NCBI GenBank assembly: GCA_002633005.1
Contig: NMRA01000322.1
Span: forward strand, 445,150 to 509,149
DNA length: 64,000 nucleotides
Reading direction: 5' to 3'
Origin: Phoronis australis
Lineage: Eukaryota > Animalia > Phoronida
Shown: positions 1 to 64,000 of the stretch, in pieces
Layout of the letters: the number at the start of each line of letters is the position of its first letter
Numbering within the stretch: the stretch's first letter is position 1
Made by a program: the position numbers and the translations under genes
The notes under the pieces: generated by a model
Seen by the model: only the letters and a program-made list of their open reading frames with translations
What the model was told of the DNA's origin: nothing
The model's database searches: none

Positions 1-862
1 AATTGTATGAACATGTGAGTAGAAGGCACGGAAAAACAAAAGGTATAGAAAACCTCCACAAAATGGCTGATGCACCAACTCCAAATGTGTGGCAAACTAA
101 CTGGATTGGTGTTATGTCGACCTTTTCAGTTATTGCTACTTGTGGGTGGCAACACACTGGAGTCCTAGGCTTCCACGTGTTCAATGCCACATGGTGTTCT
201 GTGTTTAGTTACAGTAACTGTACATTATCTTGCCAACTTTGTTTTGATAATGAATTCTAATAAATTCAAAAGAAGAGTCCAAGGCAAATTTTGAGAAATG
301 TGATTCATGAACAAAGTACAAGGCACTTCACAGTTTGCTCAGCAAGTATTTAAGTCATTTAAATCTTTAGATATTAACAAATAATTTAATAGCTTTTTCT
401 CCGACCACACACACTATAACAAAGTCACAAAACCTGCTTTAATGTTCTGTTTAATGGAATACATCGCACCAAACCGTTTTTGTGTCAGATTTCATTTATC
501 TGAGGTTTACCCAGACCATTCCAAAGCTGCACATTTAAAAAGCTTTGTACCAGGGCTACTGGTGACGCAACCATCTTCATGTGAAATCGCTCCAACCATC
601 TTTGAAACTGTGCCAGTTGTTCCGGGGCCAGTTTCGTGAAGAATTTGTAACCAAGACTTTTTGTCTTTTTACTTTGGCTTTCAGGCAGTTCCGAGCAGGC
701 TATGGATTTCTACCTTGGCTATGAATAGTAGACAGATTTTAGGAATTTTAACCTTAGCCTGGTTTCTTGAAATAATACAAGGTACCCGCAGACTGGTTTT
801 TAAATAAAAGACAAAATAATCCTCCAGAAATAGCCCACTTCAGAGCTTACATATCACTGCTA

Positions 863-952
863 CTAGGTCTTGTCTTTGCGTACCCGCTCAGCCACGGCGG
901 CTACAAATGCTGCTCCACGCCCACTGCCATCTTCAGCCAAGATTAAAGTACA
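863..952 (-). CDS. HK: Hexokinase, last coding exon (CTLILAEDGSGRGAAFVAAVAERVRKDKT*)
   Basis: Acceptor ttttcag at 953-959, phase 0. Contains the hexokinase C-terminal EDGSGxGAA motif and a TAG stop at 863-865. Confidence 0.95.
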   Translation of the reverse strand, partial: CTLILAEDGSGRGAAFVAAVAERVRKDKT

Positions 953-1823
953 CTGAAAACGGTACACAAAAAACAATTTGATTGTCAAGTTAAATACGCC
1001 ACATATTAACAGCTACAGCCTAAGTACAGTAAGTTTTAGAATTGTGTACATAAAAATTGTACATGACTGACAAGGTGCGTGTAAACTAATTATTAAAAGA
1101 AACGAAGGGTCAGCTATGGGTTACTAATACATGGGCAAAGGCAAATTAGGACCAGATGGCATCTATTATTAAGCAATACAAGAACATCCTCCAATACACT
1201 GATAAATAGTGATTAAGCAATACCACAAGAAAGTCTTGCAATAGCTAAATCAGCATTTCCTTTGCAAGTAACCGTAACAGGGGAGAGTTTTGTTCTTCAT
1301 GGTTCAGTACTGCTAGAGATATGAAGTGCTTATCCTACCACAGACGTATAAAAAAGGTACTTTCCCGTGGATGAAATGTATCCTCGCAAATGCATAAAGT
1401 GTTTGTTCACAACAAGACACATGGATGTGAAAGCTGCCAGAATTGTCCTTATTTTCTCTCAGTGTTTGGAGATTCCTTTTTATACCAGCTTCTATGTCAG
1501 CTTTAAAACTCCGATAAAATATGAAATTTATGAGTTTAAAAATTTCTTTTGTACATTTTTAAACTCCAATGTAATTTGGTCAATGTCCACACCGATTATT
1601 TCAGTATTATTAATGGGAAATTACCTCAGATTGCATTGCTATTGTACGAGTATCTCAATGATGCTACCTGTCCTGGAAATATAACTCAAATAAAAACAGT
1701 ATTTTTAGGACAAAAACGTACTCATTTTAATAATCTTTAACGGAATTTTGCGGTGTTTTTACTAAAAAGTGGTCTTTGCCCGACACCCTCGAGCACGAAT
1801 CAACAACAGCGTACTGGACTCAC

Positions 1824-1957
1824 CTTTGTTGCTGGTGCTAACTCTCCGATGACTTCCAACATGAGGTCATGAAGTTTAGGATGATAGGCGTATACAGAAC
1901 CATCTATGGCCACAGTGGCTTTAGGTTTATTGATGTGGCGAAGAAGCACCGACGTGA
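1824..1957 (-). CDS. HK: Hexokinase exon (TSVLLRHINKPKATVAIDGSVYAYHPKLHDLMLEVIGELAPATK)
   Basis: ttttag acceptor and AAG|gtgagt donor. Contains the conserved VAIDGSVY..HP (adenosine-binding) motif. Confidence 0.95.
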
Positions 1958-2655
1958 CTAAAATGGAAGTGATAGAAAAATGACATAATCAATGGCACAG
2001 TCTTATAAGTACATAACATTTACAAAAGTCACAAACGCCAACTCTTAGATTCAAGGTACACAAGATTTTGAGATCTAATTAAAAATAGTTACATTAGTGC
2101 TGTGGTTGGCAAGTCTTATGTACACGCTTGTGTTAATCATTATGCAGGCCTACTTAATGAAAAATTCAGGACATGATGCAGTGTTCGGATCTGAGGACGT
2201 TCTTACGACACTGCTGCTGTTTTATTGCGACAGATGCAGAAGTTAACAGTGCATGTGCGTCACCAGGGCATATAAAATTCTCAAATTTCTTCGAAACTGG
2301 CACAAGGAATTTGCATAGATAAAACATGCCTCAATAATTGTGCGTTCCTATGTTTGCTGGTTCTCACATTTAGCTTAAAAGTTCATCCCTTTTCCAGTCC
2401 TTGAGGACCTTGGGCACATAATGAAGGTAAAATTTAAACACTGCACATACGTGTGGATACTGAGGGCTTACTATTACCAGATATTAAAAACTACTTTCTA
2501 ACCCAGTTCCCTAAAACAAAACAATGTTCGTTAACCCTTGACAACCCTCAAAAGTTTGGAGCATATTTTAAAATCTCCTTACCAAGTGTGCTAAAAAGCA
2601 AGCAAGACCTACACTTCAGCAGAGTTAATGACAACTACATGGAGAGACCACCTAA

Positions 2656-3224
2656 GGGCTGTTCCAATGAAATCTGTATGGGAGGCGGGGGAAGGCACCT
2701 TTTTTTCGAAACCACCACCCATATTTTTCTTTTATTTCTTCAGCCTGTCACCCGTAATTTTTTAAAAGTTTGAAATGCAACCACCCGTAATTTTTTTGTT
2801 CTTGTGATTGACTGCACAGGCGCTTGAGTTTATCTGTTCCTCAATCACCACTAACGTCATTCATTACTAAGAAAACATATGTTTCTTATATATGGTTATT
2901 AGCCATGGAGAAATTTGAGCACCTGTGGTTAAATGGTGTTATGGGCATGCCGATGAGGAGATCGGAGGGAGAGAAAAAGTCGGAGCTTTTCGCAAGTTGC
3001 ATTTTTGTTTCAGTTTTTGATTCTGTGCGTATGGTTTATAAAATTTACTAAAATTACCCACCAACAAACATTTATGGCCCAATGAAACAACAACGACCTG
3101 TAAATTTTAATTTCTTTGAAGTACGACCACCAGCCATTTTGAATTTAAATCAAACGCGACTACCCATAAATTTTTATTTCAGTTGCCTTCCCCCCCTCCC
3201 ACACAGATTTTGCTGGAACAGCCC
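2656..3224. mobile_element. PIF/Harbinger-type (Tourist-like) MITE, copy 1
   Basis: TIRs GGGCTGTTCCA...TGGAACAGCCC extend imperfectly for about 45 bp. 3-bp TSD TAA at 2653-2655 and 3225-3227. Related copy at 35583-36400. Confidence 0.85.
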
Positions 3225-3985
3225 TAACAAAAACCATGTCTCGATTTTCCATTTACAAGAGAGTCACAGTTTTAACTTGAATCTCGCTTTTATCTCTCAA
3301 GTGTTACGCCAGTGTGCATGACGGGGTGCAAAACAATGATTGCTTGAAATCAACAAAATGCACATTAGTACCCCCTTAAAGTGGCTATTTGTCACAAAAA
3401 CAGATTTTTTCTTACAGATCACTTATCATTACCAAATTGGTATCAAAATAATCCTTACACAAAATAGGTGTCATTCGTGGCCTTAGAAAGTACAGTTCAT
3501 TATAGCTAGAGAACAAGTTCTACAAGTTGTCTTGTCACTGCGTGTCATTTTATCCGTCAAGCATGGTCTTGAGGAATAACGAACTATAACTTCTTTGCTA
3601 GACCAAGAAACCTTTTGAGCTGATAAAAAGAATAATTTAATACACATTTTATAGCAGTAAATGGTTTATATCAAAATTTAATTTCTTTGACAGAATACAG
3701 GTTTATTCTTGATTTAAAATGTCACAAAAAGTTTCAATGGTGTGGCACCATCATGTGTTGACCTATTACAGTTAGTATGAGAAGCTTTCTGTGCATGAAG
3801 TTATGAGAAGCCATTGCTGCATCAAACTACCGACGCGCGGAAATGAAATCTCTTAGAAAATTAGGCTGGTCGAATGTGGTGTAGTTGGTACACAAGAGAC
3901 TCAGTACACAAGAGTTAAAACACTAGTTAACAACAAAGGCACGTATACAGTAAAAAGACAGTCCAATCTTAACCAAAAGATAAGA

Positions 3986-4124
3986 GGAGGCAGTGTGGCC
4001 TGGTTGATAAGTGCCCGCTTTCTTTACTCGAGGTCGTGGGTTCAAGTCCCACCAGGTCACACTGCTAAACCCTTGAGCCAGGTTTCTAGCTCCTCAGCTC
4101 GGTTTTAACCATATATCAATAAAG
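3986..4124 (+). mobile_element. tRNA-derived SINE 5' part (runs into the assembly gap)
   Basis: A box TGGCCTGGTTG (about 3996) and B box GGTTCAAGTCC (about 4039), followed by a CCCTTGAGC-type body. No complete cloverleaf is visible. Confidence 0.65.
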
Positions 4125-4596
4125 NNNNNNNNNNNNNNNNNNNNNNNNNNNNNNNNNNNNNNNNNNNNNNNNNNNNNNNNNNNNNNNNNNNNNNNNNNNN
4201 NNNNNNNNNNNNNNNNNNNNNNNNNNNNNNNNNNNNNNNNNNNNNNNNNNNNNNNNNNNNNNNNNNNNNNNNNNNNNNNNNNNNNNNNNNNNNNNNNNNN
4301 NNNNNNNNNNNNNNNNNNNNNNNNNNNNNNNNNNNNNNNNNNNNNNNNNNNNNNNNNNNNNNNNNNNNNNNNNNNNNNNNNNNNNNNNNNNNNNNNNNNN
4401 NNNNNNNNNNNNNNNNNNNNNNNNNNNNNNNNNNNNNNNNNNNNNNNNNNNNNNNNNNNNNNNNNNNNNNNNNNNNNNNNNNNNNNNNNNNNNNNNNNNN
4501 NNNNNNNNNNNNNNNNNNNNNNNNNNNNNNNNNNNNNNNNNNNNNNNNNNNNNNNNNNNNNNNNNNNNNNNNNNNNNNNNNNNNNNNNNNNNNNNN
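4125..4596. other. Assembly gap (472 N) hiding the 3' end of a hexokinase exon
   Basis: Run of N; the hexokinase reading frame runs into it from 4597. Confidence 0.99.
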
Positions 4597-4728
4597 AGTT
4601 GAGCGGCTCTAATGGATAACACAGAACAGATGTAGCGCACTATGTTGATGTCATCATCTGTGGACAGACCATCCAGCTCAAGAGTCTTTAAAACGGCCAG
4701 AGTATTCTCCACTGACGACCCCTGATCT
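4597..4728 (-). CDS. HK: Hexokinase exon, 3' end lost in gap (DQGSSVENTLAVLKTLELDGLSTDDDINIVRYICSVLSIRAAQL...)
   Basis: tatttcag acceptor, phase-compatible with the 5032-5187 exon. Matches the hexokinase helix D..IVR.IC..VS.RAA.L. Confidence 0.93.
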
Positions 4729-5031
4729 CTGAAATACAATGCAGTTCACAAAAAGATCAGGTCAGAGCATTTTGTTAAACATGACATTACCTTTACACTC
4801 CTCATTCAAGGGCAAATGGAATGGCGTGTTCAACAAAACGTCTTAAACTTTAATTCTTTAAACAAAAGTCAAGCCATGTTTTAAAAGAAGGCAGTTAAAT
4901 TCCAAAGTTAAGAACACTTAAATTTTCAGGCCACGCAGTAGAGCACTCAGTTTCATTACGTGAGAGTGTAAGTCCACTCAAATTCACAATAGGCCAATGG
5001 CATAAACTTCCTGCAGCTGACAACATCTTAC

Positions 5032-5187
5032 CTCTCAACATCTGAGATATTAGACATGGAAAATGACCCTTCTTGGAACAGATTCTCGGACCCTTTCCCT
5101 TGGAATGCAAGGCCGTCTTTAACAAGTTTAGCTAGCACCAACCTCACCAACTCCCCCATGTAGAAGCCCGAGAAATGCTTCTCAAAT
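5032..5187 (-). CDS. HK: Hexokinase exon (FEKHFSGFYMGELVRLVLAKLVKDGLAFQGKGSENLFQEGSFSMSNISDVE)
   Basis: gtcag acceptor and GAG|gtaag donor. FEK..SG.Y.GELVRL motif. Confidence 0.95.
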
Positions 5188-6140
5188 CTGACAACAAAAA
5201 TTTCATAAACTGTTAAAGGTACATCATTTCTTCAAAAATCCCCTGGTATGAACAAGATTTTTTTCACAGCTTTAGCGACTGGCTGGAATCTGGTGGGGAG
5301 TCATAAAAGAAAGGATTGCGGCTAAGTTCCCACTTATGGTAATTCTGCACCTACTTAGTTCACAATATGTCCGACAAAAGGAATTCTATTTTGTTAAATT
5401 TCTCCACAAAAGTAAGGATTAATAAGATTAGTTTTTTACAAGCATGGTTTACAGTGTGTACATGTCCCGTTATCTGCAAAATGGGGTAATCAGCCTTTGT
5501 CAATTATTTCTGTGCCAAATAAGTAGAGAATTACCCAAGTTAAAAAACTAATTTCGTTGCTTGTGCAGTTATTTTCAAAATGTTGCAGGACATCGCCTTT
5601 TTTCTTAAAACACTGAGATTTCAGAATGAGTCGAGCGCAGATCAACGCCAATACTAAATGCTACTGTGGCCTCAAAATACTTCACTGCGCAAGCAGGAAC
5701 TGAAAGAAGTGTACAGTACTAACACCGCATGTTACTACAGTTTTTAGGTACAAATCCTGGTTTTTTTGCCGTTTTGAATGAGCACAATATACTTTTGTTA
5801 TTCCAACTTGAACATCTGCAATGCCTGATAAACAACTGAATCATCATTTCATGATCAAAATCTTGCGTGAGTAACAACATAGGCAGTGTTTATGACGTTC
5901 ATCATTTCATCGAGGATCAGTCTTGATTTTTACAAGGAGCTCAAAGTGAACAGTGCGATTTTTCTGGCGAAAGTGAAGACAAAGCACTTGACCACAGCAA
6001 GCCAGGTACGTGTGAAGTTGCTCAATGTTCTCTTGATCCAGCCACACCAGGGTCTGCAGGATTAGTGAGGTGTGGGGTTCAGACTGCTCTGGCTGTGCGA
6101 GAAGTTGAGCATGTAAGCTTGAGTGAAAATCTGAATAAAG

Positions 6141-6500
6141 GGTATGCCTCCTTTTGTTACTATCGACCCTTTTAGTTTCCATGCCGTGAGAAAAGTATTT
6201 GGAGAAATTTGGAATAATGTGAATATTTGGATACGTGGTATGCCTCTTTTTGTTTTTATCCAACCTTTTAATTTTCATGAGCTCAGAAAATGTTTGGAGA
6301 TATTAAGAATAATGCAGTTATCTGACAATTAATGGTACCCTTCTGTTTACTTCTCTGTTGGCGCTTTCAGTTTCCATGCGAGAGAAAACATCTGGAGAAA
6401 TTTTGAATAATGCGAAAATCAGAGGATAAATGGTATGCTTCTGTTTGTTTCTGTCGGTGCTTTTAATTTTAATGAGCTGGGAAAAACATTGGGAAAAATA
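6141..6500. repeat. Diverged tandem repeat, about 96-97 bp x 4
   Basis: Units start GGTATGC/GGTACCC near 6142, 6237, 6334 and 6432. Each has ...GAAAA...TGGAGA...GAATAATG. Confidence 0.75.
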
Positions 6501-6997
6501 ACCAACTACAATACTGACAACAATGTAAACAGTGAAGGATCTCCTGGTCACACATTGCTGACACACTGCTTGTGACTCACCAAACGCACTGGATGACCTT
6601 TCCAGTTTAACAGAGCATGTGAGAGTGAATTGCAAGTAAGGCATGAATGGCGACATGTAGAAGGGCAACTGAGCTTTTGGATTTTAGTTATTAGTAAACC
6701 ACATAATGAAATGCTTTATACGTTATTATCATTGATACCGGGATTAGCACTTTAAGAAGCTATCTCAACACTGGTTCCAGATCCTTTTTGCCACTTTTCA
6801 ATAATTCAGTTTTCTTTAAATAGCAAATATTGTTTACAGCATCGCAGGCCGTTTCAGCCACATAATGAGTATTTTTCATAATCATGAGAAGAGGGTCATG
6901 TATTATGGTTGGCTCAGGGTTGTACTAATGTGTATCTGTAGAAGACGTGGCAAGTTTTCTCATTCATCATTACGACCATCACTGGTGAAAGCCTTAC

Positions 6998-7110
6998 GTG
7001 AAAGATCCTACGTGATTGGAATTTCTGTCCACCTCTAAATCGTACTCGGTCTTGATGAACTGTAGACATCCGTTGTCACCAAACGCACCCCACTCAACGT
7101 CAATTATCAC
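6998..7110 (-). CDS. HK: Hexokinase exon (VIIDVEWGAFGDNGCLQFIKTEYDLEVDRNSNHVGSF)
   Basis: ttcaag acceptor and CAC|gtaagg donor. EWGAFGD sugar-binding motif. Confidence 0.95.
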
Positions 7111-8269
7111 CTTGAATGAAAACGTATGTCTAGTAACAACAGTAATTCAAATGCGATAGTGCTAGCTTGAAACAGACACTCGACTGCAGTGTACCAGAGA
7201 GCGTTGTATAGACCAAAGTTTTTGCGAGAACGGCGAGATCTTGCAAGAACTCACAGAGTATATCGCGAGTATACACATGAGCTTACTACCAAGATGGCGG
7301 CCACTGAAGTGATTGGTCGGTGAGGTTGGAGAGTTGAACTGTGGGATTAAATTCATATTCCATAAGCAGAAATTTTGGCTTGGGTGAAACCTCAAGTCTT
7401 GTAGTTCATGGATTGTAACCCATGTCAATCTTCCAATAATTACAAACACTTTCCAGCAAGTTGGATCATGCGCCATCCTCCAGCAGTCCTCCAGATGTCC
7501 AGCTGTGGCCCATTTGACAAAGAATTCTAGAATGCACTGCAGTAAGAAATCCTCCACAGATTAAGTGAAAGTCACCTAAAAATAACTTTCAAATGTCAAT
7601 CACTCAGGTTATGCTACACCTCGTTCCTGGAAAAAGTTTGCTTTCTTTTCTGGAGGTAAGTGCCATTTACACAGCTGTATGAAATTATCCCAATTTATTT
7701 TTTGAAATTAGCCTGTTTACAATATCTAGTGCCTAGACCCAATCCCCCCTCAAGAACAGAGGTCTGAAAAACAACTTTCAAAAGCTTAATTTGAACCATG
7801 TTATGTACAGACAAAAGTTTCAATTAAATGACATCTGCACATATCAGTAGTTGTGATGGTTAAGTTCATGGTCCATAAGTAAATAGATCAATTAATTACC
7901 AAAGCGCCTACTATTTGCTAGAATGGGTACAAATCTGGATGCATGAGCTGCCGTCAATGATAAGACAGTAGATTACAAAAAAATTGACAAATTTCATTGA
8001 AATATGTTTAACATTGCTGACGGAAAATAACAGCCACTAACTGGTTAGACAAATACGGCATTTTTGCTTTCAAACTTTGTCAACTATCATTGAGTAGAGG
8101 TTTCATTGAGTTATTTTTAGAACTACAAATGTCTACAATATATTAATTTTCTTTTGAAAAAGAGTGAAATGTCACAAAATATAATTTAAAAATCATACTA
8201 CAGTGGAACATCATTACCATAGGACACAACATGGTGGACAAGTGAAATTTGGGAATAAAGCAGAAAATA

Positions 8270-8860
8270 TGTCAAACCCGTCTGGAAGTAGGAAAGTATC
8301 ACCCTCTCACTGATAGCAACCCACTTGTTAAACTTCATGAAAATTCGTCAAGAACTCCAAAGATACAGCAGCAATAATAAAAAAATGCCACTGGGAGGCA
8401 CAGTGATGATTGGATCCAACCGAAACAAGTCGTCATCTGTTGTCATGTCCATAGGAATATGCTTGCCACATTTCACCATGATACTGTAAGTTGCTTAAGA
8501 GATGCAGCTGTGGATGTAAAAAATGCCACTAGGGTGCGCCGCACTAATTGAACTCATTCAAAAATCAGCACGAGTAATTTTCTTCTCAGCAGGAACACAT
8601 CTGCCAATTTCATAATTATATATCCTATGAGTGGTTTGGCAGATAAAGAGGTGGACGCCAAAACACAGAGAGCAGTAAATAATAAAAATGGCCTATAGAT
8701 TGAGCTGTATATGTCACATCCAACTGAAAATGGGAAGGCATAATCATCTCTTTAATAGAAATCTCTTCGCCAACTTTCATGAAAATCCATCTGGGATTCT
8801 TAACTTTTCAGAGACAAAGGGAAAATGCTAAAATTGGCACTTAGGAGCAAAGTCTGCAAG
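8270..8860 (+). repeat. Dispersed repeat family of degenerate 110-150 bp units (copy 1)
   Basis: Recurring TTTCATGAAAAT(C/T)C.TC, GATACAG and CCACT(A/G)GG..GC motifs. The same family occurs at about 11900-12720, 21810-22020 and, reversed, 26250-26900. Confidence 0.6.
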
Positions 8861-9007
8861 TTGTAGTCACCTTCAAAGAAGCATACAAGTATGTATATGA
8901 GGGGACAGAATAGGTTGGTCATTGGTTTCTAGGGGGCTACTTGGGCAATTATTTTTGTTCTAAATTGGTGAGATTTTACCAATGATATGGACATGACAAT
9001 AGCCAAC

Positions 9008-9187
9008 CTGCTTGGGATCATCGACTGGCTCCGCCCACTTGTCAATCCGTTCTAGGTGTTCCATATAGCAGGCATTGGACCCAGTGCCCAGGATGAGTCC
9101 TATCTCACAGTGATGGTCCAGGTAAGCTCCGGCCATCATGGTGCCTGTAGTGTCATTCAAGATGGCTACCACGTTGACCGACACGTC
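9008..9187 (-). CDS. HK: Hexokinase catalytic exon ([60 protein letters not shown])
   Basis: cacag acceptor and CAG|gttggc donor, 180 nt, phase 0-0. Contains NDTTGT (catalytic Asp) and [12 protein letters not shown] (phosphate 2). Confidence 0.97.
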
Positions 9188-10683
9188 CTGTGAGTATTAG
9201 ATTGCTGAGTGTTAAAGCGTGAAAATCAGGTAACATGATCACAGAACACATACCCACACTCACATATGTTATACAGATATACAGGCCTCAACATAACCGA
9301 GTATATGCTCGAAAGGATGAGTAGAAAAAGTGAAATATGAATAGGACATTGACCTCACTCGTATTATATCATCAAACCGGTATGGAGCGGGCATTCGTCT
9401 GTTTTTGTCTGTCATTTTTACAAGTCCAAATCTGGATATATGAGCATGCATCTTCGCCTGAGTCGAGTGCTGCATATATATATAATGTATATAGTGACTC
9501 TTCACCAGTTTAGCACATAATATGGAGAGCAATGCATGTGGAATTTTCTTTTGTCAAATTTCTCAGCTACAAGATTTATGTATTTTTAAAACCTTACTAG
9601 AAACTTTCTTAATATTGTCACAAAAGAGCACATTATTTGGAGCAAATCAGTATTTGAAAAATGTAAAAACAGCAGTATCAGCAATTATTCTATAATAAAT
9701 TTGGTATGCACAGGCTTTGTAACTGTTCCACCACGAGTCTTGACAAAAACCTACTCATTGTATTGAACACAAGTACAGGGAAATGTATACAAAAGGGGAC
9801 AACCAACACCATGAACTGTAATGTGGAATTATTCCCTCTTTAGACTGTAAATGCTGTTCCCAACATACTGGACTGCAAAGCAGGCTCTTCGTTGCTGTGG
9901 TAACCTTTTTAGATTTTCAAAAGTGTCCAACTAGTTATGGTACATTTTTGATAGAAAAACATTGTTTACTTTAGGCCATTTATTTTTTAAAAACATTGTT
10001 GGTATGTAGTGTGTGCAGTTTGTCACACAGATGCAATTCCAAAATATGTAGTTGTCATGGCAACGATGAAGTCAAAGCTTGGCAACTCCCTTAAGTCTTC
10101 ATGATTGGTTACTAAAATGATTTGAGCATTGTTGCCTAAATTCTAACAAGGTACTAAAATTGGAGAAAACGCCTGGTTACCAAGATAATGATATCCACTT
10201 CAACTTAGCAAGACCCTTAAGTTTTAATGAGTCAATCAAAGTACTATTAGAAAGGTTGCCTGCTGCAGAAAATTCCAAGCCCTTTAACATAAATTTTCCC
10301 TCAAACAAAAATTTGCTTATTTAGGTTGGCAAAATACATGGTTACCATGACAACGGTGCATAATTCAGTTTAGCAAGCTCTAAAAGTTTCAAGTGAGGGC
10401 CACTTTAAGCACTTTAAGTACTTTAAGTACAGTTGTCTGCTTCTAACATGACTGCTATCAAATCTAAAATTAATGATTTTCGCCATCAACACAAATTGGC
10501 AAAAGTAAATCTGGTGAATTTTCACGAAAGGCTTCCCTGATGAACATAAAAATAATCTCAACATTCAGGAATAAGATGGCACAAAGCAATGCAACAATAG
10601 TCAATGACAAGAAACAAACATGTATCAACCAGACGTTGAATTCCTTTTCAAGAAGTACAAGCACCTGAGTTCAGTTTGCTCAC

Positions 10684-10823
10684 CCCTATTTCTGCAATGG
10701 CCTCTTCTAGACACCGTGCTGCATCCTGCCCTACCCCATCGGGGCACTTGAAACTCTTCGTCCAGGTGACTAGGAAACCACTGTTTATGCTCTTTTGCTC
10801 CATGGGAAAGGAGAAAGTAAATC
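10684..10823 (-). CDS. HK: Hexokinase exon (GFTFSFPMEQKSINSGFLVTWTKSFKCPDGVGQDAARCLEEAIAEIG)
   Basis: tttag acceptor and GGG|gtgagc donor. GFTFSFP...WTK.F hexokinase signature. Confidence 0.97.
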
Positions 10824-11593
10824 CTAAAGGGCCAGACAGGAATGAAAATCCTCATCAGATACCCAGCTCATAACCGACAATACAAATAAAATTAATACAA
10901 AAATAGTTTCGGCAAAATCTTAACAATGTCATCTAGTCTCGTTTGAGATATAAAAATATCGAAGAAAACTCATGGAAAATTAAAGGTGCAGCAAACCAGT
11001 CCTCTATTGAAAAGTTTTTGATAACGGACACTTGATGCTTTAACACCAGTCTCAACTTTTTCATAACGAGAAGCAGTCTAAATCGAAAGTATTTTTTGCA
11101 GAAAATGGATTTACAGCACCTTCAACTGCAAATCATTAGAAAACAATGCTAAGAATGTGATATACAGTCGAACAAGACAAGTATTTTTTGGGGAAAAATA
11201 CAGCAGAATTGCACAACTTAACTTCAAAGTCCATCTGTCATCCACAAAAAGTGACTAATTCTGGAACAATGCATGTCTTAACATTAAAGCTCCATGCAGC
11301 ATAATTTTAGAAATTCACAAATTTAAGTCATGTAACCACAGAGTTTTTCCTTTGCATGTATTTCAAAAATTGTAAATTTTGAGATTTTTTTCTGGAAATT
11401 TCCTCAGAGGGGAAGTGAATTACTTAGTAATAGACGTTGCGAGATGGTACATTAATCAGGAATTGTTTAAAAGATATTTCTGACAAGCTTTTGCGTTCCA
11501 TGCCTCTTTAAACAGAAAGTTACCTAACAAACGGGTTAATTCAATCCCTAACACAAAATCACAAATGTAGTGAACAAAGTCATAGTGGCATAC

Positions 11594-11672
11594 CAAGAGG
11601 TAAGTGTTGGTGTTCACTTAAGTGTTCATCTTTTACAAATCTGGAAATACTCTCTGCCAAGTAACGATACAC
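11594..11672 (-). CDS. HK: Hexokinase exon (VYRYLAESISRFVKDEHLSEHQHLPL)
   Basis: ttttag acceptor and TTG|gtatg donor, 79 nt. Links a phase-0 neighbour to a phase-1 neighbour and gives LPLG-FTFSFP across the junction. Confidence 0.92.
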
Positions 11673-11899
11673 CTAAAACAAAGGGAAGTGATTTAGTATA
11701 CCAAGGATGAAATCGTCACAGGTAGCAGTAACAGGACAACTGATATTCACTAAATGGTGCTCATACAAACAACCAAGAGCAACACTTAGCCTTGAAATGT
11801 GCCCATGGCTGCACCACAAACAGAAAGGATCCAGGCGTGTTTATAAGTATCATAAAAAGCCATGAGATGGCACCGAATATATCAAAGAGCAATTAAGCT

Positions 11900-12720
11900 A
11901 AAGATATAAAAGTAAACACTAAAACTGCTACTAGCGGGCAAAGTGGTAGTCAGGGTTGTCTTAAAGTCAGCAATGGTATGAACACATCCGTTAAGTTTAA
12001 AAAGCGAACACCAAAAATGGACTCCAAAAATAGAGAAAAACAGCCGCTAGGTGGTGCAAAAATGCAACGGATCCACTCGAAAATGAACAGAATCGTCGTC
12101 TCTTCAATGGAAACCATTTCCCAAATTTCATGGAAAACCATCTAGGAACACCGAAGATACAGAGGCAAACAAAAATTAACTACAAGTGACACTAGGGGAT
12201 ACAGTGTAAGTTAGTCTGAAATTTGGCATCATCTGTTGCCAGCTCCACAGTAAAACATGCATCAAATCTCACAAAGTTCCTACAAAGGGTCAAGGCGATA
12301 CAGCCATAAATTAAAAAAAATCACAACTAGGGATGCTAAAGTAATAAAACCCTCCCGAAAATCAACGTCAGCCACAATCTTCTCATCAGAAACACATCTG
12401 ACAATTTTCACAATCATCCCTTCAACAGTTTGGTTGATAGGGAGGCGGATGCAAAGAACGGATTCAAAAATTTTTAAAATGCCAACTAGTTGTAGTAGAA
12501 TATCTCAAATCCCTCTCAAAATTGGATAAGTTTTCTCCCTCCTTAGTATAACCCTATTTGCCAAATGTCATGAAAATCCATTCCGTAACTCTGAAGATAC
12601 AGAGCCAAACATAAGAAATTAAACTTTCCACTCGGGGGCAATCAAAATTCACTGCCATCTGTTGTCAGCTTCATAGGAACACATCTGACAAATCTCATTA
12701 AGACCCATTGAGGGTACACA
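11900..12720 (+). repeat. Dispersed degenerate-unit repeat family (copy 2)
   Basis: Same unit motifs as 8270-8860 (CAAATTTCATG, GAAGATACAGAG, C.CTAGG.GG). Confidence 0.6.
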
Positions 12721-14396
12721 GCTACAGACGCCAGAGCAGCAATATGCACCCACCTATAATAAATATAAGGGCGCACAAAAAGGCACCTTTGTCAGAAGTG
12801 AGTGAGCAAAAGTAGTTCATCAGTATGGGAGTATCCCATGTGACAACCTTAAGGCATGCAAGTATTCCATGTAGACCTTTGTATCACATACACTGCCCAT
12901 GTACATTTTAACTTTCTTACTCAAATTTTCCAAAGCTTTGGCACTTAAAAGATTAAAGCCGCGACAATAGTCAAATATAACATGCCCATATTTTGAGAAC
13001 CAGTTTGACGACCGTTATTCAGTGGAGAAAACTGGTGTTCACTATTTGAAATCGTTTCTTAAGGTAGGACCCTGTAAAAACAGCCAATCGGATTTATATG
13101 TGACTTTCAGATACAGTGTTTCATGCAGGATTGTCAAAATGACTCTAAGGAATTGTCTTAAAAATTTTCCACTTTTGCATAAGGAGCTATAGAAAGACAG
13201 TGCTTCTACGATTTTCATGAAAAATCTTTTAAGTTGCAGAAAACGGAAACGAAATGATATTTTAGAAAACTGTAACACGAGTTTTTGCTAGCACATCTTA
13301 AACATTTACATCAGATAAAATTTGATCGTGGGATTGATACTGTTGTTTTGCAATCAATGTATCTTGAAATTTCTTTTTTGCAAAATTTTACTAAAAAACA
13401 TACTTTAGCCAGGTGACCCAATTAATAACCGTAAAGTCAAAATTCAAATTCTACTGCCCTAGTTAAAATATATAGTTTTCTAGATATTTTGTTATATACA
13501 AAAAATTGTTGATGAAGTCCTTCGCAACCGTAACCAGATCAAAAGTGACTTCTGAGCTTAGGAAGAACTTACGGTTGGGTGTGACCAGGGTCAATTAGTT
13601 GGCTTGACCCGACAGTCACTTTATGAGCCAGGCATGGCCTCAAGCAATTCTTGCTTATAGTAAAGAACTAATTGATGACAGTTTTATTATGAAAAATGGC
13701 CTGAATAAAAAAAATTAATCTTTTTGGCAAAAGATGAGTTCATAGCAGAGTAAAAATGTGTTGGAGGCAATCTCCTTGGTTACGCGTGTCAGCAAAGAAC
13801 TTGCTAACCGAGCAAGAATTTGTAAATCGTGCGCACATTGTTGCAAGTTAAAACTGAAATTGAAGTGATCCATTGTTTATATTAATCAGACAGTTAAAGC
13901 CCCCTGCAGATCTATCCGCATTATTCAAATGAAAACATCTGTCAGTGAACAGTTTCGAGCTTTGTACTGAGTAAACTGTCATAGCAATAATCATTTTCTG
14001 ATACGGCGGCAAAACATAATGAAATACACCAGGTCCGGGATAGAGTAGTGGACGGACAGTGTTCTGTATTGTTTTGAGCATTTAAGGCAGTGGGATATTT
14101 TCCAAAGACATATTTACTTTCCATGAAGCAATAGAACTTGGTATAAATAACTCAGTAAAAAGTCCATATCTTGATGAACTGCAGAGCAGTAAATACAGGA
14201 ACTAAGATGTAGGCCTTTTCCCACACTTTCATTTGTTGCATGGATAGTAAAGACAGTAATTAATGCTGAAAATGTGTCTCCAAGGTAACAACGTACCTGT
14301 ACCACCGAAAGGTACTAAGGGATGCCATGCACGGTTGTTTTTCTCTTTGATCTAATTTTTGACAGTTAATTTGAGGTCAAAGAGGATTTGACATAC

Positions 14397-14539
14397 CCCT
14401 CTTGATGGTCCACAAAGTACACTGTCGGGAATTCTCTCATTCTTGATGTTCAAATGGTCTATTTTGCCCTCTTTCATTTTCATGTGCAGAATACGGAAGT
14501 TGGTGCCACCCAAGTCCAAGGCTAGAAAATCACCCTCCT
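14397..14539 (-). CDS. HK: Hexokinase exon (EEGDFLALDLGGTNFRILHMKMKEGKIDHLNIKNERIPDSVLCGPSRG)
   Basis: ttttgtag acceptor and GGG|gtatgt donor. LALDLGGTNFR phosphate-1 ATP-binding motif. Confidence 0.97.
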
Positions 14540-14887
14540 CTACAAAAAAAGAAAACACAAAAACAGTAATACTTTCAACAGCTTTTCGATACTGCGACTT
14601 AGAAATAATACAAACCTGGGCACTTAACCACTTGTTTTAACAAGTGGCTAAATGCTCACAGCCCTCTGTTAAGAAAAATTTCAACATGTAGCTGTGTGCA
14701 TGGCTCAAGTTTCCTTACAGAAAAAGAACTTGGCCAGAGATCTGCAGGCCTAATGTCTGAGTATTCAGAGAACTTTGGAAATGTCACATGAGATCCTCAC
14801 GAAAGCACGTTACAACCAGCCTAGTTTATGCCATTCTGTTGCTTATAGAGCTCCAATCTAGCACTGATCCCTACTACATCAGCTTAC

Positions 14888-15056
14888 CAGTGCCATTTAA
14901 AGTTTCACGGACGTATGTGGTCTCCATTTGTAGACTAGATTTCTTCCTGTCCTCGGATTTCCGGCTCATTCCCATTGTCATCTCAGACTCCATGACATTC
15001 ATCACCTTGTCAATCTGACTTGGAGATAACTTGAACACATCAACAACATCTTTTAC
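14888..15056 (-). CDS. HK: Hexokinase N-terminal exon (VKDVVDVFKLSPSQIDKVMNVMESEMTMGMSRKSEDRKKSSLQMETTYVRETLNGT)
   Basis: tttgcag acceptor and CTG|gtaagc donor. EM..G....SSL.M..TYV....GTE pattern of hexokinases. Confidence 0.93.
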
Positions 15057-15647
15057 CTGCAAACATATCACTGTGTTTGTATGGTGCTCAGCATGACGGC
15101 ATTTTGACATTTTTGACCTAATGGAATAAAACCAATAAGCCAAACTTTAAAATATTTATGATAATTAAGCCAGATTTATGTATTTCCATTACCAATAAAA
15201 ACATGAAAACCATCAAAGACTCATCCTACAACAATTGTGAATTTGAGAATGGGGCATGTACACAGGTAATTAAAACAGAATTTTATCAAGGTAAGGAATA
15301 TATCACAAGACCAATTTTATGAGTTTCTAACCAGCTAAACACAGCAAAACGAAACTTAAGCATCAAAACTTTGATGGCGAGCATTCTTCGCAAATATGCC
15401 GGGCTGCACCCAATTTATTTTTTTTTGTCTGGAGTATTTTGGCATTGAGAGTGCATAGTCTGCTGATTGCTGGTGCCTAAGTAGTGGAATGTGAGTCATG
15501 GTTTGTGGTTGAATACCACCAATTGGTTTTTGCCTGGTGTATTTTCCGACATAATCGGTTGTTTGCTGATAGAAATGCACTTTGAATGCTGCAAGTTCAT
15601 CAAACAGGCAAGCCATGCCAAGAATTGTGCGATGACACTTGGCTTAC

Positions 15648-15659
15648 CTCAAAATCCAT
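15648..15659 (-). CDS. HK: Candidate first coding exon of hexokinase (MDFE)
   Basis: ATG GAT TTT GAG followed by the strong donor gtaagc, phase 0, in frame with the next exon. Too short to confirm by homology. Confidence 0.4.
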
Positions 15660-16875
15660 CTACTGCCCGGTGGTTTGGTAATTGGCCCATAAATGTTGCA
15701 CTCCCAGAAGATTTAATGAGGAACATATTGCAACATTAAGCAAACATTTAGGTTGTAAAAATCACATTCCTTGTCCAACTTTCAACATTCAAAAAACCAA
15801 TCACAAGTACTGTACAGGAACTATTCCAATATGCTATTTAAAACATTCAAAATGAAAATTTAAAAATACTATGGTTGCTTCCAATGTGTTTATGATGGGC
15901 GTCATTATCTAGAGAATGATAAAATCAGCAGCCTGAGGCTATTTAATGAACCACAACAGCACGATGTCTTTGACCCAAACAGACAGATTCTGAGATGGGC
16001 AAACCAGTTGAGTTGCCCAATCTCAACTGGTTGTGGTCTCAACGAAGGATTTTTTCATGCTTTATGTTGTAATAGTAATGTGATTTTACTGGAACTACAC
16101 TTACCTTATATGGCACAATTAGTTACAATGGTTTATTACAAAACTCTTGCCAAACAGTTCCATGAAATGTAACTCACATGCACGAGGTCTTGTGTATTGC
16201 AAAAAAACATGTTGTGCAGTAGTTGGTCAGTCTGCAATTAAGTAGTGTTCAAGTAAAGAGCTGACGTTCTCTTCACTCTTCTATAAATGCAAAATTACAT
16301 ATGTATCTGCATCCGCTTTATATTCTGTGGTTTTCTTGTAAAAGAAATACGTTGCTTTCTCTCAACTCACCCTGCCTAAAATGCAAATACGAGGAAAACC
16401 TGCTATGAGTGCCACCTCAAGTTTCCCAAACGCTGCCACAGGACTCTAGAGCAGTGGACAGGTGGAGTAGACAGACTCGTACTGCACGGTGGTTAATCAG
16501 TCTACGATGGAACTCCTATGGGGAGTGAGGAGCTTATGTTTCATTGTTGAACCCACGTGTTGTGCTTCATCGAGTCAGACTTTTGAGATAAAATTAGAGC
16601 TGCAGACGTGCTCCCGGTGAATCAATAACGAGCCTCTGACTCTGTTGGCCAGTCGCTACATAGTGCGGGCTTATGCATTAATAGGCAATTGCCTATATGC
16701 TGATGGTTAGCGTGCTTGCCAGTTTTATCTGGGTTGCTGGTTATCTCTATTTCTCAAGTAGCACTTCACACTCCAGTTCGAGTATTCCGAAGTGGCACAT
16801 GTTAAGAAATTAAAAGTGCAATGGTAAGTTGTATGTACAGTGCAGTGCAATGATGTAGACCTATACTTGGAGGCT

Positions 16876-17537
16876 CAGGCGTCCTCACCTTCTGATTGTA
16901 CCAGCAATACACTGTATACATACTACAAGGTATGATACTCGGAAATAGAAATTCCACGAGTGCTTCAATTCAGCCGTCCATATCAAACACAAAACTCAAT
17001 CAATTTACACAAATCAGGGGTTCAACAATCCATGAGCAATTGTTCTTTCTTCTAATGACATTTACAGTGTAATGCTCCAGCGAGTTCACAACACATTCGC
17101 AGTCAAAGCACAAAAATGTTCCCAAAAAAGCTGATGCGTATTATCAATCTTGACCTATGCGAGTCGGATCAAGGTCAAGTATGGTGCAGAATTATCCGAT
17201 GAATTACGAATGGATGGCAATTGCTGTGTCGTGACTTTCCGTGACAAATTCCATGGTACAGAATACACAGTACTAATCAGCTTTTTGGAAAGATTTTTGT
17301 GCTTTGATTGCAAATTTGTTGTGAACTCGCTGGTGCAGGACACCATAAATGGTATTAAAAGAAAAAGCAATTGCTTACGTTTTTTTGAACCCCTGTTTAG
17401 TGTAAATTTATTGAGTTTTGTGTTTGATATGGACGGCTGAAGTGAAGCACCCATGGATTTTCTAGTCCTGAGTGTCTTACCTTGTAGTATGTACCATATA
17501 TAGTGTATTGGTGACTGTCAAAAGCTGAGAACGCCTG
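16876..17537. mobile_element. Old palindromic non-autonomous DNA element with about 270-bp imperfect arms
   Basis: Starts CAGGCGTCCTCA and ends TGAGAACGCCTG; 16876-17140 is the reverse complement of about 17270-17537. A third arm lies at about 17750-18078. No TSD found. Confidence 0.7.
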
Positions 17538-18078
17538 TGCTTTGAGGAGGGCACTCTGGAAGTGATCCAGAGAAGAAGTACCAACGAAGTGGGCAGGTAA
17601 GTTCTTCCAGAAGACTGTTTTAGAGGAGAAGGCTTTCTGTGGGTATGCGGTGAAACAATGACGAGTCAAGAAGTACATGTTGTGGCATATACGTCATTGT
17701 GTACGGGTCAACTGATGAAGGGATACAAATAGGTAACAGGAATGGCGAGTAAGTACGCATCGATTTTTTGGGACAATTTTTGTGCTTTGACCACAAATTT
17801 GTTGCGAACTCGATGGAGCAGGACACTGTGAAAGGTATTAGAAGAAAAAACAATGCTCATGGTTTGTTGAACCCATTTTGAAAATTTCATTGAGTTTTGC
17901 GTTTGATATGGATGGCTGATGTGAAGCACCCGTGGAATTTTTAGTCCCGAGTGTCATACCTTGTAACTATATCATGGGTGGCCCATCATAGGGACCTGGG
18001 TGGGCTATAGCCTCACTTTTTTCAGTGCTGCACCGCCCATAATAGTGTATTGGGGATGATCAGAAGCTGAGGACGCCT

Positions 18079-18565
18079 TAGACAATGACCATCGTTTCTA
18101 CTGGCGCTTCCTGATGGGCGTTGTAATGACTAAAACATCATCAAAATCTTGTTATATATACATTTTGCACATAGACCTTAGGAGGTCATCTGTGTATTTA
18201 ATTCCTTCCAACTCAAACAAATACTTGTGTTATCAAACTTTTTCTTTGAGCAGCCCCTCGTTCAGTTCCCAAAATCGGCAACTCGTGATTTTTAGCACTG
18301 CGCCCGGCAGGTGACATGACGTATATATCCTCTTGAAGCGTGTGTGAAAATAGCGAGTTACCGATTTTTGGGAACCGAACGAGGGACTGCTCGAAGAAAA
18401 AGTTTGAAAAAGGGAGTATTTGTTCGAGTTGGAAGGAATTAAATAAATCGACGGCCTCCTTAAAGGTATATCCTCTATGCGTTTAAACAACGTGACTGTG
18501 ATGTTTTAGTCAGTGCGAGCTAGGCATAATTCGCCAAAAAGCTTCCGGCATATGACGTGCCTATA
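18079..18565. mobile_element. Degraded relative of the adjacent AcademH-like element
   Basis: Starts TAGACAATGACCATCG. Inverted arms (about 18130-18320 and 18340-18560) share CCTTCCAACTC.AACAAATAC blocks with 18602-19571. Confidence 0.65.
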
Positions 18566-18601
18566 CAAGCTCCACCGTCTTACTCGCGGGTGCCAGTAGG
18601 A

Positions 18602-19571
18602 TAGGCAATGACCATCACCTCTGTTGGCCCGACCAGAGGCGATGCAGCTCCTATTATAGGCAATGACCATCGCCTCTTTTGGCCAGACCAGAGGCGATGC
18701 AGCTCCTATAGGCGCTCCATACGCAGGAAGCTTTTCGGCGAATTATGCCTCACACCAACTAAAACATCAAAGTCACGTTGTTATAAATACTTTTTGCGCA
18801 TAGAGGAACACCTTAGGAGGTTGTCGATGTGTTTAATTCCTTCCAACTCAAACAAATACTCCCGTTATCAAACTTTTTCTTCGAACAGTCCCTATTTCAG
18901 TTCCCAAAGTCGTGAACTCACCATTTTCACTCAGCACACGCCAAGAGATATGACCTCATTCTTTTAACCAGGCCGAAGGTCAGAAAGCTGAAGTCCCCGC
19001 CATTTGTGTATGCATGTGCTGCCGGGAACCAGCCGTGCATTTGCCGTGTTGTTAAACATTAAAGTGTCTCAGTTAAATGTCATCAACAGCATTTATTTTT
19101 ATCAAATACAAACAATAATTCATTGAAATACAATCAGTTTCAAGTAACGCCAATTAAAGACAAGTAGTGGTGTCATTTTGGAAATGAACATTTGACTGAT
19201 AAGACCGCAATGGCTCACCTTTAGCCTATTTAAAGATTGAGGCCATGAAGTCACATCACCTTGCGAGCGCGGTAAAGATTGGAGCGTGCGCAGTATAAAA
19301 ATGGTGAGTTCACGATTCTGGGGACTGAACGAGTGACTGCTCGAACAAAAAGTTCGATAACAGAAGTATTTGTTCGAGTTGGAACGAATTAAACACACCG
19401 CCAACCTCCTAAGGTGTCCCTCTATATGCAAAAGGTATTTGTAACAAGGTGACTTTCATGATTTAGCCAGTGCGAAGCATAATTCGCCGAAAAGCTTTCG
19501 GCGTATGGAGCGCCTTGTATAGGAGCTGCATCGCCTCTGGTCGGGCCAACAGAGGCGATGGTCATTGCCTA
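18602..19571. mobile_element. Non-autonomous AcademH-like DNA transposon (long TIRs, 9-bp TSD)
   Basis: Termini TAGGCAATGACCATC...GATGGTCATTGCCTA, with arms of about 280 bp. Exact 9-bp TSD CCAGTAGGA at 18593-18601 and 19572-19580. The first 55 bp are duplicated in tandem. Confidence 0.8.
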
Positions 19572-19825
19572 CCAGTAGGACTGCTGTGCGTGAACTTGGA
19601 ATCTGCTTAATCTCAAGACTGCGAACTTGGAATTGAATATTCTATAAGGCAAAAAGGTGAAATTTTTGTTCGGTGAAAAGAAATTTTTGTAATTATTGGC
19701 CTCACGATCAACTATTTTCTCCGTTACCGTAACTTGTAACACTGAACCGGAGGAATATGAATGGCTAAAACAACTATATTGGTGAAACTGAACGCCTGTG
19801 GCTAAGAGGAGAATGAGGGTAAATC

Positions 19826-19915
19826 TAGCCTTGGTACAAAGCTAGTACAAAGCTGTATAAAAAAATATACAGCTAGCTGTATTTTGAGGACAGTCATCAT
19901 ACAGCTATCTGGCTA
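19826..19915. mobile_element. 90-bp miniature TAG..CTA element with 9-bp TSD (AcademH-like)
   Basis: TAGCC...GGCTA termini; exact TSD GGGTAAATC at 19817-19825 and 19916-19924. Confidence 0.75.
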
Positions 19916-20148
19916 GGGTAAATCGTGCAGCTTGTTGCGGCACCATTTCAATAGATTAGAATCCCAGGCTACCTTTTCTCTCTTGAGCGTATCTTGAACG
20001 TTAAGCTCCGGATATAAGATCATGATTTGTTTTTGTCTACAGGCCCTTGGATTCACCACGTCAACTCACACCCCGTCCAAGGGGTCACCAGAAATTTAAC
20101 CCCAACCGGAAAGGAACTCTTCGTTGTAGTAAGTACAGAAAAGAAAAA

Positions 20149-20171
20149 GCGCGGGGAAAAAAGCGCGGGAA
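20149..20171 (+). promoter_or_regulatory. Tandem E2F-like sites just upstream of the DNMT1 start
   Basis: GCGCGGGGAAAA (20149) and GCGCGGGAA (20163), 65-90 bp before ATG 20236. Mammalian DNMT1 is an established Rb/E2F target. Confidence 0.55.
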
Positions 20172-20235
20172 CTCGGCAAACTTGGTAGTTAGAGAACTAT
20201 CTATTATGCTTGGTGAAGAAGTGCTGGAAAGTGAT

Positions 20236-20288
20236 ATGCCAGGAAAAATTTTCGAAAAGGCGTTGATTTCTAACGAAATAAAATCGAG
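20236..20288 (+). CDS. DNMT1: DNA (cytosine-5)-methyltransferase 1, exon 1 (MPGKIFEKALISNEIKS); an in-frame upstream ATG lies at 20206
   Basis: GAG|gtgagt donor, phase 2, joining exon 2 to give KSR-LSDLDEE. This matches the MP...R|L.DL start of animal DNMT1. Confidence 0.85.
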
Positions 20289-20999
20289 GTGAGTTACTTC
20301 TATGATATTTATGTGGTGTTTTATCGACTTATCGGCCTCCTGAACAACTTTTACTTGGTTGACCAAGACAGAAAATTTCTGCTGACTGATCGTAGCGCCC
20401 TCTATTTTTAAGAAGTTCTTTGATTTTGACACCGATGAAGGTCATTATCACGTTTTTAAGAGGCATGGAACACGAAAACCTTTTAAACAGATCATGGCGA
20501 ATCTACTTCTTGGGGTTCGTAGCGGGAGAGTTATTTACTTTGAATGTTGTGTTGTAATCGTCAACATCATTCGTCCTTTATCTTTCTGTAGTGTCTTGTG
20601 ATTTGTCAGTTTTATGGTTCCCGGATGCTTGTTTTATTTAAACTGCTGGCGGGAACCCTGCTGGGAGTCTTTCAGCAGGCAATCAGGATGTCAGGGATGG
20701 CACCTGGATTGGGTTTTACTGCAGCTTGAATAGCTGTGTTTTAACTGGTGAGTACTTCTAGAGGCCTAACTAGTGAACCTGCAGTAATACAACAGTTGCG
20801 AAAATCGTCAGTTTCACTATTGATTGACGAAACACAGAGACAGACGAGGAAATAAGAAGGCTTTTATTCCAATACAGTTTTCTATCTCCTCCACTCTTAC
20901 TATAAGAAGTTGGATTTACTGCTGCTTGAAATCACCATTGTTTTGTTTACACCAAAGGTCAAAGGTCATGCTTTCCACATCAAAGAAATGCGCTATCTA

Positions 21000-23900
21000 G
21001 GTAGGGACGTGACAAAAAAATTCAACTTCTTGCTTAATATTTAAAAATGCATTGATTTAAAAAATCATCAAAAACGGATTCAAACAAAAAAATTAAGAAA
21101 ATCCGTTGAGCCGTTGACTTTTTATGAACGTTTGAAGAGCGATAATTAGCCCTTTATTTTAGTCCACTGAATACCTGGGAATGAAGGCTTATTTATGTGA
21201 CCCAAAATTATTTTTTTCACAATAACTTCCTCAAGAATTTTGATAACATTTTAAAGACAACAAAAAATTCCAAATTCCAAAGTGGCGGACAATATGGCCA
21301 CCATTACGACTGCAAAAACGTCTTATTTTACGTTAACGAACTATATGGTGTAATATACCATTAACGAACTATATGGTGTAATATATCAAATGATAGGTCT
21401 TTTCATTGCTTTTTTGAAGAGAATGATGAAAAACATGTTTAGGCAATATTTACGACATTTCTGCAATAGCTGCCAACATTACTGCATTAGCGACCACCAG
21501 AAGATTGATTCAGCAACCATGATGTACACGTCAATATTAAAGGTGTTTTTATGAACTGCAAGGATATACAATTGTGTTATGCATACATGTTTATTTTGTA
21601 CAAAATGGCTGCCAAGATGGCTGCCACCCATAACAGAAATGTAGTTGTAGTAATACAATTTTACAAGACAAATGAAACCAAAACGAGATTCGTTCAAACT
21701 TTTGCTTGACCGGCAACAAGACTACCCAGAGGTTCAAAAGTCCATCTGTAACAAGTACAAGGGCAAACTGAGTGCATCGCATAGAGCACCGATACAAAGG
21801 ATCCTCATTATTTTAATCCCACTAGGGGGTGCAATGCGGATGGAGCAAATGCACTCGAAACTTAAGGTAATGCAGAATACATCAAGTATATCTGAAAATG
21901 GGAAGGCATTGTAGTCTCCTTAATAGAAACCTAACTACCAAGTTTCATGAAAATCCATCAATGAACTCTAAAGATACACAAGAAAACACACAAAAAGTTG
22001 CCCTTGGGGGCACACAAACCGATTCCTTTTTTCTTTTGTTCAGTGGTAACTTTCTGGCGTTTTATCTGCTGTGTCAAATGCTTGATCTAACATGCTGTTG
22101 TAGACTTCAGTGAAGACTTGAGAGATCATGAATGGTTTTCTTTTCCTTTGAAACATACTGTAGCCGTCTCTTTAGTTTTTGTTTCCAAGGTGTTAGGGCT
22201 TCTCGCTTAGAGGATGGTGTTGAGGTGGATGGCTCTGATTCAACTGAAGGGCCAGCTTCAAGCTCTGGTTGTCAGCTCAGGAAATACGGGTTCATGGTGA
22301 GGGTCAGCAACCGCGCAAGACACAGGTTCTTCACTAGGTTCAGGAACGAGAGGAAACAACTCTTCGCACACTTTAAACTGGGACATGCTTCTTTCATTTG
22401 AAACTGATTGATACTCTTTAGTGACCTATTCACCAGCGAGTTGATATTGCTTGTAGTAATTTTAAAATTACCAATAAGTTCACGTGCAAAGTTGACACTA
22501 TCTCAGTCAGTGATTTGTTGCACTGTAAGAACACATAGAGGGCATGACCATTTTTCATGTTTTCACTGGGAACAAAGTTGGAGTTCTCTTGCAAGAACTG
22601 TCTCGCTTTGCCAGATTGAGATGGAGCTGACAACTTTCTTTTTTTGTAGGCATTCTGAAAATATAAAAAAGACATGTAAGAAAATTAACATACCAATGTA
22701 CAGTGTTATAATATATTTAATGTACACCAAATTATTCAGACTGCCTTGTCCTGTAACTACTATTAAACACTCACAACAAACCCTAAAACTAAAGTTTGAA
22801 TTTTTTACACTGATGTGCAACAAAGTGAAAAACATTCTACTTAGATGAGCAACACATAACAAAAATACTTTTTATGAGGCGTCTTGTATTCACAGAATGC
22901 ATTGATTTATTATTTTTCAAAAAATTGAACCGTTCGATCCTTTCCTTAATAAGTGTACTTCAAGAACTTGAAAACTAAAAATGTAAAATTCTCCAGTTGT
23001 GGACACAGTATCATGTCAGGGCCAGTAGAATTTTATTTTCTCAAATACCACATGAAGGTAAAGGAATCGATGTTTACTTTGTTGTACCCGCTCAATGATT
23101 TTCCAGGCACCAGCAACAAACTTAACTTGAAAGAATGACATCAGCAACTCTTCTTGTCCCAAACTGGAGAATTTTTTAACGTGTTTGATTAGAAAATCAT
23201 TGCATATTATTCAATGAAAAAATCAACACTACTGTCATATGGAATTGACCAACTGGTTTTATTTCATAAAAAACAGAAAAACATGGCAATATTGTGAAGA
23301 AAATCTAGCCAAAATCACACTTAAAACATTATCAAAGAATTCGAGTTTTGAGCCAATCAAATCTCTAGCATTTTGATCACATGACCAAAATTCGCCGGAC
23401 CAAGATTACCGATAATAAACCTTACAAAATCATCGATTTCCAAAAAATACACATGAAAATGTATGGAACTTAATCCAAATTGATCTATTTCGCTATTAAT
23501 TTACACAAACTAGTCAATCTACCTAATTTAAGAGCAATTGTTAACCATAAACGGCAATGCTGATACACTGGTCCGTTATGGCTGGTTGCCGAGAATGCCT
23601 GCCTCGGGTCTTAACTTGCACGGAGTTGGCAGATCATGATATGGTGAATTGATTGAAATGAAATTTGGTGAACAGTTGCAAGAGATATAAAAAAAGAATA
23701 AAGAACACATTTCATAAGAAAAAATAACTTACCTTTCAAAATACAAGCAGTCAAACAGGAGCGAAAAATTCCCCAACTTCTCACCAGTGACATGCTTTGA
23801 CAAGAATGAAAATTCAACAAAGAAAATGATGTATGCCCAGAAGAATTTACGGTCTACGTCATCAATAATGTTGTTCCCCGTTTTTTTGGTTTCTGGAGGA

Positions 23901-24019
23901 GAGAGAGTGGAAATACTATAGCCACCGTGAAACGATGGCTGTCTAATCGATAATCGCCATTACACAACATCTGGGAAAAGCCAATCAGGGTTGAGATAAG
24001 ACTTTTTCACGTCCCTACC
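21000..24019 (-). mobile_element. 3.0-kb TIR element with 5-bp TSD and decayed internal coding sequence
   Basis: TIRs GGTAGGGACGTGA(C)AAAA / TTTTTCACGTCCCTACC; TSD ATCTA at 20995-20999 and 24020-24024. A broken minus-strand frame lies at about 22030-22653. Confidence 0.75.
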
Positions 24020-25371
24020 ATCTAGGCTAGGTCTTGGTCTTGCCATACGAAATGAGGAGAGGTGCTTTGTGGTGTGAAAAATATTGTTAAAGAGTCAGTT
24101 GACAATTTGTTTTTTTTTTTGAAAATTGAAACCAAGAGAAAATGCTTGACATTCAAAATCTTTATGAAGAAGCTGTGAAAATACCTGTAAACATCAATTT
24201 TAATGTCCAGTACAATAAAAAAAATTTCGGTATCGATAGGCTGTTCAAAGTCTTCCAATAGTAGAACTGTTGGAACTGTGAGTACTTATGGCAATGCTAC
24301 CCGACTACTACAGCCGACCATGATTANGGAGATGACGTACTTGCTGGAAGTAAAACATGCTATGTCTGCCAAGTGTCGCTAGTGAATAGTGACGTCACGC
24401 CTTGTATGATGATCACAGATTTCGTCCATTGAAAACATACAAAGTTGGTGGCCTATGTACCATAGTCAGTGATGCCAGTAAAAGAACAATAAGCTAGTTG
24501 AAAGTTGTATTCACTTATTGTTACATCTAGATTAATTTAGACAGAGAACGATTATAGTGCTCAGTAGTGAACAGAAATGAGTGTGTCCTTGCATTGTTGA
24601 TCGCCGCCATTTTCATGAATGCAAGATTGCAAAGGTTGCAGGCAAAATTTTTGGTCCGCAGCATGCCTGTAAGGTGTGCTGTGTGTTTGGGTAACATAAT
24701 TGGAGCGGAAAGTATGCTCAAATCTGGCTAAGGGCATGCAAAATTTGATCCAAAGTGGTCAAATCCCAATAACATGAATGAATGTATAACAATTTTTCAT
24801 TTGTTCTTTAGAGGAATATTCTGCTGCAATCCAAAAATTGAGTCTAAAATGTGTGTAAAATATTTTTGTGTAATTATCTGAGTTTACCTGATCATTCATC
24901 TTCCAAACTCAGCAGATCTGTTTGTCTTTTAAAGATTTTAATCAATTCCGTAATTCTGTAGAAGAGTGACCTGATCATATTTTTACCTTATTTGTTGTGC
25001 ACTATAAACGCGAAAAACAGCAGTTGGCATGAACAGTGGTGTTTTTTAATCCATCATGGAATCTTCATCATTGCAAATGAAAAAGTTCAGTTTAAATATT
25101 GGTTAAAATGCCTTTTTAGCAGATTTTTTCAAAGGTCACTGAATTAAAGCTTTTTAAAAACCTATCGGATGGATTTCATGCTGTACACACTGCCTAGTTT
25201 CCTTATTTATTATTTTTGTACCGACCAAACCAGACTTTTGGACGTATCTGACGTGCACAGTGCCCCCTATTGGATGTTTTAGTTTTTTATGATCTTGGAA
25301 GGTGTGTTCCTATTGAGGAGAGAATTGGTGACTCCCTATGCATCTCCTAGAGGTTATTTTAAGTTAACTGT

Positions 25372-25531
25372 GGGGGCGGATCCAAGATTGTAAGTTAGGA
25401 GGAGCCAGGGTAGAATATTAGCTAGGATTTTGCCTGTCAGATATTCGTAACCCCAAACTGCCAAATGGAATCTGGGAGAATTTTTAGGGGCGTGGGAGGG
25501 CGTGACCACCTGCCCCCCTAAATCCGCCACT
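25372..25531. mobile_element. Short hAT-like MITE (GGGGCGGATCC...AAATCCGCCACTG); sister copy at 35104-35270
   Basis: Imperfect TIRs and a shared internal AGGATTTTGCC...AACTGCCAAAT block. No TSD confirmed. Confidence 0.55.
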
Positions 25532-26249
25532 GAACCGTCTTTGTTCCGTTTGGTGGAAAAGTATGAAATTGTAAATCCTACCTGTATCTGTAACATATGT
25601 GATCCACACAGGGGGCGCTGCTCTCGTTATGTTACTCATAAAATCTATGTCCTTTAACATTAACTGTGACAATTGATAACATCTTCATACCTCGAATCCT
25701 CTTCCCCTTGTCATCGTTTGTCATTTTTAATCCTCTCTATCTACCTACCTGACAGTAATGACGTCCGACTTAGTATGTGACATCAGTACACACACTGTCT
25801 AAGCATGTTTTATGTCGAGACGTAGGGAACACCTATCGTGTAGTTTTTAAATATTATATTTTTAAATGGTCATGTTTGGCGTAATGCCTGACCTGATATT
25901 CTACATTAAGTGCCCAGGGCATGAACTCGCGGGGGGGGAGTTGTATTGTGTACCCATGAAATGCAGATTCACAATCTATTACTCTTCCATTGTCAGTTTT
26001 AACCTTTCATCTGTTATCAGCATATCAAAAACATTTGTCTTATCTACAAGTGTACCTGCTCGGTATTTCCAGTTCACATGCAGGCAGTGTATTGTTAGCT
26101 ACTAGGAATACAATTTCTCGAATAATAAATGTAGGAATTTCCAAATTTTACGCAGGTGAGTGGCTATTTTGTGTTAATGTTTCTGGACGCTTTATTACAT
26201 TTTTATGGGCCCACATAGCTATGTGTTGAAGTTTTTTTATCTTCAAGAC

Positions 26250-26900
26250 CCTTTGATGTATGTTCATGAAATTTTGCGCTTGTGCTCCTTTCATAGATGT
26301 GAGGGCATGAGCGAACTTTCAGAAAATTTTGACTACCTGTGTGACCCCTAGTGGCAATTTTAGTTTTTTACGTTTTTTATAAAATTTGGCATATAGGTAT
26401 CTATTAGTGTGATGATGCTATCCTCTTGTTTTCAGATGGATTCGAGGTATTTTGCGCCACCTAGTGGTCATTTTTGTTGTTTTCGAGTCTGTTTTTTGAC
26501 GTCCACCCCTCTATCAGCCAAACCATCCTGAGGACAATTTTGAAATTTGGGGTATATGTTCTCAGTGTGAAAAAGACTGTTGACAATGATGACTTTGACT
26601 ACTGTGGCACCTCCTAGTGGTAGTTTCGTTTCGTGCCCATAGCTGTATCTTCTAATCCGCTGCAGGATTCTTTTTAAATTTTGTAAGTGTATTTATGTGG
26701 AGTTAGATGACGACGACTTTCAAGCAGATCTCATGAATGCTGTGCCCTCTGGTGGCAATTTCATTTTTCCCGTTTTCCTTTGTTTCTCTGAAGTTCCTTG
26801 TCAGATTTTTATGAAATTTGGTATAAGTCTCACTTAAAGAAACTATGATATGCTCAATTTTTGAATGGATTTGATGTATTTTTCTCCATCTAGAGGCCGT
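26250..26900 (-). repeat. Dispersed degenerate-unit repeat family (reverse copy) with CTCF-like cores
   Basis: Cores near 26341, 26454, 26606 and 26742, read on the minus strand as e.g. CCACTAGGTGGCGC and GCCACCAGAGGGCAC. Confidence 0.6.
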
Positions 26901-27026
26901 TTTTATGATACAAATAAATTAACCCTAGAAGCACGCCATTTGCGGTGCATTCGTGGGTGCATTTGAATGATCCACGTTGCTCTAGTTACTGATACTTATT
27001 CAAGTGTGTAAATCTTTTCATTGCAG

Positions 27027-27075
27027 ACTTTCGGACTTGGATGAAGAATACAATGATGGCTGTATAACTGAAAAG
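27027..27075 (+). CDS. DNMT1: DNMT1 exon 2 (LSDLDEEYNDGCITEK)
   Basis: ttgcag acceptor and AAG|gtgaga donor. DMAP1-binding motif L..LD....DG.ITEKGY spans the junction. Confidence 0.92.
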
Positions 27076-29883
27076 GTGAGAAATATGTTTTATTCGTAGC
27101 CGCCACCAGGGGATTATCCACAATTTCAAAAGTGGGAGTCCAAGTTTACCAAAATATTGACTAAACGCAGGATTTCATGTGAGCGTTGGTGGTCCGACCA
27201 TCTCTGTGGACGCGATGACATGAAGTGGTGTATTCGCATATGTAATAACATAGGACTGTGAAATGAAAATAAAAGTGTCATTGATAAAACAGAGACCATT
27301 TGTTTATTCAATAACTTTAAATGGAAGTCTGTGTTTGAAACAATGAAACATTTTACTAAAAAAAGGATGTGGCGAACATATTGGAGATGCCAATGTCCAC
27401 TAAGTCCAAAAACTGTAACATACAGGTAAAGATTTCAGCAGCAATCTCGTGTCTTTTATGCAACACACATTCTGAATAAAAGCAAGTCACACTTTTATTA
27501 TACATGTTCCTGACAGTCGAGCCCATGTTTCTGTTAATCTCATGTCTTGCACAGCATTCGTAGTCAATAGTATAGCCTTGTAATGCTGGTGTGAATTTGA
27601 CGTCAAAAAGTCAGCAAAAAGTCCAAAACTCTACATGACAAAAATTCTTGCAGAAATTGCACAAGTCCACAACTTAGTCTGGACTTGAATATCTAATTAG
27701 GTAGAGTAAACAAACAGATTCACATGCGTTTCCATTTACGTGGACGGGAGAACAGGTTGAAACCAATTTTTGTAAAGATATTGACTTTACTGTAAAATGT
27801 TACCAACATTGTCGCAAATCTATTCTTCCTGTTAAAAACCAAATATTCTCAAGTTTGAAGCAAATTGTAAAAATGCCGATGTTGGATGTTGTCGGCAAAA
27901 ATTCGGTTCTTTAATTGAAAGGTTGGCCGTTCATTGCACAGGTATTTGCGTTTTGTTCACTGACCATGTTATCGCCACGATACGGATCTGTAGCTGGATT
28001 ATTTGTCGTACCAGCATCTGAGGCAACGTCTGTATGTGGAACGTCTCTCAGTTTTAAAATAATCTTAGAGTCTTTTAGGCTCTTGTACGGTAGACAACAT
28101 GACTAAGTACGTAGAATGTTCATGCCAGCCATGACGGAAACCTCAAACTACACTGCTTGTGCAAATTCCCGCAATACCCCTCCCCCCGCTGTTGCAAGCG
28201 TCGGGCGCTACAGACACGACTTGCCAATTTTTCACAGGTTGTAATCATAAATATTGGATCACCTCATAAAACCCTTATAAAGCCAATGAGCTGAGCTCAA
28301 ATTCGATTGGCCAATGGCAATGAGAAATGCACAAGCAACAACCAATAAAAGGCGTTGAAAGCATTTCCATTCACAGGTATGTCAGACTGACAGTAACTTC
28401 GACCTGTGTCTCAGGATACCCAGAATATTGAATAATGCACTAAAAAGCAATTTACACTGACAGTAAATTTCTTATTTATAAAATGACTGATGGTCTATTC
28501 ATTTCAGAGACATCTGACCAGCCGACAATATTGAGTTACTGGTCACCATTTCAAGCAGCTTTTTAAAATTTTCCCTCGTCTTTTTTAATTCTGGCCATCT
28601 CTTCGAACCTGTCCAAATTAGCATTCTAGTGGTCCAAAAGATGGTCGCTGCGTACACCCCTTGCTTGCAGCTCATTGGCCTGAATTTGATAACTTAGCAT
28701 TCACTATCATATGTTACACCGATTTCTCAACAAGGCAGTTTACGTTTTGTTTATATTTTGCCAATGAATTTTGGTGACTTAGACCTGATTCACAGCAAGA
28801 AAATCAAGTAAAATTGGGGAATATATTGATGGCAAAATATCTCAGGAAGGAAGTTTTAGCTTTCTGTTTGTGTTTTCTTTTGACATTCGTAACTTTACGC
28901 ATATTTAGTTGCAAATGTTCAGTTATTCTTATGCTAATGTCTTTGTTGCATCTCAGTGCGCCTTTGTTATGTGGGCATGCGGGCACGACTGTGTCTGACA
29001 CTTCGCTAGCGACAGGCTTAGGAGAAGGATGTTTCCTTCCTTTGCCTTCATGAAAATTGATCGTTATCATGTGTAACTGAACTGAAACGTATTCCTGATG
29101 AGATGATCATGAAATACACATTATGATGTTCAGTGGAGACTTGCTCTGTTACATTTCATTTCGTATATTTTGAACCAGGCCACAAATACCATTTTCCATC
29201 GCTGTATTCGTTGATTTTGTGAGGAATGACACTGTAATATTCCTGTGTTACGGTTCAGTCGTCAACCATCTTCACAGTTACAAAATAAACCCAAAGAAAA
29301 AATAATATGTATCGAAACGCATTAGAGAGACGACGACTTGGCAATTTCGGATGAGTTCAATATATTCTGCGCCAGGAAATGGCCATTTCAATGATACAAT
29401 AAACCAGTGCTGTTTACTAGTGGGAGAATTTCAACGTGCTATGTTACTGTTGACATACGTCTTGTGGAATAATAGTCCATGCATTGTTACTGAACTAAAT
29501 ACAGCTCACTATCATGATTTTGTATTGTTTACTGAAAAAATTTATGGTTTATAATGCCCCTCAAATTTCATTTAGATTTACGGTATGTGAATTAAGCGTT
29601 ATTTTGTGTTATTCTGATGCACTTTGAATGGAAGCAAAACACATTCAAAATAATTAGTTTAGTAAGCTACTGGTTTTCTTAAATTTGGTGTATTATTTTC
29701 TTGATATCCTCAAAATTTTTGTGTTTCAATTTAAAATTTTGAGAAATTGTTACCTCGGGCATAATGAGAGCTCCCACATAAAATGTCCATGACTCATAAT
29801 TTATGCCTCTGACCTCATATGTGTCTGCAGTTGGTACAGAGACACTCCTGTGTGCAGGCATAATTATCCCTTGATATTTTCAG

Positions 29884-29991
29884 GGTTACTTGAAGAAAAA
29901 GCTGAAGCTCATACAGAATGTAGTGTCTGAGGATATCAAAGCTAAGGTCTCCTCACTCGAAGATGATTTGAAGGCAGAAATTGTTACTGAG
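29884..29991 (+). CDS. DNMT1: DNMT1 exon 3 (GYLKKKLKLIQNVVSEDIKAKVSSLEDDLKAEIVTE)
   Basis: ttttcag acceptor and GAG|gtaggt donor, 108 nt, phase 0-0. Ends the first and begins the second DMAP1-binding repeat. Confidence 0.93.
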
Positions 29992-30015
29992 GTAGGTGAT
30001 GAGGTTGTTGGCTAA

Positions 30016-31504
30016 ACACACCCAATCTTGTACATAACATGTTCAGAAATTGCAAACTCCGGATGATTAACGGATGTGATAATGTAGGAACAAACTAAGT
30101 CAATTCAGTGGCATAGTGGGTGATAATGCAACTGCTGCTAAATTCCGTAGCTTTGTATCGAACAAGGTTGTCATGACATTGTGTCCAGACGTGAGAGAAT
30201 CTGTGAAATTTGCAATATGGTAATAAATGTCAGGATGAGGTACATTTCATTTGTTAATGCCCTGTTCGCTAGACCTTCAACGCAAATTTTGTACCTAAGT
30301 TACACCAAGCTGTTAACATAGGTTATGAGAATTTTGTGTATTTCCAAAACAAGGATCCCAGTGTGTAAATAGGGCTTGCAAACATATTGAAAGTGGTGTC
30401 CGTTATTCACTAATAAAGACTATTATTACAATAAAATTCAATTTTAGTTTAGTTTAGTTTTGTTGTTGATCCTAAACATTCCCTAAATGACAGCCACAAG
30501 TCCTATTCTATTCTATAACCCATTGTATGGTTTTGCACTATCGTGCTTACTCGTATGGTAATCGTCTCTGACACCATTTTGGGAGACTTGACAGACAATT
30601 GAATTTTTTCTGGTAAGACAAAAATTATACAGTTAGACGAACTTACCTTAAGTGAAGGATGACTGTAATTTTATGTATCCCCAGAATTCCCCCAGAGTGC
30701 TAACATGAGATACGGACATGCGCAAAGCGAACCATTCTTTAAAGCTCTTCTGTGATCAAGAGAGTGCTAACAGGGTGGGATGTGGAGGGCATGTTAGCAC
30801 TCTGGGGGAATTCTGGGGATACATAAAATTACAGTCATCCTTCACTTAAGGTAAGTTCGTCTAACTGTATAATTTTNACACACCCAATCTTGTACATAAC
30901 ATGTTCAGAAATTGCAAACTCAGGATGATTAACGGATTTGATAATGTAGGAACAAACTAAGTCAATTCAGTGGCATAGTGGGTGATCAATGTAACTGCTG
31001 CTAAATTCCGTAGCTTTGTATCGAACAAGGTTGTCATGACATTGTGTCCAGACATGAGAGAATCTGTGAAATTTGCAATGGTAATAAATGTCGGGATGAG
31101 GTACATTTCATTTGTTAATGCCCTGTTCTCTGGACCTTCAACGCAAATTTTGTGCCTAAGTTACACCAAGCTGTTAACATAGGTTATGAGAATTTTGTGT
31201 ATTTCCAAAACAAGGATCCCAGTGTGTAAATAGGGCTTGCAAACATATTGAGAGTGGTGTCCGTTATTCACTAATAAAGACTATTATTACAATAAAATTC
31301 AATTTTAGTTTAGTTTAGTTTTGTTTAGTTGTTGATCCTAAACATTCCCTAAATGACAGCCACAAGTCCTATTCTATTCTATTCTATTCTATAACCCATT
31401 GTATTGTTTTGCACTGTCGTGCTTACTCGTATGGTAATCGTCTCTGACACCATTTTGGGAGACTTGACAGACAATTGAATTTTTTCTCGTAAGACAAAAA
31501 TTAT
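30016..31504. repeat. Near-identical duplication of about 610 bp either side of a single N (probably two haplotypes assembled in tandem)
   Basis: 30016-30628 matches 30878-31504 with scattered SNPs and microsatellite length differences. N at 30877. Confidence 0.85.
30621..30876. mobile_element. 256-bp palindromic element with perfect 87-bp arms
   Basis: 30621-30707 is the exact reverse complement of 30790-30876, with an 82-bp spacer. Absent from the second copy of the duplication. Confidence 0.85.
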
Positions 31505-32298
31505 GTAGCACCAAATTATTGATTTTCATACCATGAAAAAGTGGCACTTTTGGCAACTATTTCTTCCAAAATCTGAGAGAACTTTTCAAGTGAATAACTG
31601 ATGTTTTATCCTTTAACTATGAAATAGGACTCCTCTTGGTTGCAAGACTTGTATTATGAGAATGTTGATCCTGTTAGTTGTCCAATGAAAATCAACTTGG
31701 TGAGGTTTAAATACGCATCAAGTTAATCACCTACCCGATTTCCTTGGCTGCGTTGTGCCTGTGTGGAAGTAGATGGCAATTTAACAGCACGTTTTTATAG
31801 GAAATGGATGCCATATATCATACTTGTGAGTTTTTATAATGTCACAGCTATTTTTCAGAGATAGTCATAAATAAGTCTGGCTTCCCTCTAAGTCAGTGTT
31901 GGTAATTTGCTTGTTAAAGTTACACACAGCGCAGTAAGAATGGAAGCGTGGATTGATCATTATGATTTTCATTGAAAATTTATACAAAGTTTGTTTGGTT
32001 AATGACATTTTGTTGTCTTAAATTAACATTGTTCAAACATTTTCTTGAAGGTCATTTGTTTCTCACACTCTGCTTAAGATACTTCTAATCAGAGATCGGT
32101 GTTGCTAAGCAAAATGACTTCTATGCCAGTTGTTGCATTTGTTGCCTTGGCATCTTATTAAATTCTCTGACTCGGCATTGTTTGTGATCAACGTATGTAA
32201 CAAAGACAAAAATGATGCGACACAATCTCATTACTAAAGGTGAAAAGGAGACGGAGGTTGGCGAAATAAGAGAATAAGAATGAAAAGAAATTTGTATG

Positions 32299-32770
32299 TG
32301 CTAACTGTGAAATGATACCAAAGCTAGTTTACAGTGAAACGACACGTGAGGGTATGATAAAAGATCATATATATTATGATAAACTAAACTACTACAGATA
32401 TCGACAATACAAAATTTATATAATATGTTGCGCTTTAAACTTAAGGTGGGTGACAGTGTGCCACAGATGCAGCAGAAGGATGCATCCGCCCACAGTTAAT
32501 AATGATCTAGAAAGATGGGCAATAGAGGGATGAGAAACTGCAAAATGTTAACGGAGGTAATGGGAGGGTAAAATTGAAGAAAGATTGGATTGTCATAAAG
32601 AAATTGCTCTACAACCTGTTCACAAAGTTAACAAAGAAGATTTTCTTAAATGAATGTGACAATCATCAGTATGTGAGAACTAAGAGCTGAACAAACTCAC
32701 GACATATGATCAGATTTTGACCAATAAGGAGGCTGGAAATAAGGATCACGTAGCCCAAGATAAAGAATTT
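32299..32770 (+). repeat. Diverged copy of the 516-bp repeat family
   Basis: Shares GATACCAAAGCTAGTTTACAGTGAAAC and AAACTAAACTACTACAGATATC with 36471 and 44904. Confidence 0.7.
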
Positions 32771-32810
32771 AGTAGACCGTTCTGAACTGAAGTACACTTT
32801 ACCCTTACAG

Positions 32811-32984
32811 AAAGGTTACTTCAAGCAGCTAGGTGTGTTGTTGGAATCTGCTCTTGGTTCATGCATTGATGAGGCACCAGGGAAGTTCTCAGAAGTTACT
32901 GCAATTAAGACTGAACCAGATCAGGATTCTGCTGTTGAGACTGTTCAAGGAAGCAATGGGGGAAGCCATGCTGAAGTTATGGAG
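32811..32984 (+). CDS. DNMT1: DNMT1 exon 4 (KGYFKQLGVLLESALGSCIDEAPGKFSEVTAIKTEPDQDSAVETVQGSNGGSHAEVME)
   Basis: cttacag acceptor and GAG|gtctgt donor, 174 nt. Completes the second TEKGY repeat. Confidence 0.88.
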
Positions 32985-33622
32985 GTCTGTGTTAATTGTC
33001 AGCTATATTTAGGAAGGTGTTCCCTTGGACTAGAATATGTATGATCTTCAAGAAAAACTGGGCCTGGCATCAGAAAGCAGAAAATGAAATCAATGCGTTG
33101 TTTCAAATTGTGAATAGTGTTATGTTATTCACTGCTTGCACACTTTCGTGGCTCTGCAAATAGGGATTGTTGTGCCATCGTGAAGGCACGCATATTCCAA
33201 ACATGCAGAACCATTGGTAGTTTGGACACAACACCTGGCTTTCAAGTATAATGGCGAAATTGTGCAAGTAGTGAATAAGCGTTACATTTAGTGTTTTACA
33301 TAATACATATGCATTAGTTGAAAATTGAACATGATCATTTTTTGTTTTTAAAGGAGATCACCGAAGACGTTAACTTTTCCTCACAAGAGTTGCGTGTGTA
33401 TTTGAGTGCTGAGCGCAGCTTGTTTTGAATGTTTTTCATCGGGGAATGGCTTTGATATTCGGCCCCAAAATTGAGTCATCAAGGGCCCTGCCAGAAGCTA
33501 TGGAACATTTGTTTCCCTTTGGCTGTATAATAGTTGTTGGCAGCTTTGGACACTGGACTAAAATTCAGTTGAATTACTGAACAAATATCTGACTAACTGC
33601 CTATGTGCACCATCCATTTCAG

Positions 33623-33719
33623 GTTGAAGAGCAAGGCTCTGACAGTGGGAATACTGCTGAGGGAGAAAAACAGAAGAAAGACAAAAAAAGAGGCAGTAGG
33701 GGAAAGTCGCCAGAGGACG
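33623..33719 (+). CDS. DNMT1: DNMT1 exon 5 (VEEQGSDSGNTAEGEKQKKDKKRGSRGKSPED)
   Basis: tttcag acceptor and ACG|gtgaga donor, phase 0 to 1. Charged, NLS-like segment. Confidence 0.85.
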
Positions 33720-34007
33720 GTGAGAATACTTAAATCAACTAAGGAATATTTTGATTGAGACCACTTACCATTATGAGATTCAGTGTTTAAAGCCTAACTA
33801 TGAAGTTTAAGGCAGTGGTATTATGGGAGTGTTGTCAACAGCAAATTTCAGCCAAGTCCTGAAGATGAAGTTACTGTGTTCTATGTTGTTGGTTAAATTC
33901 TTGCGAATAATTAGATGATATGAAGTTATTTCGATAATATTCAGACTGTAGTGATAGCTAGACTGAAAAATGTGTTGTTTTCATGAATTGAGTACCAATT
34001 TTTGCAG

Positions 34008-34089
34008 AATCGCCTAGTAAGAAAACAAAACACAGGAAAGAATTGTCAGACGCGAGCCAGCCCAGTATTTTGAGCATGTTCAAGAAGGC
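34008..34089 (+). CDS. DNMT1: DNMT1 exon 6 with PCNA-interacting (PIP) box (ESPSKKTKHRKELSDASQPSILSMFKK)
   Basis: tttgcag acceptor and GGC|gtgagt donor, phase 1 to 2. QPSILSMF matches the DNMT1 QxxIxxxF PIP box. Confidence 0.9.
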
Positions 34090-34950
34090 GTGAGTATTGT
34101 GGTTATCTCATTGGTTAACACCAACACAGGCCTTTTGTCAGCTCTGAATTTTACGATAGATCACAGCATGTCAGAATTCTAAATTGAAAGGAGTTAACCA
34201 ATGATTTCATGTTATGTTCACATGTATCAGATACTTTGTTCTCACGCATCAGATACTATGTTCACATGCGCCAGATAGAGAATTATTGTGTGAAGACTCC
34301 TTAGGTTCACTCAGAGTTGCCCAGCAGTTACACCCTTGTCCCATTTCAGTGCTTGCATGCTTCATGATTACTTATGAGAATGCCCTACAATCTATGACGT
34401 ACATTGGCAGCTGTGGCAAGTGTCTCGCAAAAATAACCAATGAAGGGGATTTACTGCGATCGGCTAATTAGCATATACTCATGAAGTAGTTATTAGTATT
34501 TCTATCGCGTAATGGACAGTATTTTGTTTTTGGTGCAACAATGGTGATTGCAGGTACTTCAAGTATGATTGGCGTATTGATTACATCATACAAAGCTTGG
34601 CAGCAGCCAGGTTGACAATGTTAGCTACCCATTCCTAAATTTAACCATTCTTGGCGAAGATTGTGGACGTGCAGCCAGTTTTGTCAGTATTGTGCTTGAA
34701 CATTGTTGCAGTCACAGTAGCCACCACTTTTTAGACTTGTAACGAGTAAGCGGGAATGATGTTTTCAATTCATTGATAAAGATGAGAACACCCAAAAAAT
34801 TTGTTTGCTGTTTGCATGAGTTGTCAAGTATCAAGATGTTACAAGATAGTAAACTCCATGTAACAATAACATAACGGTTGTTCTTAGTGTGGAGAAATGC
34901 ATAACAATTTATGAAGTGTCGTATCATCATCATTAGGTTTCGTTATCTAG

Positions 34951-35058
34951 GTCAAAGCGTAAGCCCGTTGATGCCAGTGGAGACTCGAATGATGATGTGA
35001 TGCATGAAGACAAAAAGGCGAAAACAGATAGTGAAGAGGATTTGGATTCCAGTGACAG
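34951..35058 (+). CDS. DNMT1: DNMT1 exon 7 (SKRKPVDASGDSNDDVMHEDKKAKTDSEEDLDSSD)
   Basis: atctag acceptor and CAG|gtaagc donor, phase 2-2. KRK...KK.K bipartite-NLS-like segment after the PIP box. Confidence 0.85.
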
Positions 35059-35582
35059 GTAAGCTTTTTTATTATTGTACGTTCTAACTTTTATTGTGCT
35101 GTACAGGGGCGTATTCAGGATATTGAGTTGGGGAGGGGGGTGGCAGGGCAGGGCAGAGTATTAGCCAGGATTTTGCCCTTCCGATATTGGCAGCCCTGAA
35201 CTGCCAAATCTGGGTGAATTTTAGGGGGGGGGGGGCATGGCCGCCTTGGCCCTCCCTAAATCCGCCACTACTTTAAGTTCAGCTTGAGATGCATGGCTTT
35301 GTGTAGCTGCACGTTTTCTGAATGAATCATTCATGACCAAAGGAAATTACTGATCATTATCTGTTGTTGCAAAACACCCTATCAGAAATATGTGTGCCAA
35401 ATTTGGTGCTTGTATAATAATTTGAACGATTTTTCACTGATGATATCTGCTTTCCTCTATTGCTTTTTTTCTCTGCTCTTCCGAGTCCACAAATGAACGA
35501 CACGATTTTAGTAACGATTGATATATTTGTGATTATTTGCTTAAACTGCCCATTGAAAACTGTGTGGCACTGAATTTTGTTA

Positions 35583-36400
35583 GGGCTGTTCCAGCAAAAT
35601 CTGTATGGGAGGGGGGGGAAGGCACTTTTATTTCATACCCACCGCCCGTATTTTTCGTTTATTTCTCCAACCCATGACCCATAATTTTTTAATTATTTTT
35701 AATAGGTTAAAATATAAAATCCAACACTTGCAAACAAATTGCCTCCAGGAGGACCTGTTAAGAACTTATATGACTGACAGACAAGAACTAGTTGTCTTGT
35801 CCAATATTGTCAAAAACTGAAGTAGCCTGTGAGCAATACTTTTGGCAGCCACCAGGTGTCTCTGTTCACCATGTGTCTATAATTTCAATGAACATTTTTT
35901 CATTTATAAGGATCTATGAATCTCAAACTGTCTCCACAAACTCTTCTATACTTCTATGTCAAGTGAATATTGGAACTTGTTTATCTTACTCCTCATACTT
36001 TTTATTTAAAAATCATCAATTTTCTTATATGTGTTAACACCAGTTCAGTGTTGCATAACTTTTCAATTCAATAGGACTGCAGACAAACAGTTGGCTCAAA
36101 TTGAGTTGCCCATGACTTGATTAATGGCTTAGTGAACATATTGCACTCTGTTCACGGGCAATATGGGCTTTTTTGTATTTGGATAAGTTAGGACAATTGC
36201 ATTTATTATTGAGTTTTTAGGGCTGAAGTAACCAACCTATCGACATTAACAGGTCAAAAAATACCACCCATTTTTAATGCATCACTTCTTACAGGAACTA
36301 CCACCCATAATTTGAGTTTTTTTCTGAAGACCACCACCCATGAATTTTTATTTCTACTGCCGTCCCCCCCCCTCCCACACGGATTTTACTGGAACAGCCC
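35583..36400. mobile_element. PIF/Harbinger-type MITE, copy 2
   Basis: TIRs GGGCTGTTCCAG...CTGGAACAGCCC; TSD TTA at 35580-35582 and 36401-36403. Confidence 0.85.
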
Positions 36401-36470
36401 TTACGATTTTACAGTTACTTAACTTTTGGTAGCCTAGTCCATATTAAAAAAACTCTGTTGTTAATGTATA

Positions 36471-37190
36471 TTTATATGCGCTAACTGCGAAGCGATACCA
36501 AAGCTAGTTTACAGTGAAACAACACGTGTAGATGAGATAAAAGGTCATATATATCATGACAAACTAAACTACTACAGATATCGGTAATTACAAAAGTTAT
36601 ATAATATATTGAACTGTAAAGGTGGGTGACAATCTGCCAATCTGCCAAGCAACGAAGGTATACATAAGTGGTGAATAGGAAGTTAAGTAATAATATGCGG
36701 AAGCATAACAGCAACACCAAACAGCGACATGGGGAAGGTAAGGATAAACAGGGAAGTTAGGAAAATTGGTTTGAGCGAGGGAGGGAAAGAGAAATTGAGT
36801 GAAAACTGAAATTTGTAGAGAATTGTGGACGATCGCCCAGTGTTGCGACAAGACAAAGAGATCACGTGGTACAATTAAATCAATAATCGTAGAACAAAGA
36901 GGGTCACTGACCCGAGAATCCAAACAATATGATAATGAGGATGAAGCAGTATAGCTTACATAAATTAATTTATTACTTAAGTAATTTTTATATGCGCTAA
37001 CTGAGAAGCAATACCGAAGCTAGTTTACAGTGAAACAACACGTGTAGAAGAGACAAAAGGTCATATATATATTATGACAAACTATACTACTACAGATATC
37101 GGTAATTACAAAAGTTATATAATATGTTGAGCTGTAAAGGTGGGTGACAATCTGCCACAGATGCAGCAGAAAGATGCATTCGCCCACCCT
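36471..37190 (+). repeat. 516-bp repeat family, 1.4 tandem units
   Basis: TTTATATGCGCTAACTG recurs at 36471 and 36987. Highly similar to 44490-45067. Confidence 0.8.
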
Positions 37191-37965
37191 TATTTCAAGA
37201 GTTTTTCTCGTATTATTCTGCTGTTGTCCTGTGCAGTTGTCTTGTCAGTTGCAATGCAAATTCAGAATCCATCCTTAATGTAGAAAATAATGATAATGAC
37301 ATACAAGCAAACACCAACTGGGGCTTTCAGGAATGCCTTTTTACCAAGCTAACTTGGCGAAGGAGCAGTTATTTCGTTTTTTCTTCCCCTTCCCCCATGC
37401 ATTTTAGTGACAACGTCCGTAAACCCGCGGTGAGAAATAATAATCTGGATCAGACTGTGACGTTATTCGTGCGTACAAGTTTGACGAGTGCACCTCGCAA
37501 ATATTAGGCCTATTCTGTTGCCAGGTATCATCGCATTAATGTTCAAACAATAGAATAGCGTTCAGATATGCTGGGGAGCGGGGGGAGGGGGGGATTATTC
37601 AGTAAATAACCCGTGAATACACTAAATGTTCGTGTTAATAAATCAGTATGGGTATTTTCAGTGTGCGGCAGGGTGAATGGAACTTGTGCGGTTATAATTG
37701 CTGTTTACTTAACTCAAACTATGCTGTATGCAATGTGTGTGCTGCCTTTTACCAAAGCTGTTTTGTCAACCTTTGCAACCCTGAAGAAATCACAAGACGT
37801 CAATGAGAATACAACACACTTTTATTTTACAAAAACTACAAGAAACATTATTGACAATACCACCGCACTTAAAACTTACAATAGGAAAACTTACTCAACA
37901 AAAAGGTCAACACGCTTTTCTTGCTCGTATACAGTCCAGAATTAATATTTTGCAGACCAATAATT

Positions 37966-38850
37966 TTAATCGTGCTCAGGGAAACCCTCTGACTCTTCGG
38001 AGTCCGATCCCTCTTCGTCAAAGACTAAGTCAACAGTCTCTTGGCCCATATTGGCTTCGCAGTCGGCAATGTTGAAATCGTCGGCTAGCTGACTATTCAG
38101 CAGGTCGTCTTCACTGCCATCTAACGCATTGCTAATTCCACACACCTTAAAACTAGTACATGGTGGTATTACGAACCTGAAGTGTTTGACATGTATTTTC
38201 AGACGGAGCACGTTATTGTGCCAGATTTTTCTCCTGGGTTGACTGAAATTTGAATTGACCAATTAATCAAATCCCTCTCTCGTTGTAATTTCAGGCGTAG
38301 AGCACTTGAGGTGGTTTATCTCCTGGGTTAACCCAAATTTGAATTGAGCAGTTATTCAGGTCCCCATCTCGTATAATTGCAACCTGCTTGTGTTGGCCGG
38401 AAATGAATTGGTCCGTGTTTTGAATGCAGGCAGTGAAATGTAGTCCCCATTAACTGACGTGAAAATATAGTACTTACTGATACAGTAAGTAAGTGGACTG
38501 CCATTTAAGCTTCATAAAGCTCCATGCTATGATATTTTGCAGCATGCTAATATATTTGAAAACAACGTTCTCGTGAAGTCACCCTTTCATAGTCAAAATC
38601 CTGTTTCTGTTTGAGCCGTGAGAAACTTTGTGGTTGTCGGGCTCCGCTGATTAACCGAACTCACAAGATACATGCCTGAATGAGCACCCAGTGCACTTGC
38701 CCAGTTTGGCTGAAACTTCGACGTAAGCGCCCACCTTTTGGGTAATCGCCCACCCCCGATTTTTGGCCAATTGTTCATTTAAAGCGCCACCCCCTTTCTC
38801 TGGGTATCCTAATTTAAGGGACAAGGGCATTAACCCGTGTGTTTATGGTA
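37966..38850 (-). mobile_element. Pogo-family transposon remnant
   Basis: A minus frame encodes SFKVCGISNALDGSEDD plus an acidic tail, typical of pogo transposase C-termini. AAGCGCCCACC-type subterminal repeats at 38724-38795 and a ...TTTATGG|TA end at 38848. Confidence 0.75.
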
Positions 38851-39358
38851 TTTTAATACATTTTCAGGATGCAAACTTCCCCCGATATTGTGTTTAAATA
38901 TCGTACATGATTTAACTGAATGTTGCATATCTGAGCAGATTTCTTGCGCACGCATGTGGCCGTTTATATTTCTGTATGACATTCAATGGAATGTTTGGCA
39001 GTGTCACAATGAACTTAATATATGCTGTGTTGTTATCACCACCTCAGGCAGTTTAGGTAACATATAAAAACAGCTGCGTTTCCTGTCACACTCAAGACTT
39101 ATCCTAATGCAACGTGCCCTACTTTAACTGTAGTGTCCACACACATACACCTGATAAGTAGCCGATGATAGGTGATGTGAATATGATGCGAAAAAGACGA
39201 AAAGTACATATGTAACAATGCAAGCGCAGAGCTGATAGTTATGTCCATATGTGGAAGGTTTGAGGCGACACAGTATAATTTCTTGTTGATTCGTAGTATG
39301 TTTTTTTTTTAACACAGTGCAAGCACTTTTAACTGTAACTCAATTGTCAGCTTCTTCA

Positions 39359-40008
39359 TCATTTTCTTGATCTGGTCCCTGGTTCACCTCTACACTGAGT
39401 AGAATTACTGTCGTTACTGCCTTCTTCCTGGCACACCACTCTTCCCCCATCGGACAGATGACCCCGTCCTCTGTGCACTTGTTGATCTGCTTGCAAGACC
39501 TCCTCCTGCATCGATCTCCCAGTCAAGCTCGACCGGGGACTTGATGACCCTTCAGACTGATAACATGGTTGTCCGTACACCTGCTTCTCCTCAGTGTCTT
39601 CCATTTCATCAGTCTGCGGAGGATTTACCTCCTGTTGACCAGGTGAAATGACCCCCACCTCTTGCACCTGTCCCCCAGCTAAACTCGATGAGGAACTTGG
39701 CAGCTCTTCATAAGACTCTATTTGCGGGTCCATCATCAGTCTACGATCTTCATCATTTTGTGGGTCATTTGGTTCTGGTGGTAGTGGTTCTCTGATGGTA
39801 CCAGGATCGTGTTTGACAACTCCTACACATATATTGTTTATGGTTGGTATATTTTCGATCTTGCAACGTAGAATTTCTTCATTGTTTATCTTGTTCAATT
39901 CCATGAAGTTCTTTAAAGTCTTATCATCATAACTGTGTTCCATATCACTTTTCTCTTTACTTTGAGTGTGTCCGTTTATGATAAGCTGTGTTTTTCTATT
40001 ATGACCAT
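39359..40008 (-). CDS. Terminal exon of an unidentified antisense gene nested in DNMT1 intron 7
   Basis: ttattttccag acceptor, phase 1. Longest gap-free ORF in the supplied track (194 aa), extending to 215 codons from the acceptor and ending in TGA. Acidic, S/Q/P-rich. Confidence 0.75.
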
Positions 40009-42215
40009 CTGGAAAATAAAATTTTGAATATATTTATGTATAAATACCATTCATGCAATTTTCTTTTTTCATGTATTACAAAATGCACATTGATTGTTAC
40101 AGTAATTATCACAAAATTATCATTTTTCAAAGGCTGATTAATTTATTACCAGTAAAGGAAAATTTACCAGAAGTTAATTTATGACTCCTACACAGTGCAA
40201 ACCATGGTAGCAATGGACTAAAATTTTCATAATCTTTGTTTCTTTGAGAAATTGACAGAATGAAGGTTGGTCATAAGTGAAAAATTATTGTAAGTACTGT
40301 GCAGTAAGATGCTGCTAGGTTGCTATTGTACTTGTAGCTTCTTTTGTTTTTGATTTTTGTATACCTACTTCTGTTGAGAACTTTCTCACTTATTATACCA
40401 TATGCGAAATGGGCAAAGGTTCATCATAGCGCTCTCACCTAATCAATCAGTTTTATTAAGCACTACATAGATTTTCCTCTACACTTTCTTTGAAATAGCA
40501 AAGTTCAAATAGGTAGCTGTTTATTTTTGCAATCTAATGATACTTGGTACACAAAAAATAGCAAAACTGTCTTTGATTCAGGTAATCCTGTACCAGCTGT
40601 TGGGTTTAGAGGAATTCTCAGCCTGCCTTCTATCACAAAAATAAAGTTTGACTTGGATAATTTGCCATTATGAAATTTGCCTGAAAATTTTTCTCATTCA
40701 GGTGAGGTGATTTCAGGGCTTTGAAAAAACTGACAGGTCATTATTACTAGGCTAGCGTGTCGCGTGTAATTTTATCCGCTAAGCATAGTCTTTGCAAACC
40801 CTAAAACATTTCCTTTCTAAATAAAGAACAGATTGAGACCAACGTTATGGTGGTTTGAATCTAATTGGACTTAATATAGGTCTGAAGTGACTTTAACACA
40901 ATTTTGTCCCTATTATCTGAATAGTAAGCATTCCAAGCTTGTGCTGTATTATAGTGTACAATCCCCCACCTTATTTATTGGCCTCTATTTTAACTCGTAT
41001 ATCAAAAAACTAAGAATATATATTTTCTGAAAGAAAAACGATTAGGGAACATGAAAATACTTGTATTAATATACCATTATTGTTTTTACGTAAAAACCTT
41101 TTTTAAGTCAAAATTCTATTTTTTAGAAAGGTACATTCATAGCAAAATAACCTCGGTCGGTTTTAATGAAACTTTTTTAAATGAAAATGTAATCACTAAT
41201 TACCTCAAAAAACGCTGCTAGGAATTTTCAATTAGTCTTTTCGTTTGGTTTCTATGACAAATCAACTCGCAAATCAACTCGCAAAACATAAGGTATCTCT
41301 GTGAAACGGAAATCGTATTCGTCTTTGTTACATTACGCAAAAAATAGGCCTTTATATCGAAAATCCTAAGAGTGTTTTTGAGACTGATGACTAAATATCA
41401 AATTTGGAAAGTTTCAGCGAAATCCATCAAGCCGTTTTTTTGATCTCGTGTTCCTAAGTTCAAATAAAGTCGATTTGCCGAAGCCGAGAAAAAGACGATT
41501 AAACGTTCCAACAAGTGAATATCTCAAAGTTTTCAGTTAATTGTTCAGTGAAACCTTGTTTTTGGTACACATAACCTATACAAGCCTTAACTATGTTCGC
41601 TATTTCAACATTCACTCGCAATGTCAACTGATTTTGTAGTGCTTAATTGTCATTAAAACGTACCATTCCAAGCTAACTACTGATGTTTGCGACCATTTGA
41701 TCTACTTTTATATGTAAATAGGTCACAATCCATTGTTATATAAATAGCCTGTACACGTCAGGTGCTGGGTGACTGATACAAAACCACGTAAGAAATGGAT
41801 AACAAAAATCGAATCGGTGGTTAAAGCGTTTCGTTAGCATGAGACCAAAACATTGAAATGTTAATTAATTAATTGAATGAAGGAATTAGGGTGAGGATTT
41901 ATCTTTTTCCACAATTTACTGTGTTCATGACCACAGAGGCCTGAGGCAACAGTAGCATGCATTCTCAATGCCAACGGTCGTATGCATTGTGGACACACAA
42001 CTCCCTTAGCATCAAAACTATGTTTTTTCTTTGTTTTCCAAGGCACCATTCTACCATAAGTACTCCTCGTTTACTCAATGTTGTGGCGATTTTGTGAATG
42101 AAAGGACTGAGGGTATACGAAGCTGTTCTGCACCTGGCGGGAGATTCGATTTGATTGAAAGCCCTTTGACCTTTGACCTCGGATAAGTAGAAAACAAGTT
42201 TTCTTCGGGCATTAT

Positions 42216-42664
42216 CAAGGTACCTAAACTACACGGTCAACGGACTCGTAAACACGGGCAGACACATGAACACGAATCACGGACCTGCAAACACCGTCCA
42301 CTGACTCACAAATACGGGAACGGACTCGCAAAACATGATCCACGCACCCAAATACATGGGACACGGACTCATATTCACGAGGAAACACGGTTAACAGACC
42401 GCCAAACACGGGTCACGGACTCATCGGCTTCCTGGGTCAGCTGACATCTCCATTTTGTCCGTAAACCGTGTTTTGCAGTCCGTTAACTGTGTTTCCTCGT
42501 GAATATGAGTCCGTGTCCCAAGTATTTAGGTGCGTGGATCGTGTTTTGTGAGTCCGTTCCCGTGTTTGTGAGTCAGTGGACGATGTTTGCAGGTCCGTGA
42601 GTCGTGTTCATGCGTCCGTAGGCCGTGTTTATGAGTCCGTTAACCGTGTAGTTTAGGTACCTTG
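42216..42664. mobile_element. Palindromic MITE with 5-bp TSD, copy 1
   Basis: CAAGGTACCTAAACTACACGG...CCGTGTAGTTTAGGTACCTTG with arms of about 190 bp rich in CACGGA. TSD ATTAT at 42211-42215 and 42665-42669. Confidence 0.85.
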
Positions 42665-42710
42665 ATTATGTACTATCTGTTCTTAAATTCCCTTACAAAA
42701 TAATACCTAC

Positions 42711-42842
42711 CCTCATATGATTGAAGCCTTGTATTTTGTATGCTGTCATACTGATAATTTTTGTTGCCGCCATGAGCATAGTTTCTGTTTTTTCTCTGTT
42801 TAGATTGAGTGCAGCTGGTTAAGTTGATACTGGTGTAAAGAC
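42711..42842 (-). CDS. Nested antisense gene, phase-1 exon (LYTSINLTSCTQSKQRKNRNYAHGGNKNYQYDSIQNTRLQSYE)
   Basis: tttttgcag acceptor and AGG|gtaggt donor; 132 nt, open. Confidence 0.6.
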
Positions 42843-43237
42843 CTGCAAAAAGAGACCAAAACAAAATGTATGATCTTTCAATTAGCTGTGACAGGACAGC
42901 TCATAAAATCCAACAATGATAAAATTCTTCCCTGCCATTTCACTTACTGTAATTTTGGTGTTAAGATCCTCATCTTTGCCAATTTTTTTCTGCTTACAAA
43001 TACAAAATGGATTTTATGAGTGAAACCCAAAGGAAGAAAGTTGAAGTATTATGCATATAAAAACAAAGATTGTTGTTTGTCGTGTCAATTGCTCGCATTT
43101 TGAATTGTCAATGAATTGGTACAGCTTTTCGTGGTGTTTATTGCATTGGCGATGTTTATGACTTAGGCTGTTGCCAAGTCTACGCGGATCAGAAAAGGCA
43201 ATTAGTAATTCGCAACTCTTATGAACAGATTTTGTAC

Positions 43238-43354
43238 CTGGTTTCTGATACCCATCTTGTTTCTGTTCTATGGTGAGGCTATCGTTAGCAGAGCTTGTGT
43301 CTGATGGTGGAGTCACTTTGTCTCTTGTCTTTGATTTAGAAGGTGTTCTTTTGG
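43238..43354 (-). CDS. Nested antisense gene, phase-1 exon (KRTPSKSKTRDKVTPPSDTSSANDSLTIEQKQDGYQKP)
   Basis: ttttgcag acceptor and CAG|gtacaa donor; 117 nt, open. Paralogous to 44205-44303. Confidence 0.65.
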
Positions 43355-44204
43355 CTGCAAAATGGAAGTGTAGCAACTACATTAAGATGGTGACCTGCTG
43401 AGCTTGTTTACCAAAGCTTCACTGTAATATATGCCTCCTTATTTTGCCACCTTATTTCCAGGTTACAAGTACAGGGGACTCTATGAATAAAGTTTAATGA
43501 CTTGATGCTACATCCAAGAAGAAGGTCGAAATATTTTGTGCCTGGAAACAAAAAATGTTGTTTCACAGAGACTTGATAACTCTTCATTGTTTGTAATATC
43601 ATTAATGGTGCTCATGGTATACAGTGTTCTTCACCACATATTTTGCGCATTGATTTGTTTGGCAGCACTTGCGACATGTTTGAATGGCCAGAGCTTCGTT
43701 TGAAAAAAATAGTGACCTGTTTGGAAAAAGGCATCACTGCCATTCAATGCTCTCCACGACTGATTTGGAAAAATTATGCACTCACTAATTGATTTGAAAA
43801 AGAATTCCTTTACTCATTTTAGACTTAAACATTCAAATTAACCCACTGGGCGCTTAACCCAGTGATGGCCGCTTAAATTGGAAATTTCAAGAAATTGTGG
43901 TGGACAATTACTCATACATGGGTGCTTAACTGGCCACTCAGTGCATTTGAAACTAAAGTCCGAAGACTCAAAGTTCAAAAGATTTGGTGGAAGTTGCTGC
44001 TGGGAAGTTAAACCTACATCTGTGTTTGAGTAGCAAAATATGCAACTTAAAATAGAAGGAAATACATGCAAAATTAGATATGTGCAAACTGCCTGATTTG
44101 TTCACCCTGCTCAAATTTTGCAACGCAAAACTTCCTCAAAGCATTGTATGCCCTTGCTAAATTATGTATTGATGTGCAGGAATGATGCAGTGCAAATTTC
44201 ATAC

Positions 44205-44303
44205 GTTGTTTTTGATGCCCATCTTTTTTCTGTTCTTTGATGAGTTTGCTGTCTGATGGTGGAGCCACCTTGTCTCTTGACTGTGATCTTGGTGTTGTAT
44301 TGC
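44205..44303 (-). CDS. Nested antisense gene, phase-1 exon (NTTPRSQSRDKVAPPSDSKLIKEQKKDGHQKQ)
   Basis: ttctgcag acceptor and AAC|gtatga donor; 99 nt, open. Differs from its paralogue by an in-frame 18-nt indel. Confidence 0.65.
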
Positions 44304-44489
44304 CTGCAGAAATGGAACTATTTTAAACAGCAATTTTAAGACATTGAAAATATTAATTTATTCACAGAGGCTTCTGATGTGTTGTTTCCGCAACACTTCT
44401 CTCCCTGTATGCTAACTTTCGTATGCAATTTTCGTCACTTCATGTGTCAGGAATATATGTAGCCTGTGCCCTAGGTGCGAAAACCAAGT

Positions 44490-45067
44490 AACTAAACTAC
44501 TACAGATATCAGTAATTACAAAAGTTATATAACGTGTTGAACTGTAAAGGTGGGTGACAATCTGCCTCCAATGAAGGTATACACAAGTGGTGAATAGTAA
44601 GTTAAGAAACAACATGCGGAAAATAACAGCAACACCGGGACAGCGACATGTGAAATTTGAGTATAAAGAGAAAGAATGAAAATTGGTTTGAGGGAGGGAG
44701 GGAAAGAGAAATTGAGTGAAAAATGAAAGTTGGAGAGAATTGTGGACGATGGCCCAGTGTTGCAACAAGACAAAGAGATCACGTGGTACAATTGAACCAA
44801 TAATCGTAAAACAAAGAGGGTCACTGACCTGAGAATCCAAACCATATGATAATGAGGACGAGGCAGTATAGCTTACATAGAATAATTTAATACTTAAATA
44901 GTTTTTATATGCGCTAACTGCGAAGCGATACCGAAGCTAGTTTACAGTGAAACAACATGTGTAGTTGAGATAAAAGGTCATATATATTATGACAAACTAA
45001 ACTACTACAGATATCAGTAATTACAAAAGTTATATAACATGTTGAACTGTAAAGGTGGGTGACAATC
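44490..45067 (+). repeat. 516-bp repeat family, partial tandem
   Basis: Aligns with 36560-37150; unit junction at 44904. Confidence 0.8.
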
Positions 45068-46148
45068 AATTCAAGGGCAACTGCACATACCCTATTGAAT
45101 GGATTTACCATAGGATCGCGTGCAGCTCTGTGAATCTGAGATTACCTACAATGGAGCTTTGCAAAGGAGTGCAAAAAGTTGGTCTATCATGGTTTCATGT
45201 ATCAGACTAATGGGTGTCACCTTACGTAAGTAACAAATGTATGAATGGGTGTTTTGTAGAGACTTTTCTTTACCACATTTGCAATACTTTTTTGTACATT
45301 TCAAATTACCATTTTAACTACGGTCATTGATAAATGACATTTATTTTTGTCATTTGTATTGAACATTGACGGTGCGTAAGCAAAGCTCCATTGGCATGGA
45401 GAGTTTGGTTTGCGAGAACGGTCATTAATTAGGACTCAACTATGGAAATATTAGAAAATTGCAAGTCTCTGGTAAGGTGGGCATAAAAACACCAAATTAG
45501 TAACACATCACAAACACAAAGCGAACGGAACATAAAACGTAATTTAGTGGAAACAATTGACATATGGTAAAAACTAAGTTACCCACTAGTTGAGCATTAC
45601 ATTTCAAGCCTGCATATCAGGCCCTTGATCCCATGACTGATCTTAAACTATAGCAGTGGGTGACCACTTATTTTCATCTGGCCACACCATCAATATGAGC
45701 AATACTCGAATTTTATCCAGAGAGGAACATTGGCACTTCCGTAAAATCAAAGAGGCCATTTACCCGAAAAGGTGCTACCCCCGCACTTAACCGGAACCAG
45801 GGACTGCAACTTCCATTTATGGCAAGGTGTTACTTCCAGTTCCACAACACAAGGGTTGGGAGATAATCATGTGATCAAGAGCCAGAGCTGTAGGCTTGAA
45901 ACGTTATGCTTAAAGCCAAACTTCAACAGAATTTTGTTTTTTAGATGTATTGGGCAACCAGATAATCCTAGCAAAGCCTTAGTAAAATAAGAAAACGTGA
46001 TTCAATCATGCAAATGTAAGCCTGTCAAATGATAGTTGAAGCTGCCTTTTCGTGCCTTGTTGCACCACTGCACTGGCAGATCCCAGCACAAACAACAAAA
46101 GGCCAATAACAATTGTATTGAATAAGGGTCTGAATAGAACAATATTAT

Positions 46149-46579
46149 CAAGGTACCTAAACTACACGGTCACGGACCCATGAATACGACTCACGGACCT
46201 GCAAACACCGTCCACTGACTCACAAACACGGGAACGGACTCACAAAACACGATCTATTAACCCAAATACACGGGACACAGACTCAAATTCACGAAGAAAC
46301 ACGGTTAACGGACCACCAAACACGGTTTACAGACAAAATATAGATGTCAGCTGACCCAGGAAGCCGATGAGTCTGCGACCCGTGTTTGGCAGTCCGTTAA
46401 CCATGTTTCCTCGTGAATATGAGTCCGTGTCCCGTGTATTTGGGTGAATGGATCATGTTTTGTGAGTCCGTTCCCGTGTTTGTGAGTCAGTGGACGGTGT
46501 TTGCAGGTCCGTGAGTCGTGTTCATGCGACCGTGATCGTGTTTATGAGTCCGTTAACCATGTAGTTTAAAGGTACCTTG
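46149..46579. mobile_element. Palindromic MITE with 5-bp TSD, copy 2 (opposite orientation)
   Basis: Same CAAGGTACC termini as 42216-42664, with the spacer reversed. Flanks are ATTAT and AATAT. Confidence 0.85.
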
Positions 46580-47538
46580 AATATGTGCTGTGGTGTTATT
46601 CACAGCTGTTTAACTTAAAAGGTGATTCTGGCTGTGATGTAGACAAAAGCAAGCCAATACACCTAACGGTTCCTTACATTTGGCAATTGATGGCATTAGT
46701 TGAGTCCGAGTGTCATTGCTCTTAACATGCTGTAGGAACCAAATTTACATGTGTTATCGTTAAAGCTGGGCTCTGACTAAATGTCTCGTAGTAAGTAACT
46801 TCTCTCATTTTTACCGTCATCATAGGAGTCAGCAATGAATGATGAATGCTTTTAACTTGAAATAAGGATGGTTGAGATTGGTCTAATATACAAAAAAGCA
46901 TCTACATGGTATTAACAAAGAGTGAGACAGATATAAAACGACACTACAAACATAGTCAATTGAAATATCGACAGTACCATCCAAGACAAAGAATATACCT
47001 TTTCCTCATCTTCTTGCTCTTAAAAGTAGCTTGTGATCACGTAATATACAAAAATATGAGCAACATGAAATCTTTTCTTAGCAAATTAATGTGCAATTTC
47101 TTATTTGTCATGTGGAATAAAATTGGGTACCCATGATGAGTGCAAAAAAATTATATAAGACAGGGTTATTGTGTAGTTGTCTCAGAGCCAGATTTTTGTA
47201 TTCACGTAAACACTGTAACCCTTACAAAATAAGAACATTTCATTATTAAAAAGTTTGTCAGTCACCTTTGTTGTATCCACTCATTGATGAAGAGATTTTG
47301 CACATAACTGGCTTCATGTCGTTGAATGTATACAAACTGATTCAAGTTTGTCATAATTTTGTCTGTATTACTTTTAGCTACCTCAATTTTATTTCATAAA
47401 ACAGTAAAGTATAGTCTGGAAAGCTTGCGTTTTAATCATTTCTGTGAATAGATTCCATACTATATCGTTTTATAGTGAAAAATGATGTGTGCGTGTGTGT
47501 GTGCGTGTGTGTGTGTATGGTATATTAAAATGCATTAC

Positions 47539-47643
47539 CTGATTTTTGCCCATTGTCTTTTTCCGTTGTTACTAAGCTGGAGTTTCCCAATCTTTCATTG
47601 GTTGGTTGGCCTTGCCCATTGCCTTTATCTTTGCTCTTTAAAC
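47539..47643 (-). CDS. Nested antisense gene, phase-1 exon (LKSKDKGNGQGQPTNERLGNSSLVTTEKDNGQKS)
   Basis: taagcag acceptor and CAG|gtaatg donor; 105 nt, open. Confidence 0.6.
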
Positions 47644-47922
47644 CTGCTTAAATAAATATTCTCGACTAAGAACGAAACTTAGGTCTCGGAAAACTATGAA
47701 AAGACTATACTCCCTCTTTGTTTAAATATGAAAGTGAGCTATCTGCTAATTTAGCCATTTGTTTGTTGTTTTTGATAGACTATTAAAGTTCCATTTCAAT
47801 CTAGAAAAAAAGTCAATTGTGGGAATAGCTTTTGATAAGTTACATTTGTTATGGTACTTAAATTTTATGTGTTGACAATATTTTTGAAGTCGCACGGTTT
47901 CTGTTCATTTGTTGACTGTTAC

Positions 47923-48627
47923 CTTTCCTTGCTACCTGATTATCTCAATAATACCTTGACGAATTTTGCTGAAACGGGTATGAGGAGGGAATGTGCTCGC
48001 ACCAATCCATTTCGTTCTGATTCATCTACTGTAATACACCCTGGTTGCTGTTTTAGTTTGCTACAAGAAATTCCTTATCTGTAAAGTAATTTTGCTAAAT
48101 ACTTGCTGCTGAAGTATGTGGGAGTGTGCTATTGTGATGGAGTCGTCATCCATTTGGTCCAAACCTATTGTATTCCTTGCTGTGACTTCCACTGTATCAC
48201 CTATCCAAAGTTGGACTTCCTCTGTAGAAGGTGGGTTTTGCCTAGTTATTTCTTGCAAGAATTGACCAGCAGCTGGGAGAATCGCGTTCCCCTCAATTCG
48301 ATGCAACAGCTGACCAGCAGCTGGGAGAGTGGCCTTCTCATAAATCCGGTGCAAAAGTTGATCAGCAGTAGTATCTCCTTCTTCTTAATCCAAGCTCCTT
48401 CGACATCTCTAGTGTTTTCATAATACTAATTCCAAATCTCCACACGTTTTTGGAGAGTTGCATATCAGCAGCCAACACTGTCTTTTCTCTAGTCGAACAT
48501 TTCAATTGGAGGTATTTAAAATGTACACTGAACTCGTGTGACCTCACTTTTTGACACTTCTTAGTGTGTCTTTCCTTCCAGTTTATCACCAAAGTCCTCC
48601 AAAGTATTCATAGTAATCTCAGAATAG
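47923..48627 (-). pseudogene. Decayed large exon of the nested gene, with 16-aa internal repeats
   Basis: ttttgttag acceptor and AAG|gtaaca donor are 705 nt apart. There are stops in every frame, but 48-nt repeats preserve QLLHRI through synonymous changes. Confidence 0.5.
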
Positions 48628-49555
48628 CTAACAAAAGGTTATAAGTTCATTTAATAATACCAATACCAATTCTAATATCAATTCTACATAGTTAAATACT
48701 GCTAACATGTGTTCTGGTGTGACCTAATTTTAGGTGACACCTGTTGTCCAGTTGAATAAGCTATTTTTTATTTGCCTCCAGATGTCAGTCAAAATCAAAA
48801 TTATCTTTATTAAGCATATCAAATTGCTCACTGGTTCCCTGTGTGTCGCTAGGTGGTAGAAAAAACGGTATAATTTAATTCTCCACCGGAAATTTTTTTA
48901 CACTGTCGTTTCTGATTGGCTGGTCGAATTCTTAACAGATTGCGCTTTACGCAAACTGGCATGACTGATAAAGGAGGAGTAAATGTGGTCTGTTATACAG
49001 ACAAATCGGTGCTTAATTTTTGTTCAAGAAATGTGAATCACAGAAATTGTGGTTGCTCCTTTTCAGAGTGCATCTTTCTACAGCTGTCACTTACTTTTGT
49101 TTATGTTGCTGTCCTGTATTCATAATATGAATGACAGGCAGTTTAAATAGGCCAGATATGTGTTTCTTGTACGTGTATGTCAGTGTGCTTCAAGTAAGCA
49201 GCTATTAAACATCACTGCAGAAACGAAATAGTTCATGCTGCTACGCCACTTGCATGACATGGTTAAGAATTGTTCATAAAAGTCCGCCATTTCCTCTCTG
49301 ATGCAAAGCTAAGCAATGACTGCTGAGGTTACCTACTGGATGATATACCTGCATCACCTGCATGTAATCTCTACATACAGGGAACCACAGAGATCGTATT
49401 GCTCCTTTGCAGATTTAAGTGCAAAATTTTAAGGTTAGAATGACAATGTAGATTAGTCATTCAGATTAGCAAGCTGGTTGACTCCATGAAATTTTGCTAT
49501 GAAAAGAATTAAGAAGTAATGGTTTACACTGTTCTTGCGCAAAAATGGTGTTTTG

Positions 49556-49559
49556 TATA

Positions 49560-49606
<47 letters not shown>

Positions 49607-49608
49607 AT
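49556..49608. repeat. (TATATG)n microsatellite
   Basis: About 8 hexamer units directly before the pogo-like element. Confidence 0.95.
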
Positions 49609-49613
49609 AGTTA

Positions 49614-51028
49614 CCGTATTCGCCGTAATAACCGCCCATGCCCCTATAAGCGCCCCCCCACGCGTTTTCAGACTTTGCTGGAATAAGCGCCCAGTCCATG
49701 AACGTGTACATGCGAACAATGACGTACCTTCAGTTCTAAAACTTGGCTACAGTAACGTCTTCAATTTATCAAAAAAGTTTTGCACCTGTCTTCTATACCA
49801 CCAGCGGCACTGCTACGTTTGTATTTAGCCGTGACAATACACTTCAAAGTAACACAGCGCTTCAAAAAGAACGCAACAGCGTTGCTACTTTCGCGAGGAC
49901 CATGTCCCACTATGGTCTGACCTTACAGTACACATCGACTGTCTCATGAATAAAAATAACTCAGTGTTGAACGCACGTGGCCAGAAAGCGCGCGCTACAT
50001 ATATGAACCTAGCTGTCATCAAAGACATTAGTCGGGAACTATCCATTCATGAAGCGGGTAGCATAGCATCGGTAAGAAATGAATATTGGCCCTAATTTCC
50101 TACAATTTCTAATACTATAAGACATGTTTGCGTTATTTTTTAGATGGATTGTTTGATTAACCATAATTGGTGTTTTTAAGCCGAATATCCGATAAAATGA
50201 CAACTTACAGCGAATGCTTACACACCCTTACACCGAAAAATAACTGTCAGAACAGTTACGTACGCATCCAGCTACACGGCGACTAATATCCGGGCCTTAC
50301 CGAAACAAATGTCGAAAGTTTATAGCACGAGACCGACAAGTGCTGAATGAAACACGCTCTGGTTTAGGCCTACTGCTTGTGCAAATTTCTTTAGACACAA
50401 TGCACATCTAGCTCGTTAGATTGCGTGGCTCTGGCCAAAAGACAAATGAACTCTGGTTACACGCACGCGCTCGCTTACTTGCAGACGAACTTCAAAACAA
50501 ACGTCACGTGACAACAACATGTGTGTTCGTCCAGACATTTTTCTCGCCGTGTTGCCGATCATACATATAGATGGCACGATGTTGCGCAGATTTGTACTTA
50601 AAACTGCCGTAAATCTAGACTCCACGGGAACTTAAAAAAGTCATAGGGACGCTACTTAGAAAACTTAATGAGGATTTCAGGTAATTTGCTTGAGTCGAAA
50701 CTATTTTTATTCAAGCATTGAAGTCGCCATATCCAAGACGGCGATTTTGAGGCAGTCAGTCGGCAAGTTTTCGCCCTGGGATTCCCCTGAGCACGATTTT
50801 CTGTAAAATGATCATAATTTAGCAGCTAAGTTTGATAGCAATGCACCACAGTTTTGTTGGAAGTCTTTCATAGATTACAGATACGTCAAAGAACGTAAAT
50901 TTGATGAATCTTAGCTTCCGATTTCACCCGTTTCGGAGACCGGGTTTCAACCGCCTTGGGTTATAATAAGCGCCCCCCTTAAACCGAACTTTTCTAAGCG
51001 CCCTGGGCGGTTATTACGGCGAATACGG
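49614..51028 (+). mobile_element. Non-autonomous pogo/Tigger-like (Tc1/mariner) element, 1.4 kb, copy 1
   Basis: Perfect 25-bp TIR CCGTATTCGCCGTAATAACCGCCCA, TA TSD at 49612-49613 and 51029-51030, and ATAAGCGCCC subterminal repeats. Confidence 0.9.
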
Positions 51029-51600
51029 TAACTGCCTTAGAACAAAGCGAATTATGCTTGATGTTTGGTAAAATTAGCCTAACTTGTTATAATCGTCTCT
51101 CATTAGTGCTACAAGAACAATCATTTAGATGTCATCTGGGACTTGTGGTTCCAAGCACCATGTAAGTGAATGTCATGTTTGTCATCAGATATGAAGTGAA
51201 GGAAATTAGTTGTTGTCCAGCTGGGTTATCAAATACATCAGCAAACTGAAAGCTGCAATCAAATCGCAGGCGAGTATAAACCATGTCCTGCAGTTGCCAA
51301 GATTTTGCGTTTGATCAAAAATCGATTTTAGGTACACATGGCAACGTGTGTGTTCCAAAGTTATGCCCTGCCTATTCTGTACCATGATAGGACATGATTT
51401 TAGTATACAAAAAAGCTTCAATTTTTGGTGGTTTGGCCAAATCCAAGTTGCTTATTCAAAGCGGTGTGTGAGCAACAATTCATGATCAGATAAGTGTGGT
51501 AATGTTTTTAAAACCCCATACCACTATGGTTTAGGATTCAACATTGACAACCAGGGGTAAAATGCCCCATTAATTATGAAAATTCTTTGTTTTCCCTTAC

Positions 51601-51741
51601 CCTGCTGAGTGGCATCCATCGTTGTGGATGTTGTGTTGGACGTCTCTGGTTTGTGGGCATCATTGGATAGGACATCCTTGGTTTGGGTATAATCCGGGTC
51701 CACCACGGGTCCTTTGAGTGCGTCATATCTGGCACTGAAAA
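51601..51741 (-). CDS. Nested antisense gene, probable phase-1 exon (FSARYDALKGPVVDPDYTQTKDVLSNDAHKPETSNTTSTTMDATQQ)
   Basis: AGG|gtaagg donor. The acceptor ctattactatag gives 141 nt in frame; an alternative AG giving a start at 51734 would change the phase. Confidence 0.55.
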
Positions 51742-52562
51742 CTATAGTAATAGATATGTTACAGATACTCAAATCCTTACTTAAACCCTCTAGCATCAAA
51801 TGAGGGTACTTTGGTTTTTGCCAACTTGCTGCTATAAATTGGTCTCAATTTGTTCCTTACTCGGATGAGAAGCAGGTCCTGGGTGTGTGTAAATGCTCAT
51901 CACATAAAATGACAAGTCAACATTTAGAACGGATAGTTTCAAGCAATAACAAACCGTCAGTTCTTTTGAAATCCTGAAGTGGTCTCTGGTTTGACTAAAA
52001 TAAAAAACAATTTGAGATAAATTTAACAATGGTAAGTTGTCAAAAGTTATTTTTTTGTGACGGAGGGTAAGTTTAGTTGCTGCTTTAAGATTTAGGTATC
52101 TTATTTGAGATATATTTATTTCATTTATATGGTAAAAATTCCGAATTTAGGACAGCGAAAAAATAATTATTTTGAGCCTGTCCGAAATTTTAGAATTAAG
52201 ACGTGGGAAATTCGAGAAATATGAGAAAGATGGCAAAATCAACATTGTCCAAAATCTTAGAATTTATGCAGTTCGCTGCTGACAATGTTTCGATTTGCGG
52301 CTTTAAACCGTTTGAACTGCCGCTCAGATTTTTGATGGTTATTGCTGACAAGAAATTCACACGATGTCCTCAAAAACATAAACAGCGATGTTACTGACTT
52401 TAAACGCAATTGACTTACCAAACTTTGTGATAGGAAATGTATATATATTTTTTTCATGTAACATGCTTTGACTGATTATTCGCAATATCCATCGGTGCTC
52501 AACGTCTTCATGTTAAACTGTTCGCAAACCAAGCGCAGATGACGCGACTTAACAGTGTAACC

Positions 52563-52718
52563 CTGGCGTGCGTTCAGTAACGCTAGGACCAGCGCTAGGA
52601 CCTAACTAAAATCTAGCCAAAATCATGCGTTGTCATTTAAAATACACTGTAATATCTCATGTAATCTTGCGAAATCTTGCTTTATAGCGAGGTCCTAACG
52701 TCACTGAACAGGACGCTG
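52563..52718. mobile_element. Small MITE-like inverted repeat
   Basis: GTTCAGTAACGCTAGGACC (52572) versus GGTCCTAACGTCACTGAAC (52691). Confidence 0.45.
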
Positions 52719-53607
52719 GTTTGTTTCTGGGGCAGTGTGTGCAGCATACTTATGAGTAACTTGTCAATGAAAAACAAGCCATACATTGGTCACTTCGTGT
52801 GACTTGTTGTTAAGGCTGAAAAGTTCTCTGTCCTGACTTGTGCTTGAATCTGGGAATTGATTTTTTGCTATCCATTCAGGCGTCTAAAAATACAATAAGC
52901 TATTTGGGACCACCGATCGAATACTATAGGTCACGTGTTGTGAACATCATGTGGTACGTAAGAAGATCTAATGAATTCTTATTCATATTAGGACTCTACA
53001 TAAGTGGCAGGAGTAAATATGAGGAGAAAATTAATTTCAATTGTATCACTTATACAAGGTCCAGTCGGGCATTAAGCAGTAGTTGCTGGCAACTGCGTTC
53101 AGCTGTACACCCAGTGATTGCATCTAGCGTTTTCCACAAACTGTTTTACTGTTTTGAGATATTGCGCATCTTCTTGGTAACTGCCATTCGAAAATTTATA
53201 TTAACTATAATAAAGCCCTAGGGAGCCTGAAAATAGAAATGCTGGTGCTTAACTGCTGAGCCAGAGAGTTGCCCTAGTCACCCATGACCTTTGAAATTTA
53301 AGTTCAAAAGGATATAGAAAATTGTCTGTCACCCCGATGCCAAGGCTTTTTCTTTTTCTTTTGTCGCTAACATTTATTTGCCCAAATCAGGAATACGAGT
53401 GACAAATTGTGTCGCCACTGGGATTTTTGAATGAACTTTATATCAGCTATGTGGAGTGCTGCATATTGTATCATTGTGATGATTTTTAAGATTACATTCA
53501 TATATTTGGTCTGTATTGTCAGGTGGACTTTTAGTGCTGAAAAGTTTGTAATTTGTCTTATCGAATATTTGAGTAAGGTAGCAGTCAACAGAACAAGAAA
53601 ATCTCAC

Positions 53608-53664
53608 CCCCATCGCTGTTTGTAACCATAAGCCCAACCAGAGCAGTATGTGGGTATTCAGCAT
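53608..53664 (-). CDS. Nested antisense gene, 57-nt phase-1 exon (DAEYPHTALVGLMVTNSDG)
   Basis: taattgtag acceptor and GGG|gtgaga donor. Paralogue of 57762-57818. Confidence 0.6.
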
Positions 53665-53730
53665 CTACAATTAAAAAGACAATGTATTAAAAGTCACCTA
53701 TGAAGAATTTTGTGATTGGTTATCAATTTA

Positions 53731-54200
53731 CCGTATTCGCCGTAGTAACCGCCCATGCCCCTATAAGCGCCCCCCACGCATTTTCGGACTTTGCTAAAAT
53801 AAGCACCCAGTCCATGAACGTGTACGTGCGAAAAATCCTTACCTACAGTGTCCTAAAATTTTACAGTAACATCATCAATTTATCAGTAATATCCGACAGT
53901 CCTGAAAAAATCATTGTGAGCAGAATTTGTAGACCACGAGCCTCGCCGCTATGTCGGTATTTAGCCGTGACAATGTACTTCAAACTTCTGCCATGCCTCA
54001 AAATGAAAACACAAAAGTTTTGCTGATCTTGCGAGGACCAATGGTCTGGCTTTTCAGAACAGAAGTAGTGTACTTGTCTACGGGATTGCTTTGTAGATAT
54101 TTCCCAAATTTCTTTGTAGGTCTACAAGTGAAAATCGCGAATCGAAGACTAATAAAAAGCTTGGCCAGTGTTAAAAGCACGTGGCGAGGAAAAGCGCCTA
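53731..54200 (+). mobile_element. Pogo-like element copy 2, left third only
   Basis: TA|CCGTATTCGCCGTAGTAACCGCCCA start. Collinear with copies 1 and 3 until about 54200. Confidence 0.85.
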
Positions 54201-54546
54201 GTTCTTACCGTATAAAAACGTGTTGTTTTATTTCGCTGTTACGGATTTACTTGTATTTGGACACACCGTAGCCTACAAAGTTCGGCAGGCCAATAAGGTC
54301 CGTAGCAGGAGTTGGGGGTCTGTTCGGAGATAAATTCGATGTATTCTTCCGTGAAATACAGACAGGAGAACCTAGATCTGTGTTGTTTATACTGTGCTAA
54401 ACATACAAAACGCGTGTTATCCTGGCCAGTGGCGCGGAACCCGATCACAGGCCCGTCACGGCCGGACTGACTCGTTATCCCGGCCAGTGGCTCGGAACCC
54501 GATCAGGCCCGCCCGGCACGAACATAACCAGCTTGAATTGGAAACT

Positions 54547-55039
54547 CAGGGCTTGGAATTTTCCGCGGAAACACAGATTTCCGCTTTTTTCAAATGTTCT
54601 GTCGGCGTATTTTATTATATTTCTGCGTAAAAAATCAGATTTGATATAAAATTTCTGCGGCAAATTTCTTTCTTACTGCGGCGTTGCCAGTGACTTTCAC
54701 CTCGAAAAGCGGAAGTTGCTCTTTATGTTTTGGAGGAACGTAAATTGTCAACATTCCTGGGGCACCTGGGAAAGCGTGGTGGATTTCTTCAGTGGCGTCT
54801 CATGAGATTGTAAATCGCGGTGACAAATACTGCGACTCTGCAGCCAAAAATGTGTGGAGGTGGGAGTGGACAGACGAGCTAAAAAGACGCAGACGCATGC
54901 TTCTGGAGGTGGTACCTTTTTTAGTCCTCCCGATTTTTGTCGGCAGAAGGTCCACATCGCCATTTTCAAGGCTGGGTTCGCGCATGTTTGGGGCCGTAAA
55001 AAATTCTGCTTTCTTTGTCATGGGTCATTCCAAGCCCTG
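54547..55039 (+). mobile_element. Non-autonomous hAT-like element with 6-bp TSD (hAT6-like)
   Basis: 13-bp TIR CAGGGCTTGGAAT / ATTCCAAGCCCTG; TSD GAAACT at 54541-54546 and 55040-55045. Internal frameshifted remnant KNVWRWEW...DFCR.KV. Confidence 0.8.
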
Positions 55040-56283
55040 GAAACTAAACCTCCAATCACGAAAAGACTAATAATGAGACAAAGAAATAATGTGCACGTAA
55101 TTATTGATGTGAATTAGCCACGAAACTGAAAATCTACTTACTTGTGGGGGACCGCGAAGTCGGGTTCCCCTTCCACAGACCGTCGGGGCAAAGGTTGTAC
55201 AGTAACAATGATTTGAATAATGTATTTGTATTTTTGTATTTTTAAATAAAGATTCCCCTAACATTTGACAATAGCGTATGAAGTCGAGTAATTGTTTCAC
55301 AACAGCTTTCTGTCAGCAAACACTGAATTAGCATGCGCTCACACGGCCTCGGTGCCTGGTCAATTACCTTTGTTACAGGCATCAAAAGCTGGTAATGGTT
55401 TATTCATCGCTGGCTTCTCAAAACATTTGCACTCACGAGCACTCCAAGGCATTACAAATTGTATCTAATGAGACAGACTTTGTTTCAGTTTCATATAAGC
55501 ATTGGTTAGCCAGATCATTTTAGGATGAGAATAATTCATTTTGAAACAAAATGCAGAATAATAAACGTCTACATGGCAACTCGCCCGGCGCCAATCCCGA
55601 CTTAGTCAAGAGCTCATCCGACGAAGACTTCACGGGTCGGATCGTTAGGTTTCACAGGCTATCAGTTCGAACCGGAATACACTGATCAAGAAATACTAGA
55701 GAGGCGCCGTGAACATGCATAGGCAACGGAACGTATGGATAGTTCTTTGGTAAGCCGGAATTCGTCAGAGAAATCGCTGTCGACGAAATGCCGGCCACAG
55801 ACACGGAGATGTTTCACGGCCTCCTACTTGCTATTAACAGCATACCTTTCATTCTTCACTACCGCGAGCCACTTCCTAAGCATTTCGGGCTCTTGAGGAA
55901 GTCGATAGAACGATATAGCCGCTTTCTTCGCACCTTCATAGTTTGGACAAGCGGGAACCAATGCACCGTAATATAGCGGCATTCACTCTGCAGACGAACC
56001 ACTGACGTCGCTGCGTCGCTTCTCACCTTCCTCCCAGGTTAACGCGACACCTTTCTGCAAGGTGAGGCCGACCATGTAAGAGGCGATATGGATATAGACC
56101 GATTAAGACGGTAAAAAAGACTAATTAAATTGGGTGGCATTCTACTTCATGTAACATTTTCTTTAAAATCCATGATGATCACCTAATGTTTGCACAAAAG
56201 CAGTATCCAAGTGTGTATTGTGGAGGGCTTGGAATTTTCCTGTTTTAAGAGGATTTGTCTTTTTTGGTTTTGATTTCTTTTTG

Positions 56284-57709
56284 CCGTATTCGCCCTAATA
56301 AGCGCCCAGGACGCTTGGAAAAATTTGTTTCTAAGGCTATTGAAACCTGATCTCGGAAACGGGTCAAATCGGAAGTTAGGATTCATCAAATTTAGACTGT
56401 GTGACGTCTCTGTAACCCATGACAGACTTTCTACAAAAATGTGTATTGCTATCAAACTTCGTTGTTAACTATCATTTTTCAGAAAATTGTTGAAATGCCA
56501 GGGCGAAAACTGGCCGACTGATGTGCCGCTGCCTGGCGATCATCAATAGGGCAACTTGAATTCTTGAATAAAAATACAGTTTCGACTCAAAAAATACCTG
56601 AAATTGTCCTTAAGTTTTCAGTATAGTGTCCCTAAATTTTTTAAAGATTCCTGTGAAGTGGAGATTAACTGCAGATTAAGTCCAAATCTGTGCTAGATCT
56701 TACCACGCAACATGAAAAAAATCTGTGGACGAAGAAACATGTTGTCACGTGATGTTCGTTTTAACGTTCCTCTGCATATGTATTAATTAGCGAGCTTGTG
56801 CGCGTCATCAGAGTTCATTTGCCAGAGTTAACGCAATGTACCGATCTAGGTGTGCATTGTTACTAAAGAAATTAAGTTGAGCAATAAAGTAGAACGTGTT
56901 TTACCTTTAGCACTTGCTGGTCTCATCTACTAGAAAACGTTCGAGAATTGTCTCGTTAAGGCCGATATTAAAAGTCATTGAGTGGCCGGTTGACTGGATG
57001 TGCGACAGTCTAACAGTTGTTTTCTTAGAGATTCAGGGTGCAAGGGTGTTGAAGTGTTCACTATCAGCAGGTCATTTTGACTTTAAAAACATCAATTAGG
57101 ATTAAATAAATAATTCCTCTTTAAAAGAACGCAGTTTTTTTACAGTATAAGAAACTTCCGGAAATTAGTGCCAATATTTATTTCTTGCCGAAGCTATGCT
57201 ATCCGTTTCATGAATAGATAGTTCCTTAAAACTAATGTCATTGCTAATTAGGTATGTAGCGCGAGTTTCCTGGCCACGTGCTTTTACACTGGTCAAGTTT
57301 TTTATTACCGGTAGTCTTCGGTTTGCGGTTTTCAAGTGTACAAAGAAATTTGGATTCCTGTTGAGTGAGGAGATATGTATGGGAATGTTGCGCCTGTTCT
57401 GAAAAGCAAGACCGTAGTGAGACACGTTCGTTGCAAGATAGCAAAACTTCTGCGAAAGATTGAAGACCATAGTTGCGGCTAAGTACCGACAGCAGTGAGG
57501 CTCGTGGTCTACAAATTCCATGCACATTGATATTTTCGAGACTGTCCGATCTTATTGATAAATTAAAGACGTAACTGTAAAATTTTAGAACTGTAGGTAA
57601 GGCATTTTTCGCATGTACAAGTTTTTGAGCTGGACGCTTATTTTAACGAAATCTGAAAACGCATGGGTGGCGCTTATAAGGGCATGGGCCCTTATTAGGG
57701 CAAATATGG
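56284..57709 (-). mobile_element. Pogo-like element copy 3, full length, inverted
   Basis: Ends CCGTATTCGCCCTAATAAGCGCCCAGG and ...CTTATTAGGGCAAATATGG|TA. Reverse-complement similarity to 49614-51028 throughout. Confidence 0.85.
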
Positions 57710-57761
57710 TACCCCACTCAGCAAGTATGGTAGCAGTGAACAGAACCACAATGTCACTCAC

Positions 57762-57818
57762 CCCCATCTCTGTTTGTAACCATATGCCCAGCCAGAGCAG
57801 TCTGTGGGTATTCAGCAT
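57762..57818 (-). CDS. Nested antisense gene, 57-nt phase-1 exon (DAEYPQTALAGHMVTNRDG)
   Basis: taattgtag acceptor and GGG|gtgagt donor; open. Confidence 0.6.
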
Positions 57819-59223
57819 CTACAATTAAAAAGTCAAAATTTAAAGTCACCTTTGAGGAATTTTGTGATTGGTTATCAGTGTGTCTGAAATGTCTACCGTG
57901 AATGCTGAACAGATGTCCTTTCTGGTTTACTCTAATAGTACTGAGCTCGATTTTATGCAAGGACAGAGTAGGTTGACACATGCTCTTCAGGTAATAACTA
58001 GGTTACCAAGGATCGGATTTCTTAAGTAAGTTGATGATCACCTAACGTGCACAAAAGCAATGTCCATGTGAGTATTCTGCAGGGCTTGGAATTTTCCTCT
58101 TTTAAGATGATTTCCTCTTTTTGGTTTTGATTTCCTCCCCAGGGCAATTAGAAAATTTTTTATTTGATCTCCAGCTTCCTCTTCTTAGTCTCTTTTTATC
58201 ATTATTTTGACTTTATTCATGCAAAAACGTTGATTTCAACGCAAAAATGTCTATCACACAGGCCTATACTTTGCCTGGAAAAATTTTCTTCTTTTTTACC
58301 ATGATGATATTGCATGTCATCTACTCGCTGCAAACCATGCCGTCCTTTGTCCATGTCTTTAAATAGTCATGCTTGGACTTTGTGTTCAGTTCAGGACGAG
58401 TGCCTCAGCTCATCATTAATTTACTCTATTTTATCTTATTAGTTCATCTGATTATACATATTAACTAATTTTTATATAACTAATTAATTTTATTTGTTTA
58501 TTTATCTTTTAAGTCTAATTGCACATAGCTATCTGTATTTCACTTCCTGTAACTTTTCGACTGAGCCCACTTGAAAGTCTGTGTATTGACTAAAGTGGCC
58601 GATTTTTTTGGGCACATGGCGACCTGTGCCCCTAAGTTATGCCCTGCATAATATTCCATTCCATGGTAGGACTTGATTTTAGTATATTCTTGAACAACAA
58701 AACTAGCTGTTTAAGAAAATGCTCCAATTTTGGAGTTTAGCCAATCGTAAAATTTCTTATTCAAAAACACTACATGAGCATTATGCCTGTGACTACAGTT
58801 GCTGCTCATTGGGCAACAATTCATGATTGGATTAGTGTGGTAATGTAACTGTATACCACTGTGGTTTAGAATTCAACATCCACAACTCAGAAGAGAAGCA
58901 GTATGTGAGTTTGTGAAAATGCTCATAGCATAAAATGACATGTTGTGAAAAGTCAACTTGTAGAATGTTAATAGAACTTTTCATAGTATTCACTGAGGTG
59001 GTCACCCAGTATTTAAATGAAGTTCATATAAATAAATAGATAAAATGTCCTTAGTCTTTACTTTTGTAGAGAAATTTAACAAAATAAAATTTTAACTTGT
59101 TGGCCATATTATGTTCTAAATACGTGGAATAACGATATTACCATTTCTCATTTAACAGATTTATCTTTAATTCAAGTGTGCTTTTTTGAGAAGTTTCATT
59201 GATAAAATGAACTCCTGTGGCCG

Positions 59224-59520
59224 GTTGCATGAAACAGTCCTAAATAGGGACTCAACTAAGGTCCCTAAGTCTTTTTGCGTATTTGTGTTTTTATGGACTC
59301 ACAGATGCAATAATTTTCTATCATTTCATCTTTATTATGAGCTCCTCTTTGCTTAATGACATTTCCTAAATAAGTAATATAACTAAAAACTTTGAAAATA
59401 AATAGGGACTCAGTCCTTAAATTGGGGGTGTTGCATGAAAAGATCCTTAATTATTTTCGAAAATACATAGTAGATTTAGGGAACTTGGTTGAGTCCCTAT
59501 TTGGGACTGTTTCATGGAAC
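59224..59520. mobile_element. MITE with about 45-bp inverted arms
   Basis: GTTGCATGAAACAGTCC.AAATAGGGACTCAAC and its reverse complement at 59476-59520. No TSD confirmed. Confidence 0.6.
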
Positions 59521-59991
59521 TATGCTCTGTTGTTCCCCTCGTAGTTTCATTGCGCTCTTCACTTGTGAACAAAAGTCTCGTTTAGACATCAACTTTTGGC
59601 CCGGCGCAACTGACACGGAGCAAACTGACCGGTGTCAAGCGGCCGTTTACACACACAACTCTTTAACCGAGGCAAGACGGAAATTAAAGGCTGGAGCGAC
59701 TGGATCGCACATGCGCAGGTTTACAAATGGCAAGAGTTGCAGAGACAAAGAACTCGTACGTAGGTCATTGCACAAGCGCAGTAGAGAGGATCCTTTTTGC
59801 CTTGCTCCAGTTTCGCGCCTAGACTTATAATTGACACAGCACAAGATGTTCGGACGGAAATTGCTCTACCTCACAAACGGGTGGCGAAAATTTGTCACCG
59901 CGGTGTCAATTTTCTCCGTGTCAACTTGTTCCGTGTCAGCTATCCGTGTCAACTTTGTAAGTGTAAACAGCACTAAAGTTCCACACTGTAC

Positions 59992-60141
59992 CTTGTTCTG
60001 CAAAGATCCCAGTAATGGAGTTGACCTTGGTTTGTCCTTGGGAGTCGTTTTTCTCCTCTGGGGCAAAACCTGTTGTGTCTTGTGGAGACTTCTGGTAGAC
60101 ATTTGCTGTAGCCTCAGGGCGTTCAACAGTTGGTGTTTGTG
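59992..60141 (-). CDS. Nested antisense gene, phase-1 exon (QTPTVERPEATANVYQKSPQDTTGFAPEEKNDSQGQTKVNSITGIFAEQ)
   Basis: attacag acceptor and AAG|gtacag donor; 150 nt, open in phase 1. Confidence 0.6.
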
Positions 60142-60664
60142 CTGTAATTGAACAGTTGTATGTTATTGGATGTTATTGTCTTTTAATCCAAGAAACAATT
60201 GGCAATTAGCTAAAACCCTCAATTAAAGCGTTGTCCGAACAGGCCTAGAACATAAGTTACTCATGGAATGAGTTGTTGCTAGGTTGGAGGGTGCCCGGAC
60301 GCTATGTAAACTTTAGGTGTCCCACTTGTGCCAACTTACTCCACCTTATCGAGCAAAGTTAACTTGTTCTAGGGTAACTTGTGTCACCTGTAATCTCTGT
60401 GTCGCCGCAATTAATCCTGATGCGAGGCGGAAGTAATTATTACCTGCGGGCTTGAGGAGTTTATAATACATTAATATAGATCTCAGTTTCTTTTCACTCT
60501 GTATTCTGTACATTTTATTTGCTGAGCAACAACTTCTGCCTTGCGCTAGTTATCGGATGTGTGTGCGTGCAGTTATGTGTATTCGAGTGTCTTCTTTCTC
60601 ACATCATGACAAGTATTTGTGTCATGTCACATTGTTGGATGTGCTGTGTGGACAGTTCTGCTGA

Positions 60665-61837
60665 TAGCTCACTTGCGAGTTTCTCGCTAGTCACTGTGAC
60701 GTCACCGGAAAGGGGGCAAAACCCGCCATATTGCTCTTGTTTTGCCCCGAGTCTTTGCTACACACGCTAAAACTTACTGGAGTTCTTATGGTGAATTTTA
60801 CGCTTAAAACGTTAAAACAACTTAAGATATGGTAGATGGGTCGTGGAATAAATGTGAATAGACGAAGAAAATGTGACCTTGTTATGTTGTGCGAAGCTGT
60901 GAACGGACTGAAATTGGAACTTAACCCGCTCTAGGCATGAATGGCGCAGGCATACAGGGGCGATAGTGTATCCCCATAAAAAGATATTCACTTCAAAATA
61001 CAGCAAATAAAATCAAATGAAACATGCATATGTGCACATGAAGTTATAATTAACACATACCCTGACTCTGGACACAATTTAGTCTACAAATAACTTGAGC
61101 ATATTCAGAAAAACCTCGCGGTTGTCTCGAGTTTCTCTCACTAAAGAGCCGCCATTTTGAGGAAGTTGCGTGAAATCACGCCTGTTGACGAACAAAAAGT
61201 CCAAGGGACACAAATCTTGCAAATTTCACTTGATATTTCTCATGCTATTTGCAAGTGTCACGCGCCAGGTCACGCGCCAGATCTCGCGCTTCGCTCAGTC
61301 TCGCGCTAGCCTTTGCCTCATACTCACCTGACTCAGTTGAAATACTTGATTGTGGTAATCGCGCGCGCGGACAAAGTTAACAGTAACCACAAAGTGGAGT
61401 TGGAATTCTTCGCCTAAGTCACCTGAATTCCCGTATATATGCTTCATCGAAGATATGTATAGAAGCAGAAAGAGTCACTGAAGAAAGTAAGAGCCTTTTA
61501 GGTGCTAATTTTAGGTGTAGAATGTATTTTCGACGAGGTGAAAACTTTACCAGTGAGCGGATTTCGCCTTCCGCCCGTTTAAAATACACGGGACGAAATT
61601 AGTACAGAACGCGATAGAACGTATTGTAGTGCGAATCTGAAGTTCATTTGCCATAACAGCAATGCTTTTGGGCATTTTTCGAACTAAACGGCTAAAAACT
61701 CGAAGACAATGACAGAATACACTCTGCTACCGTACTGGGCAAATGACCAAACGACAAGCTTTTGCCCCACTTCCCGTGACGTCACAGTTAAGTCTCACAT
61801 AATCTCGCGTTATTGTTATAAACTCGCAAAAGGCCTA
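60665..61837. mobile_element. TAG..CTA inverted-repeat element with a CpG-rich promoter-like core
   Basis: Left end TAG.....TTGCGAGTTT...CTGTGACGTCAC.GGAA..GGGCAAAA is mirrored at 61760-61837. No TSD found. Confidence 0.55.
61061..61490. promoter_or_regulatory. Candidate bidirectional promoter with divergent non-coding first exons
   Basis: YY1-like AAAATGGCGGC (minus strand, about 61148-61158), TCTCGCG twice, GCGCGCGCGG. Minus-strand donor AGG|gtatgt at 61060 and plus-strand donor AAA|gtaaga at 61487. Confidence 0.45.
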
Positions 61838-62217
61838 TTGGATGCAAATGCCCTTGAGCAAGATGTACTAGGGTAACTCCTAGTATGGACTTTCTCAGTT
61901 ATTGTAGTAGGGTGTGGTCTGTCCGCTTGAGTTTATGGTTCAAATACAACAGGTTTTCAATGTAGAGATTTTGACTTTATGGTTCTGTACGTAATGACTT
62001 ACCTGCTGATCAACTGAATATTGCAGTAGTTTTTTTGTGTCACTACACTTGTTTAGAGTAAGGCCCTGTAGGATGTTCAAATCTTGAGTGCATAAAAACA
62101 TGGTCACATCAATACAAGTGAAACTCATTTAAACGTTTATCGTGGGCATTTAGGCAAATGTGGGCATAGACCTTAACGGATACATTAGTAATAAAATCAA
62201 TTAATAAATTAATCTAC

Positions 62218-62277
62218 CTTTGAGCTGTCCTTTGTCCATCTGACTTGTAGTCGTGCTTGACTTGTTGTTGCAATCTT
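62218..62277 (-). CDS. Nested antisense gene (or paralogue), phase-1 exon (DCNNKSSTTTSQMDKGQLK)
   Basis: ctctttag acceptor and AAG|gtagat donor; 60 nt, open. Confidence 0.45.
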
Positions 62278-62904
62278 CTAAAGAGGCCCAAAACTTGAAG
62301 AAGGTCCAAATCATGGCTGTAATTTATGAGGGCATGTTTTTATACAAGATTAAAACAAGTTTCATTATTCTAAAACTAGCAAATATTTGCTATTGTGTAG
62401 CGGGGTTTAATACAGACACCTGAGCTCTTTTCCGTAGACCTGGTACATGGAGTTTCAGCAAGAAATCTTTGCTAATAGAATGGAAAAAGTGAATCCTATC
62501 CCATATCTCAACATTCCATTCTCAACGACCAATCACTTCAGTCGCCATTTTCTTAGGTTACGCTATTCTCTAGTGTACTCATGAAATACTCGCCGTCGCG
62601 TGATTTTGCATTCTCGCTTTTCTCTCAAAGAACTTGGCCAATGGAACACTGCCCTGAATTCTTTGGACAATTAGTGCTTGTGAAAGCTCAGGTTATCCAT
62701 CTCTTTTTCTAGTTATTAGAAACTTGTCATTGATGCATGAGTTTGACTGGCCTACATAGAACTTGTAATTGGCGCGTTCTTATTCCCAGGGACCTTCCTA
62801 TAGTCTTTTTGCAATGTCAGTGTTCACAGGTATGCTTATATTACTGAACATGCAACAAATTGCTATAGGCACTGCAAACCAGCTACTTAGTTTCAAAAAC
62901 TCAC

Positions 62905-63042
62905 AAAACAGGTGAAAGATGCGCTGGTTGACCCTGCTATCAGAGGCCCCAGTTGTTTCAGTATCAATATCTGTTTGTTTAGCAGCATCTTTTCTGCGGT
63001 CTTCTCTGTTGTTTTCCTCTTTTCTATCCATCAGAGCTAAAT
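62905..63042 (-). CDS. Nested antisense gene (or paralogue), phase-1 exon (LALMDRKEENNREDRRKDAAKQTDIDTETTGASDSRVNQRIFHLF)
   Basis: ttttttttcag acceptor and TTT|gtgagt donor; 138 nt, open. Confidence 0.55.
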
Positions 63043-63418
63043 CTGAAAAAAAATGGCGGGTTTCAGAATACTGATGAATGTCACAAGTCTCGTTTCATTG
63101 TGATTGTAGTTTTCAAAATCATTCTCAGTAATCACATTTTATTTACACTGCTTAAGATAACACTCTTGATAAACACATGGTATTGTTGACTTGCACTTAA
63201 TTTTTTACAAAAAGCATCACGTGACTGTTTTGTGAGTTTCAGTTTCGTTTTTATCAGCTGATTTATGTACACAAACACGGTTATAACCAGCCTTTGTTGG
63301 CATCAATAAATAATTTATGGGTGTGATTACGTTTGTTTGGCTACTGGGCTGTTGGTATTCTATTTTAATTTGAATGTATGAATTTTGATTAGTTTATTCT
63401 GAAATATGGTTGTTCCAG

Positions 63419-63581
63419 AGCACTCCGACCTCGTCCTGAGAAGATTCAAGATAATGTCAATACTGGTTCATCACCAGGGCCTGTTAAAGAGAAACTGCCG
63501 CCAATACGATGTCGAGAGTGTCGTCAATTACTGGACGACAACCCCGATCTCAAGGTGTTCCCTGGGGATCCTTCAGAGGCG
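63419..63581 (+). CDS. DNMT1: DNMT1 exon at the start of the RFTS domain (ALRPRPEKIQDNVNTGSSPGPVKEKLPPIRCRECRQLLDDNPDLKVFPGDPSEA)
   Basis: ttccag acceptor and GCG|gtgagt donor; the phase-2 start is compatible with exon 7. CxxCxQxLDD.PDLK.F.GDP..A is the DNMT1 RFTS zinc-site signature. Confidence 0.93.
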
Positions 63582-63803
63582 GTGAGTTATACTGAAAGTG
63601 ATGGTAACAGCACTGCTTATTGCACATTTAAGCTGTACAGCGATGCTGATGTCTGCGTGAATATTTGGAAAGTTTTATTTCAGCATTGAAAGTTATTATT
63701 TTACACGCCTTCATGTTTGACTGTTATACTTCTGCCAAATATTCTATTCAAGCTATGTTTGCCCAGGTAGAAGGAAAATTTGTTTCTCTGTCAGTCATTG
63801 CAC

Positions 63804-63910
63804 CAGGCCTTCATGCAGCGTACGTCCTGGGCGTCCATTTGGACGCCCTAGCACTAATGTAGACGCCCTGGCAAGGAAGCCCAATGTATCATTTGGACGC
63901 CCTGTCATTC
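63804..63910 (+). mobile_element. Probable hAT-type left end
   Basis: CAGGCC start followed by repeated GACGCCC subterminal motifs. The other end is not seen. Confidence 0.4.
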
Positions 63911-64000
63911 AGAATTTCTCCAGCTTGGACACCCACATTGAAAGACTACTAAGACTCCCAGTTAATCAAAGGGAAGTTGGCCCTTTCAACTGGGAAAGAA

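What the first reader, a model, noticed from the sequence alone, without database searches (positions are those of the whole stretch)
39359..63042. Unrecognised antisense gene inside DNMT1 intron 7, built from an array of symmetric phase-1 exons
Seen: ten minus-strand segments with AG/GT boundaries have lengths of 138, 60, 150, 57, 57, 141, 105, 99, 117 and 132 nt. All are multiples of 3 and open in phase 1, and they lead into a 650-nt phase-1 terminal exon. Joining the exons from 60141 downward gives about 500 uninterrupted codons of hydrophilic S/T/Q/K/D/E-rich sequence with no domain I recognise. Inference: the exons can be skipped, duplicated or lost without frameshift, so this could be a fast-evolving, combinatorially spliced, largely disordered protein transcribed against DNMT1. 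Caveats: I picked the exons by eye, which favours in-frame candidates. Direct splicing of 62905 to 62277 creates TAA, and no start exon is established.
Basis: partly seen in the sequence, partly recalled or inferred. Interest (0 to 1): 0.85.

Follow-up and report, generated by a model that had tools for sequence, protein, structure and literature searches.

The report
Orphan cassette-exon gene inside DNMT1 intron
The 28-kb seventh intron of this invertebrate's likely DNMT1 gene holds, on the opposite strand, ten short frame-preserving exon candidates and a last exon covered by RNA-type reads, which likely form the 3' part of an unrelated gene for a predicted floppy protein with tyrosine docking motifs; the design is known from other animals, and no spliced junction has yet been seen.

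Summary
In detail: all ten AG..GT segments and the 650-nt last exon are at the stated places, and the join from 60141 is open for 501 codons. Two exon pairs are local duplicates. The last exon is covered by RNA-type data, mostly in the minus-strand sense, with the adjoining intron near empty. Against: no spliced junction was listed, the upstream exons are almost uncovered, dN/dS between duplicates is about 1, two exons and one acceptor are weak, and combinatorial splicing is untested. The TAA problem vanishes with a tandem acceptor 3 nt downstream. No homologue was found. The 5' end probably lies beyond DNMT1 exon 8. Best guess: a disordered intracellular tail or adaptor with phosphotyrosine docking sites. 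Nested genes and disordered proteins built from 1,1 exons are known kinds; the scan noted similar cassette tails in other genomes. Interest 0.3.

The parts
62905..63042 (-). first visible exon candidate (138 nt, 1-1); holds an in-frame ATG at codon 4; ends in T
   Evidence: acceptor in top 0.3%; periodicity p=0.013; no X1 depth in its bin beyond one other contig
62218..62277 (-). weak exon candidate (60 nt, or 57 nt from the tandem AG, start 62274); the longer form makes TAA after the 138-nt exon, the shorter does not
   Evidence: periodicity p=0.62
59992..60141 (-). exon candidate (150 nt, 1-1)
   Evidence: periodicity p=0.002; weak splice scores 3.0 and -1.0
57762..57818 (-). exon candidate (57 nt, 1-1), copy A of a young duplicate
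   Evidence: best splice pair in the intron; 53 of 57 nt identical to copy B, flanks also alike
53608..53664 (-). exon candidate (57 nt, 1-1), copy B of the young duplicate
   Evidence: third-best splice pair; 4 differences, all non-synonymous
51601..51741 (-). exon candidate (141 nt, 1-1); acceptor uncertain, a stronger AG at 51734 would shift the frame
   Evidence: periodicity p=0.028
47539..47643 (-). weak exon candidate (105 nt, 1-1)
   Evidence: T-poor trough; periodicity p=0.26; bin depth 0-0.19
44205..44303 (-). exon candidate (99 nt, 1-1), copy A of an older duplicate
   Evidence: 82 of 99 aligned bases identical to 43354-43238, likeness confined to exon plus about 15 nt each side, indels of 3 and 15 nt
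43238..43354 (-). exon candidate (117 nt, 1-1), copy B of the older duplicate
   Evidence: periodicity p=0.043
42711..42842 (-). exon candidate (132 nt, 1-1), tyrosine-rich
   Evidence: second-best splice pair; about 52 letters of X2 read depth in its bin
39359..40008 (-). coding part of the last exon (215 codons and TGA)
   Evidence: frame longer than 300 of 300 shuffles; covered by X1 contigs and X2/X3 reads
38835..39358 (-). likely 3' UTR; ATTAAA at 38857, lower end inferred
   Evidence: X1 contigs reach 38959; signal scan
35059..63418 (+). host intron 7 of the plus-strand gene taken as DNMT1 (28.4 kb)
   Evidence: 8-exon model open for 278 codons, phase 2 on both sides
58613..58943 (-). 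copy of the flanks of the 141-nt exon that lacks the 307 nt holding that exon
   Evidence: 51469-51551 matches 58810-58886 and 51859-51917 matches 58885-58943

Best explanation
The minus strand of the 28-kb intron carries ten frame-preserving exon candidates and a long open last exon that RNA-type data cover, and these are likely the 3' part of a lineage-restricted protein-coding gene whose start probably lies beyond DNMT1 exon 8, predicted to encode a disordered intracellular region of about 550 residues that would act as a phosphotyrosine docking tail of a membrane receptor or adaptor. Shown by the sequence: the exons' places, phases, open join, two local exon duplications and the absence of any membrane or signal segment in the modelled part. 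Inferred: that the exons are spliced together; that all-phase-1 borders let exons be gained, lost or skipped (512 of 512 skip combinations stay open with the distal acceptor at 62274); that selection keeps frame and hydrophilicity rather than residues; that tyrosines in Y-[D/E/Q] and Y-[D/E]-x-[L/I] settings, spread over six internal exons and the last one, are kinase sites bound by SH2-type proteins. The overlap with DNMT1 is likely positional, not regulatory.
For: Coding signal. Exon-limited likeness of the 44303/43354 pair with in-frame indels. Last exon covered by X1 contigs (depth 12-36) and about 870 letters of X2 reads all with first mate on +, the tool's usual sign of minus-strand RNA; X1 and X2 have zero depth over 40037-40991. 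Hydropathy -1.23, highest 19-residue window 0.77. Of 15 tyrosines, 9 are followed by D/E/Q (null 3.4, p=0.002) and 3 fit Y[ED]x[LIV] (null 0.3, p=0.002). No good donor between 63043 and DNMT1 exon 8. Precedents: optional tail exons with SH2 motifs in shrimp Dscam (PMC6851185, passages), tyrosine core motifs in Botryllus FcoR tails (PMC12582321, passages and section 13).
Against: No joint at any proposed junction was listed: one search lists 2 joints, both in a repeat; one search shows 15 of 225, none at a proposed junction. X1 has zero depth in the bins of six upstream exons (63042 apart from one other contig, 62277, 47643, 44303, 43354, 42842) although it covers the last exon well (the tool warns that holes prove nothing, and X1 also has a 175-nt hole inside the last exon). 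X3 has about 130 letters on the other sense and X4 none on the last exon. dN/dS about 1 for both pairs (11 non-synonymous to 3 synonymous; 4 to 0). The tyrosine test was chosen after seeing the sequence, 10 patterns were tried, plain YxxL/I/V/M/F is not enriched (4 versus 2.5, p=0.23), and there is no ITAM, ITIM or YxN. No membrane segment or ectodomain is in the window. A crude gene score does not lift 62277, 60141, 51741, 47643 or 42842 above noise.
Confidence: 0.42

Rival explanations
1. Same real gene, but a free-standing soluble disordered protein that starts at the ATG in exon 63042-62905 (about 560 residues) after a non-coding first exon and works as a linker or scaffold, as calpastatin or MAP2 do; the tyrosine settings are incidental.
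For: In-frame ATG at codon 4 and an open model of 566 residues; no hydrophobic segment; described class of 1,1-exon disordered proteins (PMC3632108 section 19).
Against: The frame is open upstream of that ATG to the acceptor and the exon enters in phase 1 like the others; tyrosine settings exceed shuffles.
Confidence: 0.27
2. A decaying gene: the last exon is still transcribed (as a short-ORF or non-coding RNA from a nearby start) while most upstream exons are relics that are no longer spliced.
For: RNA-type coverage almost only on the last exon; dN/dS about 1; several weak splice sites; many repeat insertions in 49-59 kb; an X1 contig ends 28 nt upstream of an ATG at 39943 (sequence).
Against: No stop or frameshift in 10 of 10 internal candidates, nor in 215 last-exon codons; duplicates that differ at 17 of 99 aligned bases kept both splice sites and only in-frame indels; about 52 letters of X2 depth in the 42842 exon's bin.
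Confidence: 0.15
3. The 3' part of a secreted or extracellular low-complexity (mucin-, matrix- or adhesive-like) protein whose signal-peptide exon lies upstream.
For: Phase-1 introns are typical of extracellular modular proteins (recalled); S/T/Q/K/D/E make up 52% of the internal exons; 9 N-x-S/T sequons.
Against: Nine sequons are near what the N and S/T content gives (about 7, my estimate composition); S+T is only about 18%; no signal peptide seen; tyrosine settings look like kinase sites.
Confidence: 0.1
4. Mostly chance: eye-picked T-poor AG..GT segments and repeat fragments, with one fortuitous long frame.
For: Shuffled introns give about 7 loose hydrophilic 1-1 candidates; 62277 and 47643 lack support of their own.
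Against:: frame length, periodicity, blind splice ranking, exon-limited paralogy and exon-limited coverage all point the same way.
Confidence: 0.05

Closest known systems
Disordered proteins assembled from successive 1,1 symmetric exons: calpastatin and MAP2 (Schad et al. 2013, PMC3632108; passages and section 19 read)
   Same: Run of same-phase symmetric exons, predicted disorder, internal exon duplication; the paper reports 4405 successive (1,1) exons in human genes and names calpastatin and MAP2 as 1,1-built.
   Different: No sequence likeness found; no conserved repeated functional motif; here the gene overlaps another gene; splicing not shown.
Penaeus monodon Dscam cytoplasmic tail (PMC6851185; passages read)
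   Different: No Ig, FN3 or membrane exon in this window, no homology, no skipping shown; some Dscam-type skips shift the frame.
Botryllus FcoR and Hydractinia Alr receptor tails (PMC12582321 passages and section 13; bioRxiv 10.1101/2022.03.04.482883 passages)
   Same: Lineage-specific, highly divergent tails carrying YxxI/L/V core motifs (4 here); FcoR3/4 swap motifs by splicing.
   Different: No canonical ITAM or ITIM here; no ectodomain seen; tail far longer; single locus as far as the window shows.
Host/nested gene pairs (bioRxiv 10.1101/2023.05.02.539096; passages read)
   Same: A gene in the host's largest intron, on the opposite strand, with low expression; over a tenth of mammalian genes are hosts.
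   Different: The 5' end likely extends past the next host exon, so it may be interleaved rather than fully nested; I found no report of one in DNMT1 (searches returned 0 papers).

Membership tests
Nested antisense gene | Exons lie in a host intron on the opposite strand | tested here: met
   All 11 segments lie in 35059-63418 of the plus-strand model
Nested antisense gene | Transcribed from the opposite strand | tested here: inconclusive
   Last exon: X2 about 870 letters first-mate + and none on -, X3 about 250 versus 130, X1 contigs unstranded and RNA only by guess; library strandedness not on record
Nested antisense gene | Whole gene, start site included, inside the one intron | tested here: inconclusive
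   No donor above 2.4 in 63043-63418; window ends at 64000; no genome held
Disordered protein built from 1,1 symmetric exons (calpastatin/MAP2 type) | Three or more successive symmetric exons of one phase | tested here: met
   At DNA level: ten candidates, phase-1 periodicity; splicing itself not observed
Disordered protein built from 1,1 symmetric exons (calpastatin/MAP2 type) | Product mostly disordered | tested here: inconclusive
   Hydropathy -1.23; last exon mean pLDDT 51.5 without an alignment, two short helices; no disorder predictor or assay run
Disordered protein built from 1,1 symmetric exons (calpastatin/MAP2 type) | Growth by internal exon duplication | tested here: met
   57818/53664 and 44303/43354 pairs
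Disordered protein built from 1,1 symmetric exons (calpastatin/MAP2 type) | Alternative inclusion of the exons | tested here: inconclusive
   No junction listed; depth about 1
Tyrosine-motif receptor tail (Dscam, FcoR, Alr type) | Membrane segment and ectodomain upstream | not testable with these tools
   None in the 566 modelled residues; sequence beyond 64000 not available
Tyrosine-motif receptor tail (Dscam, FcoR, Alr type) | Canonical ITAM or ITIM | tested here: not met
   0 and 0 in the 547-residue model
Tyrosine-motif receptor tail (Dscam, FcoR, Alr type) | YxxI/L/V core or SH2-type tyrosine settings | tested here: inconclusive
   4 cores, not above shuffles (p=0.23); Y[ED]x[LIV] 3 and Y[DEQ] 9, each p=0.002, post hoc among 10 patterns
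Transposable-element fragments | Match to an element consensus or high-copy behaviour | tested here: inconclusive
   No element library on hand; no Pfam family at cut-off for 8 exons; bins of 47643, 44303, 43354, 42842 draw almost no reads while repeat bins draw tens to hundreds; 57818, 53664, 51741, 60141 share bins with repeats

The most novel reading that the evidence does not exclude
An orphan receptor or adaptor gene threads through DNMT1 and builds a 550-residue signalling tail from one-motif phase-1 cassettes, most carrying their own tyrosine docking site; exon skipping (up to 512 in-frame forms), exon gain and loss between haplotypes, and a 3-nt acceptor switch that makes or removes a stop would tune the set of docking sites while the residues around them drift neutrally.
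Probability: 0.13. Interest if true: 0.6.

Novelty: new member of a known kind. Interest (0 to 1): 0.3.

Why it matters
If real, it is an unannotated orphan gene that homology-based annotation would miss, and a compact case of a disordered protein growing and shrinking by frame-neutral exon duplication, with a young pair, an older pair and a possible lost copy side by side. It also matters practically: reads, knock-downs or methylation data assigned to this DNMT1 locus could belong to the antisense gene. It does not reveal a new kind of system, and nothing here ties it to DNMT1 regulation.

Tried and rejected
No whole genome is held, so paralogues and the 5' end could not be sought. Homologue searches with the last exon: none among longer proteins; 2 hits among 1.84 billion representatives, both judged chance sums over repeats (P0001, P0002); none in metagenome contigs, 0 of 229 candidates; Atlas hits all under 0.9. 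Exon 42842: no candidate. The host exon 8 also found nothing, so this species seems absent from the protein collection and these blanks say little. Pfam on 8 of the 11 exons: nothing at cut-off. Folds of the last exon and its first 78 residues are low-confidence; Foldseek and VIA-align gave no clear match. Rfam: 0 matches in 35059-64000. The run search listed no holder on record as RNA. The first read-laying (44001-64000, 90% likeness) was swamped by repeats and hid 210 joints. The metagenome scan with host exon 8 gave 2 of 584 stretches, both bacterial chance matches. A RHIM-like reading of one I-C-V-G stretch (motif recalled) was dropped: the flanking pattern does not fit. CpG depletion of the exons (0.29 versus 0.76 for the intron) was not used, as repeat-free intron is as low. 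My codon-based gene score was trained on E/D/K-rich sequence and is crude. Literature searches with no result: (0 papers each); searches gave nothing on point (listings only). Supplements of the papers were not opened; exon phases of the FcoR, Alr and Dscam tails may be given there.
Full report
Setting. The window is animal-type DNA of about 38% GC. A hexokinase gene lies on the minus strand at about 0.9-15 kb (Pfam Hexokinase_1, E=2.7e-8). A plus-strand gene starts at 20236; eight exons join into 278 open codons and leave a 28.4-kb intron at 35059-63418, in phase 2 on both sides. I take it as DNMT1 from recalled motifs (DMAP1-binding repeats, a PCNA-binding box, the start of the replication-foci domain); tools gave only a sub-threshold DMAP_binding hit (E=0.44) and nothing. 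Notes of other agents call the organism a marine invertebrate; I did not test that. No whole genome is held.

The observation. That stop disappears if the tandem AG three bases on (start 62274) is used: the model is then open for 566 residues, and 512 of 512 skip combinations of the nine middle exons stay open, against 256 of 512 with the first AG.

Is it more than chance? Yes for the set, not for every member. The last-exon frame (224 codons stop to stop, beginning 25 nt before a top-0.4% acceptor) is longer than the longest frame in 300 of 300 shuffled introns (maximum 220). The internal exons have the base pattern of coding DNA in the phase-1 frame (T 42/48/81, G 97/51/57; the host's low-complexity exons give T 11/10/24). 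With the young duplicate dropped and shuffles conditioned on an open frame, the G excess at position 1 was reached by 0 of 1500 shuffles and the T3-T2 excess had p=0.002. On the other side: shuffled introns give about 7 loose hydrophilic 1-1 candidates against 16 observed, three of which are pieces of the last exon; 6 of 10 internal exons pass p<0.05 singly, and 62277 and 47643 have little support of their own; the 51741 acceptor is much weaker than an AG at 51734 (2.2 versus 9.1), whose use would bring a stop in the next exon; and a crude gene score ranks only four of the ten at the top. The splice matrices rest on 16 donors and 16 acceptors.

History of the array. 57818 and 53664 are a young duplicate (53 of 57 bases, flanks alike too). 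44303 and 43354 are an older pair: 82 of 99 aligned bases, both splice regions kept, indels of 3 and 15 nt, and no likeness above shuffles beyond about 15 nt on either side. 58613-58943 repeats the flanks of the 141-nt exon without the 307 nt that hold it, which fits loss of a copy or insertion of the exon. Differences within pairs are neutral-looking: 11 non-synonymous to 3 synonymous (0.16 versus 0.15 per site) and 4 to 0. Because synonymous divergence is only about 15%, the loss of flank likeness is not saturation; it points to an exon-sized duplication or to flank replacement, and is weaker evidence of selection than it first looks.

RNA. Four runs were available: X1 (contigs, RNA by guess, 65% of the words of 38900-40008) and X2-X4 (raw RNA reads of one study, 18-19% of each read). 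On 38700-44420 at 96% likeness, X1 contigs cover 38959-39291, 39268-39478 and 39654-39971 at depth 12-36, and X1 has nothing over 40037-40991, as expected of a transcript rather than DNA. X2 has about 870 letters on the last exon, all with the first mate on +, which the tool says usually means minus-strand RNA; X3 has about 250 on + and 130 on -; X4 none (for the arithmetic). The upstream exons are nearly bare: X1 zero over 42711-44420; X2 about 52 letters in the bin of exon 42842, which could be part of a spliced read; X3 three short matches at the end of exon 44303 whose other parts do not lie here. No joint at a proposed junction is listed. The first laying was swamped by repeats, showing 15 of 225 joints, none at a proposed junction; X1 has zero depth in the bins of 47643 and 62277. 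The tool warns that filtered records leave holes, and X1 has a 175-nt hole within the last exon, so this does not refute splicing; but it does not show it, and combinatorial splicing is wholly untested.

The product. The modelled part is hydrophilic (mean hydropathy -1.23, no membrane or signal segment, net charge -12). The last exon folds with low confidence apart from two short helices and matches no structure. No homologue was found, but the host gene was not found either, so the species and its close kin appear unsampled. One feature stands out: tyrosine is the main aromatic residue (15 Y, 6 F, 0 W in 547), 9 of 15 are followed by D, E or Q (null 3.4) and 3 fit Y[ED]x[LIV] (null 0.3), each p=0.002. 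I noticed this by eye and tried ten patterns, so it is a lead: plain YxxL/I/V/M/F is not enriched and there is no ITAM, ITIM or YxN. That such settings suit tyrosine kinases and SH2 domains is recalled knowledge.

The 5' end. The first visible exon has a strong acceptor 376 nt from host exon 8, and no donor above 2.4 lies between them. The upstream exon therefore likely lies over or beyond host exon 8, outside the window's reach. The gene may be interleaved with DNMT1 rather than wholly inside intron 7, and any folded or membrane part would be there.

Reading. I put about 0.85 on a real minus-strand coding gene, about 0.7 on most of these exons being spliced to the last exon, and 0.42 on the full mechanism: a disordered intracellular tail or adaptor with tyrosine docking sites on frame-neutral cassettes. 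Rivals are a free-standing disordered scaffold (0.27), a decaying gene with only the last exon transcribed (0.15), a secreted low-complexity protein (0.10) and chance (0.05).

Comparison. Disordered proteins built of successive symmetric exons by tandem duplication are described, with calpastatin and MAP2 as 1,1 examples (PMC3632108, passages and section 19). Optional tail exons with SH2-type motifs are described for shrimp Dscam (PMC6851185, passages), and divergent tyrosine-motif tails for Botryllus FcoR (PMC12582321, passages and section 13) and Hydractinia Alr (bioRxiv 10.1101/2022.03.04.482883, passages). Nested genes in the largest intron are common in mammals (bioRxiv 10.1101/2023.05.02.539096, passages). 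Searches for a gene nested in DNMT1 returned 0 papers. The scan itself has noted cassette-exon tails in skate and octopus genes (unchecked AI notes, seen after I formed the tail idea). It works like these systems; it is not shown to be a member of any receptor family.

Verdict. Observation confirmed, interpretation partly supported, a likely new orphan member of a known kind. Interest 0.3; 0.6 if long reads show a combinatorially spliced docking tail.

Noticed in passing
window 860-15100 (-): Intron-containing hexokinase gene, head to head with the DNMT1-like gene; Pfam Hexokinase_1 E=2.7e-8 on one exon; an assembly gap at 4125-4596 cuts one exon.
   Followed up: partly
window 55760-55982 (-): THAP-domain remnant (Pfam THAP E=5e-6) with an in-frame stop, likely a dead DNA transposon inside the intron.
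   Followed up: partly
window 63337-63583: One X1 contig (314 nt, depth 19.5) covers host exon 8 plus 82 nt of intron 7: intron retention, another host start or acceptor, or an antisense exon overlapping exon 8.
   Followed up: no
window 30016-30628 and 30878-31504: 95% identical tandem copies on either side of a single N at 30877; may be two haplotypes assembled in tandem.
   Followed up: no
window 41026-40970 and 61477-61328 (-): Fourth- and fifth-best splice-site pairs on the minus strand, lengths multiples of 3 but with stops in all frames: poison or non-coding exons, or chance.
   Followed up: no
window 62082-62003, 52849-52794, 47018-46999 (-): Further open exon candidates that enter in phase 1 and leave in phase 0; if any is used the gene is not purely phase 1.
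   Followed up: partly
window 42210-42670, 46164-46589, 49609-51033, 56281-57711: Two copies of a palindromic MITE-like element and two inverted copies of a 1.4-kb element with terminal repeats; they draw most RNA reads in the intron.
   Followed up: partly
window 48064-48384 (-): 107-codon open frame with a 48-nt tandem repeat, no Pfam match, depth near zero.
   Followed up: partly
window 27027-32984 (+): Host exons 2-4 appear to encode two DMAP1-binding-like repeats in tandem (recalled motif; weak Pfam hit on exon 3 only).
   Followed up: no
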